This document shows, one piece after another, positions 1 through 64,000 of a DNA stretch of 64,000 nucleotides. Each line of letters begins with the position of its first letter. Positions within the stretch are counted from its first letter, which is position 1. The position numbers were made by a program, and so were the translations under genes. Below the pieces are notes generated by a model. It ran no database searches. It had not been told where the DNA came from and was given only the letters and a program-made list of their open reading frames with translations. The DNA comes from Stegostoma tigrinum. Taxonomy: Eukaryota. Location: NCBI RefSeq assembly GCF_030684315.1, contig NC_081373.1, positions 28,869,989 through 28,933,988 of the forward strand, given 5' to 3'.

Positions 1-729
1 TGCTGCCTGTAGGCACTCTCAGACAGGTAGTTCCACACACAGGCACATATACACACACTGACATGACACAGATCAACAATTTGAATTTACACTTCTAAAG
101 CTGCAGTCTGGCATATTGCTTCTTTCATGCTGGAAGAATGAACTCCAAATTCTTTTGCGAAGGCCTGGACCATGTTGGTTGCAGACTTTTTGAAAACCTG
201 CCAATGCACCAAGCATTTCATTGTACAAACCCGTCAGCCTTTTCCCTTAGGCTGAATCCTCTGCAACACAGTTTATGTATGAGCTCACAGTGAATCAGCA
301 CCTGTGATACTCTTTGCTCCTGGCTACTGGTCATTTGTGCTTAGTGTCTCGCTACAAACATAAAATATCTCTAAAATATTCTCTAAAGTAAAGCAATTAT
401 TAGTATCTGAGCTGTGGGAAAGAATGACAATGTTTATTCCTCATCACTCTCCACTGTTCTGCCATTTTATTCTCTTCAAACTAACCAAGTTTTGCATTTT
501 GGATATCTGAAATGAGAAAGGCATAATATGAGCTCTAAGTGAGTTTGGATGGAAAGTAGGAGGATCACACTGCATCATCTTTCGCTTGTAAATTAGAGGA
601 GATTGTGTGAAAAAGGGGAAGTGGAGTGTGACAGGGGGTTTTAGATATGAGGTTACTGTCATCCATGCTGCTGGCCATGGGCTCAGTCATGGTGACCCAA
701 ATGATGGTGATGAGCATTCTTCTATGGAT

Positions 730-1085
730 TCAGAATCATGTCTATCCCCTCCATCTGGTTAATGTCTATTGCTTCCAATTATGTGCCACCTTGTCCTATA
801 GGGGAAAAGGAAGAATAAAAAGAATACCAGCGAATGCATCTGGGAGATGTAGCTGCTCCCATGTTATGAAATATGGATGCGGAGTTTGCAGCAATGGTAA
901 GTGTGTAAGGTGAGGCTATGAAAGTTGTCAATAACAGAGATTGTTGGTAGTGAGTGATGATGGTGGAACTGTGTTGCTTTATTTATTGCACCATATGGAT
1001 AGATGGCATCACTCTTCTGCTTTCCATCTCTTACACCAAGACTTCCAATTCAGTCAAGAAAACTCCTGGAGCCTGCTCTTGCACA
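730..1085 (-). mobile_element. Decayed Harbinger/PIF-like Myb/SANT ORF remnant (two exon-like pieces)
   Basis: Minus strand at about 1078-1007 reads EQAPGVFLTELEVLV*EMESRRVM, resembling RAPRFS..ELEVLV.EV..RR.VL. A tag| acceptor at 796 is followed by DKVAHNW, as in the second exon of these proteins. Recognised by eye only. Confidence 0.4.
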
Positions 1086-1279
1086 ATGCTGTGACATTTT
1101 TGCATGTTTTCCAAGCCAAATTTACTTTTGCAATGACTTTCAGCAACAGTTCCAGTAAAACTGCATCATCCCTTTAACAGAGGACAGTTAAGTAGTACGG
1201 TCTACTTTGAATTGATCCCAAGTGTTCATAATCTTGTGCTTCTTACTGAAGTGTGCTTCCACTCAACGGTTCAAATAAG

Positions 1280-1670
1280 GGCAAAATACCGCAGATGTTA
1301 GAAATCTAAAAGAACAGAGAGTGTTGGATATACTCAGCAGGTCTGGCAGCATCTGGAGAGAGAAACAAGGTTAATGTTTCAAGTCAAGTGACTTTTCTTT
1401 GGAATTGAAAGATGTTTATTGCAATTGACAAACAGGGAAGAAGAGTGAGTGGAACAGAGGAGGCCCAGAGCAAAAGACGAAGGGAGACAAATGATACTAA
1501 AAGAGGGATTGAGTTAAAAATATATTAATGATAGGTGTGAATAGGAGTATATAAATTAGGTCTGGTAATAGTAAACTGATACAAACAAGGCCTGGAGGGA
1601 GCAAAGGAGACAAAATCAAATTAGAGGACAGTGTTCATGATCTGGAGTTGTTGAACTCAATGTTCATGCT
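1280..1670 (-). mobile_element. Old Penelope-like element 3' remnant
   Basis: Terminal block cagcaggtctggcagcatctg...gttaatgtttc is shared with the remnants at 45835, 53264, 58175 and 62495. It is followed by a purine-rich UTR and gttgttgaactcaatgtt (reverse complement of the end of the endonuclease). Confidence 0.55.
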
Positions 1671-1722
1671 TCAGTGTCCTGTGATACTTCCCAGGATTTT
1701 TAACAATAATGCTACAGGAGAG

Positions 1723-1941
1723 AAGATAACAAAGTGTGGGGCTGGATGAGCACAGCAGGCCAAGCAGCATCTCAGGAGCACAAAAGCTGACATTTCAGGC
1801 CTAAACCCTTCATCAGAAAAGTGTCTAGGCCCGAAACGTCAGCTTTTGTGCTCCTGAGATGCTGCTTGGCCTGCTGTGTTCATCCAGCCCCACACTTTGT
1901 TATCTTGGATTCTCCAGCATCTGCAGTTCCCATTATCTCTG
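1723..1941 (+). mobile_element. Short palindromic PLE insertion, family A (inverted arms plus 34-nt tail)
   Basis: Arms 1723-1810 and 1819-1906 are near-perfect inverted repeats. Tail 1907-1940. Perfect 12-bp TSD gctacaggagag at 1711-1722 and 1942-1953. Sequence matches the 3' end of the PLE ending at 35171. Confidence 0.92.
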
Positions 1942-3319
1942 GCTACAGGAGAGGACACTGCTGCCCTCTCTCAAGAGGACAGCATGCCCACTTGCCCAGT
2001 ATTTTCTCTGACAGTTTCCTTGTTATTTCATATGGCCAGCTACATCATACTGCCCTAATCCACACTCACTAGTCTGCAGAAGAAGGCTTACATCACCATG
2101 TTTTTTGAAGAGATGAGGCATTCTTTTTCATAGATCCAGGGACACCTTTGGAAGAAGTAAGGTCCCCTTTAGAAAAGGTCACTTGCCCTTTGGGATTGTT
2201 TAAAAAAAAAGCATGAATACATGTAAAAAGTGGAATACCTAATTGGAACTGTCAAACTTGCTGGGATTATCAGTCAGTCAGAGAACTGTCAAAGAGGTCC
2301 CGAGCTGTTGAGACATTTAAATGTATGGAAAAATTGTTGTCAACGTGAAGAAAAATCAGAGCTTGCTGTTTCACTATACATGTTGTTATAAGCCTGAGGA
2401 GATAATTAGGGATTTGTGATATATAATTGTATTCACATCATATCATCATGACTGTGAGATGCCTGTCATGTCACAATTTCTGTTATAGCTCCATGTGCTT
2501 ATATAATCTTTAAGATAATGCTGTGAATGCCAGCAGTATTCAATAAGGAATTAATTAGTTGAAGGAAGCTAATTATAGACAGTGGGATGTTGTTAGTGAG
2601 AATATTTCTTTTTAATCACAACAAATTCATCAATAAATACAGAGAACTTTATCTTATTTAATCATGAGTTGAACAGATCCTGAGTTCTGCCCATAATAGA
2701 TACAGGATAAGTTGGCATGGAGGAAATAAGAGAGGTGATGAAGGATATGGCATGGAGAGTATGAGGGGCAATGGTGTGGGTTGGGAACACAAGGTGGCAT
2801 GAGTTGACATGGATAGTGCAAGGAGAGTTTGTGGTAGAGTGACAGGTTGTGAGGTGAAAGGGCTGAAAGATAGTTATGTTTTATTTCATTGCTTTTTTAA
2901 AAATTGCATTTGGGACAAAGTGGTGGAGCATAGAGGCTGGCCTTTCTCACAGCCCATGTCCATATCATCAGCCCATCTAGTTACTTCTAAACATTTTCTG
3001 TGGACAGTAGGCCCAACTCCCATAAACAACCTCATCCTAAAATTAAAATCTGATTGACCAGGGTACTTTCTCCTGAGGCAGGTTGAGAACTGCACATATA
3101 ATGTAAGAAAAACACATTGTTGAGTACGTATACTTTACTTTTAGCAGGATCACAATTTTTTTAGAAACTGTTGTATTTATCATTCACCTCCTTGGAATGT
3201 GCTCCATTCCGTTCACAATGAGACTGATTATTGCTGCAGTAAGAAGCACAGATGACAGTAGCCTGTCTGAACCCCTTGAAATGGATATTTTTCTTCCTCA
3301 AATCCATTGCAGCCACTTT

Positions 3320-3444
3320 TGGATATTTTTAATCAAAATCAACTTGTTCAGACATATTCTGACACACTTCCAGAGCAGCTTGGATCTCATGCTAGGTCTT
3401 CCAGCCCAGAGGTCAAGTCACTACAAATATGACATAAGAGGCCT
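3320..3444 (-). mobile_element. Short (about 120 bp) tRNA-derived SINE
   Basis: Homologous to 4695-4814 (ggcctcttatg... head, ...ctgaacaagttgatt...aaaatatc tail on the minus strand). Confidence 0.55.
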
Positions 3445-4694
3445 ACTTGTAGTGTGCTTCATCATGAGTGGGGTCACAGTTGAGCCCAATGCTGTACAAT
3501 TAAGAATTAATCAGCAGATATTCAGATGCACAAACTTCACAAGCAAGTCTTTTTAACTTTAACATAAACATTAATGAGCACAAATGGCTAACTTTTTTTC
3601 GGATTATTGTTGCAATTATGCCAGTGTTGTACAGCATAAGAACCCTCAGCATTGTTGTGGTTGGAATGAACTGCATTGTGCGTTACTGCATTTACAGAAC
3701 TATGCAAGAGAAATAAAGAAAACTGAAAATCAGGTTGTCACTTCTTACAAAAGGTCTAAAAATTCCCTGTATTTGTTGATCCCAGATATTTGATTTCTAA
3801 TACTTGTGTAGGCAATAACCGTAATTGATATTAAGCTTTCCATGGGTCGTAGTGCATCAACAAACCTGGTCTGAGCTAAACTCCAATGTTAAATGTAAAG
3901 GAAACACAATTTGTTTCTTTTTGCTCACATTGATGCTTCAAGCCATTGGGCCAATCCATCTTTAATGGTAAGGATCTCCTTCCCTTTCTGTCACGGATCA
4001 ATGATTTTTAAAAAAGAATTTGACCAGTACTTAGCTTTTTTGACTGAAACTGTCTGATACACTTTTGCCCAGCAGCTATAAACCCCACAGTTGGACAGCA
4101 GACTATCAGATGAAGACTAATTAGGCATTGTGATTAAACTGGTTGAAATAAATACACTGCCATTCAGTAAGGTACTGGAGCCTTCCAGTCTCACCCAAGA
4201 ATACTAGCTTCTGCACACAGGCATGAAACAATACTGGTCAAAATTCAAGTGAGGATTAAATATATTGGCTCTGGATAAACAAAACTTGAACTACAGTAAT
4301 AAACTCAGAAAGGCATCCTTGATATCTGTAGATTTTATTATAGCGAGGTGCTGTCTTAAAGGCCCATTCACGAGGAAAGTTGAAAAGCTCATTGTGCCTT
4401 GTGCATAATTAGAAAGCTTTAAGTGACCAGTTAATAGGAATAAGGTGGATTATGAACTGCATCACTTTTCTAATGGTAGGATGCTGGACAGAGATAGCAA
4501 TCATACCAAACTCCTAAACCTTACAGTTCAGAAAAGAGATGGCAGAAATGGTCATGGAGGTTTGTGCCAGCAATAATAGAAGCCTTTGGAGATTGAGGAA
4601 TAGGTAAAAATATTTGGATTTGAAAGGCAATTCTGTGATTTTGCAGCAAAACACTATGTTCAGAGAATTCGGGCAAGGTCAGAAAAGCATATTG

Positions 4695-4814
4695 TAGATA
4701 TTTTCTAATCAACCTGTTCAGAGATGGTGTTACATACTTCTAGCACAAGTGGGATTTGTGCAAAAGACCTTCTGGCTGAAAAGTAGGAACATGGCCACTG
4801 TACCACAAGAGGCC
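4695..4814 (-). mobile_element. Short tRNA-derived SINE
   Basis: Minus strand starts ggcctcttgtggtacagtgg (A-box-like), has a decayed B box, and ends tctgaacaggttgattagaaaatatc. Second copy at 3320. Confidence 0.6.
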
Positions 4815-4816
4815 AT

Positions 4817-4923
4817 AGACTGCAACACCTATTCCCAGGTAGTCTCTCATCCAACTGACTGACCAGGTGTGAGTTGGCTTATTTTCTGAGATCAGGCATT
4901 TTCAGAGTAGTATGGCCATTGTC
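4817..4923 (-). pseudogene. 5S rRNA-derived copy (pseudogene or SINE3-like head)
   Basis: tattcccaggtagtctctcatccaa...accagg...gctta...gagatcag...tcagagtagtatggcc aligns with the reverse complement of vertebrate 5S rRNA, with CpG decay and an internal deletion of about 11 nt. Confidence 0.85.
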
Positions 4924-5387
4924 TTAATGAGGTATCCATTTTGTACCATATCACCAGCAATTCACTGGAATGTTTCTGCCTGGTTTTGAAGCACCACCCT
5001 GTCATATGTAAAGCAAAAATGCTCACCACTACATTACACAAACAGAGCAATCAGAACTTCAATTTTCGCTACTATGGTGTAGGTTCCAGTTTAGAGCAAA
5101 GAATTGTAGGAGCGCTCCAACATACAAAGAAAAAGGGTATGGAAAAATAAAAATAAATGCATCTCACAGATTTATGTGTATTTTAGGTTGTTCTGGTTGA
5201 TGCATTATGCAGATTGAAAGTTTTGGAAACTGGTAAAGTGAGCAGGATGGATTTTACTTTTGTGATTATGACCATGATTCATGGAACCTTACAAGACTCA
5301 TGGGGCTACCATTTCGTTTACATTCATTACTTTATGTTCATCAATTTTATCCAGTTTTCAACTTTCTACAGGAGATGTAATTAGGTC

Positions 5388-5696
5388 AGATTCCCTACAG
5401 TGTGGAAACAGGCTCTTTGGCCCAACAAGTCCACACCGCCCCTTGAAGCATCCCACCCAGACCCATTACCCTATAACCCACACACCCCTGAACACTACAG
5501 GCAATTTAGCATGGCCGATTCATCTAACCTGCACATCTTTGGGCTGTGGGAGGATAGCGGAGTACCTGAAGGAAATCCATGCAGACACGGGGAGAATGTG
5601 CAAACTCCACACAGACAGTCGCCCAAGGCTGGAATCGAACTCGGGTCCCTGGTGCTGTGAGGCTGCAGTGCTAACCACTGAGCCACCGTGCCGCCC
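5388..5696 (-). mobile_element. HE1-type SINE (tRNA head, CR1/HER1-like tail)
   Basis: Minus strand gggcggcacggtggctcagtggttagcactgc (A box) and gagttcgattcc (B box), central gagtttgcacattctcccc, tail ccacactgtagggaatct. Confidence 0.93.
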
Positions 5697-6327
5697 TAAT
5701 AGTAGGAGTACGTGGTGTGCACATCTTGATTAGTTTAAATGCAGATGAGTGATTCATTGAATTTATTCTCAAAAAACAACAAAGGTAAGATTGCCAAGAC
5801 ATGATTGATAACTGATGATCAAATAAACTTATTAATGGACTAAGTCACGGGGGGCTAGGAATCTTCACCGGATTAAATGTAGACCAATGAACTAACAGAA
5901 TGTGGTCCTTTTGGATAAACAACAGGAAGGCTACCTAGGCTTGGTTTAACAGATAAAGTGCAATTCACAACTTGGGTTGTTCCCTCTGAGCTGTATAGAA
6001 GCTCCCTGGGTGTAACAAAGTGGAGTATTTCCCTACAGGGAAAGAATGTACACCATGAATTCTACAAAAGGAAAGAGTGCAGATCTTCCAGTGTTTGAAG
6101 TTGGTATGTGAGTCAGACAGCTGCTAACCAAAATAAAAGGTTGTCTATGCTTAAATAAACTATCACTTTGAAGTAACATTGCAGCATGGGATCCAGGTAA
6201 CTGACATTTTTGAAGTATGCACACTGCCTGCAGTATCCCCAACTATGAATTGTGTGGCTTCTATGTGCTCTGAGATTGTCCCATCTCACTTTCCAGCTCC
6301 TACCTGTCAATGACTACTACATCCATG

Positions 6328-6454
6328 ATGCGCAAATATTGGTGTTGGACTGGGGTGGACAAGGCCAGGTGACGAAAGGGCTACGCTCTGAACACTTGTG
6401 CTTTCAAATAAACCTGTTGGATTATAACCTGCTGTCATGTGATTTCTGACCTTG
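6328..6454. mobile_element. Short old PLE-derived inverted insertion (separate family) with decayed hammerhead
   Basis: A minus-strand tail (ggtgttggactggggtggacaaggccag) is joined to a plus-strand arm starting gtgacgaaagggctacgctctgaacac and ending ctgaccttg, complementary to caaggccag. Degenerate TSD ctacatccatg (6317) / ctatatcaatg (6455). Confidence 0.55.
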
Positions 6455-7882
6455 CTATATCAATGCTGTTGGACAAAAAATGCTCTGTTGCTGACACTTC
6501 AAATTTGGTATCTTCCCTGAATTAATTAATTATTATCTAACTTCTCTACATTTTAGTCATTTTCAGAAAGAGTGAGAATGCTCAGAGTAGTCCTTAACAA
6601 TCTAATGGTTAGAAATATCATGGTAATCAATATTATCCTCTTATTTGGAATCATATATTGACTTCTATTTTCTGGTGACTTTTATCATTTAATCATTTTT
6701 TTTTGCAAAGTGTGCAAAATATATTAATCTTAAGGTAACTTACAAAATTGGTTTTAGTTTTTTTTAAGTGTAAACAATAAAAATGCTGTACATTAGATAA
6801 AGTGATAGGTGCATGGTAGGAAATCCAAAGATGTAAATTATTAAACAATCTAACCTAATCACAAAGTTCATTGACATCAATTAGAGGTTCAGCTTTTGCT
6901 TTCAATGAATGTTTGAAATACAAATGGAATCCCAGGTTACACTAGGTGACTGCTGTTTCAGATTAAAATTCCAGTGGATTTAAAATAATCACTGGCATAT
7001 TTTCACGTGAAATGCTACCATTCTTTGCCAATAAAAAGAATTCTAACAATACTTCTGTGGTATCAAGAGCTGATGTAAGACTACAAAACAAGAAAAGTAC
7101 ATTTGTGGAGCCTCTTTTATCTCTGAAACACATTTATAACCATTAGATTGGCATCAGGTTTCAGGATGAAGTGTATTTTCACTCCTTGTAGCAGTGCTAA
7201 TACCCTGTAGCAGTATCATGGCTAGAAAAGGTAGCCTGGTGCCTTTACAGCCCATGGACCGTGCATCATGTCAGGTGGATTGGTAATCTGACCCTGGCCC
7301 CTGTCTATAAGCTCCTTACTGCACACACCTCAGTAAGCATTCCTGTCTGGGAGATGCTTTTATCAGTTCCCCATAGTTTCAGTACTGTTAGTTTATCATT
7401 AGTTTGTGTTACTGTAATCTATAGGCAGCAATGCTACACTTACAAAAATGTCTACCTGTCCACAGTTTCAAGCAAGAAAAGATGATGATATACAAAGACA
7501 TGGGAGTAAAATATACTGCTCTACTAATAATGCAGTAATAGGCTTAGTGATTTTAAATTTGGATTTACAGGTTGTAAAAATGAACAATCAGACTCCAACC
7601 CACTGGCCACCATCATTGTATGAAATAAAGTGCAGAAGTGACAATTGAAGGAAAACAAATGCAATGACTATTTTTGCGTAATTCTCAGAACATTTAGTCC
7701 TTGTGGTCACACAGAAAAAGAAAAAGAACAAATGAGTTTCAGGGTGAAATCTCTCAAGCTTCAAACGTTGCACTGTCTTCAGATCTAAGACATTACTCTG
7801 ATAGGTTGCAGTGCTTACTTAGCTGCTTCACAGAATGGACACACCTGTATCTTCTAATCTATAATCTAGCCCTACCAATGTA

Positions 7883-8000
7883 AGGCAGTGGCACACTGGT
7901 AGATGTCACTCCGCTGGTAACCCATAACCCCAGGCTAATAATAATCTGGGGCCATAGATTCAATTCTCACAGTGCACTTTGGAGTTCTAATTCTCATTTT
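7883..8000 (+). mobile_element. 5' fragment of tRNA-derived SINE (same family as 13479)
   Basis: aggcagtggcacactggtagatgtcact...cccaggctaat...ctgggg...agattcaattctcac is similar to the head at 13479. Confidence 0.5.
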
Positions 8001-11000
8001 TCAGGAGTCCAAAATTAAACACCTGATAATTGTAAGCAAACATTAATCCATTATCTATTTTGATTTACTTATGAATTTTTCTCAGGTTTATGCTGCTGAT
8101 TGCAAGCACAGGGTCCAAATTGTGTCAGGACTTGTATTTCATTATACTTCATGTAAGTAAAAAGAAATATCCTAATTGATGAGACAATAAAGTAAACTGT
8201 AAATCTAATGTTCAATTATTGGTGGTCACAATCCTCTAAAGAAATGTTAAGAATGTGTTCTCACTGGGGTTTTACTTATCAGTCTATTTTACAGCGCTGT
8301 GGTCCTATGACCAGGAAGGGAACTCTGAAACATGCATTCTGGAAAGAACAAAAGCTGACCCTTGCGCAGAGAAAGGAAGAAAGAAATAATTGATTGGGGC
8401 ACAAAGCTGTGGCACAAAAGATCTTTTGATTTGATAGACAGAAAGAGAGCAGGAGGTGAGAAGAGATCATCAGCCATATCTCACAATAGGCTTAACTAAA
8501 AACCTCCCGAGAGGGAACAATTTTACTGAAGGGAGATATTGCATTAAGAGAGTGGGGATCCTTACTGAATGTGGGCTACACAAATAAAGATTGAAATTAA
8601 ACTATATGTAAGTATAGGTACATTTCAGCTCTGCTGGAGTTGAGGAATGTTTGCTGTTGTGATTTAATAAGTTCACTTTGTTAAAAACAGAGCATTCCTC
8701 AGTTCAACATGCAATATGCCACAGACAAACCATTATTATAAGAAATAATGTAGTTAGCATTTGTTATAAATAATTCTGTCTGCAAATGTCCATAATCGAT
8801 GTATGATGAATATACAAATGGAAATGTAATAATTTAAAATCTGTATTGAGTCATTGCATGTTTCAGGAACTGTATGCTTTTGGTAATTTGATGTTCATAG
8901 CTGTGCTTTCAAAAATAACCAGTTTATTAAAGTAAAATTATACTCAAAACTGAATGCATTAAGAAATGATCATTTTAGTTGCAGAAGACATAAATTGTGA
9001 GGCTATTTTCCCAGGATAATGCCATGAACATATAACAAGAATCAAGGCTTCAGTGTTGTGGTGTCTTTATCTCAAGCTTGGCATCGATGGATCACAGTAC
9101 AAGCAAGGCACACAGGTGAATGGGGATCTCAAGTTCATTCAAATTCTCAAATAATCTCATGTCTTAATAAGCTCTGTGTTCCTTATTCCAATACAGTAGC
9201 TTTGTACTCATAAGTAATGTCCACAGTAAGGACATAGTGAAAACTGGAAGATAAATAAAGTAAAATATTGCCTTGTATGTACAATTACTTTAGGTCATAG
9301 ATCTGACTTGAACTCTTAGCTGTGTTTTACACTAATGGCTTGAAGAGATTTGGCTCACTGAGTCACTACTTTTTCCACATTAAGATAGGCTCACCAGTAG
9401 TCTGTTTTCTTTTGACATGAAAAATGTACAATTTATAAAAAAATTATAAAATGTAACTTATCAAGCTTGAGTTGCACTGCTGCCTGTGTAAGCTCAGATC
9501 AATGTGTTGATGAATGCACAATTTGGCTTTAGCCTCTTTCATATTTATGCCTACCCAATATTGAAATACAAATCCAGTTTTAGTTCCATTCCAGGGGCTC
9601 TGGGTATTTACTCTGATTAGCCTCAATGTCTTATCTCAGCAGCATGGGTACCCCTGGCAAACTACAAGTCACTACTGAAATAAAGGGAATTGGAATTGAC
9701 AGGAGGAGCTTAGTTACAAACATCAGAATCCCAGAATTTGAACTAAAAGAGGACTATTGTAAGAGCAGCTTTGGATTACAATTTAACAGCCAAATTATAC
9801 CATTGATTTCACATTACATTCTACCCAAAATCATAGCAACTGAATCAACGCCAATATGACTGTACAACAGCAGACAAAATTGAAGTTGGCTGAAGCCTTT
9901 TAAAGGGCAAAATAGGCGTCCAAGGAAGCCCTACAATTGAAGCCTTGCTAATATCCTACTATTGGAGATCAACTGAAACACATTGACACTTGTCCTTATG
10001 TAACAGTTTAGTTAAACTTATCAATTAAAGATGTGACTCCTCTATGAACCTTCAGTGCGTAGAGTTACCAGATCATAAAGTCAGCTGAGTAATGTAAAAT
10101 TATGATTTGAGCAATTGTCAATAACTGACTCAATTTTTGTATGTATCTAATAAATTTAAACATCAGCATGTTCTAACTTGTAACACAACAACATTATGAT
10201 AGCTTCCGTTTGTGAATTTTGCACTTAGTTGCTGATACAACTTGTCTATGTTAATATGTACCTTTCTCTGAGTGCTTCTCTTAGGCCAATAGCATGTTCT
10301 CTTACTTTCTATGTTGTCAAACTGTCGTTTACCTTCATTTTGTGAAGCTGCAGTACCCCACCTGCTCTATTCAACCTCTAGTACTTAAAGCCATTTCCTA
10401 AAACAATATGACTAAGGTTTCACATGATTATCATTTCCTTCCTATTCAGGGAGCATCTGCTTGCTCACTATCTCAAACGCTGACAGGTTTCAAGAGGCTG
10501 AAGGCCGCCCAGCAGACTGAACTATATCATTCAAATAGTGACAAAACCTCACAAATACTATAAGTTGGACATGTTTCAAAGACAACTTTAGGATGTATTT
10601 TACCTTTAAAGAACTGAAGTACTTTTGAGGTTCTTATTGAAAATGTAATTGCTTTTCAGATGTTTTGTGCAAAGCGACAGAATAATAATCACTTGTTATA
10701 TCAAGAAGCGCTGCAGCCCTGCTAATTGAAAAACCTGATTTTGTGAACAGGTCTTCCTGGTAATTTAGTTCATTGTGTTTCATTATATCTTTAATAAAAA
10801 GGTACATTAAACTGTGAAGTTGAATAATGTCAAGACATATTATGATAACAGTTTGATTTCTGAAACTGACTGACTAAAGAATAAATAAGTCACATTATCA
10901 TAATGTACTAAAAGGTTTATTTCCAGTACCGTTTAATTTTACAGATAGAATCTACTACTTTCCAGTTCAGGTACAAATGGTCAAACCAATCTCAGAAAGA

Positions 11001-11679
11001 AGAATTTCCCTGAGGATAATGGGGGCCACCAAGGGAAGAATTGTATGTCACATACAGACATTATTCGAATATCCCATGACATTATTAATTGATTCACTCT
11101 GCATTTAATCATGTTTACAACTTGGTAATTATTTCACTGACAGTTTGTAAAACTAATTCTATGGCAGCATCACAGCTTTGCTGTCATTAATCTCACGTCA
11201 AAAACATTAGACGGTTGTAATACCATTTACGTTATGCGGAAAAAAACACTGTTTTAATGCACAAGTCTTGTTTTCACTAACTGACATCTGTTGATCTACT
11301 GTGCTGTTATCAAAACACTGATCAATGGGAAGTAGAGGTGAAGTAGGATGATAATTATCCACAGTACCTGCTTAACCCCACAACTCATTAATCATTGAAA
11401 TGGCATTGTTTGCAGAAGTAATCATTGTTTAAAAAGTAGTTTTTCAAGAATTAATGAGATAGGCAGAAATGCATTTGTTAAAGTCCTTATGTTATTGTAA
11501 TGTTGTTTCATAAAATAAAAATTTCTGACTTAAACAAAGTGGCCAAACAGACAGGCAAAATATGGTGGGTAATAGCAGAAATGTAAATCGTGTTGGTTTT
11601 GAGTCTGAATGAGTTTTGTAATTTCAATATTTATATAGTACTTTAAAGGTTATTTTTAAATCTTCCATTGATTATAGGA

Positions 11680-11930
11680 ATCCTGACCAATGCTCGCCTT
11701 TGATGCTCATCCCTCATTGTCCTTGAACTGAATAGCTTACTGGTCACTTCAGAGGGCAATTAAGCATGAACCACATTGCTGCGGGGTCAGGAATCACATA
11801 TAGGTCAGAGCAGGTTAAGTTGGCAGATTTCCTTCCCTAAAGGATGTTTGTGAACCAGGAGGGTTTTTACAACAATTAGTACTAGTTTCATGGCATCATT
11901 GCTGAGACTAGCTTATAATTCCATATTTTC
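11680..11930 (-). mobile_element. tRNA-derived SINE with L2-like tail, 3' part
   Basis: Reverse-complement similarity to 13650-13800 (ccacattgctg, tcacatataggtcaga, ggcagatttccttccctaaagg). Confidence 0.7.
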
Positions 11931-12814
11931 AAAAAATAATTAATTGTATAATTAATTTCATGAGGTTAGCTAAAAATGTCTTTACCTGATTGCTTTCTAC
12001 TATATCACATGATTATATCTTAATGTCTTTTTGCAAACATTAAAGGAATTAAATAATGCATTTGCATGGTGTATCATCAAATGGTAACTTCCAGTGTATA
12101 TTAATGGATCAGCATTTGAAAAACCCTGAATTGTGAGAAATGTTGTTTGAAATCTTGAATTTACAATCAAATTTAGCTGTTCCATTGAAAAATGGAGCTT
12201 ATTTTACACTATCAACTGAAGAACCTATCTGAAAAGCACAAAAATCATATATCAGAAATATGCCTACATTTGAAAAGAATTATCAATCTGGCAAATCTCA
12301 ACAGAAATAAATGGTTTATATTATTGGCTGAGATATCTTGGTACAGTCCCATATAAAATGTCTACATTTAGATATTAATCCTGCTATCAAGATAGTCAAA
12401 TGGTTATCATCTGTTTCTATGAGGTAATCAAAGTCTTTTTGCATTGTTGACCTGATATTATCATTCAGTTTTGTTCTTACTTAAGCAGAATATCAATACA
12501 ATAGGCTATGAAAATAATATTACGGTCCATAGATTATGCAAAAAATCTTCCTCACTTGGTGCTGGGAAAAGATTCATATATCCATAAGAATGGTTGACTG
12601 GGCATCTTATAGAGGGTTTCATGACTTGAGAGCTATGGTCAGGCTTATACTATAAATATAATTCATAATTCCTAGTTGACCATGAAATAATCTCTTCATA
12701 CTAGACATTTAAAGTATTGTGGTTAATTTTCTGTGTGCTACTGATGATGAGGAGCATTGCCCAGTGAGAGAGTGTTTCAAAAAACTAAAAGCTTTCAATC
12801 CTCAAATTACACAA

Positions 12815-13149
12815 TAGAATCCGTACAGCGCAGGTAGAGGCCATTTGGGTCATTGAGTCTGCACTGGCCCTTTGAAGAGCATCCTGCACCACCCACACTA
12901 ATCCCATAACCTTGCATTTACCATAGCTAACTCACCTAGTCTGCTCAATCCTGGCCAATACAGGACAATTTAACATGGTTAATCCACCTAACCTGCACAT
13001 CTTTGGACTGTGGGAGGAAATTGGAGCACCTGGAAGAAATCCAGGCAGATGCAGGGACAATGTACAAACTCCACACAGACCGTCATCCAAGGCTGGAATT
13101 AAATGCAGGTTCCTGGCACTGTGAGGTAGCAGTGCTAACTACTATACCA
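12815..13149 (-). mobile_element. HE1-type SINE
   Basis: Homologous to 5388-5696 (ccacctaacctgcacatctttggactgtgggaggaaa, caaactccacacagac). Confidence 0.88.
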
Positions 13150-13478
13150 ATAAAATCTGATGTTTCTGACATGTACCAGTGGCATGAGCTGCTCAGTACA
13201 TAATCAGAAAATAACTCTCATATTCATCGGTGTTTTTTATTTTGATATATTTTTATCCTTATACTTCCTCAGGAAGGGAGAGCTTCACTCTGGGGTGTGG
13301 TTCTGGAGGTACTAGCTGCCATCCCCCTTTTATTCACACAGTTAGTCATTATGTTAGAGCTAACACAGTCATTCTGGAGCAATATCACAGTATGATTCAA
13401 CTTTCAACAGAAGTCACTTGATAGTGTATAGGCAATAAAACTCTGAGCTTTATCCTGCCTAACCAATTGCTGCAGTAA

Positions 13479-13830
13479 GGGAGGCAGTGTCCGAATGGTA
13501 TTGTCATTGGACTGTTAACCCAGAGACCTAGATAACGTTCTGGGGACTTGGGTTCAAATCCTGCCATGACAGATGGTAGAATTGGAATTCAATAAATATC
13601 TGGAATTAAGAGTCTAGTGATGATTGAGAATCCATTGTGAATTGTTGGGGAAAACCCACCTGGTTCACTATTGCCCTTTAGGGGAGGAAACTGCCATCCT
13701 TACCTGTACCAACCTACATGTGACTCCAGACCCACAGCAATGTGATTGACTCTTAACTGCCATCTGGGTAGTTAGGGATGGACAATATATGCTGCTTAGC
13801 CAGTGACACCCTCATCTTGTGAATGAATAA
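13479..13830 (+). mobile_element. Full-length tRNA-derived SINE with L2-like tail
   Basis: A box ggcagtgtccgaatgg, B box gggttcaaatcc, 3' end catcttgtgaatgaataaa. Further copies at 11680 and 57119. Confidence 0.85.
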
Positions 13831-15099
13831 AGGAACTCCTGTTGGGAACAGGAAAGCTAGCATTGAGTACAGATCATGACTGTGAACTTTCTGGTTTACC
13901 TAAGGAGCCATAGGAAAGCTGCTACCATTAAAGTCAGACCGCTTTGGGAGAGGGACTAACTATATTTGTCCGAACATACTGAGAAGTCCCGCACGATTGT
14001 CATCAAAACGGCATTATGGATGATTAATATGATCATTTTCAAAGTGATTCACATTATTGAATCATGTGTTGTATCACATTCCAGAGGATTTGTCAAACAC
14101 TTCAATTTGATAATGCTCGTCTTGAAACATTGGGCTCAGTTTGGTAGCTACTGTCAATTAGGAAATACAGACCAAATTTTCAAGTCAGAAAAAATCTCAA
14201 ATCTGCAAACTAACTTGGGAGGAAGTATCCCACATTGCTGGAATTGGGGTTGGGGCAGATACTAATTGGAGTCAGTACTGTCACCTTATACCTGGAAATT
14301 GTTCAGAGGCACATGCAAGGGCTGCCAGGCATTGAAGAGGAGTGGTTAACAGGCATAGCATATTGCTATGGGATTTTGTCCCATTGTCGAAGAGCCAATA
14401 AATTATGAACAGCCCTTGAGCTCCTACTCCACCATGCTCCATCCCTGACAACTAATGTCATGGTCTCATGGCATACATCCCACCCTCCATTGCCTATTAT
14501 ACAGTATATGAAAGCTTATGTTCCTCCACGCCTCCTTTCCAAGGTCCTTTATATCCTCCATACAAAGTTAATGTCACCCCATGCCACCCCATGTCACCCC
14601 TCTCATCCTGCTAACCCATTCTAATTAAATGGCAACTCATGCCTACTCATGACCCTTGGACCTTACAACTCCATGTCATCTCAACCAGTATGCGCCATGG
14701 GCAAACATAAGGACCAATAGTGAAATAAAACACAGTTCACTATATTAACAGGAACTTATTGACAAATGCCCAATCAATACAGTTAAATCTCTTCAAGCAC
14801 TTAATCCCTACAAAAACAACATTTTCTTCACAACCTCAATCCCTTTTAAAAACAAACATTCATATTTATAGCCCCACATCAAAGACAGTTAATCTCTTCA
14901 GGATCACTTCTAACTTCCAATAAAACTGTGTATTTATAGACTGCCACCACCCCATTCCCTCCCATCAATTGTGTGTGTCATTTTGGATAAGACACGGAGC
15001 CCATCCGATTCAGAAAAATTCAGACCTAAGCGTCCAATCACCAAAATCTAAATGAGCACATAATCTAAGTTGGCACTTCATTGCAGCATGTTGCCTTTT

Positions 15100-15235
15100 A
15101 AATGAGAGACAGAACTGTCCATGCCATCATTCAAAGGGCAAGATGGCATCTTCACAGCGTCCTGGCCAATGTTCTTTCGAACAGTATTTCAAAAATAGAT
15201 TTTAGTCATTCATTTCAATTGCTGTTCTGGTGACT
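15100..15235 (+). mobile_element. Deu-domain SINE fragment
   Basis: gtcctggccaat...aaaatagattttagtcatt...attgctgtt resembles the DeuSINE central domain also seen at 44755-45280. Confidence 0.45.
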
Positions 15236-15845
15236 AATCGTTCACGAATAGTCTGCTGCATATTCCAGCATGATAATTTTCATTACACTGTAAAAGTAAT
15301 TATGGATTTCCTTAAGATATATTGAGGACTCGTGTTTTTTTTCACTGTTTCTTGGAAATATTTATAATGGAAAATTTGTTTTGATAATGTCGTTAGCAAG
15401 AAGGGAGCATAAAAATGGGGGAGTAAGGTACTGGAGGAATGTTGCATTTGGCATCTGATCTGAGTAGGAGAGCACTGATACATGATTTCTGTTTCCTCCT
15501 GGTGGCCATATAAAGGGAGTGTTGTTAAGAGGCTGATTCCTAGCTTTAGGCTTTCAAAGCATTTGCTTGAGTCAGAAAATTCCCTGACTTGCCAGGCCCA
15601 CTTTGGAAAAGTGTGTTTTGAAAATCAAAATTTTCACTCTAGATAGAGTTGGGCTTACTGACACTGGAGGTAGAATATAAAGGGTCTGGAGGAGGGCCAA
15701 GATGGGCTAGCTAGGAGGGTTGGCCCAGGTCTCTGGGCCTTTACCCCTGTGTTTCAGAAGTTGTTATGCCTTGTAGATGTCACCACTTATACCCCTTCAT
15801 TTCCATACAGCCTCCATGGTCTCTCATTATCCCTTCATGCAAACT

Positions 15846-16264
15846 CTTGTATACTCTTGAGTTTAGAAGGATGAGAGGGGATCTGATTGAGACGTATAAG
15901 ATTATTAAGGGATTGGACACTGAGGAGGCAGGAAGCATGTTTCCGCTGATGGGTGAGTCCAGGACCAGAGGACACAGTTTAAAAATAAGGGGTAGGCCAT
16001 TTAGAACAGAGTTGAGGAAAAACGTCTTCACCCAGAGAGTGGTGGATATATGGAATGCTCTGCCCCAGAAGGCAGTGGAGGCCAACTCTCTGGATGCTTT
16101 CAAGAAAGAGATAGACAGAACTCTTAAAGATAGTGGAATCAAGGGTTATGGGGATAAGGCAGGAACAGGAAACTGATTGTGGATGATCAGCCATGATCAT
16201 AATGAATGGTGGTGCTGGCTCGAAGGGCCAAATGGCCTACTCCAGCACCTATTGTCTATAGTCT
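15846..16264 (+). mobile_element. CR1 LINE 3' fragment
   Basis: ORF 15766-16176 contains LEFRRMRGDLIETYKI...RTRGHSLK...FTQRVVDIWNALP. 3' UTR hairpin gctggctcgaagggcc and tail ctattgtctatagtct. Confidence 0.93.
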
Positions 16265-19200
16265 CCAAAGCCACCCATTTTGCATCCACAGGAGCAGATC
16301 TTAGAAACTAAGTGATAGCCTGAGTACTTCTGATTCTCTTCTCACCTATGCCTTTCAATCAAAGCAAGCCGATAGAGGGCTTTTTTTTAAACTCCCGCTG
16401 ACAGCTGAAGCTTGTTCTTCTTTTAGGCTTATAGAATGGGGCTTTTAAAAGCCTTCAGATCATAACAGTTATACAAATCTCATTTGCCTTTAAAGAGCAT
16501 TTGGGTATAATGTGTGGCCCTCTAATTGCAGGTTGAAGTTTTTGCAACAGCCAAATGGACTAACCACAGGTTTCAATGGTCCTGATGAGTTAACTGCATC
16601 CCCCCCCCGTATGAATTTTATCCCAATCCCTGCCTGCAAAAATGGATGTGTCAGAAATTATGCCAGGAATTCAGCAGCTAGGTCTAAATATGTCTTATTT
16701 TGACGTTGTGAAGATTCTGTGAAAATCCAGTGCTGAGAGCAGAATGAAGGCCATATCACTTGGCTTCAGACATCAAAACAGATGGATGAGGAAAGAGAAA
16801 AGTAAGGACAGAATATCAGTCTGTTCCATAGTGTGAAAATAATCACAGTTGTTTACTTAATATTAGCTGTTTGGCACTGCTGGCAATTTACTCTCTGTTG
16901 ATCCCTAAAATGATACATCTTAATTATTTCTCAAAGAGCTCCAGTGATTTGAAAGTTAATAGCTCTAACTTTGTTTGAAGTCAAAACATTCCAACAAAAA
17001 AAGATAATAAAGTATTATTGACAACAGTTTCAGATCCATTCTCAACAGGGGAAAGTGTTCTCAAAAATGATAGGTTTATCACTCCCAAGAAAGCCCTGAT
17101 GGTTGACTTCAAAATAGTAATTGAGTTTGGTACTGAAGACCTGAACAAATAATATTAATTAAATAATTATAATGTGAATTTTGGCATCAAACGGTGAAGA
17201 TGGCCTGGGGTTCCTCATTATTTAAATGCTCATAAGTGCTTTATATATTATGCTCATTTAAGCTTTTCTGAAAATAATAAAAAAAATCTTAACCTCACTG
17301 TAAATGAACCTGTCAGGTCAATGGTAGTTTCAGGGCCTGAGAAATTAACTGGAAACTACTCCTTAGTTGCCACAATTGATGACCTAATTGTGCTATCAGA
17401 AACATATTTTCATGGTTCATTAATTACATTTGTGGTGTGCAAACAGTTTGTTTATTTTGTATTGACAATGGTTAAAATCTGCTTAATGTATCTTTGTTCA
17501 TAGACATGTTCGTGATGCTAATAGAAACAGTGTTTTTTCAAAATTCTTGAACATTTTCCAGACTTGCATCTAAAGTCCATCTCCCACTTGAACAGGTCAC
17601 AGCACAATATCTGCTCCATTGGGTCTCCAATTATATGGATCAGAATTTAGGTATTTTTACTGCACAAAATGTTTAAAAATCCTATCAAACATGTATTCCA
17701 TATGTTCTTTTAGCTCTTGTTTTATATTTGGCAATAATAGGTTTTTAGGCCAATATTAAAGGAATAAGCAGAACTACTAGTTTATAATGACTAAATAACT
17801 GAATTCTTTCTGTTAAATTGTATGGAATTCCAGGATTTTAATTCGATTTTTGGTCACATTCCTTGGTTCTGACTTTTTGTGAAAATTACAAACTAATTGC
17901 CTTGCTAAAGAATGGAATGGAAACGATCGACGGCACACAATGACTCAATCACATTATATGTAAGGACACTGTTTTAGGATGTATTACAACTGCTGGATGA
18001 TGGCTGGTAGCTTGTTTATCAGATAATATAAAGAAGGCTTGATGTTCATTAAACTATGGGAATATTCCATGATCCTGTTCACCCAGTCATTTAGAAAGGG
18101 ATACAAGAGTTTGAAACTATTCCGTACAAATTGAGAATGGCCTCACAAGTGCTGTGTATATTTTACAGCAGTCTTAATTCCGTCTTTTGTGTTAATGATA
18201 ACTGCACATTTGACAGTCCGTAGTTACTGTGAACTGTTTTGAGCTACTTAATGTCTGTGTGACCTCAGGGCTATGGGTGCAGTTAGCTCTTCCTGCAATT
18301 AGTATTCATGGTTACCTAAGCAGAACTAATGCAGCAAATCTCTTTTACTTTGAGGTTTGCATTTCAAGATTTGATGCCTTTAGGACAATTTGACTTAGCA
18401 GACAGGAACTCGACATTTTCTCTTTGCTTCTTCATAAATATTTACTTTTAAGACTAAACCCTTGAATAAATATTTTTGGTTAATATGGAAATCCTTATTA
18501 CTTCAGAGAGAAAAAACTACAACAGCCCATTCACAATTCATGATTATGCAGACTATTTCATAACACCGACTAACAAATAACAGAACTCAAACAATATGCA
18601 ATTTTGCCATTAACGCAATAGCTGTTTAAGAACAATATCATTTTAACTCATTATTTGGAATTGTCAAAGCAGAAATTATAGTTGATCTTTTTAATACTGT
18701 ATTTATCATTTTTCTGATCCACATGGCTGCTTTCTCTGTTAATGTACAAGAAGGTAAGATTAGAATTCAGATAGTGAATTACTTCCAAGGATTCAGCAAG
18801 ATTTTTAATGAAAAGATGAGGCATTGTAACCAGACAGGGCTCAGATTGATCTGTGATCTAGATTGAGATTAGTTCATGTCAGCCAGGGTTACAATGAAGC
18901 CAGTATTAATAGGTTAGGGAGGAGTAAATTAGATAGGAATCCTTCTTACATATAAACCATAGACTCCTACTTTAGCTGTCGTGTATATGTGTGGGCACCG
19001 AGTAGCAGCAGAATTGGATATATCTGTGATTCTTGCAAACCCCTCCCCCATCAGTAACCAGAAACGCAAGGCCTGTTGAACTTCACCATCAGGGCTCAAA
19101 CTTGGAAGTCTACTTGGGTCAGCTTCAGGACAGCAACAACTGACCTGTGTAGCTGAATTATCTGGGAGCCAACGCAATCCAAGCCAAATACATATGCAGT

Positions 19201-20140
19201 AAGTGTCTGCAGCTTGAGGACCTCTGGTTCAGAAACAATGGGCAGAATCTCATAGATGTCTGAACAATGGGTTATGGTGAGACATGCGACAGAATCAGGC
19301 AAAAAGACTGGTGAGACCAAAATCATTGCCTCTTTTTTGTTTTTCATAAGCCGCACCATGGGTTTCTTACCAGGCAGTGGTATGTTGCCAATTAAAGGGC
19401 ATTATTGCTCATTAGACATCTTTTTTTTCTGGCCCAACTTACCTCATTAATATTTATCTTTCTACAGATTGGACCATCAGTATCTCATGGCTGCTCCCTT
19501 CCTCTCTTAGCATTCACTCACTTAGCACCTTCCTGCATGCTGGCAGTACCCATGCCTTCCCTTGCTTTGTTTACCTTGCTTGTTAGTGCACTGGCTCTTC
19601 AGCCAGAGCCAAAGGATTTCAATATTGCTACACAGAGGTGTGCCTTCATATATTCACAGGTAGGTTTAGATTGCTTATCAATAAGGATATGACATTAGTG
19701 GGGGCGGGGGTCGGTGGGCAGGGGTATCTTGCTGCACAATACATTGAGAAGACAATGTAACATTCACACATACCTGAATGGCAAACACACTCTGCATTTA
19801 TTCCATCAAATGGCCACATCAGAAACTGGGTGTGGGCCAGGCTTCAGACCCATCAAACTGGAGTTGGGGTGTCAGGGTAAGGATGGCACATTGTGGGCGG
19901 GTAAGTCACTGTCTGTCGGGGCTTGGTACTGTCAGTTGCAGGCACAATCTACACATGGTCCAAGGTCTTCATCACGGTCAGTCATCTACTTGGGATGCTC
20001 AGAGGCAGGGGATCTGTCCCGGTACAATCTGGGGTCAGTCATGTAGTGTCAGGGGAATCATATTGTCAGTAGGGGAGCTGCAAACCCAACCTGTTATGTC
20101 TAGATGCTGATTGCCATTGTGCTACAACATGCTATAAACG

Positions 20141-22705
20141 GTGGCTGAAAGAACTTTTGATGAGGACTCGTCTACTGAGGTTGCTGAGGAAGGTTTGTCG
20201 ACTGAGTCAGTATGGGTAGAAGTTAGGAACAGCAAGGGAGCAGTCACCTCATTGGGGGTTTTCTACAGACCCCCAAACAGCAGCAGGGAGATTGAAGAAC
20301 TCATTGGCCAGCAGATTGTTGAAAAGTGCAAACGTAGCAGGGTTGTTGTCATGGGCGACTTCAACTTTCCCAATATTGATTGGAACCTCCTTAGTGCAGA
20401 TGGTTTGGATGGAGCCGTTTTTATCAGGTGTGTTCAGGAGGGATTCCTTACTCAGTATGTGGACAGGCCAATGAGGGGGGAGGCCATTTTGGATTTGGTG
20501 CTCGGCAATGAGCCAGGACAGGTGTCAGATGTCACGGTGGGAGAACATTTTGGCGACAGTAACCACAACAGCCTCACATTTACCGTAGCCATGGACAGGG
20601 AAAGGAGCAGTTCCCAGGGGAAGCTATTTAACTGGAGAAAAGGAAACTATGACGCTATCAGGCAGGAGTTGGGAAGTACAGATTGGGAGCAATTGTTCCA
20701 CAGAAAGGGCACAGCAGACATGTGGACACTGTTCAAGGAGCAGTTGTTGCGAGAGATGCATAAATTTGTTCCTCTGAGACAGGTAAGAAGGGGTAAGATT
20801 AAGGAGCCTTGGATGACGGGAACAGAGGTGCTTCTTGTCAAAAAGAAAAAGGCAGCTTACGTAAGGTGGAGGAAGCAAGGGTCTAGTACAGCTTTAGAGG
20901 ATTACAGGCTTGCTCGGAAGGAGCTCAAAAGTGGACAGAGGATGGCCAGGAGGAGGCACGAAAAAGGCTCGGCAGGAAGGATTAGGGAGAACCCGAAGGC
21001 ATTCTACTTACACGTGAGGAATAAGAGAATGATCAGGGAGAAGGTAGGGCCGATCAGGGATAACGGGGGGAACTTGTGCGTGGAGTCTGAGCAGATAGGA
21101 GAAGCCCTAAATGAGTTTTTTGCTTTGGTTTTCACTAAGGAAAGGGACCTTGTTGTGAATGAGAACTTTGAGGAGCAGGAAAACAGGCTTGAACAGATCG
21201 AGATTGAGGAAGTTGATGTGCTGGAAAGTTTGGCAAATATTAAGATTGATAAGTCCCCAGGGCCAGACCAGATTTATCCGAGGTTGCTCCGGGAAGCGAG
21301 AAAGGAGGTTGCTAAGCCGTTGGCGAAGATCTTTGCTTCCTCACTCTCCACGGGAGTCGTACCAGAAGATTGGAGGGAGGCAAATGTTGTTCCTCTTTTC
21401 AAGAAAGGGAATAGGGAAATCCCTGGAAATTACAGACCAATCAGTCTTACGTCTGTGGTCAGCAAGGTTTTGGAAAGAATTCTGAGGGATAGGATTTATG
21501 ACTATTTGGAAAAGCATAGCGTGATTAAAGGGAGTCAGCATGGCTTTGTGAGGGGCAGGTCATGCCTCACAAATCTTATTGAGTTCTTTGAGGAGGCCAG
21601 GAGATAGGTTGACGAGGGTTGAGCAGTGGATGTGGTGTACATGGACTTCAGCAAGGCGCTTGATAAGGTTCCCCACAGCAGGCTCAGGAGGTATGGGATA
21701 CAGGGTGATTTGGCTGTCTGGATTCAGAATTGGTTGGGTGACAGGAAACAGAGAGTGGTTGTAGATGGTAAGTATTCTGCCTGGAGGTCAGTGCTGAGTG
21801 GTGGCCCACAGGGATCTGTTCTTGGGCCTCTGCTCTTTGTAGTTTTTATAAATGGCTTGGATGAGGAGGTTGAGGGGCGGGTTAGTATGGTTGCTGATGA
21901 CACAAAGGTTGGAGGTGCCGTTGATAGTATTGAGGGCTATTGCAGGCTTCAGTGAGGCATTGACAGTATGCAGAACTGGGCTGAGAAATGGCAGATGGAG
22001 TTCAACCTGGATAAATGCGAGGTGATACGTTTTGGAAGGTCAAACTTAAATGCTGAATATAGGATTAAAGGCAGGATTTTCGGCAGTGTGGAGGAACAGC
22101 GGGGTCTTGGTGTTCAAGTGCATAGCTCCCTCAAAGTTGCCACCTAAGCGGATAAGATTGTTAAGTTTGCATATGGTGTTTTGGCTTTCATTAACAGGGG
22201 GATTGAGTTTAAGAGCTGCGAGGTTATGCTGCAGCTGTACAAAACCCTGGTGAGACCACACTTGGAATATTGTGTCCAGTTCTGGTCACCCTATTATGGG
22301 AAAGATGTGGAGGCTTTGGAGATGGTGCAAAGGAGGTTTACCAGGATGCTGCCTGGACTGGAGGGCTTGTCTTACGAGGAGAGGTTGACTGAGCTCGGAC
22401 TTTTCTCTCTGGAGAGAAGGAGGAAGAGAGGTGACCTGATCGAGGTGTACAAAGTAATGAGAGGCATGGATAGAGTCGATAGCCAGAGACTTTTCCCCAG
22501 GGCAGGATTGGCTGCCACGAGGGGTCATAGTTTTAAGGTGTTAGGAGGAAGGTATAGAGGAGACATCAGAGGGAGGTTCTTCACCCAGAGAGTTGTGAGC
22601 GCATGGAATACTTTGCCAGTGGTAGTCGTGGAAGCGGGGTCATTAGTGACATTTAAGCGACTGCTGGACATGCACATGGACAGCAGTGAATTGAGGGGAA
22701 TGTAG
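20141..22705 (+). pseudogene. CR1 ORF2 (endonuclease/reverse transcriptase), disrupted
   Basis: Motifs YRPPNS, MGDFN, LDLVL, GDSNH, KSPGPD, NYRPISLTS, QHGF, DFSKALDKV, GPQGSVLGP, VADD and RGDLIEVYK are spread over ORFs 20141-21607, 21626-21955 and 22181-22705, separated by stops. Confidence 0.93.
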
Positions 22706-22805
22706 GTTAGGTTACTTTATTTTTGGATTAGGATTATTCCACGGCACAACATTGTGGGCCGAAGGGCCTGTACTGTGCTGTACTTTTCTATGTTCTATGT
22801 TCTAA
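20141..22805 (+). mobile_element. CR1 (HER1-like) LINE, 5'-truncated, 2.66 kb
   Basis: ORF2 pieces run from the APE C-terminal half to the RT and C-terminus. 3' UTR gggccgaagggcct and (ttctatg)n tail ending at about 22805. Confidence 0.96.
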
Positions 22806-23233
22806 GTGCTCACTCGAACTAAAGACCCACTCCCCGCCATGGACAGGACCAATGTCACCTACAAGATCACCTACAGAGACTGCGAGAAACACTACATCGG
22901 ACGAACAGGTAAGAAACTAAAAACAAGAGCATATGAACACCAAGTGGCTACAAAAAGACACAATCAATACTCACTCATCTCAATCCACATGGACAAGAAG
23001 AACCATGACTGTGACTGGGACAACACCAAGATCCTGGGACACGCTAGGCAGAGGCAAGCACGAGAATTCCTGGAAGCATGGCACTCCATGAAGCAGGCTA
23101 TTAATAAACACATTGAACTCGGCCCCATTTACATTCCACTATGGAGGAAACCCAGGAGCGAGGCAATCCATCGCAACGGACCCCAGAGTTTAAAAGCCAG
23201 GCAGGAAAACACACCAACGCTTCATCAGAAGCT

Positions 23234-23273
23234 GCACTGAGGATGTTACCCAGCATGGTAATGAAACATCTGC
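23234..23273 (+). ncRNA. Minimal type I hammerhead ribozyme motif (probably decayed)
   Basis: gca-CTGAGGA-t-gttacc-cagcat-ggtaat-GAAA-catc-tgc. Stems I and II pair. The stem III palindrome acgt has become acat. Confidence 0.7.
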
Positions 23274-24149
23274 GGAACAACAAACCAGCTCAGTGAGCCA
23301 ACCAACCTCAACACCCACAACCCAAGCTACAGATCTACTCCAAAACCTTAGAGCTGATTGTCATAGTTGGTCTGAGCTCTGGGATGAATACAGTCCTTGG
23401 TTTCTGTCTGTTGATACTTCAGAATGTTTTGGGTGCCTGTAGGGGCAGTGAAGGGATCACTGCCAGGAGGGGTTGGGGTCAAATCTGGGGGAGAAGCAGA
23501 GGCATTTGTTGAGGTTGAAACAAGCACAATGACAGGGGGAAGGTCAGGCTTCATGGGGTGTACACAGAGCTTGGGAGGGCATGATAGGCTACTGGAAGGG
23601 TGGCTATTAGCAATGGCCATCACCATGGCCTCCACAGGGGGAGCATAAGGGAGCAGGGTGGGCATCGTTAAGGTGTGATGGCAAGTTTAGGCTAAGGGCA
23701 GACTGTTGTAAGTGAAGTTCAATGTGGTAGGTTTCCACATCGGGGAATTATGTGTAAATGGGCTTTTGGGGTAGTGCAAAATAAAAGGAGACATGGAATC
23801 TTTGACGAGGTTGAGGGTGGGGTTTGTTACTTGGTAACTAGGCAAGGTCCACTGCTGATAGTATCCATCATGAGCTGCATTCCTTGTCATCGCTTTCTGT
23901 TCTCTAGATGTAAAGTGATACAAGAAAATGGCTGAAAAAACACTCTCTGTGGGTGGAATAAGTGTCAATTTTATGTCTGAATGGTGGGGGGTACATGTTT
24001 GCTGGACTCCAGTGCATTATAGCAGCAAATAATGAATACATTAATTAAAGACCATACAGTAAATCACCCTTAGGTTGACGTGACAGCTGAATTTCGAGTT
24101 TAGTTTAAGGGAGAGAGAAGCTGGTCTTACACTAGCATTTTAAACTTAC

Positions 24150-25578
24150 AGCAAGGAAATTTTGATGGCATGAGGTTAGATATGGCTAAACTGAATCAAG
24201 AAATTATGTTAAAGGATAGGCCGATAGAGCTACAGAGGCAAAAATTTTAAGGAGATATTTCAGAATATTTGGAAAGATACACTCCAGTGAGAAAGGAAGT
24301 CTCTTGGGGAAGGAGATACCTCTGGGGCTAAAAAAGAAAGCTAGTTAGAGATAGTATCAAATCCAAAGAAATAGCATACAGTTGAGTGAAGATTAGTGCT
24401 AAATCAGAAGAGTAGACAGGTTACAAAACAGTAAAGGATGGTTAAAAAGAGAAAAGAATTGAGAGAAAGTTAGCTACAAATATATATTAAAAAAGTAAAA
24501 CTTTCTACAGGTGGTTGAAAAGGAAAAGAGAAGCTAAAGTCTGCATTCATCCTCAAGAGAGTGAGGCTGCAGAATTAATATTGGGAAAGAAAGAAAACAG
24601 ATGTATCAAACAGATGTTTCAAGTCTATCACTGCTGAGGAAGATGTAAATAAGAAAAATAATTGTAAATCAAGAGGTGAAAGGGAGCCAAGAAATCCAAA
24701 CAATTCCAATCACCAGGGAAACGGTACTGAAAAAATTATTCCTACTATAAGCCAACAAGTCCCACGATGTAACAGTCTTCATCCTAAGGCCTTAAAAGAA
24801 ATGGCCACTGCTCTGCATTGGTTGTAATGTTCCAAAATGCCCAAATTCTGGAAAAGTTCCATTAGATTGGAAAGTAGTGAGCAGAGCTCCTCTATTCATG
24901 GAAGCTCTTGTCCAGTTAGCTTAGCTTCTATCATAGGGAAAATATGAGAATCTATTATGAAGGAAATTATAACAGGTTACTGAAACCATCTTAATATGAT
25001 CTGGCAGACCCATCATGGATTTATGAAGGGAAAATTGTGTTTGTGTAGTTTATTACTTTTTGAAAAAGTAACATACCATGTGGATAAAAACAAACAAATT
25101 GATGGGAATTGAACACAAGGTGCTACGTCAAAGGTTACTAGTCAGAATAAGGGGTCGTGGTGTCAGAGGTAACAATAAGACCATAACTAGTAGCAGACGT
25201 AGGCTCACATTCACTACAGTTTAGAAAGATGAGAGGTGACCTGATTGAATCTATTAAAATTTTGAAAGTTCTGCACATACAAGAACCAGGGGACACAGTT
25301 TCAGGATATGGGCCATTTATGATTGAGATGAGGCAAAACGTCTTCACTCAAAGAATAGTGAACGTTTGGAATTTTCTACTACAGAATGCTGTGCAGGCCA
25401 AGTCACTGAAATTATTCAAGAAAGAGAGAGATATATTTTTACACTGAAAAGGCATCAAGGCTTATGGGGAGAAAGCAGGAACATGGCATTGAGAGAAAGA
25501 ATTAGTCATGATCATATCGATTGGCAGATCAGGCTTGAAGGGCCAAATGGAATTCTCCTGTTCCTGGTTTCTGTGTTT
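24150..25578 (+). mobile_element. Old CR1 LINE, heavily decayed with an internal deletion near 25200
   Basis: Decayed motifs gttccattagattggaaagtag (VPxDWK) and catggatttatgaagggaaaa (HGFMKGK). ORF 25229 MRGDLIE...FTQRIVNVWN. CR1-type 3' UTR. Confidence 0.8.
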
Positions 25579-26599
25579 CCATGTCAGAAGGTCCTCAATC
25601 ATGTCAAGGACAATCACCTTCACTAAGGGAGTTCTGGCACAGGAAGTTAACTCCAATATCAGTCCAAGGATTTGGCCATGGACATAAGTACTTGGGGCAG
25701 TCATAGTCAGGATCGTCTCCACATGAGGGAGGTGTGGATCAGGAAATGAGACTAATTCCAAATATTGTTTCTACCTCCATCTTCAGACAGCGTGAAAGAT
25801 CAGATATTACTGGCTGGAGGTCTTCAGCAGCTTGGAAACAAACCTAATGCTGGAGCTAGCATGTTTCAGTTGGAATTGGAGATGGGCTAAGTCCAGGAAG
25901 GGCAGTTGAAAGACCCACTTCCATTCCAAAAAAGAGCTCAGCTCTGTGCTTTTGATGTGATCAGCATCTCACCTTCATACATGTGATCCTTATAACTACA
26001 CCCTTCTTCAATCTAACCCTTCACCCCATCTCTCGTCCATCCTCATATCCTCACCATACCTCTGACCCTATCAACTGCCTGTGCTGTAGTCTTTAATGCT
26101 GAACTGCAAAGAAAATAAAACCATTTTAGTTACCTTTCAAACTCTTCCTGCCTCCAATCAATGGTTCTATAATCGGAAAATACTTGAAATATACTCTCAA
26201 TAAGCTTAGAATGTCTTCTATATATTGACAGTTGGGTTTAGGGTTCTGCACTCTTCCTTATCCTCATGAAAATGGCTGAGGGAGAAAGTCCAGCCCAGGG
26301 AGTTTGTTTAAATCATTTGTATTGGCTTTCAGCAGTGTTTACGTGGAAACAAAAGTTCACCTGATTTATTCTCATATTTAAGATGGGTTAAGATGCCAGC
26401 AGCAGTTATTTGAATCCCAGTTTTTTGTGCATAAGGGTACATGCAGTGTTTACTTAAATGACAGCAGCTATGTTAAATATGTCATCTTCAGGGATGGGAA
26501 TGTGACACCAAAATCATCTGAGATCAGTTAGAGAACTATTAATAGTATAAAGGTAAGAACTGAAGCAACATATAGAACATAGTGAGTGTGTGGTATTAT

Positions 26600-26896
26600 C
26601 ATAGAATCCCTACAGTGCGGAACAGGCCATTTGGCCCAACAAGTCCACACTGAGTCTCTGAAGAGCATCCCACATCTAGTATTTTCCATGTCTAACCCAA
26701 ACACCCATGGGCACTATAGCGTGGCCAATTCACCTAGGCTGCACATCTTTGGACTGTGGGAGGAAACTGGAGGACCTGGGGGAAACCCACACGGGGAGAA
26801 CGTGCAAACTCCACATCGTCACCTGAGGCTGGAATCAAACCCAGTTCCCTGGTGCTGTGAGGCAGCAGTGCCAACCACTGAGCCATCAGGCTGCCC
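26600..26896 (-). mobile_element. HE1-type SINE
   Basis: Homologous to 5388-5696. Confidence 0.9.
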
Positions 26897-29800
26897 TAAT
26901 TCAGCTAAACTCCTTGTGACAATTTAACTTTATTATATTAAGATTGTCTCTTTTTTTCCTGTTGATTTATTTCCCAGATTTTGAATTTCAAATATGGATG
27001 AATGACAATCATTGTAGAAGAAGATCATATCTTCATAGAAGTGAGAGTACATGAATAAGGCATAGTTCAGATGACTGAACTGGCAGATTTTATTTAGTGT
27101 TCATTTAAGATGCAGATGATGCCAGCTCCTGGGCATCCTAGCCAATTGCATTTGTCACATTAATGAGCCTACAATATATGCAAAATAAATAATGCACACA
27201 ATGTTGTGTAGAATATTCTTTCTGAGAATTACATAAACCAGGCTAGAAAAAAGCAACTTTGCCAAACAGGAATGAAAGTCTAGTGACAAAAATTTATACA
27301 AGCAAGGATCTATATTTGGGACTGGAATTGGACACTTTCACTTTACTCACATCCTCTAAAATATGGAAGGACATTACACAACACTTGATACCAATTCATG
27401 CACGAAACAAATTGACAATGACATTCAGAAGTGGTGAAATTACCTTAAGTGGAGAATCAATTGGCTTGTGTTAAGTGTGGGCTGGCACGAACTGGAGGTA
27501 CTTACACGCACCCACCTATGATATGCCAGAAGAGAAGGGTCTGTGCTTCCCCTAGAGAAAATGGAAGTTATCAGTTGTCCGTTAGTCGCAGGGCAACATA
27601 CACAACCTCAAAAAATGTTTGCCTTGTAAGCAACACCCACATCCTATGAACAAAAATTTTAAAAATGCACTGAGCATACAGGCTTCTTCATCTGTGCCAA
27701 CATGATGTATTAAACCAAGTTGGGCACAAAAGGCTATGATCCTCCCACAACCAATGACACAGGCTTTAAATTACATTGGTATGTGGATGACAATTATTTC
27801 CAATGATCCATTTTACACAATTGTGTCCAGCATAGGTTTACCTTAGCTATAACAGCGATTGTGTAATGTTTATATTCATGTAAACCTTCACAAGAAGATA
27901 AATGATCAAGCAGAACAGATGGAATTTAAGATGTAACATGTTTGGTATCTTGAGAAAAATGATAATCCTTTAAGGCATCCTGGCTCATCGTTGCATCTGA
28001 AGCAAAGCCACTGTGATATGCACTCTGGCAGGAATATCATCGTAAAAAATGTACCATAGACTGAGTAAAGGAACAGTACTTCAATTAGTTACCTGAGGTT
28101 TTTTCTGTGCTTCAAGTTTATTTTCTCTCTCAAAGGTGGTATCAAACCACACAGCAAAACCTAGAGGGAACTTGTTAAGGATTTTAGCCTATGTCAAGAT
28201 ATTGTTTGAAAGACTGGTGGTTAGATATCTCTTTTGTGAAACCAATGGGCACAAACAAAATATGAATGTTGCACAGTTTCAAATTTGATCTGATAGGTTG
28301 CACTGTTAAAGGTATTTTGCAGGCATATTGACTGGTGGATTGATTGGTGGATTGGGTGGTACAATTGTGGGATAAACATAGACTTTTGATTCCAAAGTAG
28401 CATCTAACAAATTGGGCCCAGTTGATGATAATGTACCTACAATGTTCAACGATCCAACCCCTGAACATAACTAGAGATTATGTGACATTGATGGCTGTGA
28501 TGTTGCATACATCGGGGGCTTATATATAACCACCTTTTTCCGACTTGAAGACCAAAGTGCTCTACCATTTTAAAGTCCATTTGGTGTGAAAATATGGTTC
28601 ATCTTCAATGGTTATTGGCTAATTTACCCTTTTCCTTCTACCACAGCAGTACAGCTTAGACAATATTGCTTCACACGGAGGAAAAGAAATAAAAACGAAC
28701 ATACAGGCATGATTTATGATTCAACTAGGAAACTGCTGGGGCCAAGCTGTTAATACACAGGTGTCCATCAGCTATTCTTCATTGACCTTTAGTGTACTTT
28801 TGGACACTATGCAGTTTTACTCATATAATTGGAAGGAAACTCAAACAACATTCCAACAGTAGTAATCAAAAAATCTGAATAGAGTCTGAACTCAGTTATT
28901 TATTTCAGTTATTTCAGTTGATGAGAGTTTAACAAAATCTAGTTATATTTTTTAGACAAATTAAAATATTTCAAAATACTTGTGGATTAATATTCATAGT
29001 TCTACTGATGCTGCTTTGTCAACAACTATTCAGTGAACAGGCCTTAATACAGTCAATGCTAATTGTCATTCTCTATGAGGAATTACCTCCCAACAGAAAT
29101 ATGTGTAAATAATAGAAGGTAGATATATGATGGGAACCAGACTGTTTCATGCAACAATATTCCAAGTAGCATTCTTAAAGCTAGGAAACAGCCATAAAAT
29201 TAAGCCTCTGCAGCACTGGTATTTAAAACCCTCAAAATCCAATATCCCATGCTCAATGTTTTATTGTCAAAATGTACTAGTACCATAGTTGGCTATCAAA
29301 AATATTCATTTAGAGTCTCCCACTCAAACTATCACAAAGACTTAGGCTACTGCTGCAGGGCCATCATCTTTTTAGGATAGGCTATTTTTGTAAAGAAGGA
29401 AAATAATTGATGACTGACCTTTTAGGAATATTCGTCTGAAATCTAAATGTCTTTTTATTCAAAGTGTGAACAATTTCCATAATTTCTTTTCTTAGTCACC
29501 TTATTCCAGCAGCAACAAAGATGGCAGTGGCAAGAAATCTTAAATATTTTTTAATAGAAACATGGTGTTGCAGGTAATGATGAATCGAGGGCATACATTA
29601 AAAAGAAATGACCTGGTTATTGGCTTGTAATAGCATTTAATGCCAGCTGAATTGGTTTCGGTCATCAGACTTTATTCAGCTGCTGAAAATCATTTCAACT
29701 TAGGAATGAGTGCTTTCAGTAATGCATACAAATGTGGGAGTGAAAATGTCAACCTTGTGCAATAAGTTTTCCAGAAGTAGCTGTTTCTGTCATTAAAATA

Positions 29801-32800
29801 TAGAACCAAAAGTACAGAAACGAATATAAGAATATTGCTATAATCATTGGCTTTGCAAAAAATATTTGAAATTTGTTGTATGAGTTTAGAGTCAATGCAA
29901 TTTATTCTTAGAGTAATAATGAATTATTTCTAAGGAAGTGCTTAAAAGTCAATATTACCATAAAATGTCTACTCTTTACTTGTGAGGTCCTTATCTGTAA
30001 GAACACATTGAGCAAAGTTGCAGGTGTCCCAAATTTTAGTTAAGCTTTTTTTTCTCACAGCTAAGAACAAACCAACCCTATTTTCCTTCTATGCATTAAA
30101 ATAAATATTTATTTGCATATCCTGGTTATTTCCTGATACAAGATGAAATTACAATAACCTGAACTATTACAAAATCTTTCAATTTATTTACTTCCTACGT
30201 ATAAGTAAGGAATCTGAATTTAGCAAAACACATAAGTACAAACTGCATCAAATGAAAAAGGACATTTTGGTCATTGTGCCTATACGTTTCACATAGAAAC
30301 ACTCTAGAGGGCAATCACTGCATGAAAGTTAGGTGCACTTTGCAGGAAACTGAGAAGCAGAAAATGTTTACTAAAATAGATGCCAATTTCAAAAGAATCT
30401 GCTAAGGTAATCATAAATGTTGAAGAAAAACAAAATTGGAAGATTACTATTTCTTCTAATTGTTACAGACTACTTTTGACATACGATTTTATGTTATTAA
30501 ATGCACAGAAAGTTTTACATTCCTAAACGTATGCTCTTTTATTTTTCACCATCATGTTAATTCCACGAAATTATTATTGTGGAAATTTTTGAAAGGAATG
30601 TTCCAAAATTTTCCAATAATGGTGCAACTCCCTAACATTGCTGTCTTACCAAGTTGTCACTGGGATCCTTCTTCTCTTGAGATAAGGATAATGCATTTCC
30701 AGTGAAAACTCAGTTTTAGTTCTACAGAATAGGTTTGAATACACTATGTGAGAGATTCTTAGTATTTGGCATATCTTGCTAAGAAAACTTTCATCATACT
30801 AATAATTTCCATAGCCTCTGATTTAAATTGTAATGTTAAGCAAACTGGTCTAAGTAGAATAATTGATTCTCGGTCACAGGCTGTGTCGTTGTAGAAGCAT
30901 GTTGTTAGCAGACAGTTACCAACCCACCATATTCGTTGTGTTTAATTTTTAGACTTCTAATACTTAGCTAACTGTAGTTTCCAGTAATGCAAATGAATAT
31001 GGCAAGCTTGGGCAATAATTCTTTTGAGTAATAGTTGTGTGTGCAAATTATGTGCAACGTTGTGAATATTACACAATGCGCATAAAAAATATACAATAAA
31101 AGTATATTGTTGGTTGAAAATTTCCTTTTTTTATAAAATGAGTATTAATTGATGTCACTTGATGTGAAACTTATATATGAAGGGGTTTAGAATGCAGTTT
31201 ATCATTTACGTTTATAGTGCGTCATGAACAGCAACCTAGGATGGCATCATTCCTGCTTTGAATTAGTTGTAATTTCTGTAAAAGCAATAATAAATTAAAT
31301 TTGTTCTTTCAACAACTACCTTTTATTCCAATTATATTTGTAGGACCTTTTTGAATGAAACTGTGTTCTGACCTAGGGAGTGTGCGATAACTGAAAGCGC
31401 TTGCTAAGTGTCACATAGGATGTAAATCAGTATTAGTAGAACAGACAGTTGACAATTTCACAACAAACCCAGCTGCACATAAGAGGTTTTGAATTGAATA
31501 GGAACCAAAAACCTCCTTAAATGTAGTGTGTTATGGTTTTTGGTTTTCATTTTTTTGTGGTTTTCCAGCAGGTATTGGTATATGGTGCAGTTCAAACTTC
31601 AGAACATGCTAATATGTTCAACATTAGTGGTAGGGGATGAAAATGCAGGTTCAGCCAAGGGAAAATAATTACAGCAATAATAAGTGTAATTCATAGTAAT
31701 GGCTCAGTTGAATTTCACACCATAGCTCAAAGCACTTACATTTAATTAATGTAGTTTTCGCTGGTCTACTAAAAAGGTTTTTAGCAGAAAATTGATAATG
31801 TAACTACAGCGTTTCTTATTGTGAATGCAATTATTTCTGTAAAAGCAGTAATAAAACAAGAATATTATGGGGCTGCATGTGCATATATCTGCGAGAGGCT
31901 GTTTGTGATGCTCTGTGGGTCTGCAGAATGTTTATGCATGCATGTTTCCCAGACGGTTTAATTAAGCCTGAACTTGACTGAATTTTGTAAAATATACAAA
32001 TGATTCAACATCAATTAGAATAAACCTCCTAGCTCCTAAGCAGAATAATAATTCATTTACATCTGCAGGCTCCCATTAGATGACATCATGCATATGCAAA
32101 AGAGGTCAAAATGGAGCAAAACAGGTAATAAAATGAAAGTCTGATTATGTTATCAATTTAAAAATCAATTACAATGCACAGCCCTATTCATCTCATTAGT
32201 GCATAGTTGTTGTACCTGTGGATTTCGGTGTCTTGTCCAGGTCGCCAGTGAAGATCATTTTCTCTTCTCAGGGTCAGCCATAACATCCAAAACAATTGTG
32301 GCAAGACTTCCTCTGGGTGGTTTCTATGGAGAAATGTTGAACATTTAACAACAAAAGGTTTACAATTTTGCTACTTTGATTGAGCAGTATTTTTGTGCAT
32401 TTCTTTACAAGTTTACACAGATAATCCCATTGGAAGGTACCAATTTCACATTGGGCATCCATTGCTGTTTACAAAAAAGCTGCAGAGGCATAAGGTTGGC
32501 TCATTCTTATGTGAGAATTGACTAATGTGGATCTGGTGTGTTCAGAACAGTGATCCCATTATCAGCTGGAGATTAGGAGGGGAAATAAATTTCAGGAAAG
32601 TCATTTAATGTAATGCTGTGCAGAAGTTGCATTATTTTCTTTTCATCTCGGCTACAAAATGGAATCTGACTTTTTTGTTTGGAGTCATACTCAACAAATT
32701 TTCCAGGCTTTTTTTCTCTGAATTTTGCTGAAAGGATATGTGCATAAAGTAGAGGGTTGGACCTACTCTGTATTGATAAATCTTCTGTGATTCTGTCCTT

Positions 32801-33040
32801 GTTATATCTTTGCACGTTTGCGTAGCTATATAAATCCTACTGAACTCTTTATTTCTCTACCTCCGTTTTTCCATGTAGACTTCTTGCTGTTGCTATTGCT
32901 GAAGTTAAATAAAACCTTTTAGCTGCCTTTTTCTTTGGCCTTTCTGAATCATTAAAGGTCCTTCAACAGATATATTTGAACAGGGTTGCAGTTGCCTCTC
33001 CTTCCTCTTTTCCAGGAGGAATGATAATTTTTTCTAAGAC

Positions 33041-33366
33041 CTAGAGCTAATGTCTATAAATGAGTGCTGATCCACACAGGGATACGTGCATTTATCAGAC
33101 CGGCAGCTTTGGTCACTCTAGATAACCTCGGGGAGATTGCAAGTCCTCGTGACGGTGATGACTCATTTGAATGTCTACTCTATCAAATTTTGATGGTAAT
33201 TTCTGTGCCTATCATGGTGACTACAGGTAACGGGGAATCAGGGTTCAATTCCAGAGAGGGAGCCTGAGAAATGGCTACCACATCCAAGGAAGGCAGCAGG
33301 CACGCAAATTGCCCACTCCCGACTTGGGGAGGTAGTGACGAAAAATAACTAAACAGGACTCTTTCG
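33041..33366 (+). pseudogene. 18S rRNA fragment (5' domain), decayed
   Basis: ctagagctaat, gtgcatttatcaga, ctctagataacctcggg, cggggaatcagggttc, gagggagcctgagaaatggctaccacatccaaggaaggcagcagg and ggaggtagtgacgaaaaataac...caggactctttcg are collinear with vertebrate 18S rRNA. Many CpG transitions and one internal deletion. Confidence 0.95.
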
Positions 33367-33369
33367 CAG

Positions 33370-35171
33370 ATGCACCTGCATTCCGCATGGAGATGGCCTC
33401 AAAGCCCTCCGCTTCTTCCTATCCCGCAGGCCCGACCAGTCCCCCCTCCACCGACACTCTCATCCGCCTAGCTGAACTCGTCCTCACACTCAACAACTTC
33501 TCTTTTGACTCCTCCCACTTCCTACAGACTAAGGGGGTGGCCATGGACACCCGCATGAGCCCCAGCTATGCCTGCCTCTTTGTAGGTTACGTGGAACAGT
33601 CCCTCTTCCGCACCTACACAGGCCCCAAACCCCACCTCTTCCTCCGGTACATTGACGACTGTATCGGCGCCGCCTCTTGCTCCCCAGAGGAGCTCGAACA
33701 GTTCATCCACTTCACCAACACCTTCCACCCCAACCTTCAGTTCACCTGGGCCATCTCCAGCACATCCCTCACCTTCCTGGACCTCTCAGTCTCCATCTCA
33801 GGCAACCAGCTTGTAACTGATGTCCATTTCAAGCCCACCGACTCCCACAGCTACCGAGAATACACCCAAATTCCATCCCCTATTCCCAATTCCTCCGCCT
33901 CCGCCGCATCTGCTCCCACGATAAGACATTCCACTCCCACACATCCCAGATGTCCAAGTTCTTTAAGGACCGCAACTTTCCCCCCACAGTGATCGAGAAT
34001 GCTCTTGACCGCGTCTCCCGTATTTCCCGCAACACATCCCTCACACCCCGCCCCCGCCACAACCGCCCCAAGAGGATCCCCCTCGTTCTCACACACCACC
34101 CTACCAACCTCCGGATACAACGCATTATCCTCCGACACTTCCGCCATTTACAATCCGACCCCACCACCCAAGACATTTTTCCATCCCCTCCCCTGTCAGC
34201 TTTCCGGAGAGACCACTCTCTCCATGACTCCCTTGTTCGCTCCACACTGCCCTCCAACCCCACCACACCCGGCACCTTCCCCTGCAACCGCAGGAAATGC
34301 TACACCTGTCCCCACACCTCCTCCCTCACCCCCATCCCAGGCCCCAAGATGACATTCCACATTAAGCAGAGGTTCACCTGCACATCTGCCAATGTGGTAT
34401 ACTGCATCCACTGTACCCGGTGCGGCTTCCTCTACATTGGGGAAACCAAGCGGAGGCTTGGAGACCGCTTTGCAGAACACCTCCGCTCAGTTCGCAACAA
34501 ACAACTGCACCTCCCAGTCGCAAACCATTTCCATTCCCCCTCCCATTCTCTAGATGACATGTCCATCATGGGCCTCCTGCAGTGCCACAATGATGCCACC
34601 CGAAGGTTGCAGGAACAGCAACTCATATTCCGCCTGGGAACCCTGCAGCCATATGGTATCAATGTGGACTTCACCAGTTTCAAAATCTCCCCTTCCCCTA
34701 CTGCATCCCTAAACCAGCCCAGTTCGTCCCCTCCCCCCACTGCACCACACAACCAGCCTAGCTCTTCCCCCCCACCCACTGCACCCCAAAACCAGTCCAA
34801 CCTGTCTCTGCCTCTCTAACCGGCTCTTCCTCTCACCCATCCCTTCCTCCCACCCCAAGCCGCACCCCCAACTACCTACTAACCTCATCCCACCTCCTTG
34901 ACCTGTCCGTCTTCCCTGGACTGACCTATCCCCTCCCTACCTCCCCGCCTACACTCTCTCCACCTATCTTCTTTACTCTCCATCTTCAGTCCGCCTCCCC
35001 CTCTCTCCCTATTTATTCCAGTTCCCTCTCCCCATCCCCCTCTCTGATGAAGGGTCTAGGCCCGAAACGTCAGCTTTTGTGCTCCTGAGATGCTGCTTGG
35101 CCTGCTGTGTTCATCCAGCCTCACATTTTATTATCTTGGAATTCTCCAGCATCTGCAGTTCCCATTATCTC
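33370..35171 (+). mobile_element. Neptune-like PLE, family A, 5'-truncated, with tailed 3' end
   Basis: RT motifs GVAM..RMSPSYA and LRYIDD (ORF 33387). Cys-rich linker PCNRRKCYTC and GIY-YIG NVVYCIHC..C..LYIGETKRRL..RF.EH (ORF 33950-34819). Pyrimidine-rich UTR, hammerhead, terminus cccattatctc. Confidence 0.95.
35042..35073 (+). ncRNA. Minimal type I hammerhead ribozyme motif
   Basis: ct-CTGATGA-a-gggtctaggccc-GAAAC-GTC-ag. Intact core with a GUC cleavage triplet at 35069-35071. Confidence 0.85.
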
Positions 35172-35189
35172 CAATCCCCTAACCATGCC

Positions 35190-35935
35190 AGTTCTTGCCC
35201 CTAATACTTTGGGCTCTTACCTTATTTAGCAGCCTCCTGTGTGGCACCTTTTGAAAGGCCTTGTGGAAATCCAAATAGATCTCATCCACTGACACTCCTT
35301 TGTTTGACTTGCTTGCTATCTCTTCAAAAAAATTCTAACAGATTTCTCGGGCATGAGCTCCCTTGGCAAAGCTGTTCTGCAATGTCATCCTTAATAAAGG
35401 AGTCTAAATTCTTACCAGTGACTGAGGTCAGGCTATAATTTATGTGCTCTGTCCCCATGCCTTCATAAACAGAGGTATCAGATTAGCTCTTTTTCAGTCC
35501 TCTGGCACCCTCCTGAATCCAGTGATGCCTAAAAGAGCACCATCGGTGCCTCTACAATCTCCTCAGCTACCTCTTTCAGAACTCTGGGGTGTAGACCATC
35601 CCATCCAAGGGATTTATCCACCTTCAGACCTTCCAGATTGCCAAGCACCTTTTCTGCTACACTCAACCTGTCCCCTGGCTCTCTTGAAGTTCTAGTATGT
35701 TGCTGGTGTCTTCCACTATGAAAACTGATGCAAAGTATCTATGCAGTTCCTCTGTCATTTCTTTGTTTCCTTTGCTACTTCTTCAGACTCATTTTCCTGT
35801 GTGCAATGTCCACATTTGCCTCTCTCTGACCTTTAAGACATCTAAAGAAAAACTTGCAAATTTTTAAATATTATAGCTAGTTATTCTCATATTTCATCTT
35901 CTTCCCCCCCCATTGCATTTTTTGGTTATCTTCAA
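35190..35935 (-). mobile_element. Old CR1 ORF2 internal fragment
   Basis: Reverse complement gives decayed YLDFHKAF.KVPHRRL, YSLTSVTGK.L and PEDW motifs. Confidence 0.8.
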
Positions 35936-38169
35936 AACTGATCTTCACCACATTGACACAAAGGCCCACACAACTTATACTGTTAGACCATACTCTACAT
36001 GCTTAACATCTCTTTTGATTACTGGTGATAATTACAATAAGCAGCTAGGGCTTAAAAAAATTGATCTTCACATTTTTGTTAGAAACAGAACATGTTGGAA
36101 AGCTTTTCCTAGTTTGCTTTGTTGGGTTGATGTTTTAAAAAATGTGTCTTTAACTCGTGTCTTGGGATATTAAACAGGTTAAAGTCTCATTAAAAAAAAG
36201 CAGAGAAAGGAATTTCAGTGAAGTGCCTTAAGCTCATGTCCCATGATGTAATATCAAAGCCCAACTGTTGTGCTTCCTCTCGAAATGATGCAAAGCCACG
36301 TCTTGTCAGTTTTGTTATGTGTTCGGCAGCACACCAAAGGTACACTTGGACAGTTGGGAATTGCTACTTGCATTGTGAAAATAACTATATTAGTTGCTGA
36401 CAGTTTCAATTTAGCAAAATACTAACTACTCCTAACAATGGGTTGAGCTCCAAATTACATGGCTGGAACATATGGGAAAAAAAAGAAATACAATCATTTC
36501 CAGGCTGGGATTAAAGCTTTGTGTTTCAGTAATCATTATAACTGACCCTGGAACACCTATCTTTTCCAAACTGAAACAACAAACAATCTGTTCACCAACA
36601 TTAACAATTCTCTTCATAATTAACGCACCATAAAAATCTATGCCCAGATGGTTCAAATAATGAGTGAATTTTGTATTTCTTTATAATCTCTATTGAAACC
36701 CAGTGACAGAGTTTAATACACGTACATTATCTTCAGTTGGGTACAGTGTGGTCTGTCACTCTGTAATAATCACTAGCTCTTTTTCGGCCATTGATTACCC
36801 ATAATTAGGCTTTTTTTCCGCTGCTATTATTCCAACTGGCCATATAGAAAGGTGTGTGATGAACAAGACTGCTTTTATGGTCAGATTGCTACCACACTCA
36901 ATACAGCTCAATTTTCAGGCTATCAGCCCTAGCCTTTTGAAGTCTGAGTTAGCGCAACTCTTTTTAAAAGATCTGCTGCGTTTAAAGGCTTGAAATTGAT
37001 CACGAGGTCCAAAGAGACCTTTTAAACATGTAGTGTAGTGCTTTCCCTTGAGAAATAAATAGTATCAGTAAAAGATATGAGTGGTTAGACGTTGCATTAG
37101 GTGTTAATTTAACTCTGACTGTAAAATATCTCCATTTAATTAATAAACATAAGAGATGTGATATACAAAATTGGAACATGATTTATGGTTCTGAATTTAA
37201 TTTACCTAAATTATGAAATATCATGGAATAACTAAATTATTTGCTTAAAATGTTACAATTTAGTTTATCCTCCCTAATAGGCAAATATTTATAGAAGTAC
37301 CATACTGCGTAATTTTATCTTATTTATAAAAGCAACCTATTAACAAATAGCATGTTAACTAAAACAAATTGCAGTATGTCAGTGTCTTCACAGTTGACAA
37401 CATAAAACATGTGAAATTACAATACATTTCTGTATTAAACAGTTATCGTCAATGATCTATTTATAGTTTGATATCTGACATCTCTTAAAGGCATTGATAA
37501 CATATTACTACTGAGCTTTCAGCACATTGTTAAACAAAAATACATTAGGTTTTGTAGCTTCAACTATTGATTGATGATTCTATCTACACCTTTGATTTAG
37601 TGCTGTGTAATCCTCCAGCACGTTTCAGTGGTTGTGTTGTATTAGAATACTTGGCAGCATTTGTGGATGTTCGGATGCCAGAATAAGGATCAGACTTGTA
37701 ATGTGATTTGGCCTATTCAAGATCGCTAGTATGATTTCATAACACCCAAAGACTAAAGGACAACATACAATCTACACTTCTGAAGGCTAGCACTCCAAAA
37801 TTAGCTACACCCATCGTCAAACTGTTCCAGTGTAATTACAGTGCTGGCATTTACCCAACAATGTAGTAAATTGTCTGAGAAAGTCCAGTTCACAAAAAAA
37901 AGAACAAATCCAATCTGGCCAATTATGGACCCACCAACATACTCTCAATCACAGTACAATGATGGAAAGTGTTGTCAGTCCCATTATCAAGTGGCTGTTG
38001 CAAGTCAATGATCTCTTCACCAATGACTAATTTGGGGTCTGCCAGAGTCTCCCAGCAGCATGTGCAGCCTTGGCTAAAATGTGGTCAAATTATCTGCACA
38101 CGAGGCATGAAGTGAGAGTGACTACCTTTGAGGTTAGGCAGTATTTGACTGAGCATCGCATCAAGGAAG

Positions 38170-39850
38170 GGGGAGCGTGAGGTTGGGTGTAGGTGAAGAA
38201 ACAGAATAATAAATGTGGAGACAGTGCTCAGAAAGAGAGAGAAAAACAGAGGATAGACAAACAAAGGGATTGCAGATGATAAGCCGAGAGAGATAATTGC
38301 AAGGAGGGTATTGACAAGAAGCATAAATGGATGTAAATAGGTGGGCTGTGCTGAAACCAACTCACGCAACAGGTTCTGGAGGGTTGGGTGAAGGTAATGC
38401 ACAAGGAAGAGAATGTTCATATTCTGAAATTGTTAAACTCAATGTCAAGTCCTAAAGGCTGTCAGATGCCTAGGCAGAATATTAAATGTTCCTCTAGCTT
38501 GTGTTAAGCTATTCTGGAGCAGGCCTGAGAAAGAAATATTGGCATGGCAATACGGTGGTGTGTTGAAGTGGCAGGTAATTGCAAGTTCATTGTAAGTTTT
38601 GCAGACTGAATGTAGATGTTTCAAAATAATCACCCAGTCTGTGTTTCAACTCTCTGATGTAAAGTAGACGACATTATGATCAGTGAATACAGTAGACTAG
38701 ATTGAGTGAAGCACAGGTAAATTGCTGCTTCACCTGGGAGGTGTGTCTTGGGCCTTGGATAGTGAGGAGGGAGGAGTTAGATGGGCAAGTTTTACACCTG
38801 TGATTGCATGGGAAAGTGCCTTCTGAGTATGGGTTGGTGTTGGGAGTAGAAGGGGAATGGAACAACGTGTTCCGAGGGGACAGCTTCTGAGGAATGCTGA
38901 CGAGGGAAGGAAAGGGAATATGTATCTGGAAGTGGTATCCGGCAGGCGGTGTCAAAAATGTCAGCTAATGATCCTTTGAATGTGGATGCTGGCGGCATGT
39001 AAGTGAGGACCAAGAGCAGGTGTGGGAGCAGAAATACTGGAAATGAGTTGGACATGGCTAAGAGGCAGGGATTCCTCAGTTAAGGAAAAAGATGGCCATT
39101 TCTGAGGCCTTCCCAAAGAGGGTGGTATCAAAGGAATTGTGCGACAGACACAGAAAAGGCGTGAGAATGGAATAGAAACAGAGGTATCGTGGAAGGGAAG
39201 GGAGAGTCAGAGAGGGACTAGGTGAAGTTGAGGCAGGGCAGGGGGTAACTGGAAGCAAAATCGATGCATTTTCCCAAATTTAGGCAGGAAAGGGAAGCAG
39301 CACTGATTATATCATCAATATACCAAAGAAAGAGTTGTACAGATGGATCGGGTACAAATGGAACAAGGAATGTTCCATGTAACTCACAAAGATACATAAC
39401 TGGGGCTCATATGGATACTCACAGCCACATGACCTGAAGAAAGTGACAGGAGTTAAAGAATAAGAGGAGAAAGATTTAAAAGGAACCCAAGAGGCAATGT
39501 TTTCACTCAGAAGATGGCTCATATGTGGAATGAATTACCAGAAGAGGTGGCAGATGCAGGTACAGTTACAACATTTAAAAGACATTTGGACAGGTACATA
39601 AATAGGAAAGGTTTAGCGGGATATAGGTCAAATGCAGGCAAGTGGGACTAGTTTTGTTTGGGAAACTTGGTCGGCATGGACAAGTTGGACCAAACGGTTT
39701 GTTTCTGTGCTATAATGACTCTGTGCCTCAATGAATTAAAGCCAACTCATTCTCAAACTTCTCGTTAAGATCCTCCTAGTAATTGTCTCACTCTCAGCTT
39801 ATAATTTGCAATCTCTTTGTTTATCTATCCCTTTTCTCTGTCTCCTTTTC
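38170..39850 (-). mobile_element. Old Neptune-like PLE with a short inverted arm (39771-39845)
   Basis: Minus-strand ORFs give GTFPCNHRCKTCP...FTCASLNLVYCIH and decayed RT. 38228-38307 is an inverted homolog of 39771-39845. Confidence 0.8.
39468..39724 (+). mobile_element. CR1 3' fragment nested in the old PLE
   Basis: ttttcactcagaag...tggaatgaattaccagaagaggtg...tttaaaagacatttggacagg, followed by a CR1 3' UTR. Confidence 0.85.
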
Positions 39851-40332
39851 ACCTCCTGATTCCCCAAAGCCTGTTCATCACCTACAAGGCATAAGCCAGG
39901 AGTGTTTTGGATAACTCTCTACTTGTCTGTGTGTTTCTGGCTCCAACAACATTCAAGAAACTTTACACCGTTCAGGACAAAGCAGCCTGCTTGATCAGCA
40001 TTCACCCACAGACTTAAATATTCAGGCCCGCCACTACCAATGCACAGTAGTGGCGGTGTCTATCATATAGAAGTTGCACTGCAATCACTCACCAATACTC
40101 CAATCACAGCCCCTTCCAAGCCAACAACCTATTGCATCCAGAAGAACAAGGGCAGTAGACACACAGAATACCATCACCCGCAAGTTCCCCTTCAATCCAC
40201 TCACCATTCTGAAATGCAATTATGAACAGAATCCTCCAAAGCCATGAACAATGTAGGCTAAGTTGTGAAATTTGACAGAATTATGTGAAATGTAAATTGA
40301 CGCTTTCTTGACCTTGAGACCGACAATTTGCT

Positions 40333-41122
40333 AAATGTGAGGTGCTGCATTTTGGAAAGGCAAATCAGCACAGGACTTATACACTTAATGGTGAGGTCCT
40401 GGGGAGTATTGCTGAACAATTAATGGAGTGCAGGTTCATTGTTCCTTGAAAGTGGAATCACAGCTAGTTAGGATAGTGAAGAAGGCGTTTGGTATGCTTG
40501 CATTTATTGGTCCATGCATTGAGTATAGGAGTTGGGAGGTCATAATATGCCTGTACAGGACATTGGTTAGGCCACTTTTGGAGTGCTGTGTGCAATCCTG
40601 CTATGGGAAGGATGTTGTGAAACTTCAATGCGTTCATAAAAGATTTACATTGATGTTGCCGTGGTTGGAAGGTTTGAGCTAAAGGGAGAGTCTGAATAGA
40701 CTGGGGCTATTTTCCCTCAAGTGTCAGAGGCTGAGGAGTGATCTTATAGAGATTTATAAAATCATGAGGAGTATGGAGAGGGTAAATAGAAAAAACCTTT
40801 TCCCCAGGGTGGGGCTGTCCAAAACTACCGGGCATAGGTTTAAATTGAGAGAGAAAAGATTTAAAAATGACCTAAGTGGTAACTTTTTCATGCAGAATGT
40901 GGTGCATATATGGAATGAGCTGCCAGAGGAGGTGGTGGAGGCTGGTACAATTACAACATGTAAAAGGCATCTGGATGGGAAAATGGATAGGAAGGGTTCA
41001 GAGGGATGTGGACCAAATGCTGGCAAATGAAATTAGATTTATCTAGGATATCTGGTTGTCATGGATGAATGGGACTGAAGGGCCTATTTCCATGTTGTGC
41101 ATTTTTACAACTATATGGCTCT
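40333..41122 (+). mobile_element. CR1 LINE 3' fragment
   Basis: ORFs 40428 (LYRTLVRPLLE.CVQ) and 40764 (GHRFK...FFMQNVVHIWNELP), plus 3' UTR. Confidence 0.9.
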
Positions 41123-41229
41123 AAGCAAAAGGAGATATCATTCAGGCAGGAGATCCTGGCACAATAAGTCAAGAGCTTAGGCATGATCTATTAGCTATGT
41201 ATCACAGGCAGAACCTCTCCTCGTAAAGG

Positions 41230-41600
41230 ATGAGGATCTAAATGTTGGACACCCCATCAACCATCTTGGCTCTTTCTGCCCTATTCTGCACTGTGTTACC
41301 TCTGAATGAGAGAATGGAATTGAAGTTGTTTTTGCTGGTGCAGGTCGTGGAAAGTTGGTGAGATGTCCCAAGTGAATATGTAGGCAGTACAGAGAATATG
41401 CAGAGTTGGTAGTATGGATGGATAGAGCTGGTTAGAGTGAGTGAGGGAAGATGTTGCATGTGTCAATCAGAGTGGTGAGGCATGAGCCTGCAGGTGGGTG
41501 CAGTGGTAGTGATAGAGTGTGTGTGAGTCAGCAGAGTGAAGATGGTGGCCCTTAGCCTGGAGACTGGTCATTGACCTTCTTCCTATATTGACTGTAAGGC
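41230..41600 (-). mobile_element. Harbinger-like Myb/SANT ORF remnant
   Basis: Minus strand near 41593-41567 reads SQYRKKVND (compare QCRKKVNDL). After an intron-like gap it reads QNRAERAKMVDGVSNI (compare HNR.ER.KTGGG.P). Confidence 0.45.
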
Positions 41601-42914
41601 CATAAGAAATAGGAACAAGAGTAAACTATTTGGTCCCGCGAGTCGGCTCTACCTTTCAATAAGATCATCGCTGATTGGACATTTCTCATATCCACTTTCA
41701 CTGTTGGGTGTTCCTCTGGGAGGCTGAGGCTGCACTGACCTGGATATTAACTTTGGAACAGGCTGATAGGCTCTGGTTTCATGGTCTCCTCTGCTGATTT
41801 TGGGGGAGACAGGATGTCCCATCTCTGCATCACCCTTTTCACCAGGATGCTTTTCCAAAGTTGGGCACTAATTTCCTCCTAACTGCCTGAATGGGGTAAA
41901 TGGCATGAACTGTGCTAGGAAGTGCAGGACTGACAGCGCTTAACTGGCTGCAAAATGGTGGCACAGCCACTAAGGCTGCCAGGATATACTGACAGTGGTG
42001 AATATTTCTATCTATGGTGTGTAGGTGAATCATGTTAGCATAGAATGAGATGGGCACCAGAGGGGCATGGTACCTGGTTAATGAGACAAGTTTGGGATGA
42101 TTGTGCAAGAAAACTTATTCGACCAGACAGAAAGAAACCATCCACGAAACTTGACGGAAGAAACAATCAGTGAAAATGCTGGAAAACTAATCCCTATATC
42201 AGTATTCCTTCATTATTGATTGGGTGGGATACAAGAGCTGCCTTCCTTACTGCATTTTAGGTCTACCCACAGTAGCTGGACTGTCACAGTTCAGAAGTGG
42301 CTCATCATCACCACAGCCCTTAACAAATCCCAATCCTGCCCCGATGATGTTCATATGCCATAAAAGAATAAGAAAAAGCTTGCTTGATTTTATATTCATG
42401 TATTAAGATAATGTGCTGATGGTATTCTATTAAAGGATAACACCACATCACATTGTAATAGAAAATGATTAATATTTTTATAATGAATAGTATTTTTAAT
42501 GCAGGAATCTCAATGTAAACAACAAAATAATTGATTAAGGGGAAGATATTCTAAGATATTTAATACTTTAATAGTTAATATTTTAATCATTTTCCTACAG
42601 CATTGGAAGGTTGACTCTTCTGAATAATGGAAAAGTGTATCCTGGGTTAAAAGATTGAATCAAATGATCATAAAGGCTAAATTTAACAGAAATTTTTTTG
42701 TTGTGCACCTTTGTTTGATGATATTTTAAGGATTAGCAACTGCCAGCTAGTGGAATGGAACTGGTTTCAAATAGAATTGAACTGAAAGCAACTTATCTTC
42801 AATTAGCATTATCCAGGTAGTTGCTCCTATGACAAATTTATGTAACTGGAAGGCAAAAATATTGCATTCAGCAGATATTGCACACTATTTCTGTCAGTAT
42901 ATTAAACTTAACAC

Positions 42915-43488
42915 CAGGGAGTTGATGCTAGACATGTTGGTTAGGTCACAGCTGGTTTATTGTGTGCGGTTCTCGAATCTACATTATAGGAGGGATGAGA
43001 TTGCACTGGAGAGGGTGCAGAGGAGGTTTACTAAAATGTTGCCTTGGCTGGAGAGTTTTATTAATAAAGAGAGATCGGATAGACTGGAGTGTTTTCCTTA
43101 GAGCAGAGGAAACTAAGAGGGGGCACGATTGAGATGTATAAAATTTTGAGGGGCATAAGCAGGGTAGACAGGAAGAAACTTTTCCCCCTTGGTGGTGGGC
43201 TTAATGACCAGTGGGTGGAGATTTAAGAAGAGGGGCAGGAGGGTTAGAAAGGATGTCACACATTTTTATTCATCCGGAGGGTAGTGGGAATCTGGAACTG
43301 ACTGCTTGTGAAGGTAGTCGAGGCAGAAACACCCATAACATATTTAGATATACATTTGCGATGTATAGGCATCAAGGCTACAGGCCGAGTGCTTGGAAAT
43401 GGGATTAGAATAATTAGTTGGTTGCTTTTGACAGTTTTGATGGCCAGTGGGCTTTTTTTTTCATGCAATAAACCTTTAGGACTATGAT
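42915..43488 (+). mobile_element. CR1 LINE 3' fragment
   Basis: LVRSQLVYCVRF...ALERVQRRFTKMLP followed by a decayed C-terminus and UTR. Confidence 0.85.
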
Positions 43489-44754
43489 CGACCTGCATGC
43501 AGACACCTAGCTGGACTTAATCTGACAATCTTGTCATTTGCCAAATGCTCCATAAATCATTCGGGATCAGCCTGGTATGATAACTGGCTAAACCTGATTA
43601 TGTGGTGGGCAGTTATTTACGGTGTCATCTGCTTGCTGCCTGATCATGTGTGGCGGATAGCTCTGACATTGGGAACCTCACATATTTCAATGGCTACGGA
43701 GGGGACTGTGCCAAATTTAAAGTGTGATCATTCTAGTATTGACATTGGAAATCATGTTGTAGGCTTTCAAAGAAAACTGTACAGTTTAAACCTCCAGCAT
43801 CTGAGCTTGTGTTACTCCAGCACTACAATCATTCCTCTACTGTCACACTAGATCTCCGGATAGCACAAAAAGGTTCAACTGAAGTGTGTGAGGGCACAGT
43901 TTAACCAATAGATTGCCCCACAGTTTAACATGGCTTGTCTGGCATCTCAGCATGGCCTGTCCCATTGTCCTCATGCAGGCTCTTTTTGCTGATACAGCAC
44001 ATCTTGCCTTGGTTGGTGTGCAGTGTCGTGCTAATCAGCAACTGCATCCCCTGCAGAGTCTGAGGACAAGAAGGACAGGGTGAATGATTCCCATGCTGCC
44101 ACTACCACTCCCTCTCCTTACAGGCAGCCTTCTGAATATTCCTTGTTAAGGGACTCAAATCTCTGCTGTCACTTTTAAGGATGAACCGCAGACCCGCCCC
44201 CTTCCCCCCACCACACACAGCCAACACCACCGCATCCACCTCTGTTTGTCTGTTGTGAAACTTTATTTCTGTGCTCTTATTTTCCCACCTGTAGCTCTGA
44301 CTCTGAGTGTCAACTCACCAGGTTTTAACACGGAATGTATTTCCAGATCAACCCAGTGCCCTGTGATTCAGTCTGCTGGAAGGCTGAGGGACACTCACAA
44401 TGAGTCAAAGACACCACATGCAAGCCATCAGTATTCACTGGGCAAGGTTTCTGAAGACATGTGAGACACAAAGGAGTTTCACTAAATTGGACAAGCAGAG
44501 ATGAATTGTGTCAAATTGCATCTAACTGACAGCAAGTGGCAAGTTAAACATATCTGTAACCTTCCCATTTTGTTGCCTTGCTCATTTACAGTTTACCAGC
44601 TGCTGGGAGTCTGATGTGTGATTCCTGTTCACTTCTCCATGGCCACTGCCACCTTATCAAATCCAAAGGGCTTCACAAAATCCAGTCTGTGATATAAATA
44701 TCTAGGAAAAAGAAAAAATAGAAGCAATATTTTTATCATTACAGCATAGATATT

Positions 44755-45280
44755 TAGGAAAGAAGGGCTACGTTCATGTAATGCCTTTCCCAACCTTAAC
44801 ACTTTACTGACAATGAAATCCTTTTGAACACTGTATCACTATTGCAGGAAGTACAGCCAAGAATTTGTACACAGTAACCTCCTACAAACATCAACAAAAC
44901 AAATGACCAGACCAGAGATAGTAAGAACTGCTGGTGCAGGAGTCAGAGATAACACAGTGTGGAGCTGGAGGAACACAGCAGGCCAGGCAGCATCAGAGGA
45001 GCAGGAAAGCTGTCATTTCAGGTCGGGACACTTCTACAGAATTTCTGAAGAAGGGTCCCGACCCAAAAAGACAGCTTTCCTGCTCCTCTGATGCTGCTTG
45101 GCCTGCTGTGTTCATCAGCTCCACACTGTGTTATATACGACCATACCATCTCTTTTAGGTGTTCACAGAAGGATAAACGTTGGGAGAAACTGCTGAAAAT
45201 CACAGATCAGCAAATTGAATCTTTTATGGTTACCTGGGAGGAGAGACATTACACCTCAGTTTAATATTTCATCTGAAAGC
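44755..45280 (-). mobile_element. Deu-domain SINE (SacSINE1/AmnSINE1-like), interrupted by a short PLE palindrome
   Basis: aatttgtacacagtaacctcctacaaaca...atgaccaga and tcttttat...cctcagtttaatatttcatctgaaag match the reverse complement of the DeuSINE body as I recall it. Confidence 0.65.
44915..45136 (-). mobile_element. Short palindromic PLE insertion (sister family of A)
   Basis: Tail gagatagtaagaactgctggtgcaggagtcag. Inverted arms at about 44949-45040 and 45042-45134 meet at two decayed hammerheads (CTGAAGAagggtcccgaccc). TSD gaccagacca 44905-44914 / gaccatacca 45139-45148. Confidence 0.85.
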
Positions 45281-45834
45281 AATAAAAATGATTTGGTGTC
45301 AAATCCATCAGCACCTTAGCAGAGATTAGAGATCACAATTAAAAAGAGAAATCTAATGAGCTGAAGCATTTTTCACTGTAGCTGTGAATATTAATAAATA
45401 GTCTGATAGTGATCTTCACAATTATGAAAGGTTATGATGATATCAATGCTCCTTGCTCTTCTTTGTAGATACTTTGGGCAAAAACAATGCACTGGGGAAT
45501 GCTGGGTACGTGAAAGCATCACTGTGGGTGGGTACAGGCCAGACACGTCAGTTTAAGAATTCTCTCACGTAAAGATCTTCCTTAGTAATAGGGATAGGAC
45601 TAGAGGTGCAATGGCAGGTCTGATGAACCAACATCTGTGGTCTAGTTGGCAAATTGAGAACTTTCTGACTGCTGTTTCTGAACAACAACCAAAGGTATGG
45701 GCTTGAGGATAAGTGGGAAAAGGCAAGATTGGCATTTTCCTTTCCTGGCCTTCATTATCTTGCTGACGGCAACCTGACCATTTGTCTGATCTTTAATGAG
45801 CATACAAAAAGCCAAACATCAATTGCTTTGACCA

Positions 45835-46062
45835 CAAAAACAGAAGTTGCTGGAAAAGCTTAGCAGATCTGGCACATCTGTGAAGAAAAAGATAAGAGTT
45901 AACGTTTCAGGTCCGATGAGTCTTCAGTTCTGAGGATGGGTCACCGGACCTGAAACGCTAACACTGATTTTTTTTTCACTGATGCTGCCAGACCTGCTGA
46001 GCTTTTCCAGCAACTTCTGTTTTGGTTTCTGATTTACAGCATCCGCAGTTCTTTTGGTTTTT
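45835..46062 (+). mobile_element. Short palindromic PLE insertion (family C)
   Basis: Arms caaaaacagaagttgctggaaaagc... and ...gcttttccagcaacttctgttttgg. Hammerhead CTGAGGAtgggtcaccggacctGAAAcgcta at 45930-45960. Tail of about 37 nt. TSD atcaattgctttgacca 45818-45834 / atcaatttctttgagca 46063-46079. Confidence 0.87.
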
Positions 46063-46349
46063 ATCAATTTCTTTGAGCATCCTTGAAAATGGGTGCTTTC
46101 TGACCTTCAAGACTGAAGGGATTAAATATCCTATTTTACATTATTTCCATGGTTTCTGAAGTCTTGCACTACTTAAGTGGGTTTCCAAAGTGTGTTGGAG
46201 AGGAATATCGGGCTGACAGTTTTAGATTTAAACTTCATTGTCACATGTACTCAAGCATAAAAGTACAGGAGTACAGTGAAAAGTTTTCAACCTCATTTCA
46301 CATGGCACCATTGTAATGAATGATAAGTACTGATAGATCACAGCAATTG

Positions 46350-46635
46350 GTGAGTGTAACAAGAAGGTGTGAATTTGAGATAATCGTAAAAGAATTTAGG
46401 AGAGATTCGGAAATATTTTTCATGTAGGGAATAATCCTTTGGAATTCTCTCCCACAACCTGTTGTTGAAACACTTTAAAGTTAATTTTGAGTGATTAAAC
46501 AGTTGTTTCAAAACCTGAATGTTAAAGGATATGGGAATTAACCAGGAATTGAATGTAGGTCATGTAGTTAAAAAATACTTTTACAGACTTGATGAGGTAA
46601 ATAGTGTGTTTCTATGCTGTGATGTGCTATGAACT
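46350..46635 (+). mobile_element. Very old CR1 3' fragment
   Basis: Decayed ttggaattctctcccaca (WNSLP) and CR1-like UTR and tail tgtgctatga. Confidence 0.5.
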
Positions 46636-48259
46636 CATGATAGAGTTTTTTTATTGTGCTATTTTACAATGACATGATTTCATTTACAGCGTAGCTTCCA
46701 TCAAATTTGAAATGCAAGAAAGAATGCACACGTAGATTTAGGACAGATTTAAAAAATACTTCCTCAATTGACATGTTGTACATTATGGCTAAACTGTGTC
46801 ATATGCAGTTGTTTTACTCAAGTATGAAACCTACTTCTCAGTACAGTGAGAAAAGTTTCAATATTAATTTTGTGAGGGCATTCATATTAGCTAGAACTTG
46901 TGCAGCAGTGTTTTGCAATGATTTGAAATAAAACACACAGATATTTGGCCCAGTGAATTTGTTATAATCTGCTTTGGAGGTTAACACAGATTACATCATA
47001 TTTCATGAGAAACAGCTGCACCTCTAACATTTAGTTACAGTTTTGATTAATTTACATTTATTCTTAATGGGAACTTTGAATGCTGCCTCATTGCTTTATC
47101 AAAAATAAGGGGCACTGTTGGGAAAATTGTGTTCAGACTGCCTGAGCATCTAATTAGGGACAGCTCAATTGTTCATTCAATATGTTTGTCTCCTGCCTGC
47201 CCATTCTGAACAATAATGCATCAGTATCTTGGCACTATATTCTCTGTTCAGGTCATCATTACTCTTACAATATATTATTATTGATAGCTTTCCCCTTAAG
47301 CCTGTCTCTTTATTAGTAGATTGTGACAGATGAAGGCTACCCCTTGCAATGTTTTATGGCATTTTCCAGCAATAATGCCAGGAGCATTCTAACCGCTGGT
47401 GTTGCATATTTATTGATCGCCATATTCCCCAATAATCTGATGTGTGTCACATTTGACAACATTATGAGGAGAGGTCAGCTATAAGGGGCTAATGAAACTG
47501 CTACAAAGATGGATGTTGTTTTGTACAGCATTAACCTTGCAAATAGCTGTCAGTAACATGCTTCAGTAAGGCCATTCTGCTTGAGCTGCCCCAACTCTGT
47601 CAATGTTGACATTAACATTAAAAAGAACCTGAAGCCATTTAATTCAGGATTCATCTACAATAAAAATGTGGTCTATATGGCATCATTCCAAACCAAAATC
47701 TTATTAACTGCATATATTGCTTGTGGCAAAATATGAGAAATTTCAAAATTGCTTTGGCCATCCTAAATATATAAAGGTTTTGGTAATGATGATGTAAAGT
47801 TGAATGCGAAATAGCTGAATTTTGAAGTATTAGGGTATGGAAGGATTGCTGCTTGGTTACTTCTCTTATTGTTATTTAATAATTTAAAAATATTACATTA
47901 TGCCACATTGGGTACACCTGCCCTTGAGTGCATTATCGCAAGTAAAAAGGTTGTGCTTTCACATCTCAAGGCATTGAACCACTCAAAACAACCTGATTCA
48001 GTTGAGTGAGCTTTGTCAGTATGTGGGCTGACCAGTAGATGGAGCAATATTTAAAAATACTTTCTTTAATGTTGGGTGCAAAACTAGTGGTTTGGAAATT
48101 CATCCTCCTAAATAAAACTGACTGAAGTTATTCTGCGAAATACTGTGGGCCAATATTTTCTCTCCTCTGCAAAGCTTTTGTGAAATAAAATAAGTACTGA
48201 TATAAATACATGACCAAGGCTTTGAGGAATATGTCCAAATATCAGAAATCAAATGAGCT

Positions 48260-48511
48260 GGGGTGGCATGGTGCCTCACTGGTTAGCACTACTACTGTGC
48301 AGTGGTCAGGAATCTGGGTTTGAATCCCTTGGATGACTGTCTGTGTAGAGTTTACACATTCTCCCTGTGTGGGTTTCCTTCAACAATCGAAAAATTTGTG
48401 GATTAGCCATGGGAATTTTAGAGTGGGGTGGGTCTGATGAGATGCTCTTTGGAGGGTTGGTGTGGGCTTGATGAGCTTATTGGCCCTGCTTCCACACTGT
48501 AGGGATTCTAT
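48260..48511 (+). mobile_element. HE1-type SINE
   Basis: gggtggcatggtgcctcactggttagcact head, gagtttacacattctccctgtg body, ccacactgtagggattcta tail. Confidence 0.85.
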
Positions 48512-49473
48512 TCCTGTATTCTTACTTGATAATAAGTCCTACCTATGATGCCATGGGCTGATAATATTTGAGTTTGAACATATCAAAGTTTATTCACCTA
48601 TGAGTTTTAATCACAGTTGTACTTTCAGGTGAAGGCTATAAACAGATTTCAAGCAGTCCCATCAGAAATATGAAGGGCAAAATATCATATTTTACATATT
48701 TTCCTAGGAAGTGCTGATCAAAATTGGCCTTTGGTGAATTGATATTGGGTGGATTTTGGTGCTGGATGAGGAATGAATTATGAAACATGCAAAGGGGTGA
48801 GGGAAAGGAAACAAATTAAAAGCAGGTTGTGGATGAATAAATAAAGTTTCAAATATGTACAGACTTTCTAAATTGAAGGAATAAAGATACACCTCAGATG
48901 ATTAAATTATTAACAGACTTCCAGGTAGCACATTGTTCTAGTAAATCAAAACTCAAAAGTAAAATGGAAGAACCTCACTCATTTTAGAGAGAACAAATCA
49001 TGAATACAGACTGAGGAATGGGTAATAAGTTCATAATATTGAGATTAATAAAATAAAGCACTTTGCCTTCCAATATTTTTATACATCATGGATATGATCC
49101 TGTGATTAATAAGGCTGAATAAATAGGTACACACAGGCCAAGTAATGTCATTCCTTCGACAGTGTCTTTTTCTAAATTATTTTTTAAACACTGTAAAGTA
49201 ATGCAAATATTTTCCCTTTTATTCCTCTTTTGTATTTATGATTTGTGCCGAGACACTTGTATCCAAGATGGCACTGTAAGACGTGAAATTGTAAAATTAT
49301 TCATTGTACTCTTGCACTTCTGTACTGGAGTGCAAGTGGCAATAAAGGATATTCTGTTCTATTCTAAGTTACATTCTACTTTCATACAAAGACAGCATTG
49401 AAGATCACAAATAATCTTCGTGCGTCTGCTGTGACACCTTCAGTGGAATACCCATTTTATTAGGTAACTAGAA

Positions 49474-49675
49474 TTTCTAACCAATATGTGTTGAAATTAC
49501 AGTAGTAAAGAAGGGGAAATTATAATATCCAAACTCTGTGTGACTGTTGGTACGACTTAGTTATAAAATATTTTTCTGACCAACATTAGTTGAAATTACA
49601 GTGGTAAAGGAGGGGAAACCATAATAATATCTATTATCTATGTGATTGTTGGTATGATTTAGCTATCAAATATTT
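49474..49675. repeat. Two-copy diverged tandem duplication, period about 99 bp
   Basis: gttgaaattacagt(a/g)gtaaag(a/g)aggggaaa...gttggta(c/t)ga(c/t)ttag...aaatattt occurs twice, starting at 49474 and 49573. Confidence 0.85.
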
Positions 49676-49805
49676 GCGTCTGGTGAAGTTGAGTTACTTT
49701 AATATCCAGGATTCCTATTAAGAGATATTTTGGATGCCAATCTGATTCTGATTCTGTCCTTCTATGTTTTTTATCCACCAGCACACGTGGTTCTGTCTTG
49801 TCATG

Positions 49806-52475
49806 ATAACAAAGTTTGAAGCTGGATGAACACAGCAGGCCAAGCAGCATCTCAACAGCACAAAAGCTGATGTTTTGGGCCCAGACCCTTCATCAGAGAG
49901 GGCAAGGGGGAGAGGGTTCTGGAATAAATAGGGAGAGGGGGGAGGCGGACCGAAGATGGAGAGAAAAGAAGGTAGGTGGAGAGTAGAGTATAGGTGAGGA
50001 GGTAGGGAGGGGATAGGTCAGTCCAGGGAAGGCGGACAGGTCAAGGAGGCGGGATGAGGTAGTAGGTAGGAAATGGAGGTGCGGCTTGAGGTGGGAGGAA
50101 GGGATGGGTGAGAGGAAGAACAGGTTAGGGAAGTGGAGACAGGCTGGGCTGGTTTTGGGATGCAGTGGCGGGAGGGGACGAGCTGGGCTGGTTGTGTGAT
50201 GCAGTGGGGGAGAGGGGAAGAACTGGGCTGATTTTGGAATGCAGTGGGGGAAAGGAAGATTTTGAAGCTGGTGAAGTCCACATTGATACCATTGGGCTGC
50301 AGGGTTCCCAAGCAGAATATGAGTTGCTGTTCCTGCAACCTTCGGGTGGCATCATTGTGGCACTGCAGGAGGCCCATGATGGACATGTCGTCTGAGGAAT
50401 GGGATGGGAGTTAAAATGGTTTGCGACTGGGAGGTGCAGTTGTTTATTGCAAACCGAGCGGAGGTGTTCTGCAAAGCGGTCCCCACTTGGTTTCCCCAAT
50501 GTAGAGGAAGCCACACCGGGTACAATGGATACAGTATACCACATTGGCAGATGTGCAGGTGAACATGTGCTTAATACAGAAAGCCATCTTGGGGCCTGGG
50601 ATGGGGGTGAGGTAGGAGGTGTGGGGGCAAGTGTAGCGCTTCCTGCGGTTGTAGGAGAAGGTGCCGGGTGTGGTGGGGTTGGAGGGAAGCGTGGAACAGA
50701 CAAGGGAGTCACAGAGAGCGTGGTCTCTCCGGAAAGCAGACAAGGGTGGGGTTGGAAAAATGTCTTGGGTTGTGGGGTCGGATTGTAAATGGCGGAAGTG
50801 TCGGAGGATGATGCGTTGTATCCGGAGGTTGGTAGGGTGGTATGTGAGAACGAGGGGGATCGTCTTGGAGCGGTTGTGGCGGGAGCGGGGTGTGAGGGAT
50901 GTGTTGCGGGAAATGCGAAAGACGCGGTCAAGGGCGTTTTCGACCACTGTGGGAGGAATGTGGCAGTCCTTGAAGAACATGGACATCTGGGATGTGCGGG
51001 AGTGGAATGCCTCATCCTGGGAGCAGATGCGGCGGAGGCGGAGGAATTGGGAATAGGGGATGGAATTTTTGCAGGAGGGTGGGTGGGAGGAGGTGTATTC
51101 AAGGTAGCTGTGGGAGTCGGTGGGTTTGAAATGGACATCAGTTACAAGCTGGTTGCCTGAGATGGAGACTGAGAGGTCCAAGAAGGTGAGGGATGTGTTG
51201 GAGATGGTATAAGTGAACTTGAGGTTGGGGTGGAAGGTGTTGGTGAAGTGGATGAACTGTTCGAGCTCCTCTGGGGAGCAAGAGGCGGCGCCGATACAGT
51301 CATCAATGTACCGGAGGAAGAGTTGGGGTTTGTGGCCTGTGTAGGTGCGGAAGAGGGACTGTTCCACGTAACCTACAAAGAGGCAGGCATAGCTTGGGCC
51401 CATGCAGGTACACATGGCCACCCGCTTTGTCTGTAGGAAGTGGGAGGAATCGAAAGAGAAGTTGTTGAGGGTGAGGACAAATTCGGCTAGGCGGATGAGG
51501 GTGTTGGTGGAGGGGGATTGGTCGGGCCTGTGGAACAGGAAGAAGCAAAGGGCCTTGAGGCCATCTGCATGAGGAATACAGGTGTATAGGGACTGGACGT
51601 CCATGGTGAAAATGAGGTGTTGGGGACCAGGGAGTTGGAAGTTCTGGAGGAGGTGGAGGGCATGGGTGGTGTCACGGATGTAGGTAGGGTGCTCCTGGAC
51701 CAAAGGGGAGAAAATGGAATCCAGATAGGTGGAGATGAGTTCAGTGAGGCAGGAACAAGCTGAGACAATGGGTGGACCAGGGCAGGCAGGTTTGTGGATT
51801 TTGGGAAGGAGATAGAAATGGGCCGGGTGGGGTTGGGGAACAATGAGGTTGGAGGCTGTGGGTGGGAGGTCCCCTGAGGTGATGAGGTCATGGATGGTGT
51901 TGGAGATGATGGTTTGGTGCTCGGGGGTGGGGTCACGATCAAGGGGGTGGTAGGAGGTAGTGTCGGAGAGTTGGCATTGGGTCTCGGCAATGTAGAGGTC
52001 AGTGCGCCATACCACCACTGCGCTACCCTTGTCTGCGGGTTTGATGGTGAGGTTGAGGTTGGAATGGAAGGAGCGGAGGGCTGCCCGTTCTGCGGGGGGA
52101 GAGGTCGGAGTGGGTGAGAGGGGTGGAGAGGTTGAGGTGGTTGATGACTCGACGGCAGTTGGAGATGAAGAGGTCAAGGGAGGGAAGGAGGTCTGGGGGT
52201 GGTGTCCAGGAAGAGGACTTGTGTTGGAGGTGAGTGAAGGGGTCAGTGGAGGGAGAGTTAGGCTCCCGGTTAAAGAGTAAGTGTGGAGGCGAAGGTGGCG
52301 GAAAAACTGCTCGATGTCCAAACGTGACTGGTATTCGTTGATGTGTGGGTGGAGGGGGCAAACCTGTGCCCCTTGCTTTGGACTGACCATTCGTCCTCAG
52401 TCAGTGGGAGGTCTGGGGGGATGGTGAAGATTCGTCAGGGCTCAGTGTGGCTGTCTTCTCTGGGGTTGCTACATC
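49806..52475 (-). mobile_element. Neptune-like PLE, family A, 2.67 kb, 5'-truncated, tail-less 3' end
   Basis: Contains most of the RT plus GIY-YIG and a decayed hammerhead at 49869-49896. Perfect 14-bp TSD tctgtcttgtcatg at 49792-49805 and 52476-52489. Confidence 0.95.
50444..52390 (-). pseudogene. PLE reverse transcriptase/GIY-YIG ORF (648 aa open, frame-disturbed at both ends)
   Basis: PLE signatures IKPADKG, FYLLPKIHK, MDVQSLYTCIP, MGPSYA, LRYIDD, LTFLDL and NVVYCIHCTRC.FLYIGETK. Relative to the 33950 copy, a deletion after YIGETK shifts the frame. Confidence 0.92.
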
Positions 52476-52489
52476 TCTGTCTTGTCATG

Positions 52490-52850
52490 GTTTGCTTTTT
52501 GGCACAGCAAACCATTGTCTCCTACTCTCAGCTCTCATTATCACTTACTCAGCTTATCTTCAGTGCTCGCTTACTGTCAAGAATCGCCTTGTTTGCCTTA
52601 TCCCTTCACATCTCTTTCTCTCTGGGCTCTGTCTCCATCTAGCCATTCAACTCTGCTCACCACCCTCCATCACTAACACATCATCTTCAACATAACGTCC
52701 ACCTTTTCCTAGCTGTTATCAATTGTGATGAAGAGTTACCAGGCTTGAAATGTTAATTCTACCTTCTCCCCTCAGATCCTGTTGAGTTTTACCCACAGTT
52801 TCTGTTTTTGTTTGAGGTGTCCAGTGTATGAAATTCTTTGTTTTGTTTAT
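52490..52850 (+). mobile_element. Older PLE 3' remnant (target of the 49806-52475 insertion)
   Basis: Pyrimidine-rich UTR, decayed hammerhead gtgatgaagagttaccaggcttGAAAtgttaa at about 52724-52755, and a family-C-like terminus tttctgtttttgttt. Confidence 0.65.
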
Positions 52851-53263
52851 CTAATTATGGATGGTAATGATATTCTTGCCTATATTAGAAATAATTTCAA
52901 CATTCTTTATTGCAATGCATCATAACAGTGACTGTGTGCTGGACAGGCTTTTGTCCAAACAATCATTTGAAATATGTTATTTCAGATGCTGATTAATACA
53001 AAAAAACACATAAAATAGTAAGGCATTTTCATGGAAGAAAACAAAATAAATGATGCCATAATGGAATGTATGGATACATAATCTCAACTTGCTGAGTGAT
53101 GAGTTTTCTGTCTTTAAGAATGAGGCTCTAATAAAGAGCCCAAAATCCAGTTGATTGGCTCTTACCATTAAATTGTTTAGTAGCTAACACTCCTGCCTTC
53201 AAGTCACAAAACTGCGACTTCAAACCTTACTCGAAGATTTGTTCAGATCATTCTAATATGGTT

Positions 53264-53400
53264 AAAAACAGAAAGCTGTGGAGAAACTCAGCAGGTTTGG
53301 CAGTATTTGTTGAGAAAGAAACAGTTAACATTTCTAGTCCAATATGACACTTCATCTTCTGCCCTGAAAAAGAGACTTATCAAACTTATAATTTCATTTC
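53264..53400 (-). mobile_element. Short old PLE terminal remnant with partial inversion
   Basis: aaaacagaaagctgtggagaaactcagcagg...gttaacatttc...cttcatc, followed by ctgaaaaagagactta (decayed hammerhead start). Confidence 0.5.
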
Positions 53401-54714
53401 ATTGATCCTTTTCTTTGCTCAGGCATGACCCACAATCTTTCAAAGATGTCAATATCAGTCTTTCTGAAAAAGCCTACCTCTGCTCCTGCCATCCTCTTCA
53501 ACTGTTGCCTTACCTCTAACCCTCTTTTCCACTCTAAAGTCCTTGAATCATCTAATTGGATTCTTTTGGTGTACTTTACCAACTACTCTAAGTTATAGTC
53601 ACTAAAAATATCCTCAGTGACCATAGCTGTAGGACAAGGCTCTTTTTAAACAATTGTAGATAGCTGATTTCTTGTTCATGAACTGGTTACAATATCTCTC
53701 TCTGTGATCTCTTTTGGCAATATCTCAATGTTTATTTACACAAGATTAAGAAATGTAAAGTGTTTAAAGCCTGTGTTATTGGTAGTTCAATAAGCTAAAT
53801 GATTGACACTTGTAGGAGCATTTTTTTGAGAAAGAAGATTCGAGATTTGTGAGTTAGCATGGGTCTATAAGGGGCCATGGTGGTAATTGGGTTTTGACAG
53901 AGTGTGAAGGGTAAGGGCCAGAAACTTTTGACACAACAGGGGCAATGTCCTAAGAGAGTTGGCTTTCTTACTAACATTGGCATTCACTGCCCCTATGGCT
54001 ACCTACACTCTGCAAAGAGCAGGGATTAATGGATATTTTTCACCTTGGTAAACTGTAGCTAATTCAGTGCAACAGTGATCATTGTTAATGGCTCAACTAC
54101 TTACAATTTATATTAATGACTGGGATGAAAAGACCAAACATATCACAGCCAAATTTGCCAATGACACCAAGATAGTTAGGAAAGTAAGTTGTCGAGAAGA
54201 GGTAGAGAGCATGCTTGAGGGTATAGGTAGGTTAAATGAATAGACAAAAATGATAAATTGGATACAATATGGGGAAAATGTGAACTTGTCTACTTTATAA
54301 GGAAGAATAGAAAAGCTGTAGATCAGTTAAATATTGCAGCACCTCATGGAATAGTGAGATCTGGCTATCCTGTTCTATGAATCACAAAAATTTATTGTGC
54401 AGGTGCAACAAGTAGTTGGAGGGCAGATAGAATGTTGGCAGTCCAATAGGAGTGTAATAGAAAAGGAGCAGAATATAGAAAGGAAGGTAGAATATTAACG
54501 TAAACTAGTAAAAACAAAAACATTGAGTATAAAATCTTCTTTAGGTTTATGAAAAGGAAACATTCCATTAAGTTAAAGGTTGGTCAATAGCAAGCAGACT
54601 CAGAAGGATTTATCAGAGATAATGGGAACTGCAGATGCTGGAGATTCCAAGATAATAAAATGTGAGGCTGGATGAACACAGCAGGCCAAGCAGCATCTCA
54701 GGAGCACAAAAGCT

Positions 54715-54742
54715 GACGTTTCGGGCCTAGACCCTTCATCAG
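54715..54742 (-). ncRNA. Minimal hammerhead ribozyme motif
   Basis: Reverse complement CTGATGAagggtctaggcccGAAACGTC, intact. Confidence 0.85.
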
Positions 54743-55275
54743 AGAGGGGGATGGGGGGAGGGAACTGGAATAAATAGGGAGAGAGGCGGAGGCGGACCGA
54801 AGATGGAGAGTAAAGAAGATAGGTGGAGAGGGTGTAGGTGGGGAGGTAGGGAGGGGATAGGTCAGTCCAGGGAAGACGGACAGGTCAAGGAGGTGGGATG
54901 AGGTTAGTAGGTAGCTGGGGGTGCGGCTTGGGGTGGGAGGAAGGGATGGGTGAGAGGAAGAACCGGTTAGGGAGGCAGAGACAGGTTGGACTGGTTTTGG
55001 GATGCAGTGGGTGGGGGGGAAGAGCTGGGCTGGTTGTGTGGTGCAGTGGGGGGAGTTCTTCCTCTCACCCATCCCTTCCTCCCACCCCAAGCCGCACCCC
55101 CAGCTACCTACTAACCTCATCCCACCTCCTTGACCTGTCCGTCTTCCCTAGACTGACCTATCCCCTCCCTACCTCCCCACCTACACCCTCTCCACCTATC
55201 TTCTTTACTCTCCATCTTCGGTCCGCCTCCCCCTCTCTCCCTATTTATTCCAGTTCCCTCCCCCCATCCCCCTCT

Positions 55276-55303
55276 CTGATGAAGGGTCTAGGCCCGAAAC
55301 GTC
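55276..55303 (+). ncRNA. Minimal hammerhead ribozyme motif
   Basis: CTGATGAagggtctaggcccGAAACGTC, intact. Confidence 0.85.
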
Positions 55304-55954
55304 AGCTTTTGTGCTCCTGAGATGCTGCTTGGCCTGCTGTGTTCATCCAGCCTCACATTTTATTATCTCAGAAGGATTTATTTTGGGGAACAGAGAACAG
55401 CAGAGAAGGTAAATGATTATTGTGGGGTCAAACTGTCCTAGAGCCTGTATAATGTCTGCATTGGCAAGAACCTTGGAAAAGTGGGATGATATTGGCATTA
55501 GGAAGATTCACAAGGTCAAGAGCATAAGGTCCCATTCTCCAACCAAGTGTAGAACTTCAACAAAAGAATCTTAGTGTGAGTTGTGAGAGATGCATTTTCA
55601 CCAATTTGTATGGACTAGCATATCATTATGAGTTTATCTCACCTCATTTATATGCACTTTCCAGAATGATTTCCAAATCTCCCACCCACTAGACAGAAAA
55701 TATATAATAGCAATTCCCAATATGAAATTCAGACTAGTTACCTGGTGACTTCAACTTCCTTTATGCTCCTCCAATCTTGGTCTCAGTGCATGCTGCATGG
55801 ACAGTGACGCCAAAAGACCCTATCCACAGATATTGGCTAAATGCATCCTTGTGGCACATCTGTAATCCATTCATCGTACAGTCTGCACTTCATTGCTACA
55901 ATTTGGAGTGCATAGGCACCCTTCATTGCAATGGTGCTGACATGACATTTTGTA

Positions 55955-56085
55955 TGGCAGCATCTGTGGAGAGAGTGCAGTTCTGAAGAAGAGTCTTAAC
56001 ACACACGAATCATTAACTCTATTGCTCTAACCACATATATTACCAGATCTGCAGAGTTGCTCCTGCATTTTCTGTTTTAATTTAC
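55955..56085 (+). mobile_element. Short old PLE terminal remnant with partial inverted arm
   Basis: ggcagcatctgtggagagag (minus arm) joined to ttCTGAAGAagagtc...gaatcattaactct...tttctgttttaatt. Confidence 0.55.
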
Positions 56086-56810
56086 AAATGTGATGACAGA
56101 TTTACAATGAAATTTAACCTACACCACTTATGTACCTTGTAAAGATGTTCTTCTTTCTTTCTTTCTTTCCTTCCCACTATGCCTCAATACAGTCCCACAT
56201 TGTATAGCTGGGCCAGAGGCAGCCTGCTACAAAATGGAACATGCTGGCCTTGAGGTTTTAGATGGGGCCTGGGATATTTTTGTCTAGAGGGTCCAGATAT
56301 GCTGAGTGTGTCCTGCCGAGATGCTGGTGTACCTTCCTCAGCTTGGATGCCCACAGGGCTGAGGGTGGCAGGCAGGTTGGAGGTGGAAGGCTTGGCCACC
56401 TCTGCAGTGTTCAAAGACAAGACTTCTGGGGCAACTGTGTGTAGTTCCTTCTCCAGCTGAGTGCCTACTGGCTCTGGTCTGTCTCCTTGTGTGTAAGGGG
56501 TAGCTGGAGTGATGCCAAGGTCCTTCAACCCAATGTCTCCTTGCTGTTGGTACTGAGCACCAGTGACTGAAGTGATGGACTGCAGGTTTGTGTATATATC
56601 CAGCAGACAATGAGTGAGTTGTACCCAGTTGCCGAGCTATCCGTGGAGGGAGCCAAACATCATCTGCCAGAAGCAGCATTGTGCAAACAACATTAGCAGG
56701 GTCTTCCAACATTTGAGTCAGTTTGTCCAGTGTACCTGGTTGCTCCTGTTGTGTCTGCTTGTGAGTTTCCATGAAATTCTGAACTTATAACACCATGGGA
56801 TCCTTTCTTG

Positions 56811-56981
56811 CCTTTCTGATGAAGGGTCTAGGCCTGAAACGTCAGCCCTCTGATGAAGGGCCTAGGCCCAAAATGTCAGCTTTTGTGCTCCTGAGATGCT
56901 GCTCGGCCTGCTGTGTTCATCCAGCTTCACGCTTTATTATCTTGGATTCTCCAGCATCTGCAGTTCCCATTATCTCTATCT
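56811..56981 (+). mobile_element. 171-bp PLE family A insertion with two tandem hammerheads
   Basis: Hammerheads at 56816-56843 and 56850-56877, then the standard tailed 3' end. Perfect 16-bp TSD atgggatcctttcttg at 56795-56810 and 56982-56997. Confidence 0.92.
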
Positions 56982-57118
56982 ATGGGATCCTTTCTTGTGT
57001 GGACCTGAGTAGGTGATCTGGGGCATTTCTTCGTTGATCAGCTGTGGAGATGCAGCAGGAAAGTGCTTACCAGCATGTGCTCCTGCTCTAATTAGGTGAA
57101 AATATCCATCTGGATTTT

Positions 57119-57420
57119 TAAAAATTCATTCATGTGAGGAGGCTGTTACTGACCAGGCAGCATTTATTGCCCATCCCTCATTGCCCAGACACAGTTATGA
57201 GTCAACCACATTGCAGTGGGTCTGGAGTCACATGTAGGCCAGACCAGGTAAGAGTGGCAGTTTTCTTCCCTAAAAGACATTGGTGAATCAGATGGAATTT
57301 TCCAACAATTGGTTCATGGTCATCATTAGATTCTTAATTCCAGATACTTTATTGAATACAAATTCCACCATCTGCCATGTTGGGATTCGAATCCAGGTAC
57401 ACAGATGGTTATCTGGGTCT
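57119..57420 (-). mobile_element. tRNA-derived SINE with L2-like tail (family of 13479)
   Basis: Reverse complement of about 13530-13830, including the B box gggattcgaatcc and tail attcattcatgtga. Confidence 0.85.
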
Positions 57421-58174
57421 CCCCATATCAGTCTTTGAGCTGGTGAAGGGTGCAGGAGGCTGCCTTGCCCTGTATTTATTGAGGGACCCAAGGTGGAGAA
57501 GGATATGTCTTGTGGGATTCCCTCTGGGCCATAAAGAATGTGTATTTGATGCTGTTGCTGCAGGAGACAAAAAAGCGAGTATGTTAACAATACGTTCACA
57601 GTGGTGGTTAAGGGCGAGCAGCACAGCAAAGTACAGTGATTCTTACTTCGTTGCCAGGACATCACGATTGTCATGAATCTCACTGGCAAAAGCCAGGATA
57701 TTCTTCTCGCAGGGTGTAAGGAGTCCAAAGTCAGATAACCTAATACGCGTCTTAGCTCTCTCTGCCCTACCTTAGGATATTTTCTCCTGGAATGAAATAT
57801 GTTAGGGGATGAAGTGAGCTGGAAGTGGCTGCCACATTGTTAATGCTGGTGCAGGTGCAGGAGGGTGGTGAGTTACTAGGCAGCACTGAGACCATGTTAA
57901 GTTTAATAGGATGGAGGGATTGGGTGGATGAGAGCAAACGGGGGAAGATGTTGCATGCGATAGTGAGAGTCGTAAACCTTGAAAGGATGTTCAAACCCTG
58001 CAAGTAGAGTCAAAACTGTGAAAAAGTTAAAAGTGCTGTTGATTAGAGTCAAAGTGTAATTTACACAGCATGTGGAAAACTGTGGCACAAGGTAAATAGT
58101 TAACAACATTAAAGAGTGGGAGTTAGCACCATTGAGTTTGCCAACTATTATGAAACAGAAGACAAACGTTTTGG

Positions 58175-58275
58175 AACAAAAACAGAAGTTGCTGGAAGTT
58201 CAACAGTTCTGGCAGCATCTGTGAAGAAAAAACCTGAGTTAACATTTTGGGTCTGGTGACCCTTTCTCAGAACTT
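58175..58275 (-). mobile_element. Short PLE family C terminal remnant (tail-less arm only)
   Basis: aacaaaaacagaagttgctggaa...ggcagcatctgtgaagaaaaa...gagttaacattttgggtctggtgaccctttctcagaact is nearly the same as the left arm at 45835. Confidence 0.7.
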
Positions 58276-58479
58276 ACAGAGAACTCAGAGCCCTGGCAAA
58301 TAAGTTGGGCAGTGACAATTGAATGAACTGATACAAGAAAAGGCATGAGATTATTTTATGGGAGGGAAGTGTTGAGGGTGATAATTACAGCAGAAATGAC
58401 AGATGATTGATGGTAAAAGTGTTCTGCTAAATCCTGTATGAGTAAGCGATAAGAACCTTTTCTAATATGGCTGAAGCTA

Positions 58480-58715
58480 AACTATCTTATCATCTTTTAC
58501 TAGGCGTCTCTTCAAAGTTTACTGATGAAATGTATAATGTTGGAACTTGAAGCAAAAAATGTATTACTCCAATGGATGGAAATGAAAAGCCACTGCTTCT
58601 TGTGATAGGAATCTCCAAGAAGCCATGTTGTTTTGGGAGTATGAAGTGGTCCTGGATGATCAAGGAAGTGGGCAAAATGAATCAATGGAAGATAAAGGAA
58701 GCTTGTCATAATTGC
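58480..58715 (+). mobile_element. Old CR1 RT fragment
   Basis: tcaaagtttactgatga (KFTD) and atggatggaaatgaaaagccactgcttcttgtgataggaa. Confidence 0.5.
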
Positions 58716-58924
58716 AAGCAGCTGCTCTGTGCACCCTCATGCCACAGGCCTCAAAAGCATCAAAGCTGCCATTTGTTCTCCCAACACTCTGGCCCAGCTC
58801 TAGCCAACTGATCGGGAGTAATTATGAACTGAAAACCAAACTGTCCATGAAATTCAGTCTTTCAGATTACTAAGACCATTGATAGAAATAGGAGCAACTC
58901 AAATTTTAAACTTAATGCTAATCT

Positions 58925-59083
58925 TGCTGCTTGTGCACCTTCTCTGCAGCTGTAGCATTGTATCCTTCACTACGTTCTATTACCGCAACAAACTTTGTAT
59001 GGTATGATCTGCCTGTACTGAACACAAAACAAAACTTTTCACTGTACCTAGGTACATGGGACAATAATAATTAATCAAATCAA
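58925..59083 (+). mobile_element. 3' end of a Rex1/Babar-like LINE or related SINE
   Basis: Terminal ttttcactgtacc-taggtacatgggacaataa hairpin and (atcaa)n tail. Similar ends at 49260-49375 (+) and 46225-46315 (-). Confidence 0.55.
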
Positions 59084-59829
59084 CTCATCTGTCTCAGAAA
59101 CTATTTTCAGCATGAAGAAGGCACTGAAGATGGTGATGGAACTACAATTGCCAACTTATCCCATCACTTTGTGTTTAAACAGGCTATGACTAAGCAAGAG
59201 GCTGAGAGTGAGGAAGAGCCAAGTAGGAAGTACCAGCTTGGTGACAGCGGGAGCGTGGCACAGAAATTCCAGCACAGCCAACCGTAGAAACTTACTCCAA
59301 GCTGAACAACACTGTACAGTGAACAGAACAGGCGAAATGATTTGTAGATGCAATACATTCCTCAAACTAGTAGTCTGAGGAGACTGATGACCCTGCAGAG
59401 TCTGATGAATGCCTGTCTGCTCACTTGCTTGTTTCTCTAGCGTGAGGCTGTGGAAATGATCTGAGATTTGGTTCAGCAGCATTAAAAGACAGAAAAGATG
59501 TTTGGCTTCAGTGATGATATAGTTGGCAATGTTGAGCTTGTCCAAAGACGACACAGTCAGCAGAAAAATCTTAAGTCGTCTCAGACCTAATGTCTTGTAT
59601 ATTTTTACGCCTTTTATTGTACAAGATCAGGCCATTGTAAAGTGTGAGCAAATTTAAAAATAAAAAATATGTTTTTCACACAATTATTGTGTAACTCTAC
59701 TTTCATTTGTGTTTCATTGACGTAGAGTGCAGGTGTAGGCAAATTGGATTTCATAGGTTTTCTTTGGCTATTTTGAAGCTCTGTTTATCATTGGCCTCTG
59801 TGATTCAGCTTATCACTATTTTATTTGTT

Positions 59830-60805
59830 TGATTTTTAAGCAAGTAGCAAATCATAATATAGGCGTGAGTAAAGAGCCAAGAGTGGAGGACAATTGAAGT
59901 TGAATGACAGAAGGAATGTTAGTGCAAGGCAAAAGGACATAGTAACGGGGCAAGGGAGCAACAAAAGGTGGGCCTAGAAAAGCTGTAAACAGCTTCACCA
60001 GAATTATTACCTGCTATCCAGAAGATTGGAAGAGTGGTTATGAACTGAAATTGTTGAATTCAATGTTGGACCCACAAGGCTGTAAAGTGCCTAATCGAAA
60101 GAAGGACTATAATGATACTGCCTATTCAAAATCAACAATAATTAAACATGAAAAATCTAATAAGGTTAGGTTTTTTGTTGACCTCAAGAAACAATGACAG
60201 GTTTGCCTTATTACACTTTCAGCTTTGTTACAACAGTAGAGGAGGTCAAGGTCAGAGAGACTGAAGTAGGAGTGAGGTGAAGAACGAAAGTGACAATTAC
60301 CTGAAAGGTCAATGTTACAGTTATGGTCTGAATGAAGGTGCCCAAAAGCTATCACCCAAATATATGTCTGGCTCTCCATTTAAAAAAGAAACTGCATGGA
60401 AAGTGACAAATACAGTACAGTAAACTGGAACATTGTATACAAATAAGTCCCTGTTTAATCTGGAAAGAGTACTCGAACTTTTGTATGATGACAAGAGATA
60501 TGGTAAAAGGCAGTTTTGTTCCTTGTGCTTGCAAGGGAGGCTGCCATGATTAGGGTATCACATAGGGAATAGTATTTTTGCAATGCTGAAAAGAGAGCAG
60601 AGGGGAAGAATTCTCATCAGGTGGCATCGAACTGGGGATAGTAAAAATGGTGAAGATTAATTGCTGAATATGAAGGCAGGTTGGTTAGAGGTTAAGGACA
60701 AGGGAAACTCAATTGTAGTTCTGGGAGGCAGAGCAAAAGGTGAGAGAAATGTGAGAAAAGGGATGAACAGAGCTGAGGGCCCTGCTAGTCATGGTGGGAG
60801 AACAT
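59830..60805 (-). mobile_element. Old Neptune-like PLE remnant
   Basis: tgaaattgttgaattcaatgttg...aggctgtaaagtgcct (reverse complement of the endonuclease C-terminus), similar to 38425-38470 and 50270-50310. Confidence 0.6.
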
Positions 60806-61138
60806 TGAATATATATTGGAAGCACTGGTAATGAATTAAGGCACCCTTCCATTACCAGTGCCTTATCAATTCCTACCGTCATTATTTTAGACATTCTTCT
60901 TCTTCCCTCCGCACTCCTCCCTCATTTTCCTTGCATGCTTATACTTCCTCTTCTCTTTCCAACTGTTTTAAATATATGGGATAATTGAATTAGTGGCTGG
61001 TTTGTTGCCATTTTCATACTTATAATGGCTCAGTACGATGGAGGAAATGGTATTATTTCTAATTTCAGGCTGAAGAGCTGGAGTAATTAAAGGATATAAC
61101 ATGGAAGAAATATTAATCACAAAAATTGAATTCTTTAT

Positions 61139-61368
61139 CAGGGATTGGTTAATTTAGTTGGCTGGGTAGTTGGTTGGCAATGAAGAGTGATGGATTCAGT
61201 GTGGGTTCAATCCCAACACTGTTTGAAGTTATCATGAAGGACTCTCCTTCTCAACCTTTATCCACCACTGAGGCATGGTCACCCTCTAGTTAAACCAACA
61301 TGACCTGTCATCTCTCTCTCTAATGAGACTGCAGCCCTATGTTCAGCTATGTCAACTTTACCTTTCAT
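61139..61368 (+). mobile_element. tRNA-derived SINE (another family), target of the Poseidon palindrome
   Basis: A-box-like ggttaatttagttgg, B box gtgggttcaatccc, 3' end aactttacctttc. Confidence 0.6.
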
Positions 61369-61405
61369 GGATGTGAGTTTGCTCGCTGAGCTGGAAGGTT
61401 AGTTT

Positions 61406-61445
61406 TCAGACGTTTCGTCACCATTCTAGGTAACATCATCAGTGA
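61406..61445 (-). ncRNA. Minimal hammerhead ribozyme motif
   Basis: Reverse complement tca-CTGATGA-t-gttacc-tagaat-ggtgac-GAAAC-GTC-tga. All stems pair. Confidence 0.88.
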
Positions 61446-62027
61446 GCCTCCGACGAAGCGCTGGTGTTATGTCCCGCTTTCTATTTATCTGGTTAGGTTT
61501 CCTTGGGTTGGCGATGTCATTTCCTGTTCTTTTTCTCAGGGGATGGTAGATTGGCTCCAAATCAATGTGTTTGTTGATGGAGTTCCGGTTGGAATGCCAT
61601 GCTTCTAGGAATTCTCGTGCATGTCTCTGTTTGGCTTGTCCTAGGATGGATGTGTTGTCCCAATCAAAGTGGTGTCCTTCCTTATCTGTATGTAAGGATA
61701 TGAGTGATAGTGGGTCATGTCGTGGGTCATGAACATCAACTAGCCACAAAATGACATGACCCACTATCACTCGTATCCTTACATACAGATAAGGAAGGAC
61801 ACCACTTTGATTGGGACAACACATCCATCCTAGGACAAGCCAAACAGAGACATGCACGAGAATTCCTAGAAGCATGGCATTCCAACCGGAACTCCATCAA
61901 CAAACACATTGATTTGGAGCCAATCTACCATCCCCTGAGAAAAAGAACAGGAAATGACATCACCAACCCAAGGAAACCTAACCAGATAAATAGAAAGCAG
62001 GACTAACACCAGCGCTTCGTCGGAGGC

Positions 62028-62067
62028 TCACTGATGATGTTACCTAGAATGGTGATGAAACGTCTGA
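62028..62067 (+). ncRNA. Minimal hammerhead ribozyme motif
   Basis: tca-CTGATGA-t-gttacc-tagaat-ggtgat-GAAAC-GTC-tga, with one C>T change in stem II. Confidence 0.82.
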
Positions 62068-62494
62068 AAACTAACCTTCCCGCTCAGCGAGCAAACTCAC
62101 ATCCAGAGCCTCAACCTGAGCTACAAATCTTCTCAAAACTCGCTAGTTTACCTTTCATCTTTAGCAATGCTAGCTCCAAGGGTATAGAAATGTTATACTT
62201 TAATACAATAATGTTTGTGTAGCCTACTGTCTTCACAAATCTACTGCTGTGAGCTTAACATTTATCCCATTGAGTCCGATGGTCAAATGTGATTGGATCA
62301 TGGTAATCCAACCTCATGATACCTGCAGATTGGGGAGGGAGGGTCACTGAATTACAAGGGTTACAAATGAGTCATCGAAAGTGATGCTTTCCAGAAGATT
62401 CACATGGCGTTGTGCTTAAACATTGGCATTTTGTTGCAGGAATATAAAAGTTTGACTGGTGCTGTTCCAGTCACAAACTATGCAAGCCATGACT

Positions 62495-62670
62495 AATGAA
62501 AATAAACGTAAAATACTGCAGTTTGTTGAAATTTGAAATAAAAAGCACATGTTGTTTGAGAAATTCAGCTGGCCTGGCAGGATCTGTAGAGGAAGAACCA
62601 AGTTAATGCTTGAGTCCAATATGACACGTGTTTAAACATCACTTTCTGTTTTTATTTCTGGACTTGACTT
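62495..62670 (-). mobile_element. Short old PLE terminal remnant
   Basis: aaaatactgcagtttgttgaaatttgaaataaaaagcac...cctggcaggatctgtagag...gttaatg, same family as 1280 and 53264. Confidence 0.55.
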
Positions 62671-64000
62671 TCAGAGAGCTTGTGTGGTCGATGATGCTCT
62701 GAAAGGAAGAACAGTAGAGACAGTACAATGCACCTTCCTCAACCAGATGAAAGGATTTGTCTTGCTGGCAATATATGTACAGCACTGTTATCACTGCTAT
62801 GGGAGAACATTTATTTCCTCCACAAACCCTAAGTTATAACTACACACCAAACTGTCTCTCATCTCATGAGAATGTAACACTATTTTACAGGTACAGCATG
62901 CTTTTGGAAACTGTCTGAATTTCCTGCAAAGTGCTGGCCTGGTCATTTTTTTTTAACAACCTCCTGTTGAAAATGCTACCAAAGGCCTTTGGGTGAGTGA
63001 CTGTTAGTTTTAGTTGCAATTACATAAACTGCCACAAACACGACAAGTTTTGTGATGCCTGTTGCATACAGAGCCCCCTGAAGGCCTCCAGCTGACTGAG
63101 CACTTTTAATGTAACAGTTTTGGCCCATGCTGCTGTCAATAAAACAAAGGGTTTTTCTGCTGCTATGACCCAGGTCAGTTTTCTGGGCCCTCCGTCAATT
63201 CCATTTTCTATAATTACACACACAAAGGTTACCAAGATCCACAGCTAATTTGCAGCCTATTTAGCAGAATTTAATAGCAGGTATTACTGCTGCTGTGGTA
63301 ATTAAGGGTCTTTGTCAATAAGACGGAATAGATGGCCACACTTTGTTGCAATCAGTGGACTCTTGAGAGCCTAAAGGAGTGAAAAGCAATGAGAGTAGTA
63401 ATCCATTTTGTGAACAGCAAGCTTTACCATCCACCCGCTCCCTTATGAAAACTACCAATAGAATAATAATTCCCCAGGCAGGGAAAGTAGACAAAGGTAC
63501 TCAGCCTCCAGCTTGTGATTTTTATACTTTTTTATTTACTCTTCTGTGATTTTTTTCATGCTTCAGGCTATATTTGATGAAGTGTTGTTTAAACAATGCA
63601 GGAGAAAATGGCGAGTGAGACTGAGAGAGAAAGAAGTGAGTGGGTTTATTTGAAAGAAAACGAGTTTTTAACCAGGTGGATACGCATTAGCTTTTGTAAA
63701 GATCTGAGTATGTTTTATTAATGATATCTTTCGGATCCAAAAAATTACAAAAACAAGTGGCTGAATGAGAAGATGGAGAGTCATTTAGTGCTGTCTCTGT
63801 GCAGAGTTATTAAACTGCAAATGGGTTGCAAACAACAAGCAAGAAGTGAACTTCATGCAATGTTGTAAACCTTATTTCTGATCACTAATGTACTACTGAA
63901 TGGTCTTGGATAAGAGAAAGGAGAGGCTTGTATGACAATACAAAGAGTGCTTTAAGGTGTGCACTCTCTGTGGTAATTGGCGAAGAAGCTGTATTTCACT

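What the first reader, a model, noticed from the sequence alone, without database searches (positions are those of the whole stretch)
1723..62146. Recurrent double-3'-end palindromic insertions of hammerhead-bearing Penelope-like elements across several families
Seen: at least five TSD-flanked insertions (1723, 44915, 45835, 54614, 61369, plus decayed ones at 6328 and 38170) share one architecture. Two overlapping copies of the element 3' region point outward; one has a 34-41 nt tail and the other stops at a fixed internal site. Both Neptune-like and Poseidon-like families do this. Known: PLEs have direct or inverted pseudo-LTRs with a short tail and carry minimal hammerheads. Inference: both staggered target nicks (12-17 bp apart) prime separate cDNAs over the same RNA region, and these are then joined at their truncation points. 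This differs from L1 twin priming, where the two parts do not overlap, and it would need two RNA templates or re-copying of one. Here the outcome is so common that it mass-produces MITE-like hairpins by retrotransposition.
Basis: partly seen in the sequence, partly recalled or inferred. Interest (0 to 1): 0.8.

Follow-up and report, generated by a model that had tools for sequence, protein, structure and literature searches.

The report
Head-to-head Penelope retrotransposon insertions
These are insertions of a known type of jumping gene in which two shortened copies sit back to back; the layout is already described, but here nearly every pair has exactly one end extension and both halves usually come from the same source, which points to how the element copies itself.

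Summary
The five main loci are real head-to-head Penelope-like (PLE) insertions with one tailed and one tail-less end. Four have clear 12-15 bp TSDs and one TSD is decayed. Locus 6328 overlaps by only ~8 nt, and 38170 is not confirmed.

The layout (inverted pLTR, one-sided 30-40 nt tail, minimal hammerhead) is published. So are nicking and extension of both strands and two internal RT start sites bounding the tail (PAc, in vitro).

What the genome sample adds:
- 46 of 48 unselected pairs and 19 of 20 Poseidon-like pairs are tail/tail-less; none is tail/tail.
- Junctions vary (78 classes in 86), so this is not a MITE family.
- The two inner ends usually stop close together, and either arm may be the longer.
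- Arms share rare variants, and 5 of 6 informative pairs share an identical internal deletion.

Best reading: both nicks prime, one at each start site, on one RNA. A minority of pairs differ at recurrent markers, and gene conversion is not excluded. Short hairpins pile up just 5' of the hammerhead in the Neptune-like families only.

The parts
1711..1722 (+). left TSD copy, 12 bp (right copy 1942-1953)
1723..1817 (-). family A (Neptune-like) tail-less arm, positions -34 to -128 from the tail end
1819..1941 (+). family A tailed arm, -121 to 0; tail 1907-1941 (35 nt)
6325..6453 (.). family D decayed pair: tail-only arm (minus, 6325-6368) then tail-less arm (plus, ~6370-6453); ~8 nt overlap, weak TSD
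33370..35171 (+). solo tailed family A copy (RT end, GIY-YIG, hammerhead core at 35044); reference for coordinates; no TSD found
44915..45134 (.). older family A pair: tailed arm minus 44915-45040, tail-less arm plus 45044-45134; decayed TSD
45832..46062 (.). family B pair: tail-less arm minus 45834-45919, tailed arm plus 45920-46062; TSD 45818-45831 / 46063-46076
49806..52475 (-). solo tail-less family A copy, 2.67 kb, 14-bp TSD (49792-49805 / 52476-52489); shows the inner site can start an insertion on its own
54614..55366 (.). young family A pair: tailed arm minus 54614-55055 (to -440), tail-less arm plus 55057-55368 (from -346); arms 99% identical; TSD 15 bp
56811..56977 (+). family A direct partial tandem (-132..-97 then -129..0), 16-bp TSD (56795-56810 / 56982-56997)
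58175..58274 (-). solo tail-less family B copy
61369..62146 (.). family C (Poseidon-like) pair: tail-less arm minus 61369-61721, tailed arm plus 61729-62146; tail 62106-62146 (41 nt); hammerhead cores at 61442 (minus) and 62031 (plus); TSD 12 bp

Best explanation
Canonical endonuclease-bearing PLE insertions made by double target priming on one RNA. The element protein, probably a dimer, nicks both target strands about 12-16 bp apart (stagger read from TSDs; two-strand nicking shown in vitro for PAc; dimer only predicted). One nick primes reverse transcription at the outer internal start site (tail end), the other at the inner site 35-41 nt upstream (sites shown here as fixed insertion ends and in vitro for PAc; one-site-per-nick coupling is inferred). 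Both cDNAs copy the same RNA region, which needs strand displacement or sequential copying (inferred). They stop near the same RNA position and are joined by host end-joining with small losses or insertions (inferred). Solo copies are events in which one arm was lost or never extended (inferred). In Neptune-like families many cDNAs stop just 5' of the hammerhead core, giving ~200-bp hairpins (pile-up shown, cause unknown).
For: End pairing: 46 of 48 unselected pairs tail/tail-less, 1 tail-less/tail-less, 1 atypical, 0 tail/tail (read by eye); family C 19 of 20; family A pipeline 104 of 109, 0 tail/tail (28 of these were picked by likeness to locus 1723, leaving 76 of 81). Solo family A ends split 21 tailed: 28 tail-less, so free choice of start site would give ~50% mixed pairs. 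Inner ends within 30 nt: C 13 of 20 vs permutation mean 2.0, max 9; A 46 of 63 vs mean 30.6, max 41. The tail-less arm is longer as often as the tailed arm (A 31:25:7 equal; C 11:8:1), by up to ~850 nt. Rare variants shared by both arms: 4.6 vs 0.2 per kb shuffled (C), 1.5 vs 0.2 (A). Identical internal deletion junction in both arms of 5 of 6 informative TSD-flanked pairs, while the 21 deletion junctions listed from the loci all differ. PMC11167929: PAc cleaves and extends both strands, RT starts at two sites bounding the tail, dimer predicted.
Against: Some pairs differ at recurrent markers. A 9-nt loop inversion (1,098 vs 5,705 exact copies) gives 18 normal/normal, 3 inverted/inverted and 4 mixed pairs on C1 0-47 Mb. 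A 21-nt duplication differs between arms in L180 and L192. L188's arms carry different haplotypes. L150's deletion junctions differ, and L158's tailed arm lacks the break seen in its putative partner, though its TSD is weak. [quoted passage not shown] Shared variants could come from arm-to-arm gene conversion, and two RNAs from one source locus would look the same. Copying one RNA twice is not demonstrated.
Confidence: 0.55

Rival explanations
1. Double priming on two RNA molecules held by an asymmetric dimer, one subunit fixed to the tail site and one to the inner site. The two RNAs mostly come from the same source locus and occasionally from different ones.
For: Explains the one-tail rule and the minority of discordant pairs (4 of 25 for the inversion marker; L180, L188, L191, L192). 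Needs no strand displacement.
Against: Matched inner ends over 150-700 nt (13 of 20) need an extra assumption of synchronised stopping. Trans-mobilised deleted templates share the same junction in 5 of 6 pairs despite 21 different junctions in circulation. The inversion occurs on both backgrounds of a neighbouring variant, so it is probably recurrent and a weak template marker; discordant arms still share private variants.
Confidence: 0.2
2. Fold-back (self-priming): one cDNA primed at the tail end snaps back and copies itself, stopping before the protein-bound tail, then joins the other target end. This is akin to the self-priming model of PMC3846280.
For: Gives the one-tail rule, near-symmetric junctions and identical arms by construction; near-perfect 1.1-1.2 kb palindromes L177, L179, L193.
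Against: Predicts that the tailed arm is never shorter. Yet the tail-less arm is longer in 31 of 63 and 11 of 20 pairs, by up to ~850 nt, and in 4 of the 5 shared-deletion pairs. Solo tail-less copies with clean TSDs exist (49806-52475). The inner site is an RT start in vitro (PMC11167929). Rescue needs frequent later asymmetric deletion of the centre, which palindromes can undergo (general knowledge).
Confidence: 0.17
3. The short palindromes are a replicating MITE-like or non-autonomous palindromic family.
For: About 220-bp size mode; a few junction classes recur (4, 3, 2, 2 and 2 times in 86).
Against: 78 distinct junction classes in 86 pairs; TSDs of 9-21 bp, not fixed; asymmetric ends; a continuum of sizes up to >2 kb. 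The haplotype enriched among the best BLAST hits has only 85 exact copies against 117,275 for the common one.
Confidence: 0.03
4. Two successive independent insertions at one site, or later recombination between opposed copies.
For: Copy density is very high, about 86 pairs per Mb; double insertion is known for other TEs (PMC5932611).
Against: One TSD flanks the pair; 21 close head-to-head and 0 tail-to-tail pairs in the first 100 family C hits; the one-tail rule and shared private variants are not expected.
Confidence: 0.05

Closest known systems
Canonical EN+ Penelope-like elements with inverted pseudo-LTR and one-sided tail (PMC8557442 Fig. 2; PMC3846280; PMC2377424 Fig. 1C)
   Same: Inverted 5'-truncated copy head to head with the main copy, 30-40 nt tail often at one end only, TSD, partial tandems, RT plus C-terminal GIY-YIG.
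   Different: Here counted: about 96% of pairs have exactly one tail, inner ends match, arms share variants, and most pairs in Neptune-like families are ~200-bp hairpins. The passages read give no such counts; PMC3846280 proposes self-priming on an antisense template instead.
PAc (Poseidon from Anolis carolinensis) in vitro TPRT (PMC11167929)
   Same: Both strands nicked and extended; two internal RT start sites bounding the tail; ORF begins inside the hammerhead. Family C's tail end lies 110-113 nt from the ATGs in its hammerhead (and window sequence), like PAc's +111-118 start.
   Different: That paper does not discuss head-to-head products ('inverted' occurs once, for a blocking group), reports no strand difference in start site, and does not test one versus two RNAs.
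Minimal type I hammerheads of metazoan PLEs (PMC4209133) and non-LTR retrozymes (10.64898/2026.07.22.740005)
   Same: Core with palindromic 2-bp helix III in the pLTR; pairs 100-700 bp apart on opposite strands already noted; tandem arrays of deleted units occur here too.
   Different: Cleavage not tested here; truncation piles up ~30 nt upstream of the cleavage site, not at it.
L1 twin priming (recalled; mentioned in passages of 10.1101/2024.12.14.628481)
   Same: Both target nicks prime on one RNA, giving an inverted insertion inside one TSD.
   Different: In L1 the second primer anneals far upstream and the two cDNAs cover mostly different RNA parts; here both start at fixed sites 35-41 nt apart and cover the same region.

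Membership tests
EN+ Penelope-like elements | Single ORF with RT and C-terminal GIY-YIG bearing the CCHH motif | tested here: met
   L198 has a 1088-aa open frame; RVT_1 E=3.4e-5 and GIY-YIG E=0.0015, both below Pfam cut-offs; CxxC inside the GIY-YIG in families A and C read by eye. No full family C ORF was fetched.
EN+ Penelope-like elements | Pseudo-LTR from partial tandem, direct or inverted | tested here: met
   L198 has a 667-nt direct 5' repeat; L147, L167 and L173 have an inverted arm beside the 5' repeat.
EN+ Penelope-like elements | Optional 30-40 nt tail | tested here: met
   35 nt (A), 41 nt (C), about 35-39 nt (B), 37 nt (D).
EN+ Penelope-like elements | Minimal hammerhead in the pLTR | tested here: met
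   Descriptor hits 9 vs 0.05 shuffled; helix II folds, with no folding z-score better than -1.2; no Rfam gathering hit. Cleavage activity not testable.
EN+ Penelope-like elements | RT phylogeny within the PLE clade | not tested
   No reference PLE proteins were fetched.
Neptune/Nematis clades (family A) | CX2-5CxxC linker between RT and EN | tested here: met
   C-X4-C-X2-C motif upstream of the GIY-YIG in L198; criterion from PMC8557442. Neptune and Nematis not separated.
Penelope/Poseidon clade (family C) | No CX2-5CxxC linker; ORF start in the hammerhead | tested here: met
   No cysteine linker between thumb and GIY-YIG in the L184 translation; open frame from ATGs in the hammerhead.
Clade of families B and D | ORF features | not tested
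   Only their ends were seen; B is called Neptune-like from end similarity to A only.
MITE / non-autonomous DNA transposon | Fixed-length TSD, symmetric TIRs, shared internal junction | tested here: not met
   TSD 9-21 bp; asymmetric ends; 78 junction classes in 86.
L1-type twin priming | Non-overlapping inverted cDNA segments, poly(A) end | tested here: not met
   Arms overlap over their whole shared length; no poly(A).

The most novel reading that the evidence does not exclude
Double priming is the normal PLE integration route, not an accident. A dimer engages one RNA at two fixed start sites, one per nick, copies the same stretch twice and so needs no conventional second-strand priming at the far end. 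Solo copies are lopsided outcomes. In Neptune-like families a short RNA, or a hard stop at the hammerhead's 5' edge, turns this into roughly 200,000 hairpins per genome (extrapolated from 35 in 560 kb).
Probability: 0.35. Interest if true: 0.7.

Novelty: new member of a known kind. Interest (0 to 1): 0.42.

Why it matters
How PLEs form their tandem and inverted structures and one-sided tail is called undefined in PMC8557442, and the first in vitro system (PMC11167929) stops short of it. This genome holds an estimated 270,000 such pairs (extrapolated from 48 in 560 kb), enough to set rules any model must meet: one tail per pair, matched inner ends, either arm longer, one source. These rules make the one-RNA versus two-RNA versus fold-back question testable with barcoded templates. 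The elements themselves are ordinary PLEs.

Tried and rejected
- A hammerhead haplotype specific to tail-less arms, suggested by the best BLAST hits: rejected. It has 85 exact copies vs 117,275, as expected from query-driven selection of random decay.
- Position -130 as the 5' end of the long transcript: not supported. 0 of 24 5' repeats next to the element body end at -120 to -135. A short separate RNA or an RT stop remains open; the pyrimidine-rich initiator-like look of that site is recalled, not tested.
- Hammerhead cleavage as the truncation point: the cut site is about -101, but the pile-up is at -120 to -135.
- A linked variant marking an 'inversion subfamily' in family C: rejected, 2 of 100.
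- Exact microhomology measurement at junctions: unreliable because of subfamily mismatches, and not used. BLAST-level gaps ran from -7 to +44.
- Genome-wide counts of tail/tail pairs by gapped pattern were not obtained, so end-pairing counts rest on fetched loci.
- Earlier notes of this scan: nothing by place or by sequence.
- Rows dropped: duplicates L001, L115, L130, L132, L144, L146, L166, L170 and one L138 entry; the internal L046:8639 entry (49 non-window entries became 48); the 28 best-hit anchors in the inner-end statistics; L181, L184 and L194 in the family C variant test (arms too short or interrupted). 20 of the 21 close family C pairs were fetched.
Full report
Setting. The window is G000:C24:28869989-28933988 in a 3.2-Gb genome. 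Positions below are counted from the tail end (0) of each family. Family A is the 33370-35171 type, B the 45835 type, C the 61369 type and D the 6328 type.

Observation. Self-comparison shows long inverted repeats at 1723, 44915, 45835, 54614 and 61369. Each has one tailed and one tail-less outer end. TSDs are 12, 14 (1 mismatch), 15 and 12 bp at 1723, 45835, 54614 and 61369; the one at 44915 is decayed. Locus 6328 has the same polarity against family D relatives but only ~8 nt of overlap. Locus 38170 is an old minus-strand PLE 3' region, with no palindrome or family end above shuffled controls. The window also holds solo copies: tailed 33370-35171, tail-less 49806-52475 with a 14-bp TSD, and a short direct tandem at 56811.

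Identity. A full-length family A copy (L198) has a 667-nt direct 5' repeat and a 1088-aa open frame starting just past the tail. It gives weak RVT_1 and GIY-YIG hits below Pfam cut-offs and has a C-X4-C-X2-C linker, the Neptune/Nematis mark. Family C lacks that linker and opens a frame at ATGs inside its hammerhead, with the tail end 110-113 nt downstream, as in Poseidon PAc. The insertion ends are therefore internal sites of a terminally redundant element: a motif just past the tail has 2,864 exact copies. A minimal-hammerhead descriptor hits 9 times against 0.05 in shuffles; Rfam found none. Exact motif counts are 117,275 (A), 13,874 (C) and 3,232 (B).

End pairing. In 56 unselected 10-kb stretches I found 48 head-to-head pairs: 46 tail/tail-less, 1 tail-less/tail-less, 1 atypical, 0 tail/tail (read by eye). 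Of these, 35 are under 300 bp. Extrapolated, that is about 270,000 pairs per genome. Family C gave 19 of 20; its first 100 motif hits contain 21 close head-to-head and 0 tail-to-tail pairs. An automatic pass on family A gave 104 of 109 and no tail/tail, or 76 of 81 without the hits picked by likeness to 1723. Of the five exceptions, three are tail/tail-less on inspection and two are unresolved. Solo family A ends are 21 tailed, 28 tail-less and 1 unclear, so independent choice would give about half mixed pairs. TSDs were found in 68 of 73 young pairs against 0 of 73 controls, 9-21 bp long, with 49 of 68 at 13-16.

Junctions. There are 78 junction classes in 86 family A pairs, so this is not a MITE family. 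Inner ends lie within 30 nt in 13 of 20 C pairs (permutation mean 2.0, max 9; C coordinates converted by hand) and in 46 of 63 A pairs (mean 30.6, max 41). The tail-less arm is longer in 31 A pairs, the tailed arm in 25, equal in 7; for C the split is 11, 8, 1, with excesses up to ~850 nt. A copy folded back from the tailed cDNA cannot be longer than it unless the centre is later deleted. In unanchored family A, the longer arm ends at -120 to -135, just 5' of the hammerhead core, in 20 of 38 pairs, as do 24 of 65 solos. Family B ends at the equivalent place (its reference is only 143 nt long). Family C does not (0 of 40 arms). None of 24 5' repeats beside the element body ends there, so this is not simply the start of the long transcript. 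The cause is open.

One source or two. Rare variants shared by both arms run at 4.6 vs 0.2 per kb shuffled (C, 18 pairs) and 1.5 vs 0.2 (A, 37 pairs). Discordance at diagnostic sites is 10.6% vs 38.7% (A) and 14.6% vs 45.6% (C). Five TSD-flanked pairs made from internally deleted templates (L046, L120, L148, L153, L162) carry the same deletion junction in both arms; one (L150) does not. The 21 deletion junctions listed from the loci all differ. In 4 of the 5 the tail-less arm reaches further.

Against this reading: a 9-nt loop inversion in family C (1,098 vs 5,705 copies) is mixed in 4 of 25 pairs, compared with 3 double-inverted. A 21-nt duplication differs between arms in L180 and L192, and L188 is mosaic. 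The inversion lies on both backgrounds of a nearby variant, and discordant arms still share private changes, so recurrent change or conversion is plausible; real two-template events are not excluded. Arm-to-arm conversion could also inflate the sharing.

Mechanism. Shown: staggered cut, two fixed ends, one-tail rule, matched inner ends, usually one source. Shown elsewhere for PAc: both strands cut and extended, two RT starts bounding the tail (PMC11167929). Inferred: each nick takes one start site on the same RNA, the region is copied twice, and the host joins the two cDNA ends (0.55). Rivals: two RNAs on an asymmetric dimer (0.2), fold-back (0.17), successive insertions (0.05), MITE (0.03).

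Literature seen. PMC11167929: parts 1-2 of 4 and passages, no supplements; its Figs S1-S2 on start sites may bear on strand coupling. PMC4209133: parts 1-2 of 4. Passages only: PMC8557442, PMC3846280, PMC8969392, PMC2377424, PMC5932611, 10.1101/2024.12.14.628481. 10.64898/2026.07.22.740005: part 1 of 5. The older PLE reviews and the original L1 twin-priming paper were not read; L1 twin priming is recalled. Seven searches showed no paper that counts end pairing or tests one versus two RNAs, but the library lacks most subscription papers. One earlier AI note on another genome judged a similar insertion ordinary (unchecked, not support).

Verdict. Real, and a new member of a known kind. The architecture and most steps are published; the counts here sharpen an open mechanistic question into a direct test. 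Interest 0.42.

Noticed in passing
window 32929-33344: Decayed 18S rRNA piece directly abutting the 5' end of the solo family A copy 33370-35171; no TSD found, so either a template-switch chimera or an insertion into an rDNA pseudogene.
   Followed up: partly
window 56811-56977: Direct partial tandem whose first piece (-132..-97) ends a few bases past the hammerhead cleavage site; could be a jump onto a cleaved RNA piece.
   Followed up: no
family C, e.g. L188, L191, L197: Recurrent 9-nt loop micro-inversion between short inverted repeats in about 16% of copies (1,098 vs 5,705), often on one arm only.
   Followed up: partly
G000:C1:104860920-104862797, C1:110519809-110520715, C1:49657947-49658698: Tandem arrays of deleted family A units with periods of 329, 293 and 362 bp, one followed by an inverted copy; retrozyme-like.
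   Followed up: no
L147-L176: Many different internally deleted non-autonomous family A templates (5' repeat, 75-295 nt of body, deletion, 3' end); 21 distinct junctions.
   Followed up: partly
L125:1619-1664, L081:5390-5415, L180, L182: Templated or fold-back insertions at the central junction, suggestive of error-prone end joining.
   Followed up: no
L197:247-5470: LINE-like element with two ORF regions, mostly on the minus strand, between family C pieces.
   Followed up: no
L198: Full-length family A copy with a 1088-aa open frame that has no ATG at its start and begins right after the 5' tail; it ends tail-less.
   Followed up: partly
window 20138-22705, 22806-23350, 60047-60661: Degraded LINE-like RT region, an older family C-like solo end with hammerhead at 23237, and a very old PLE fragment.
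   Followed up: no
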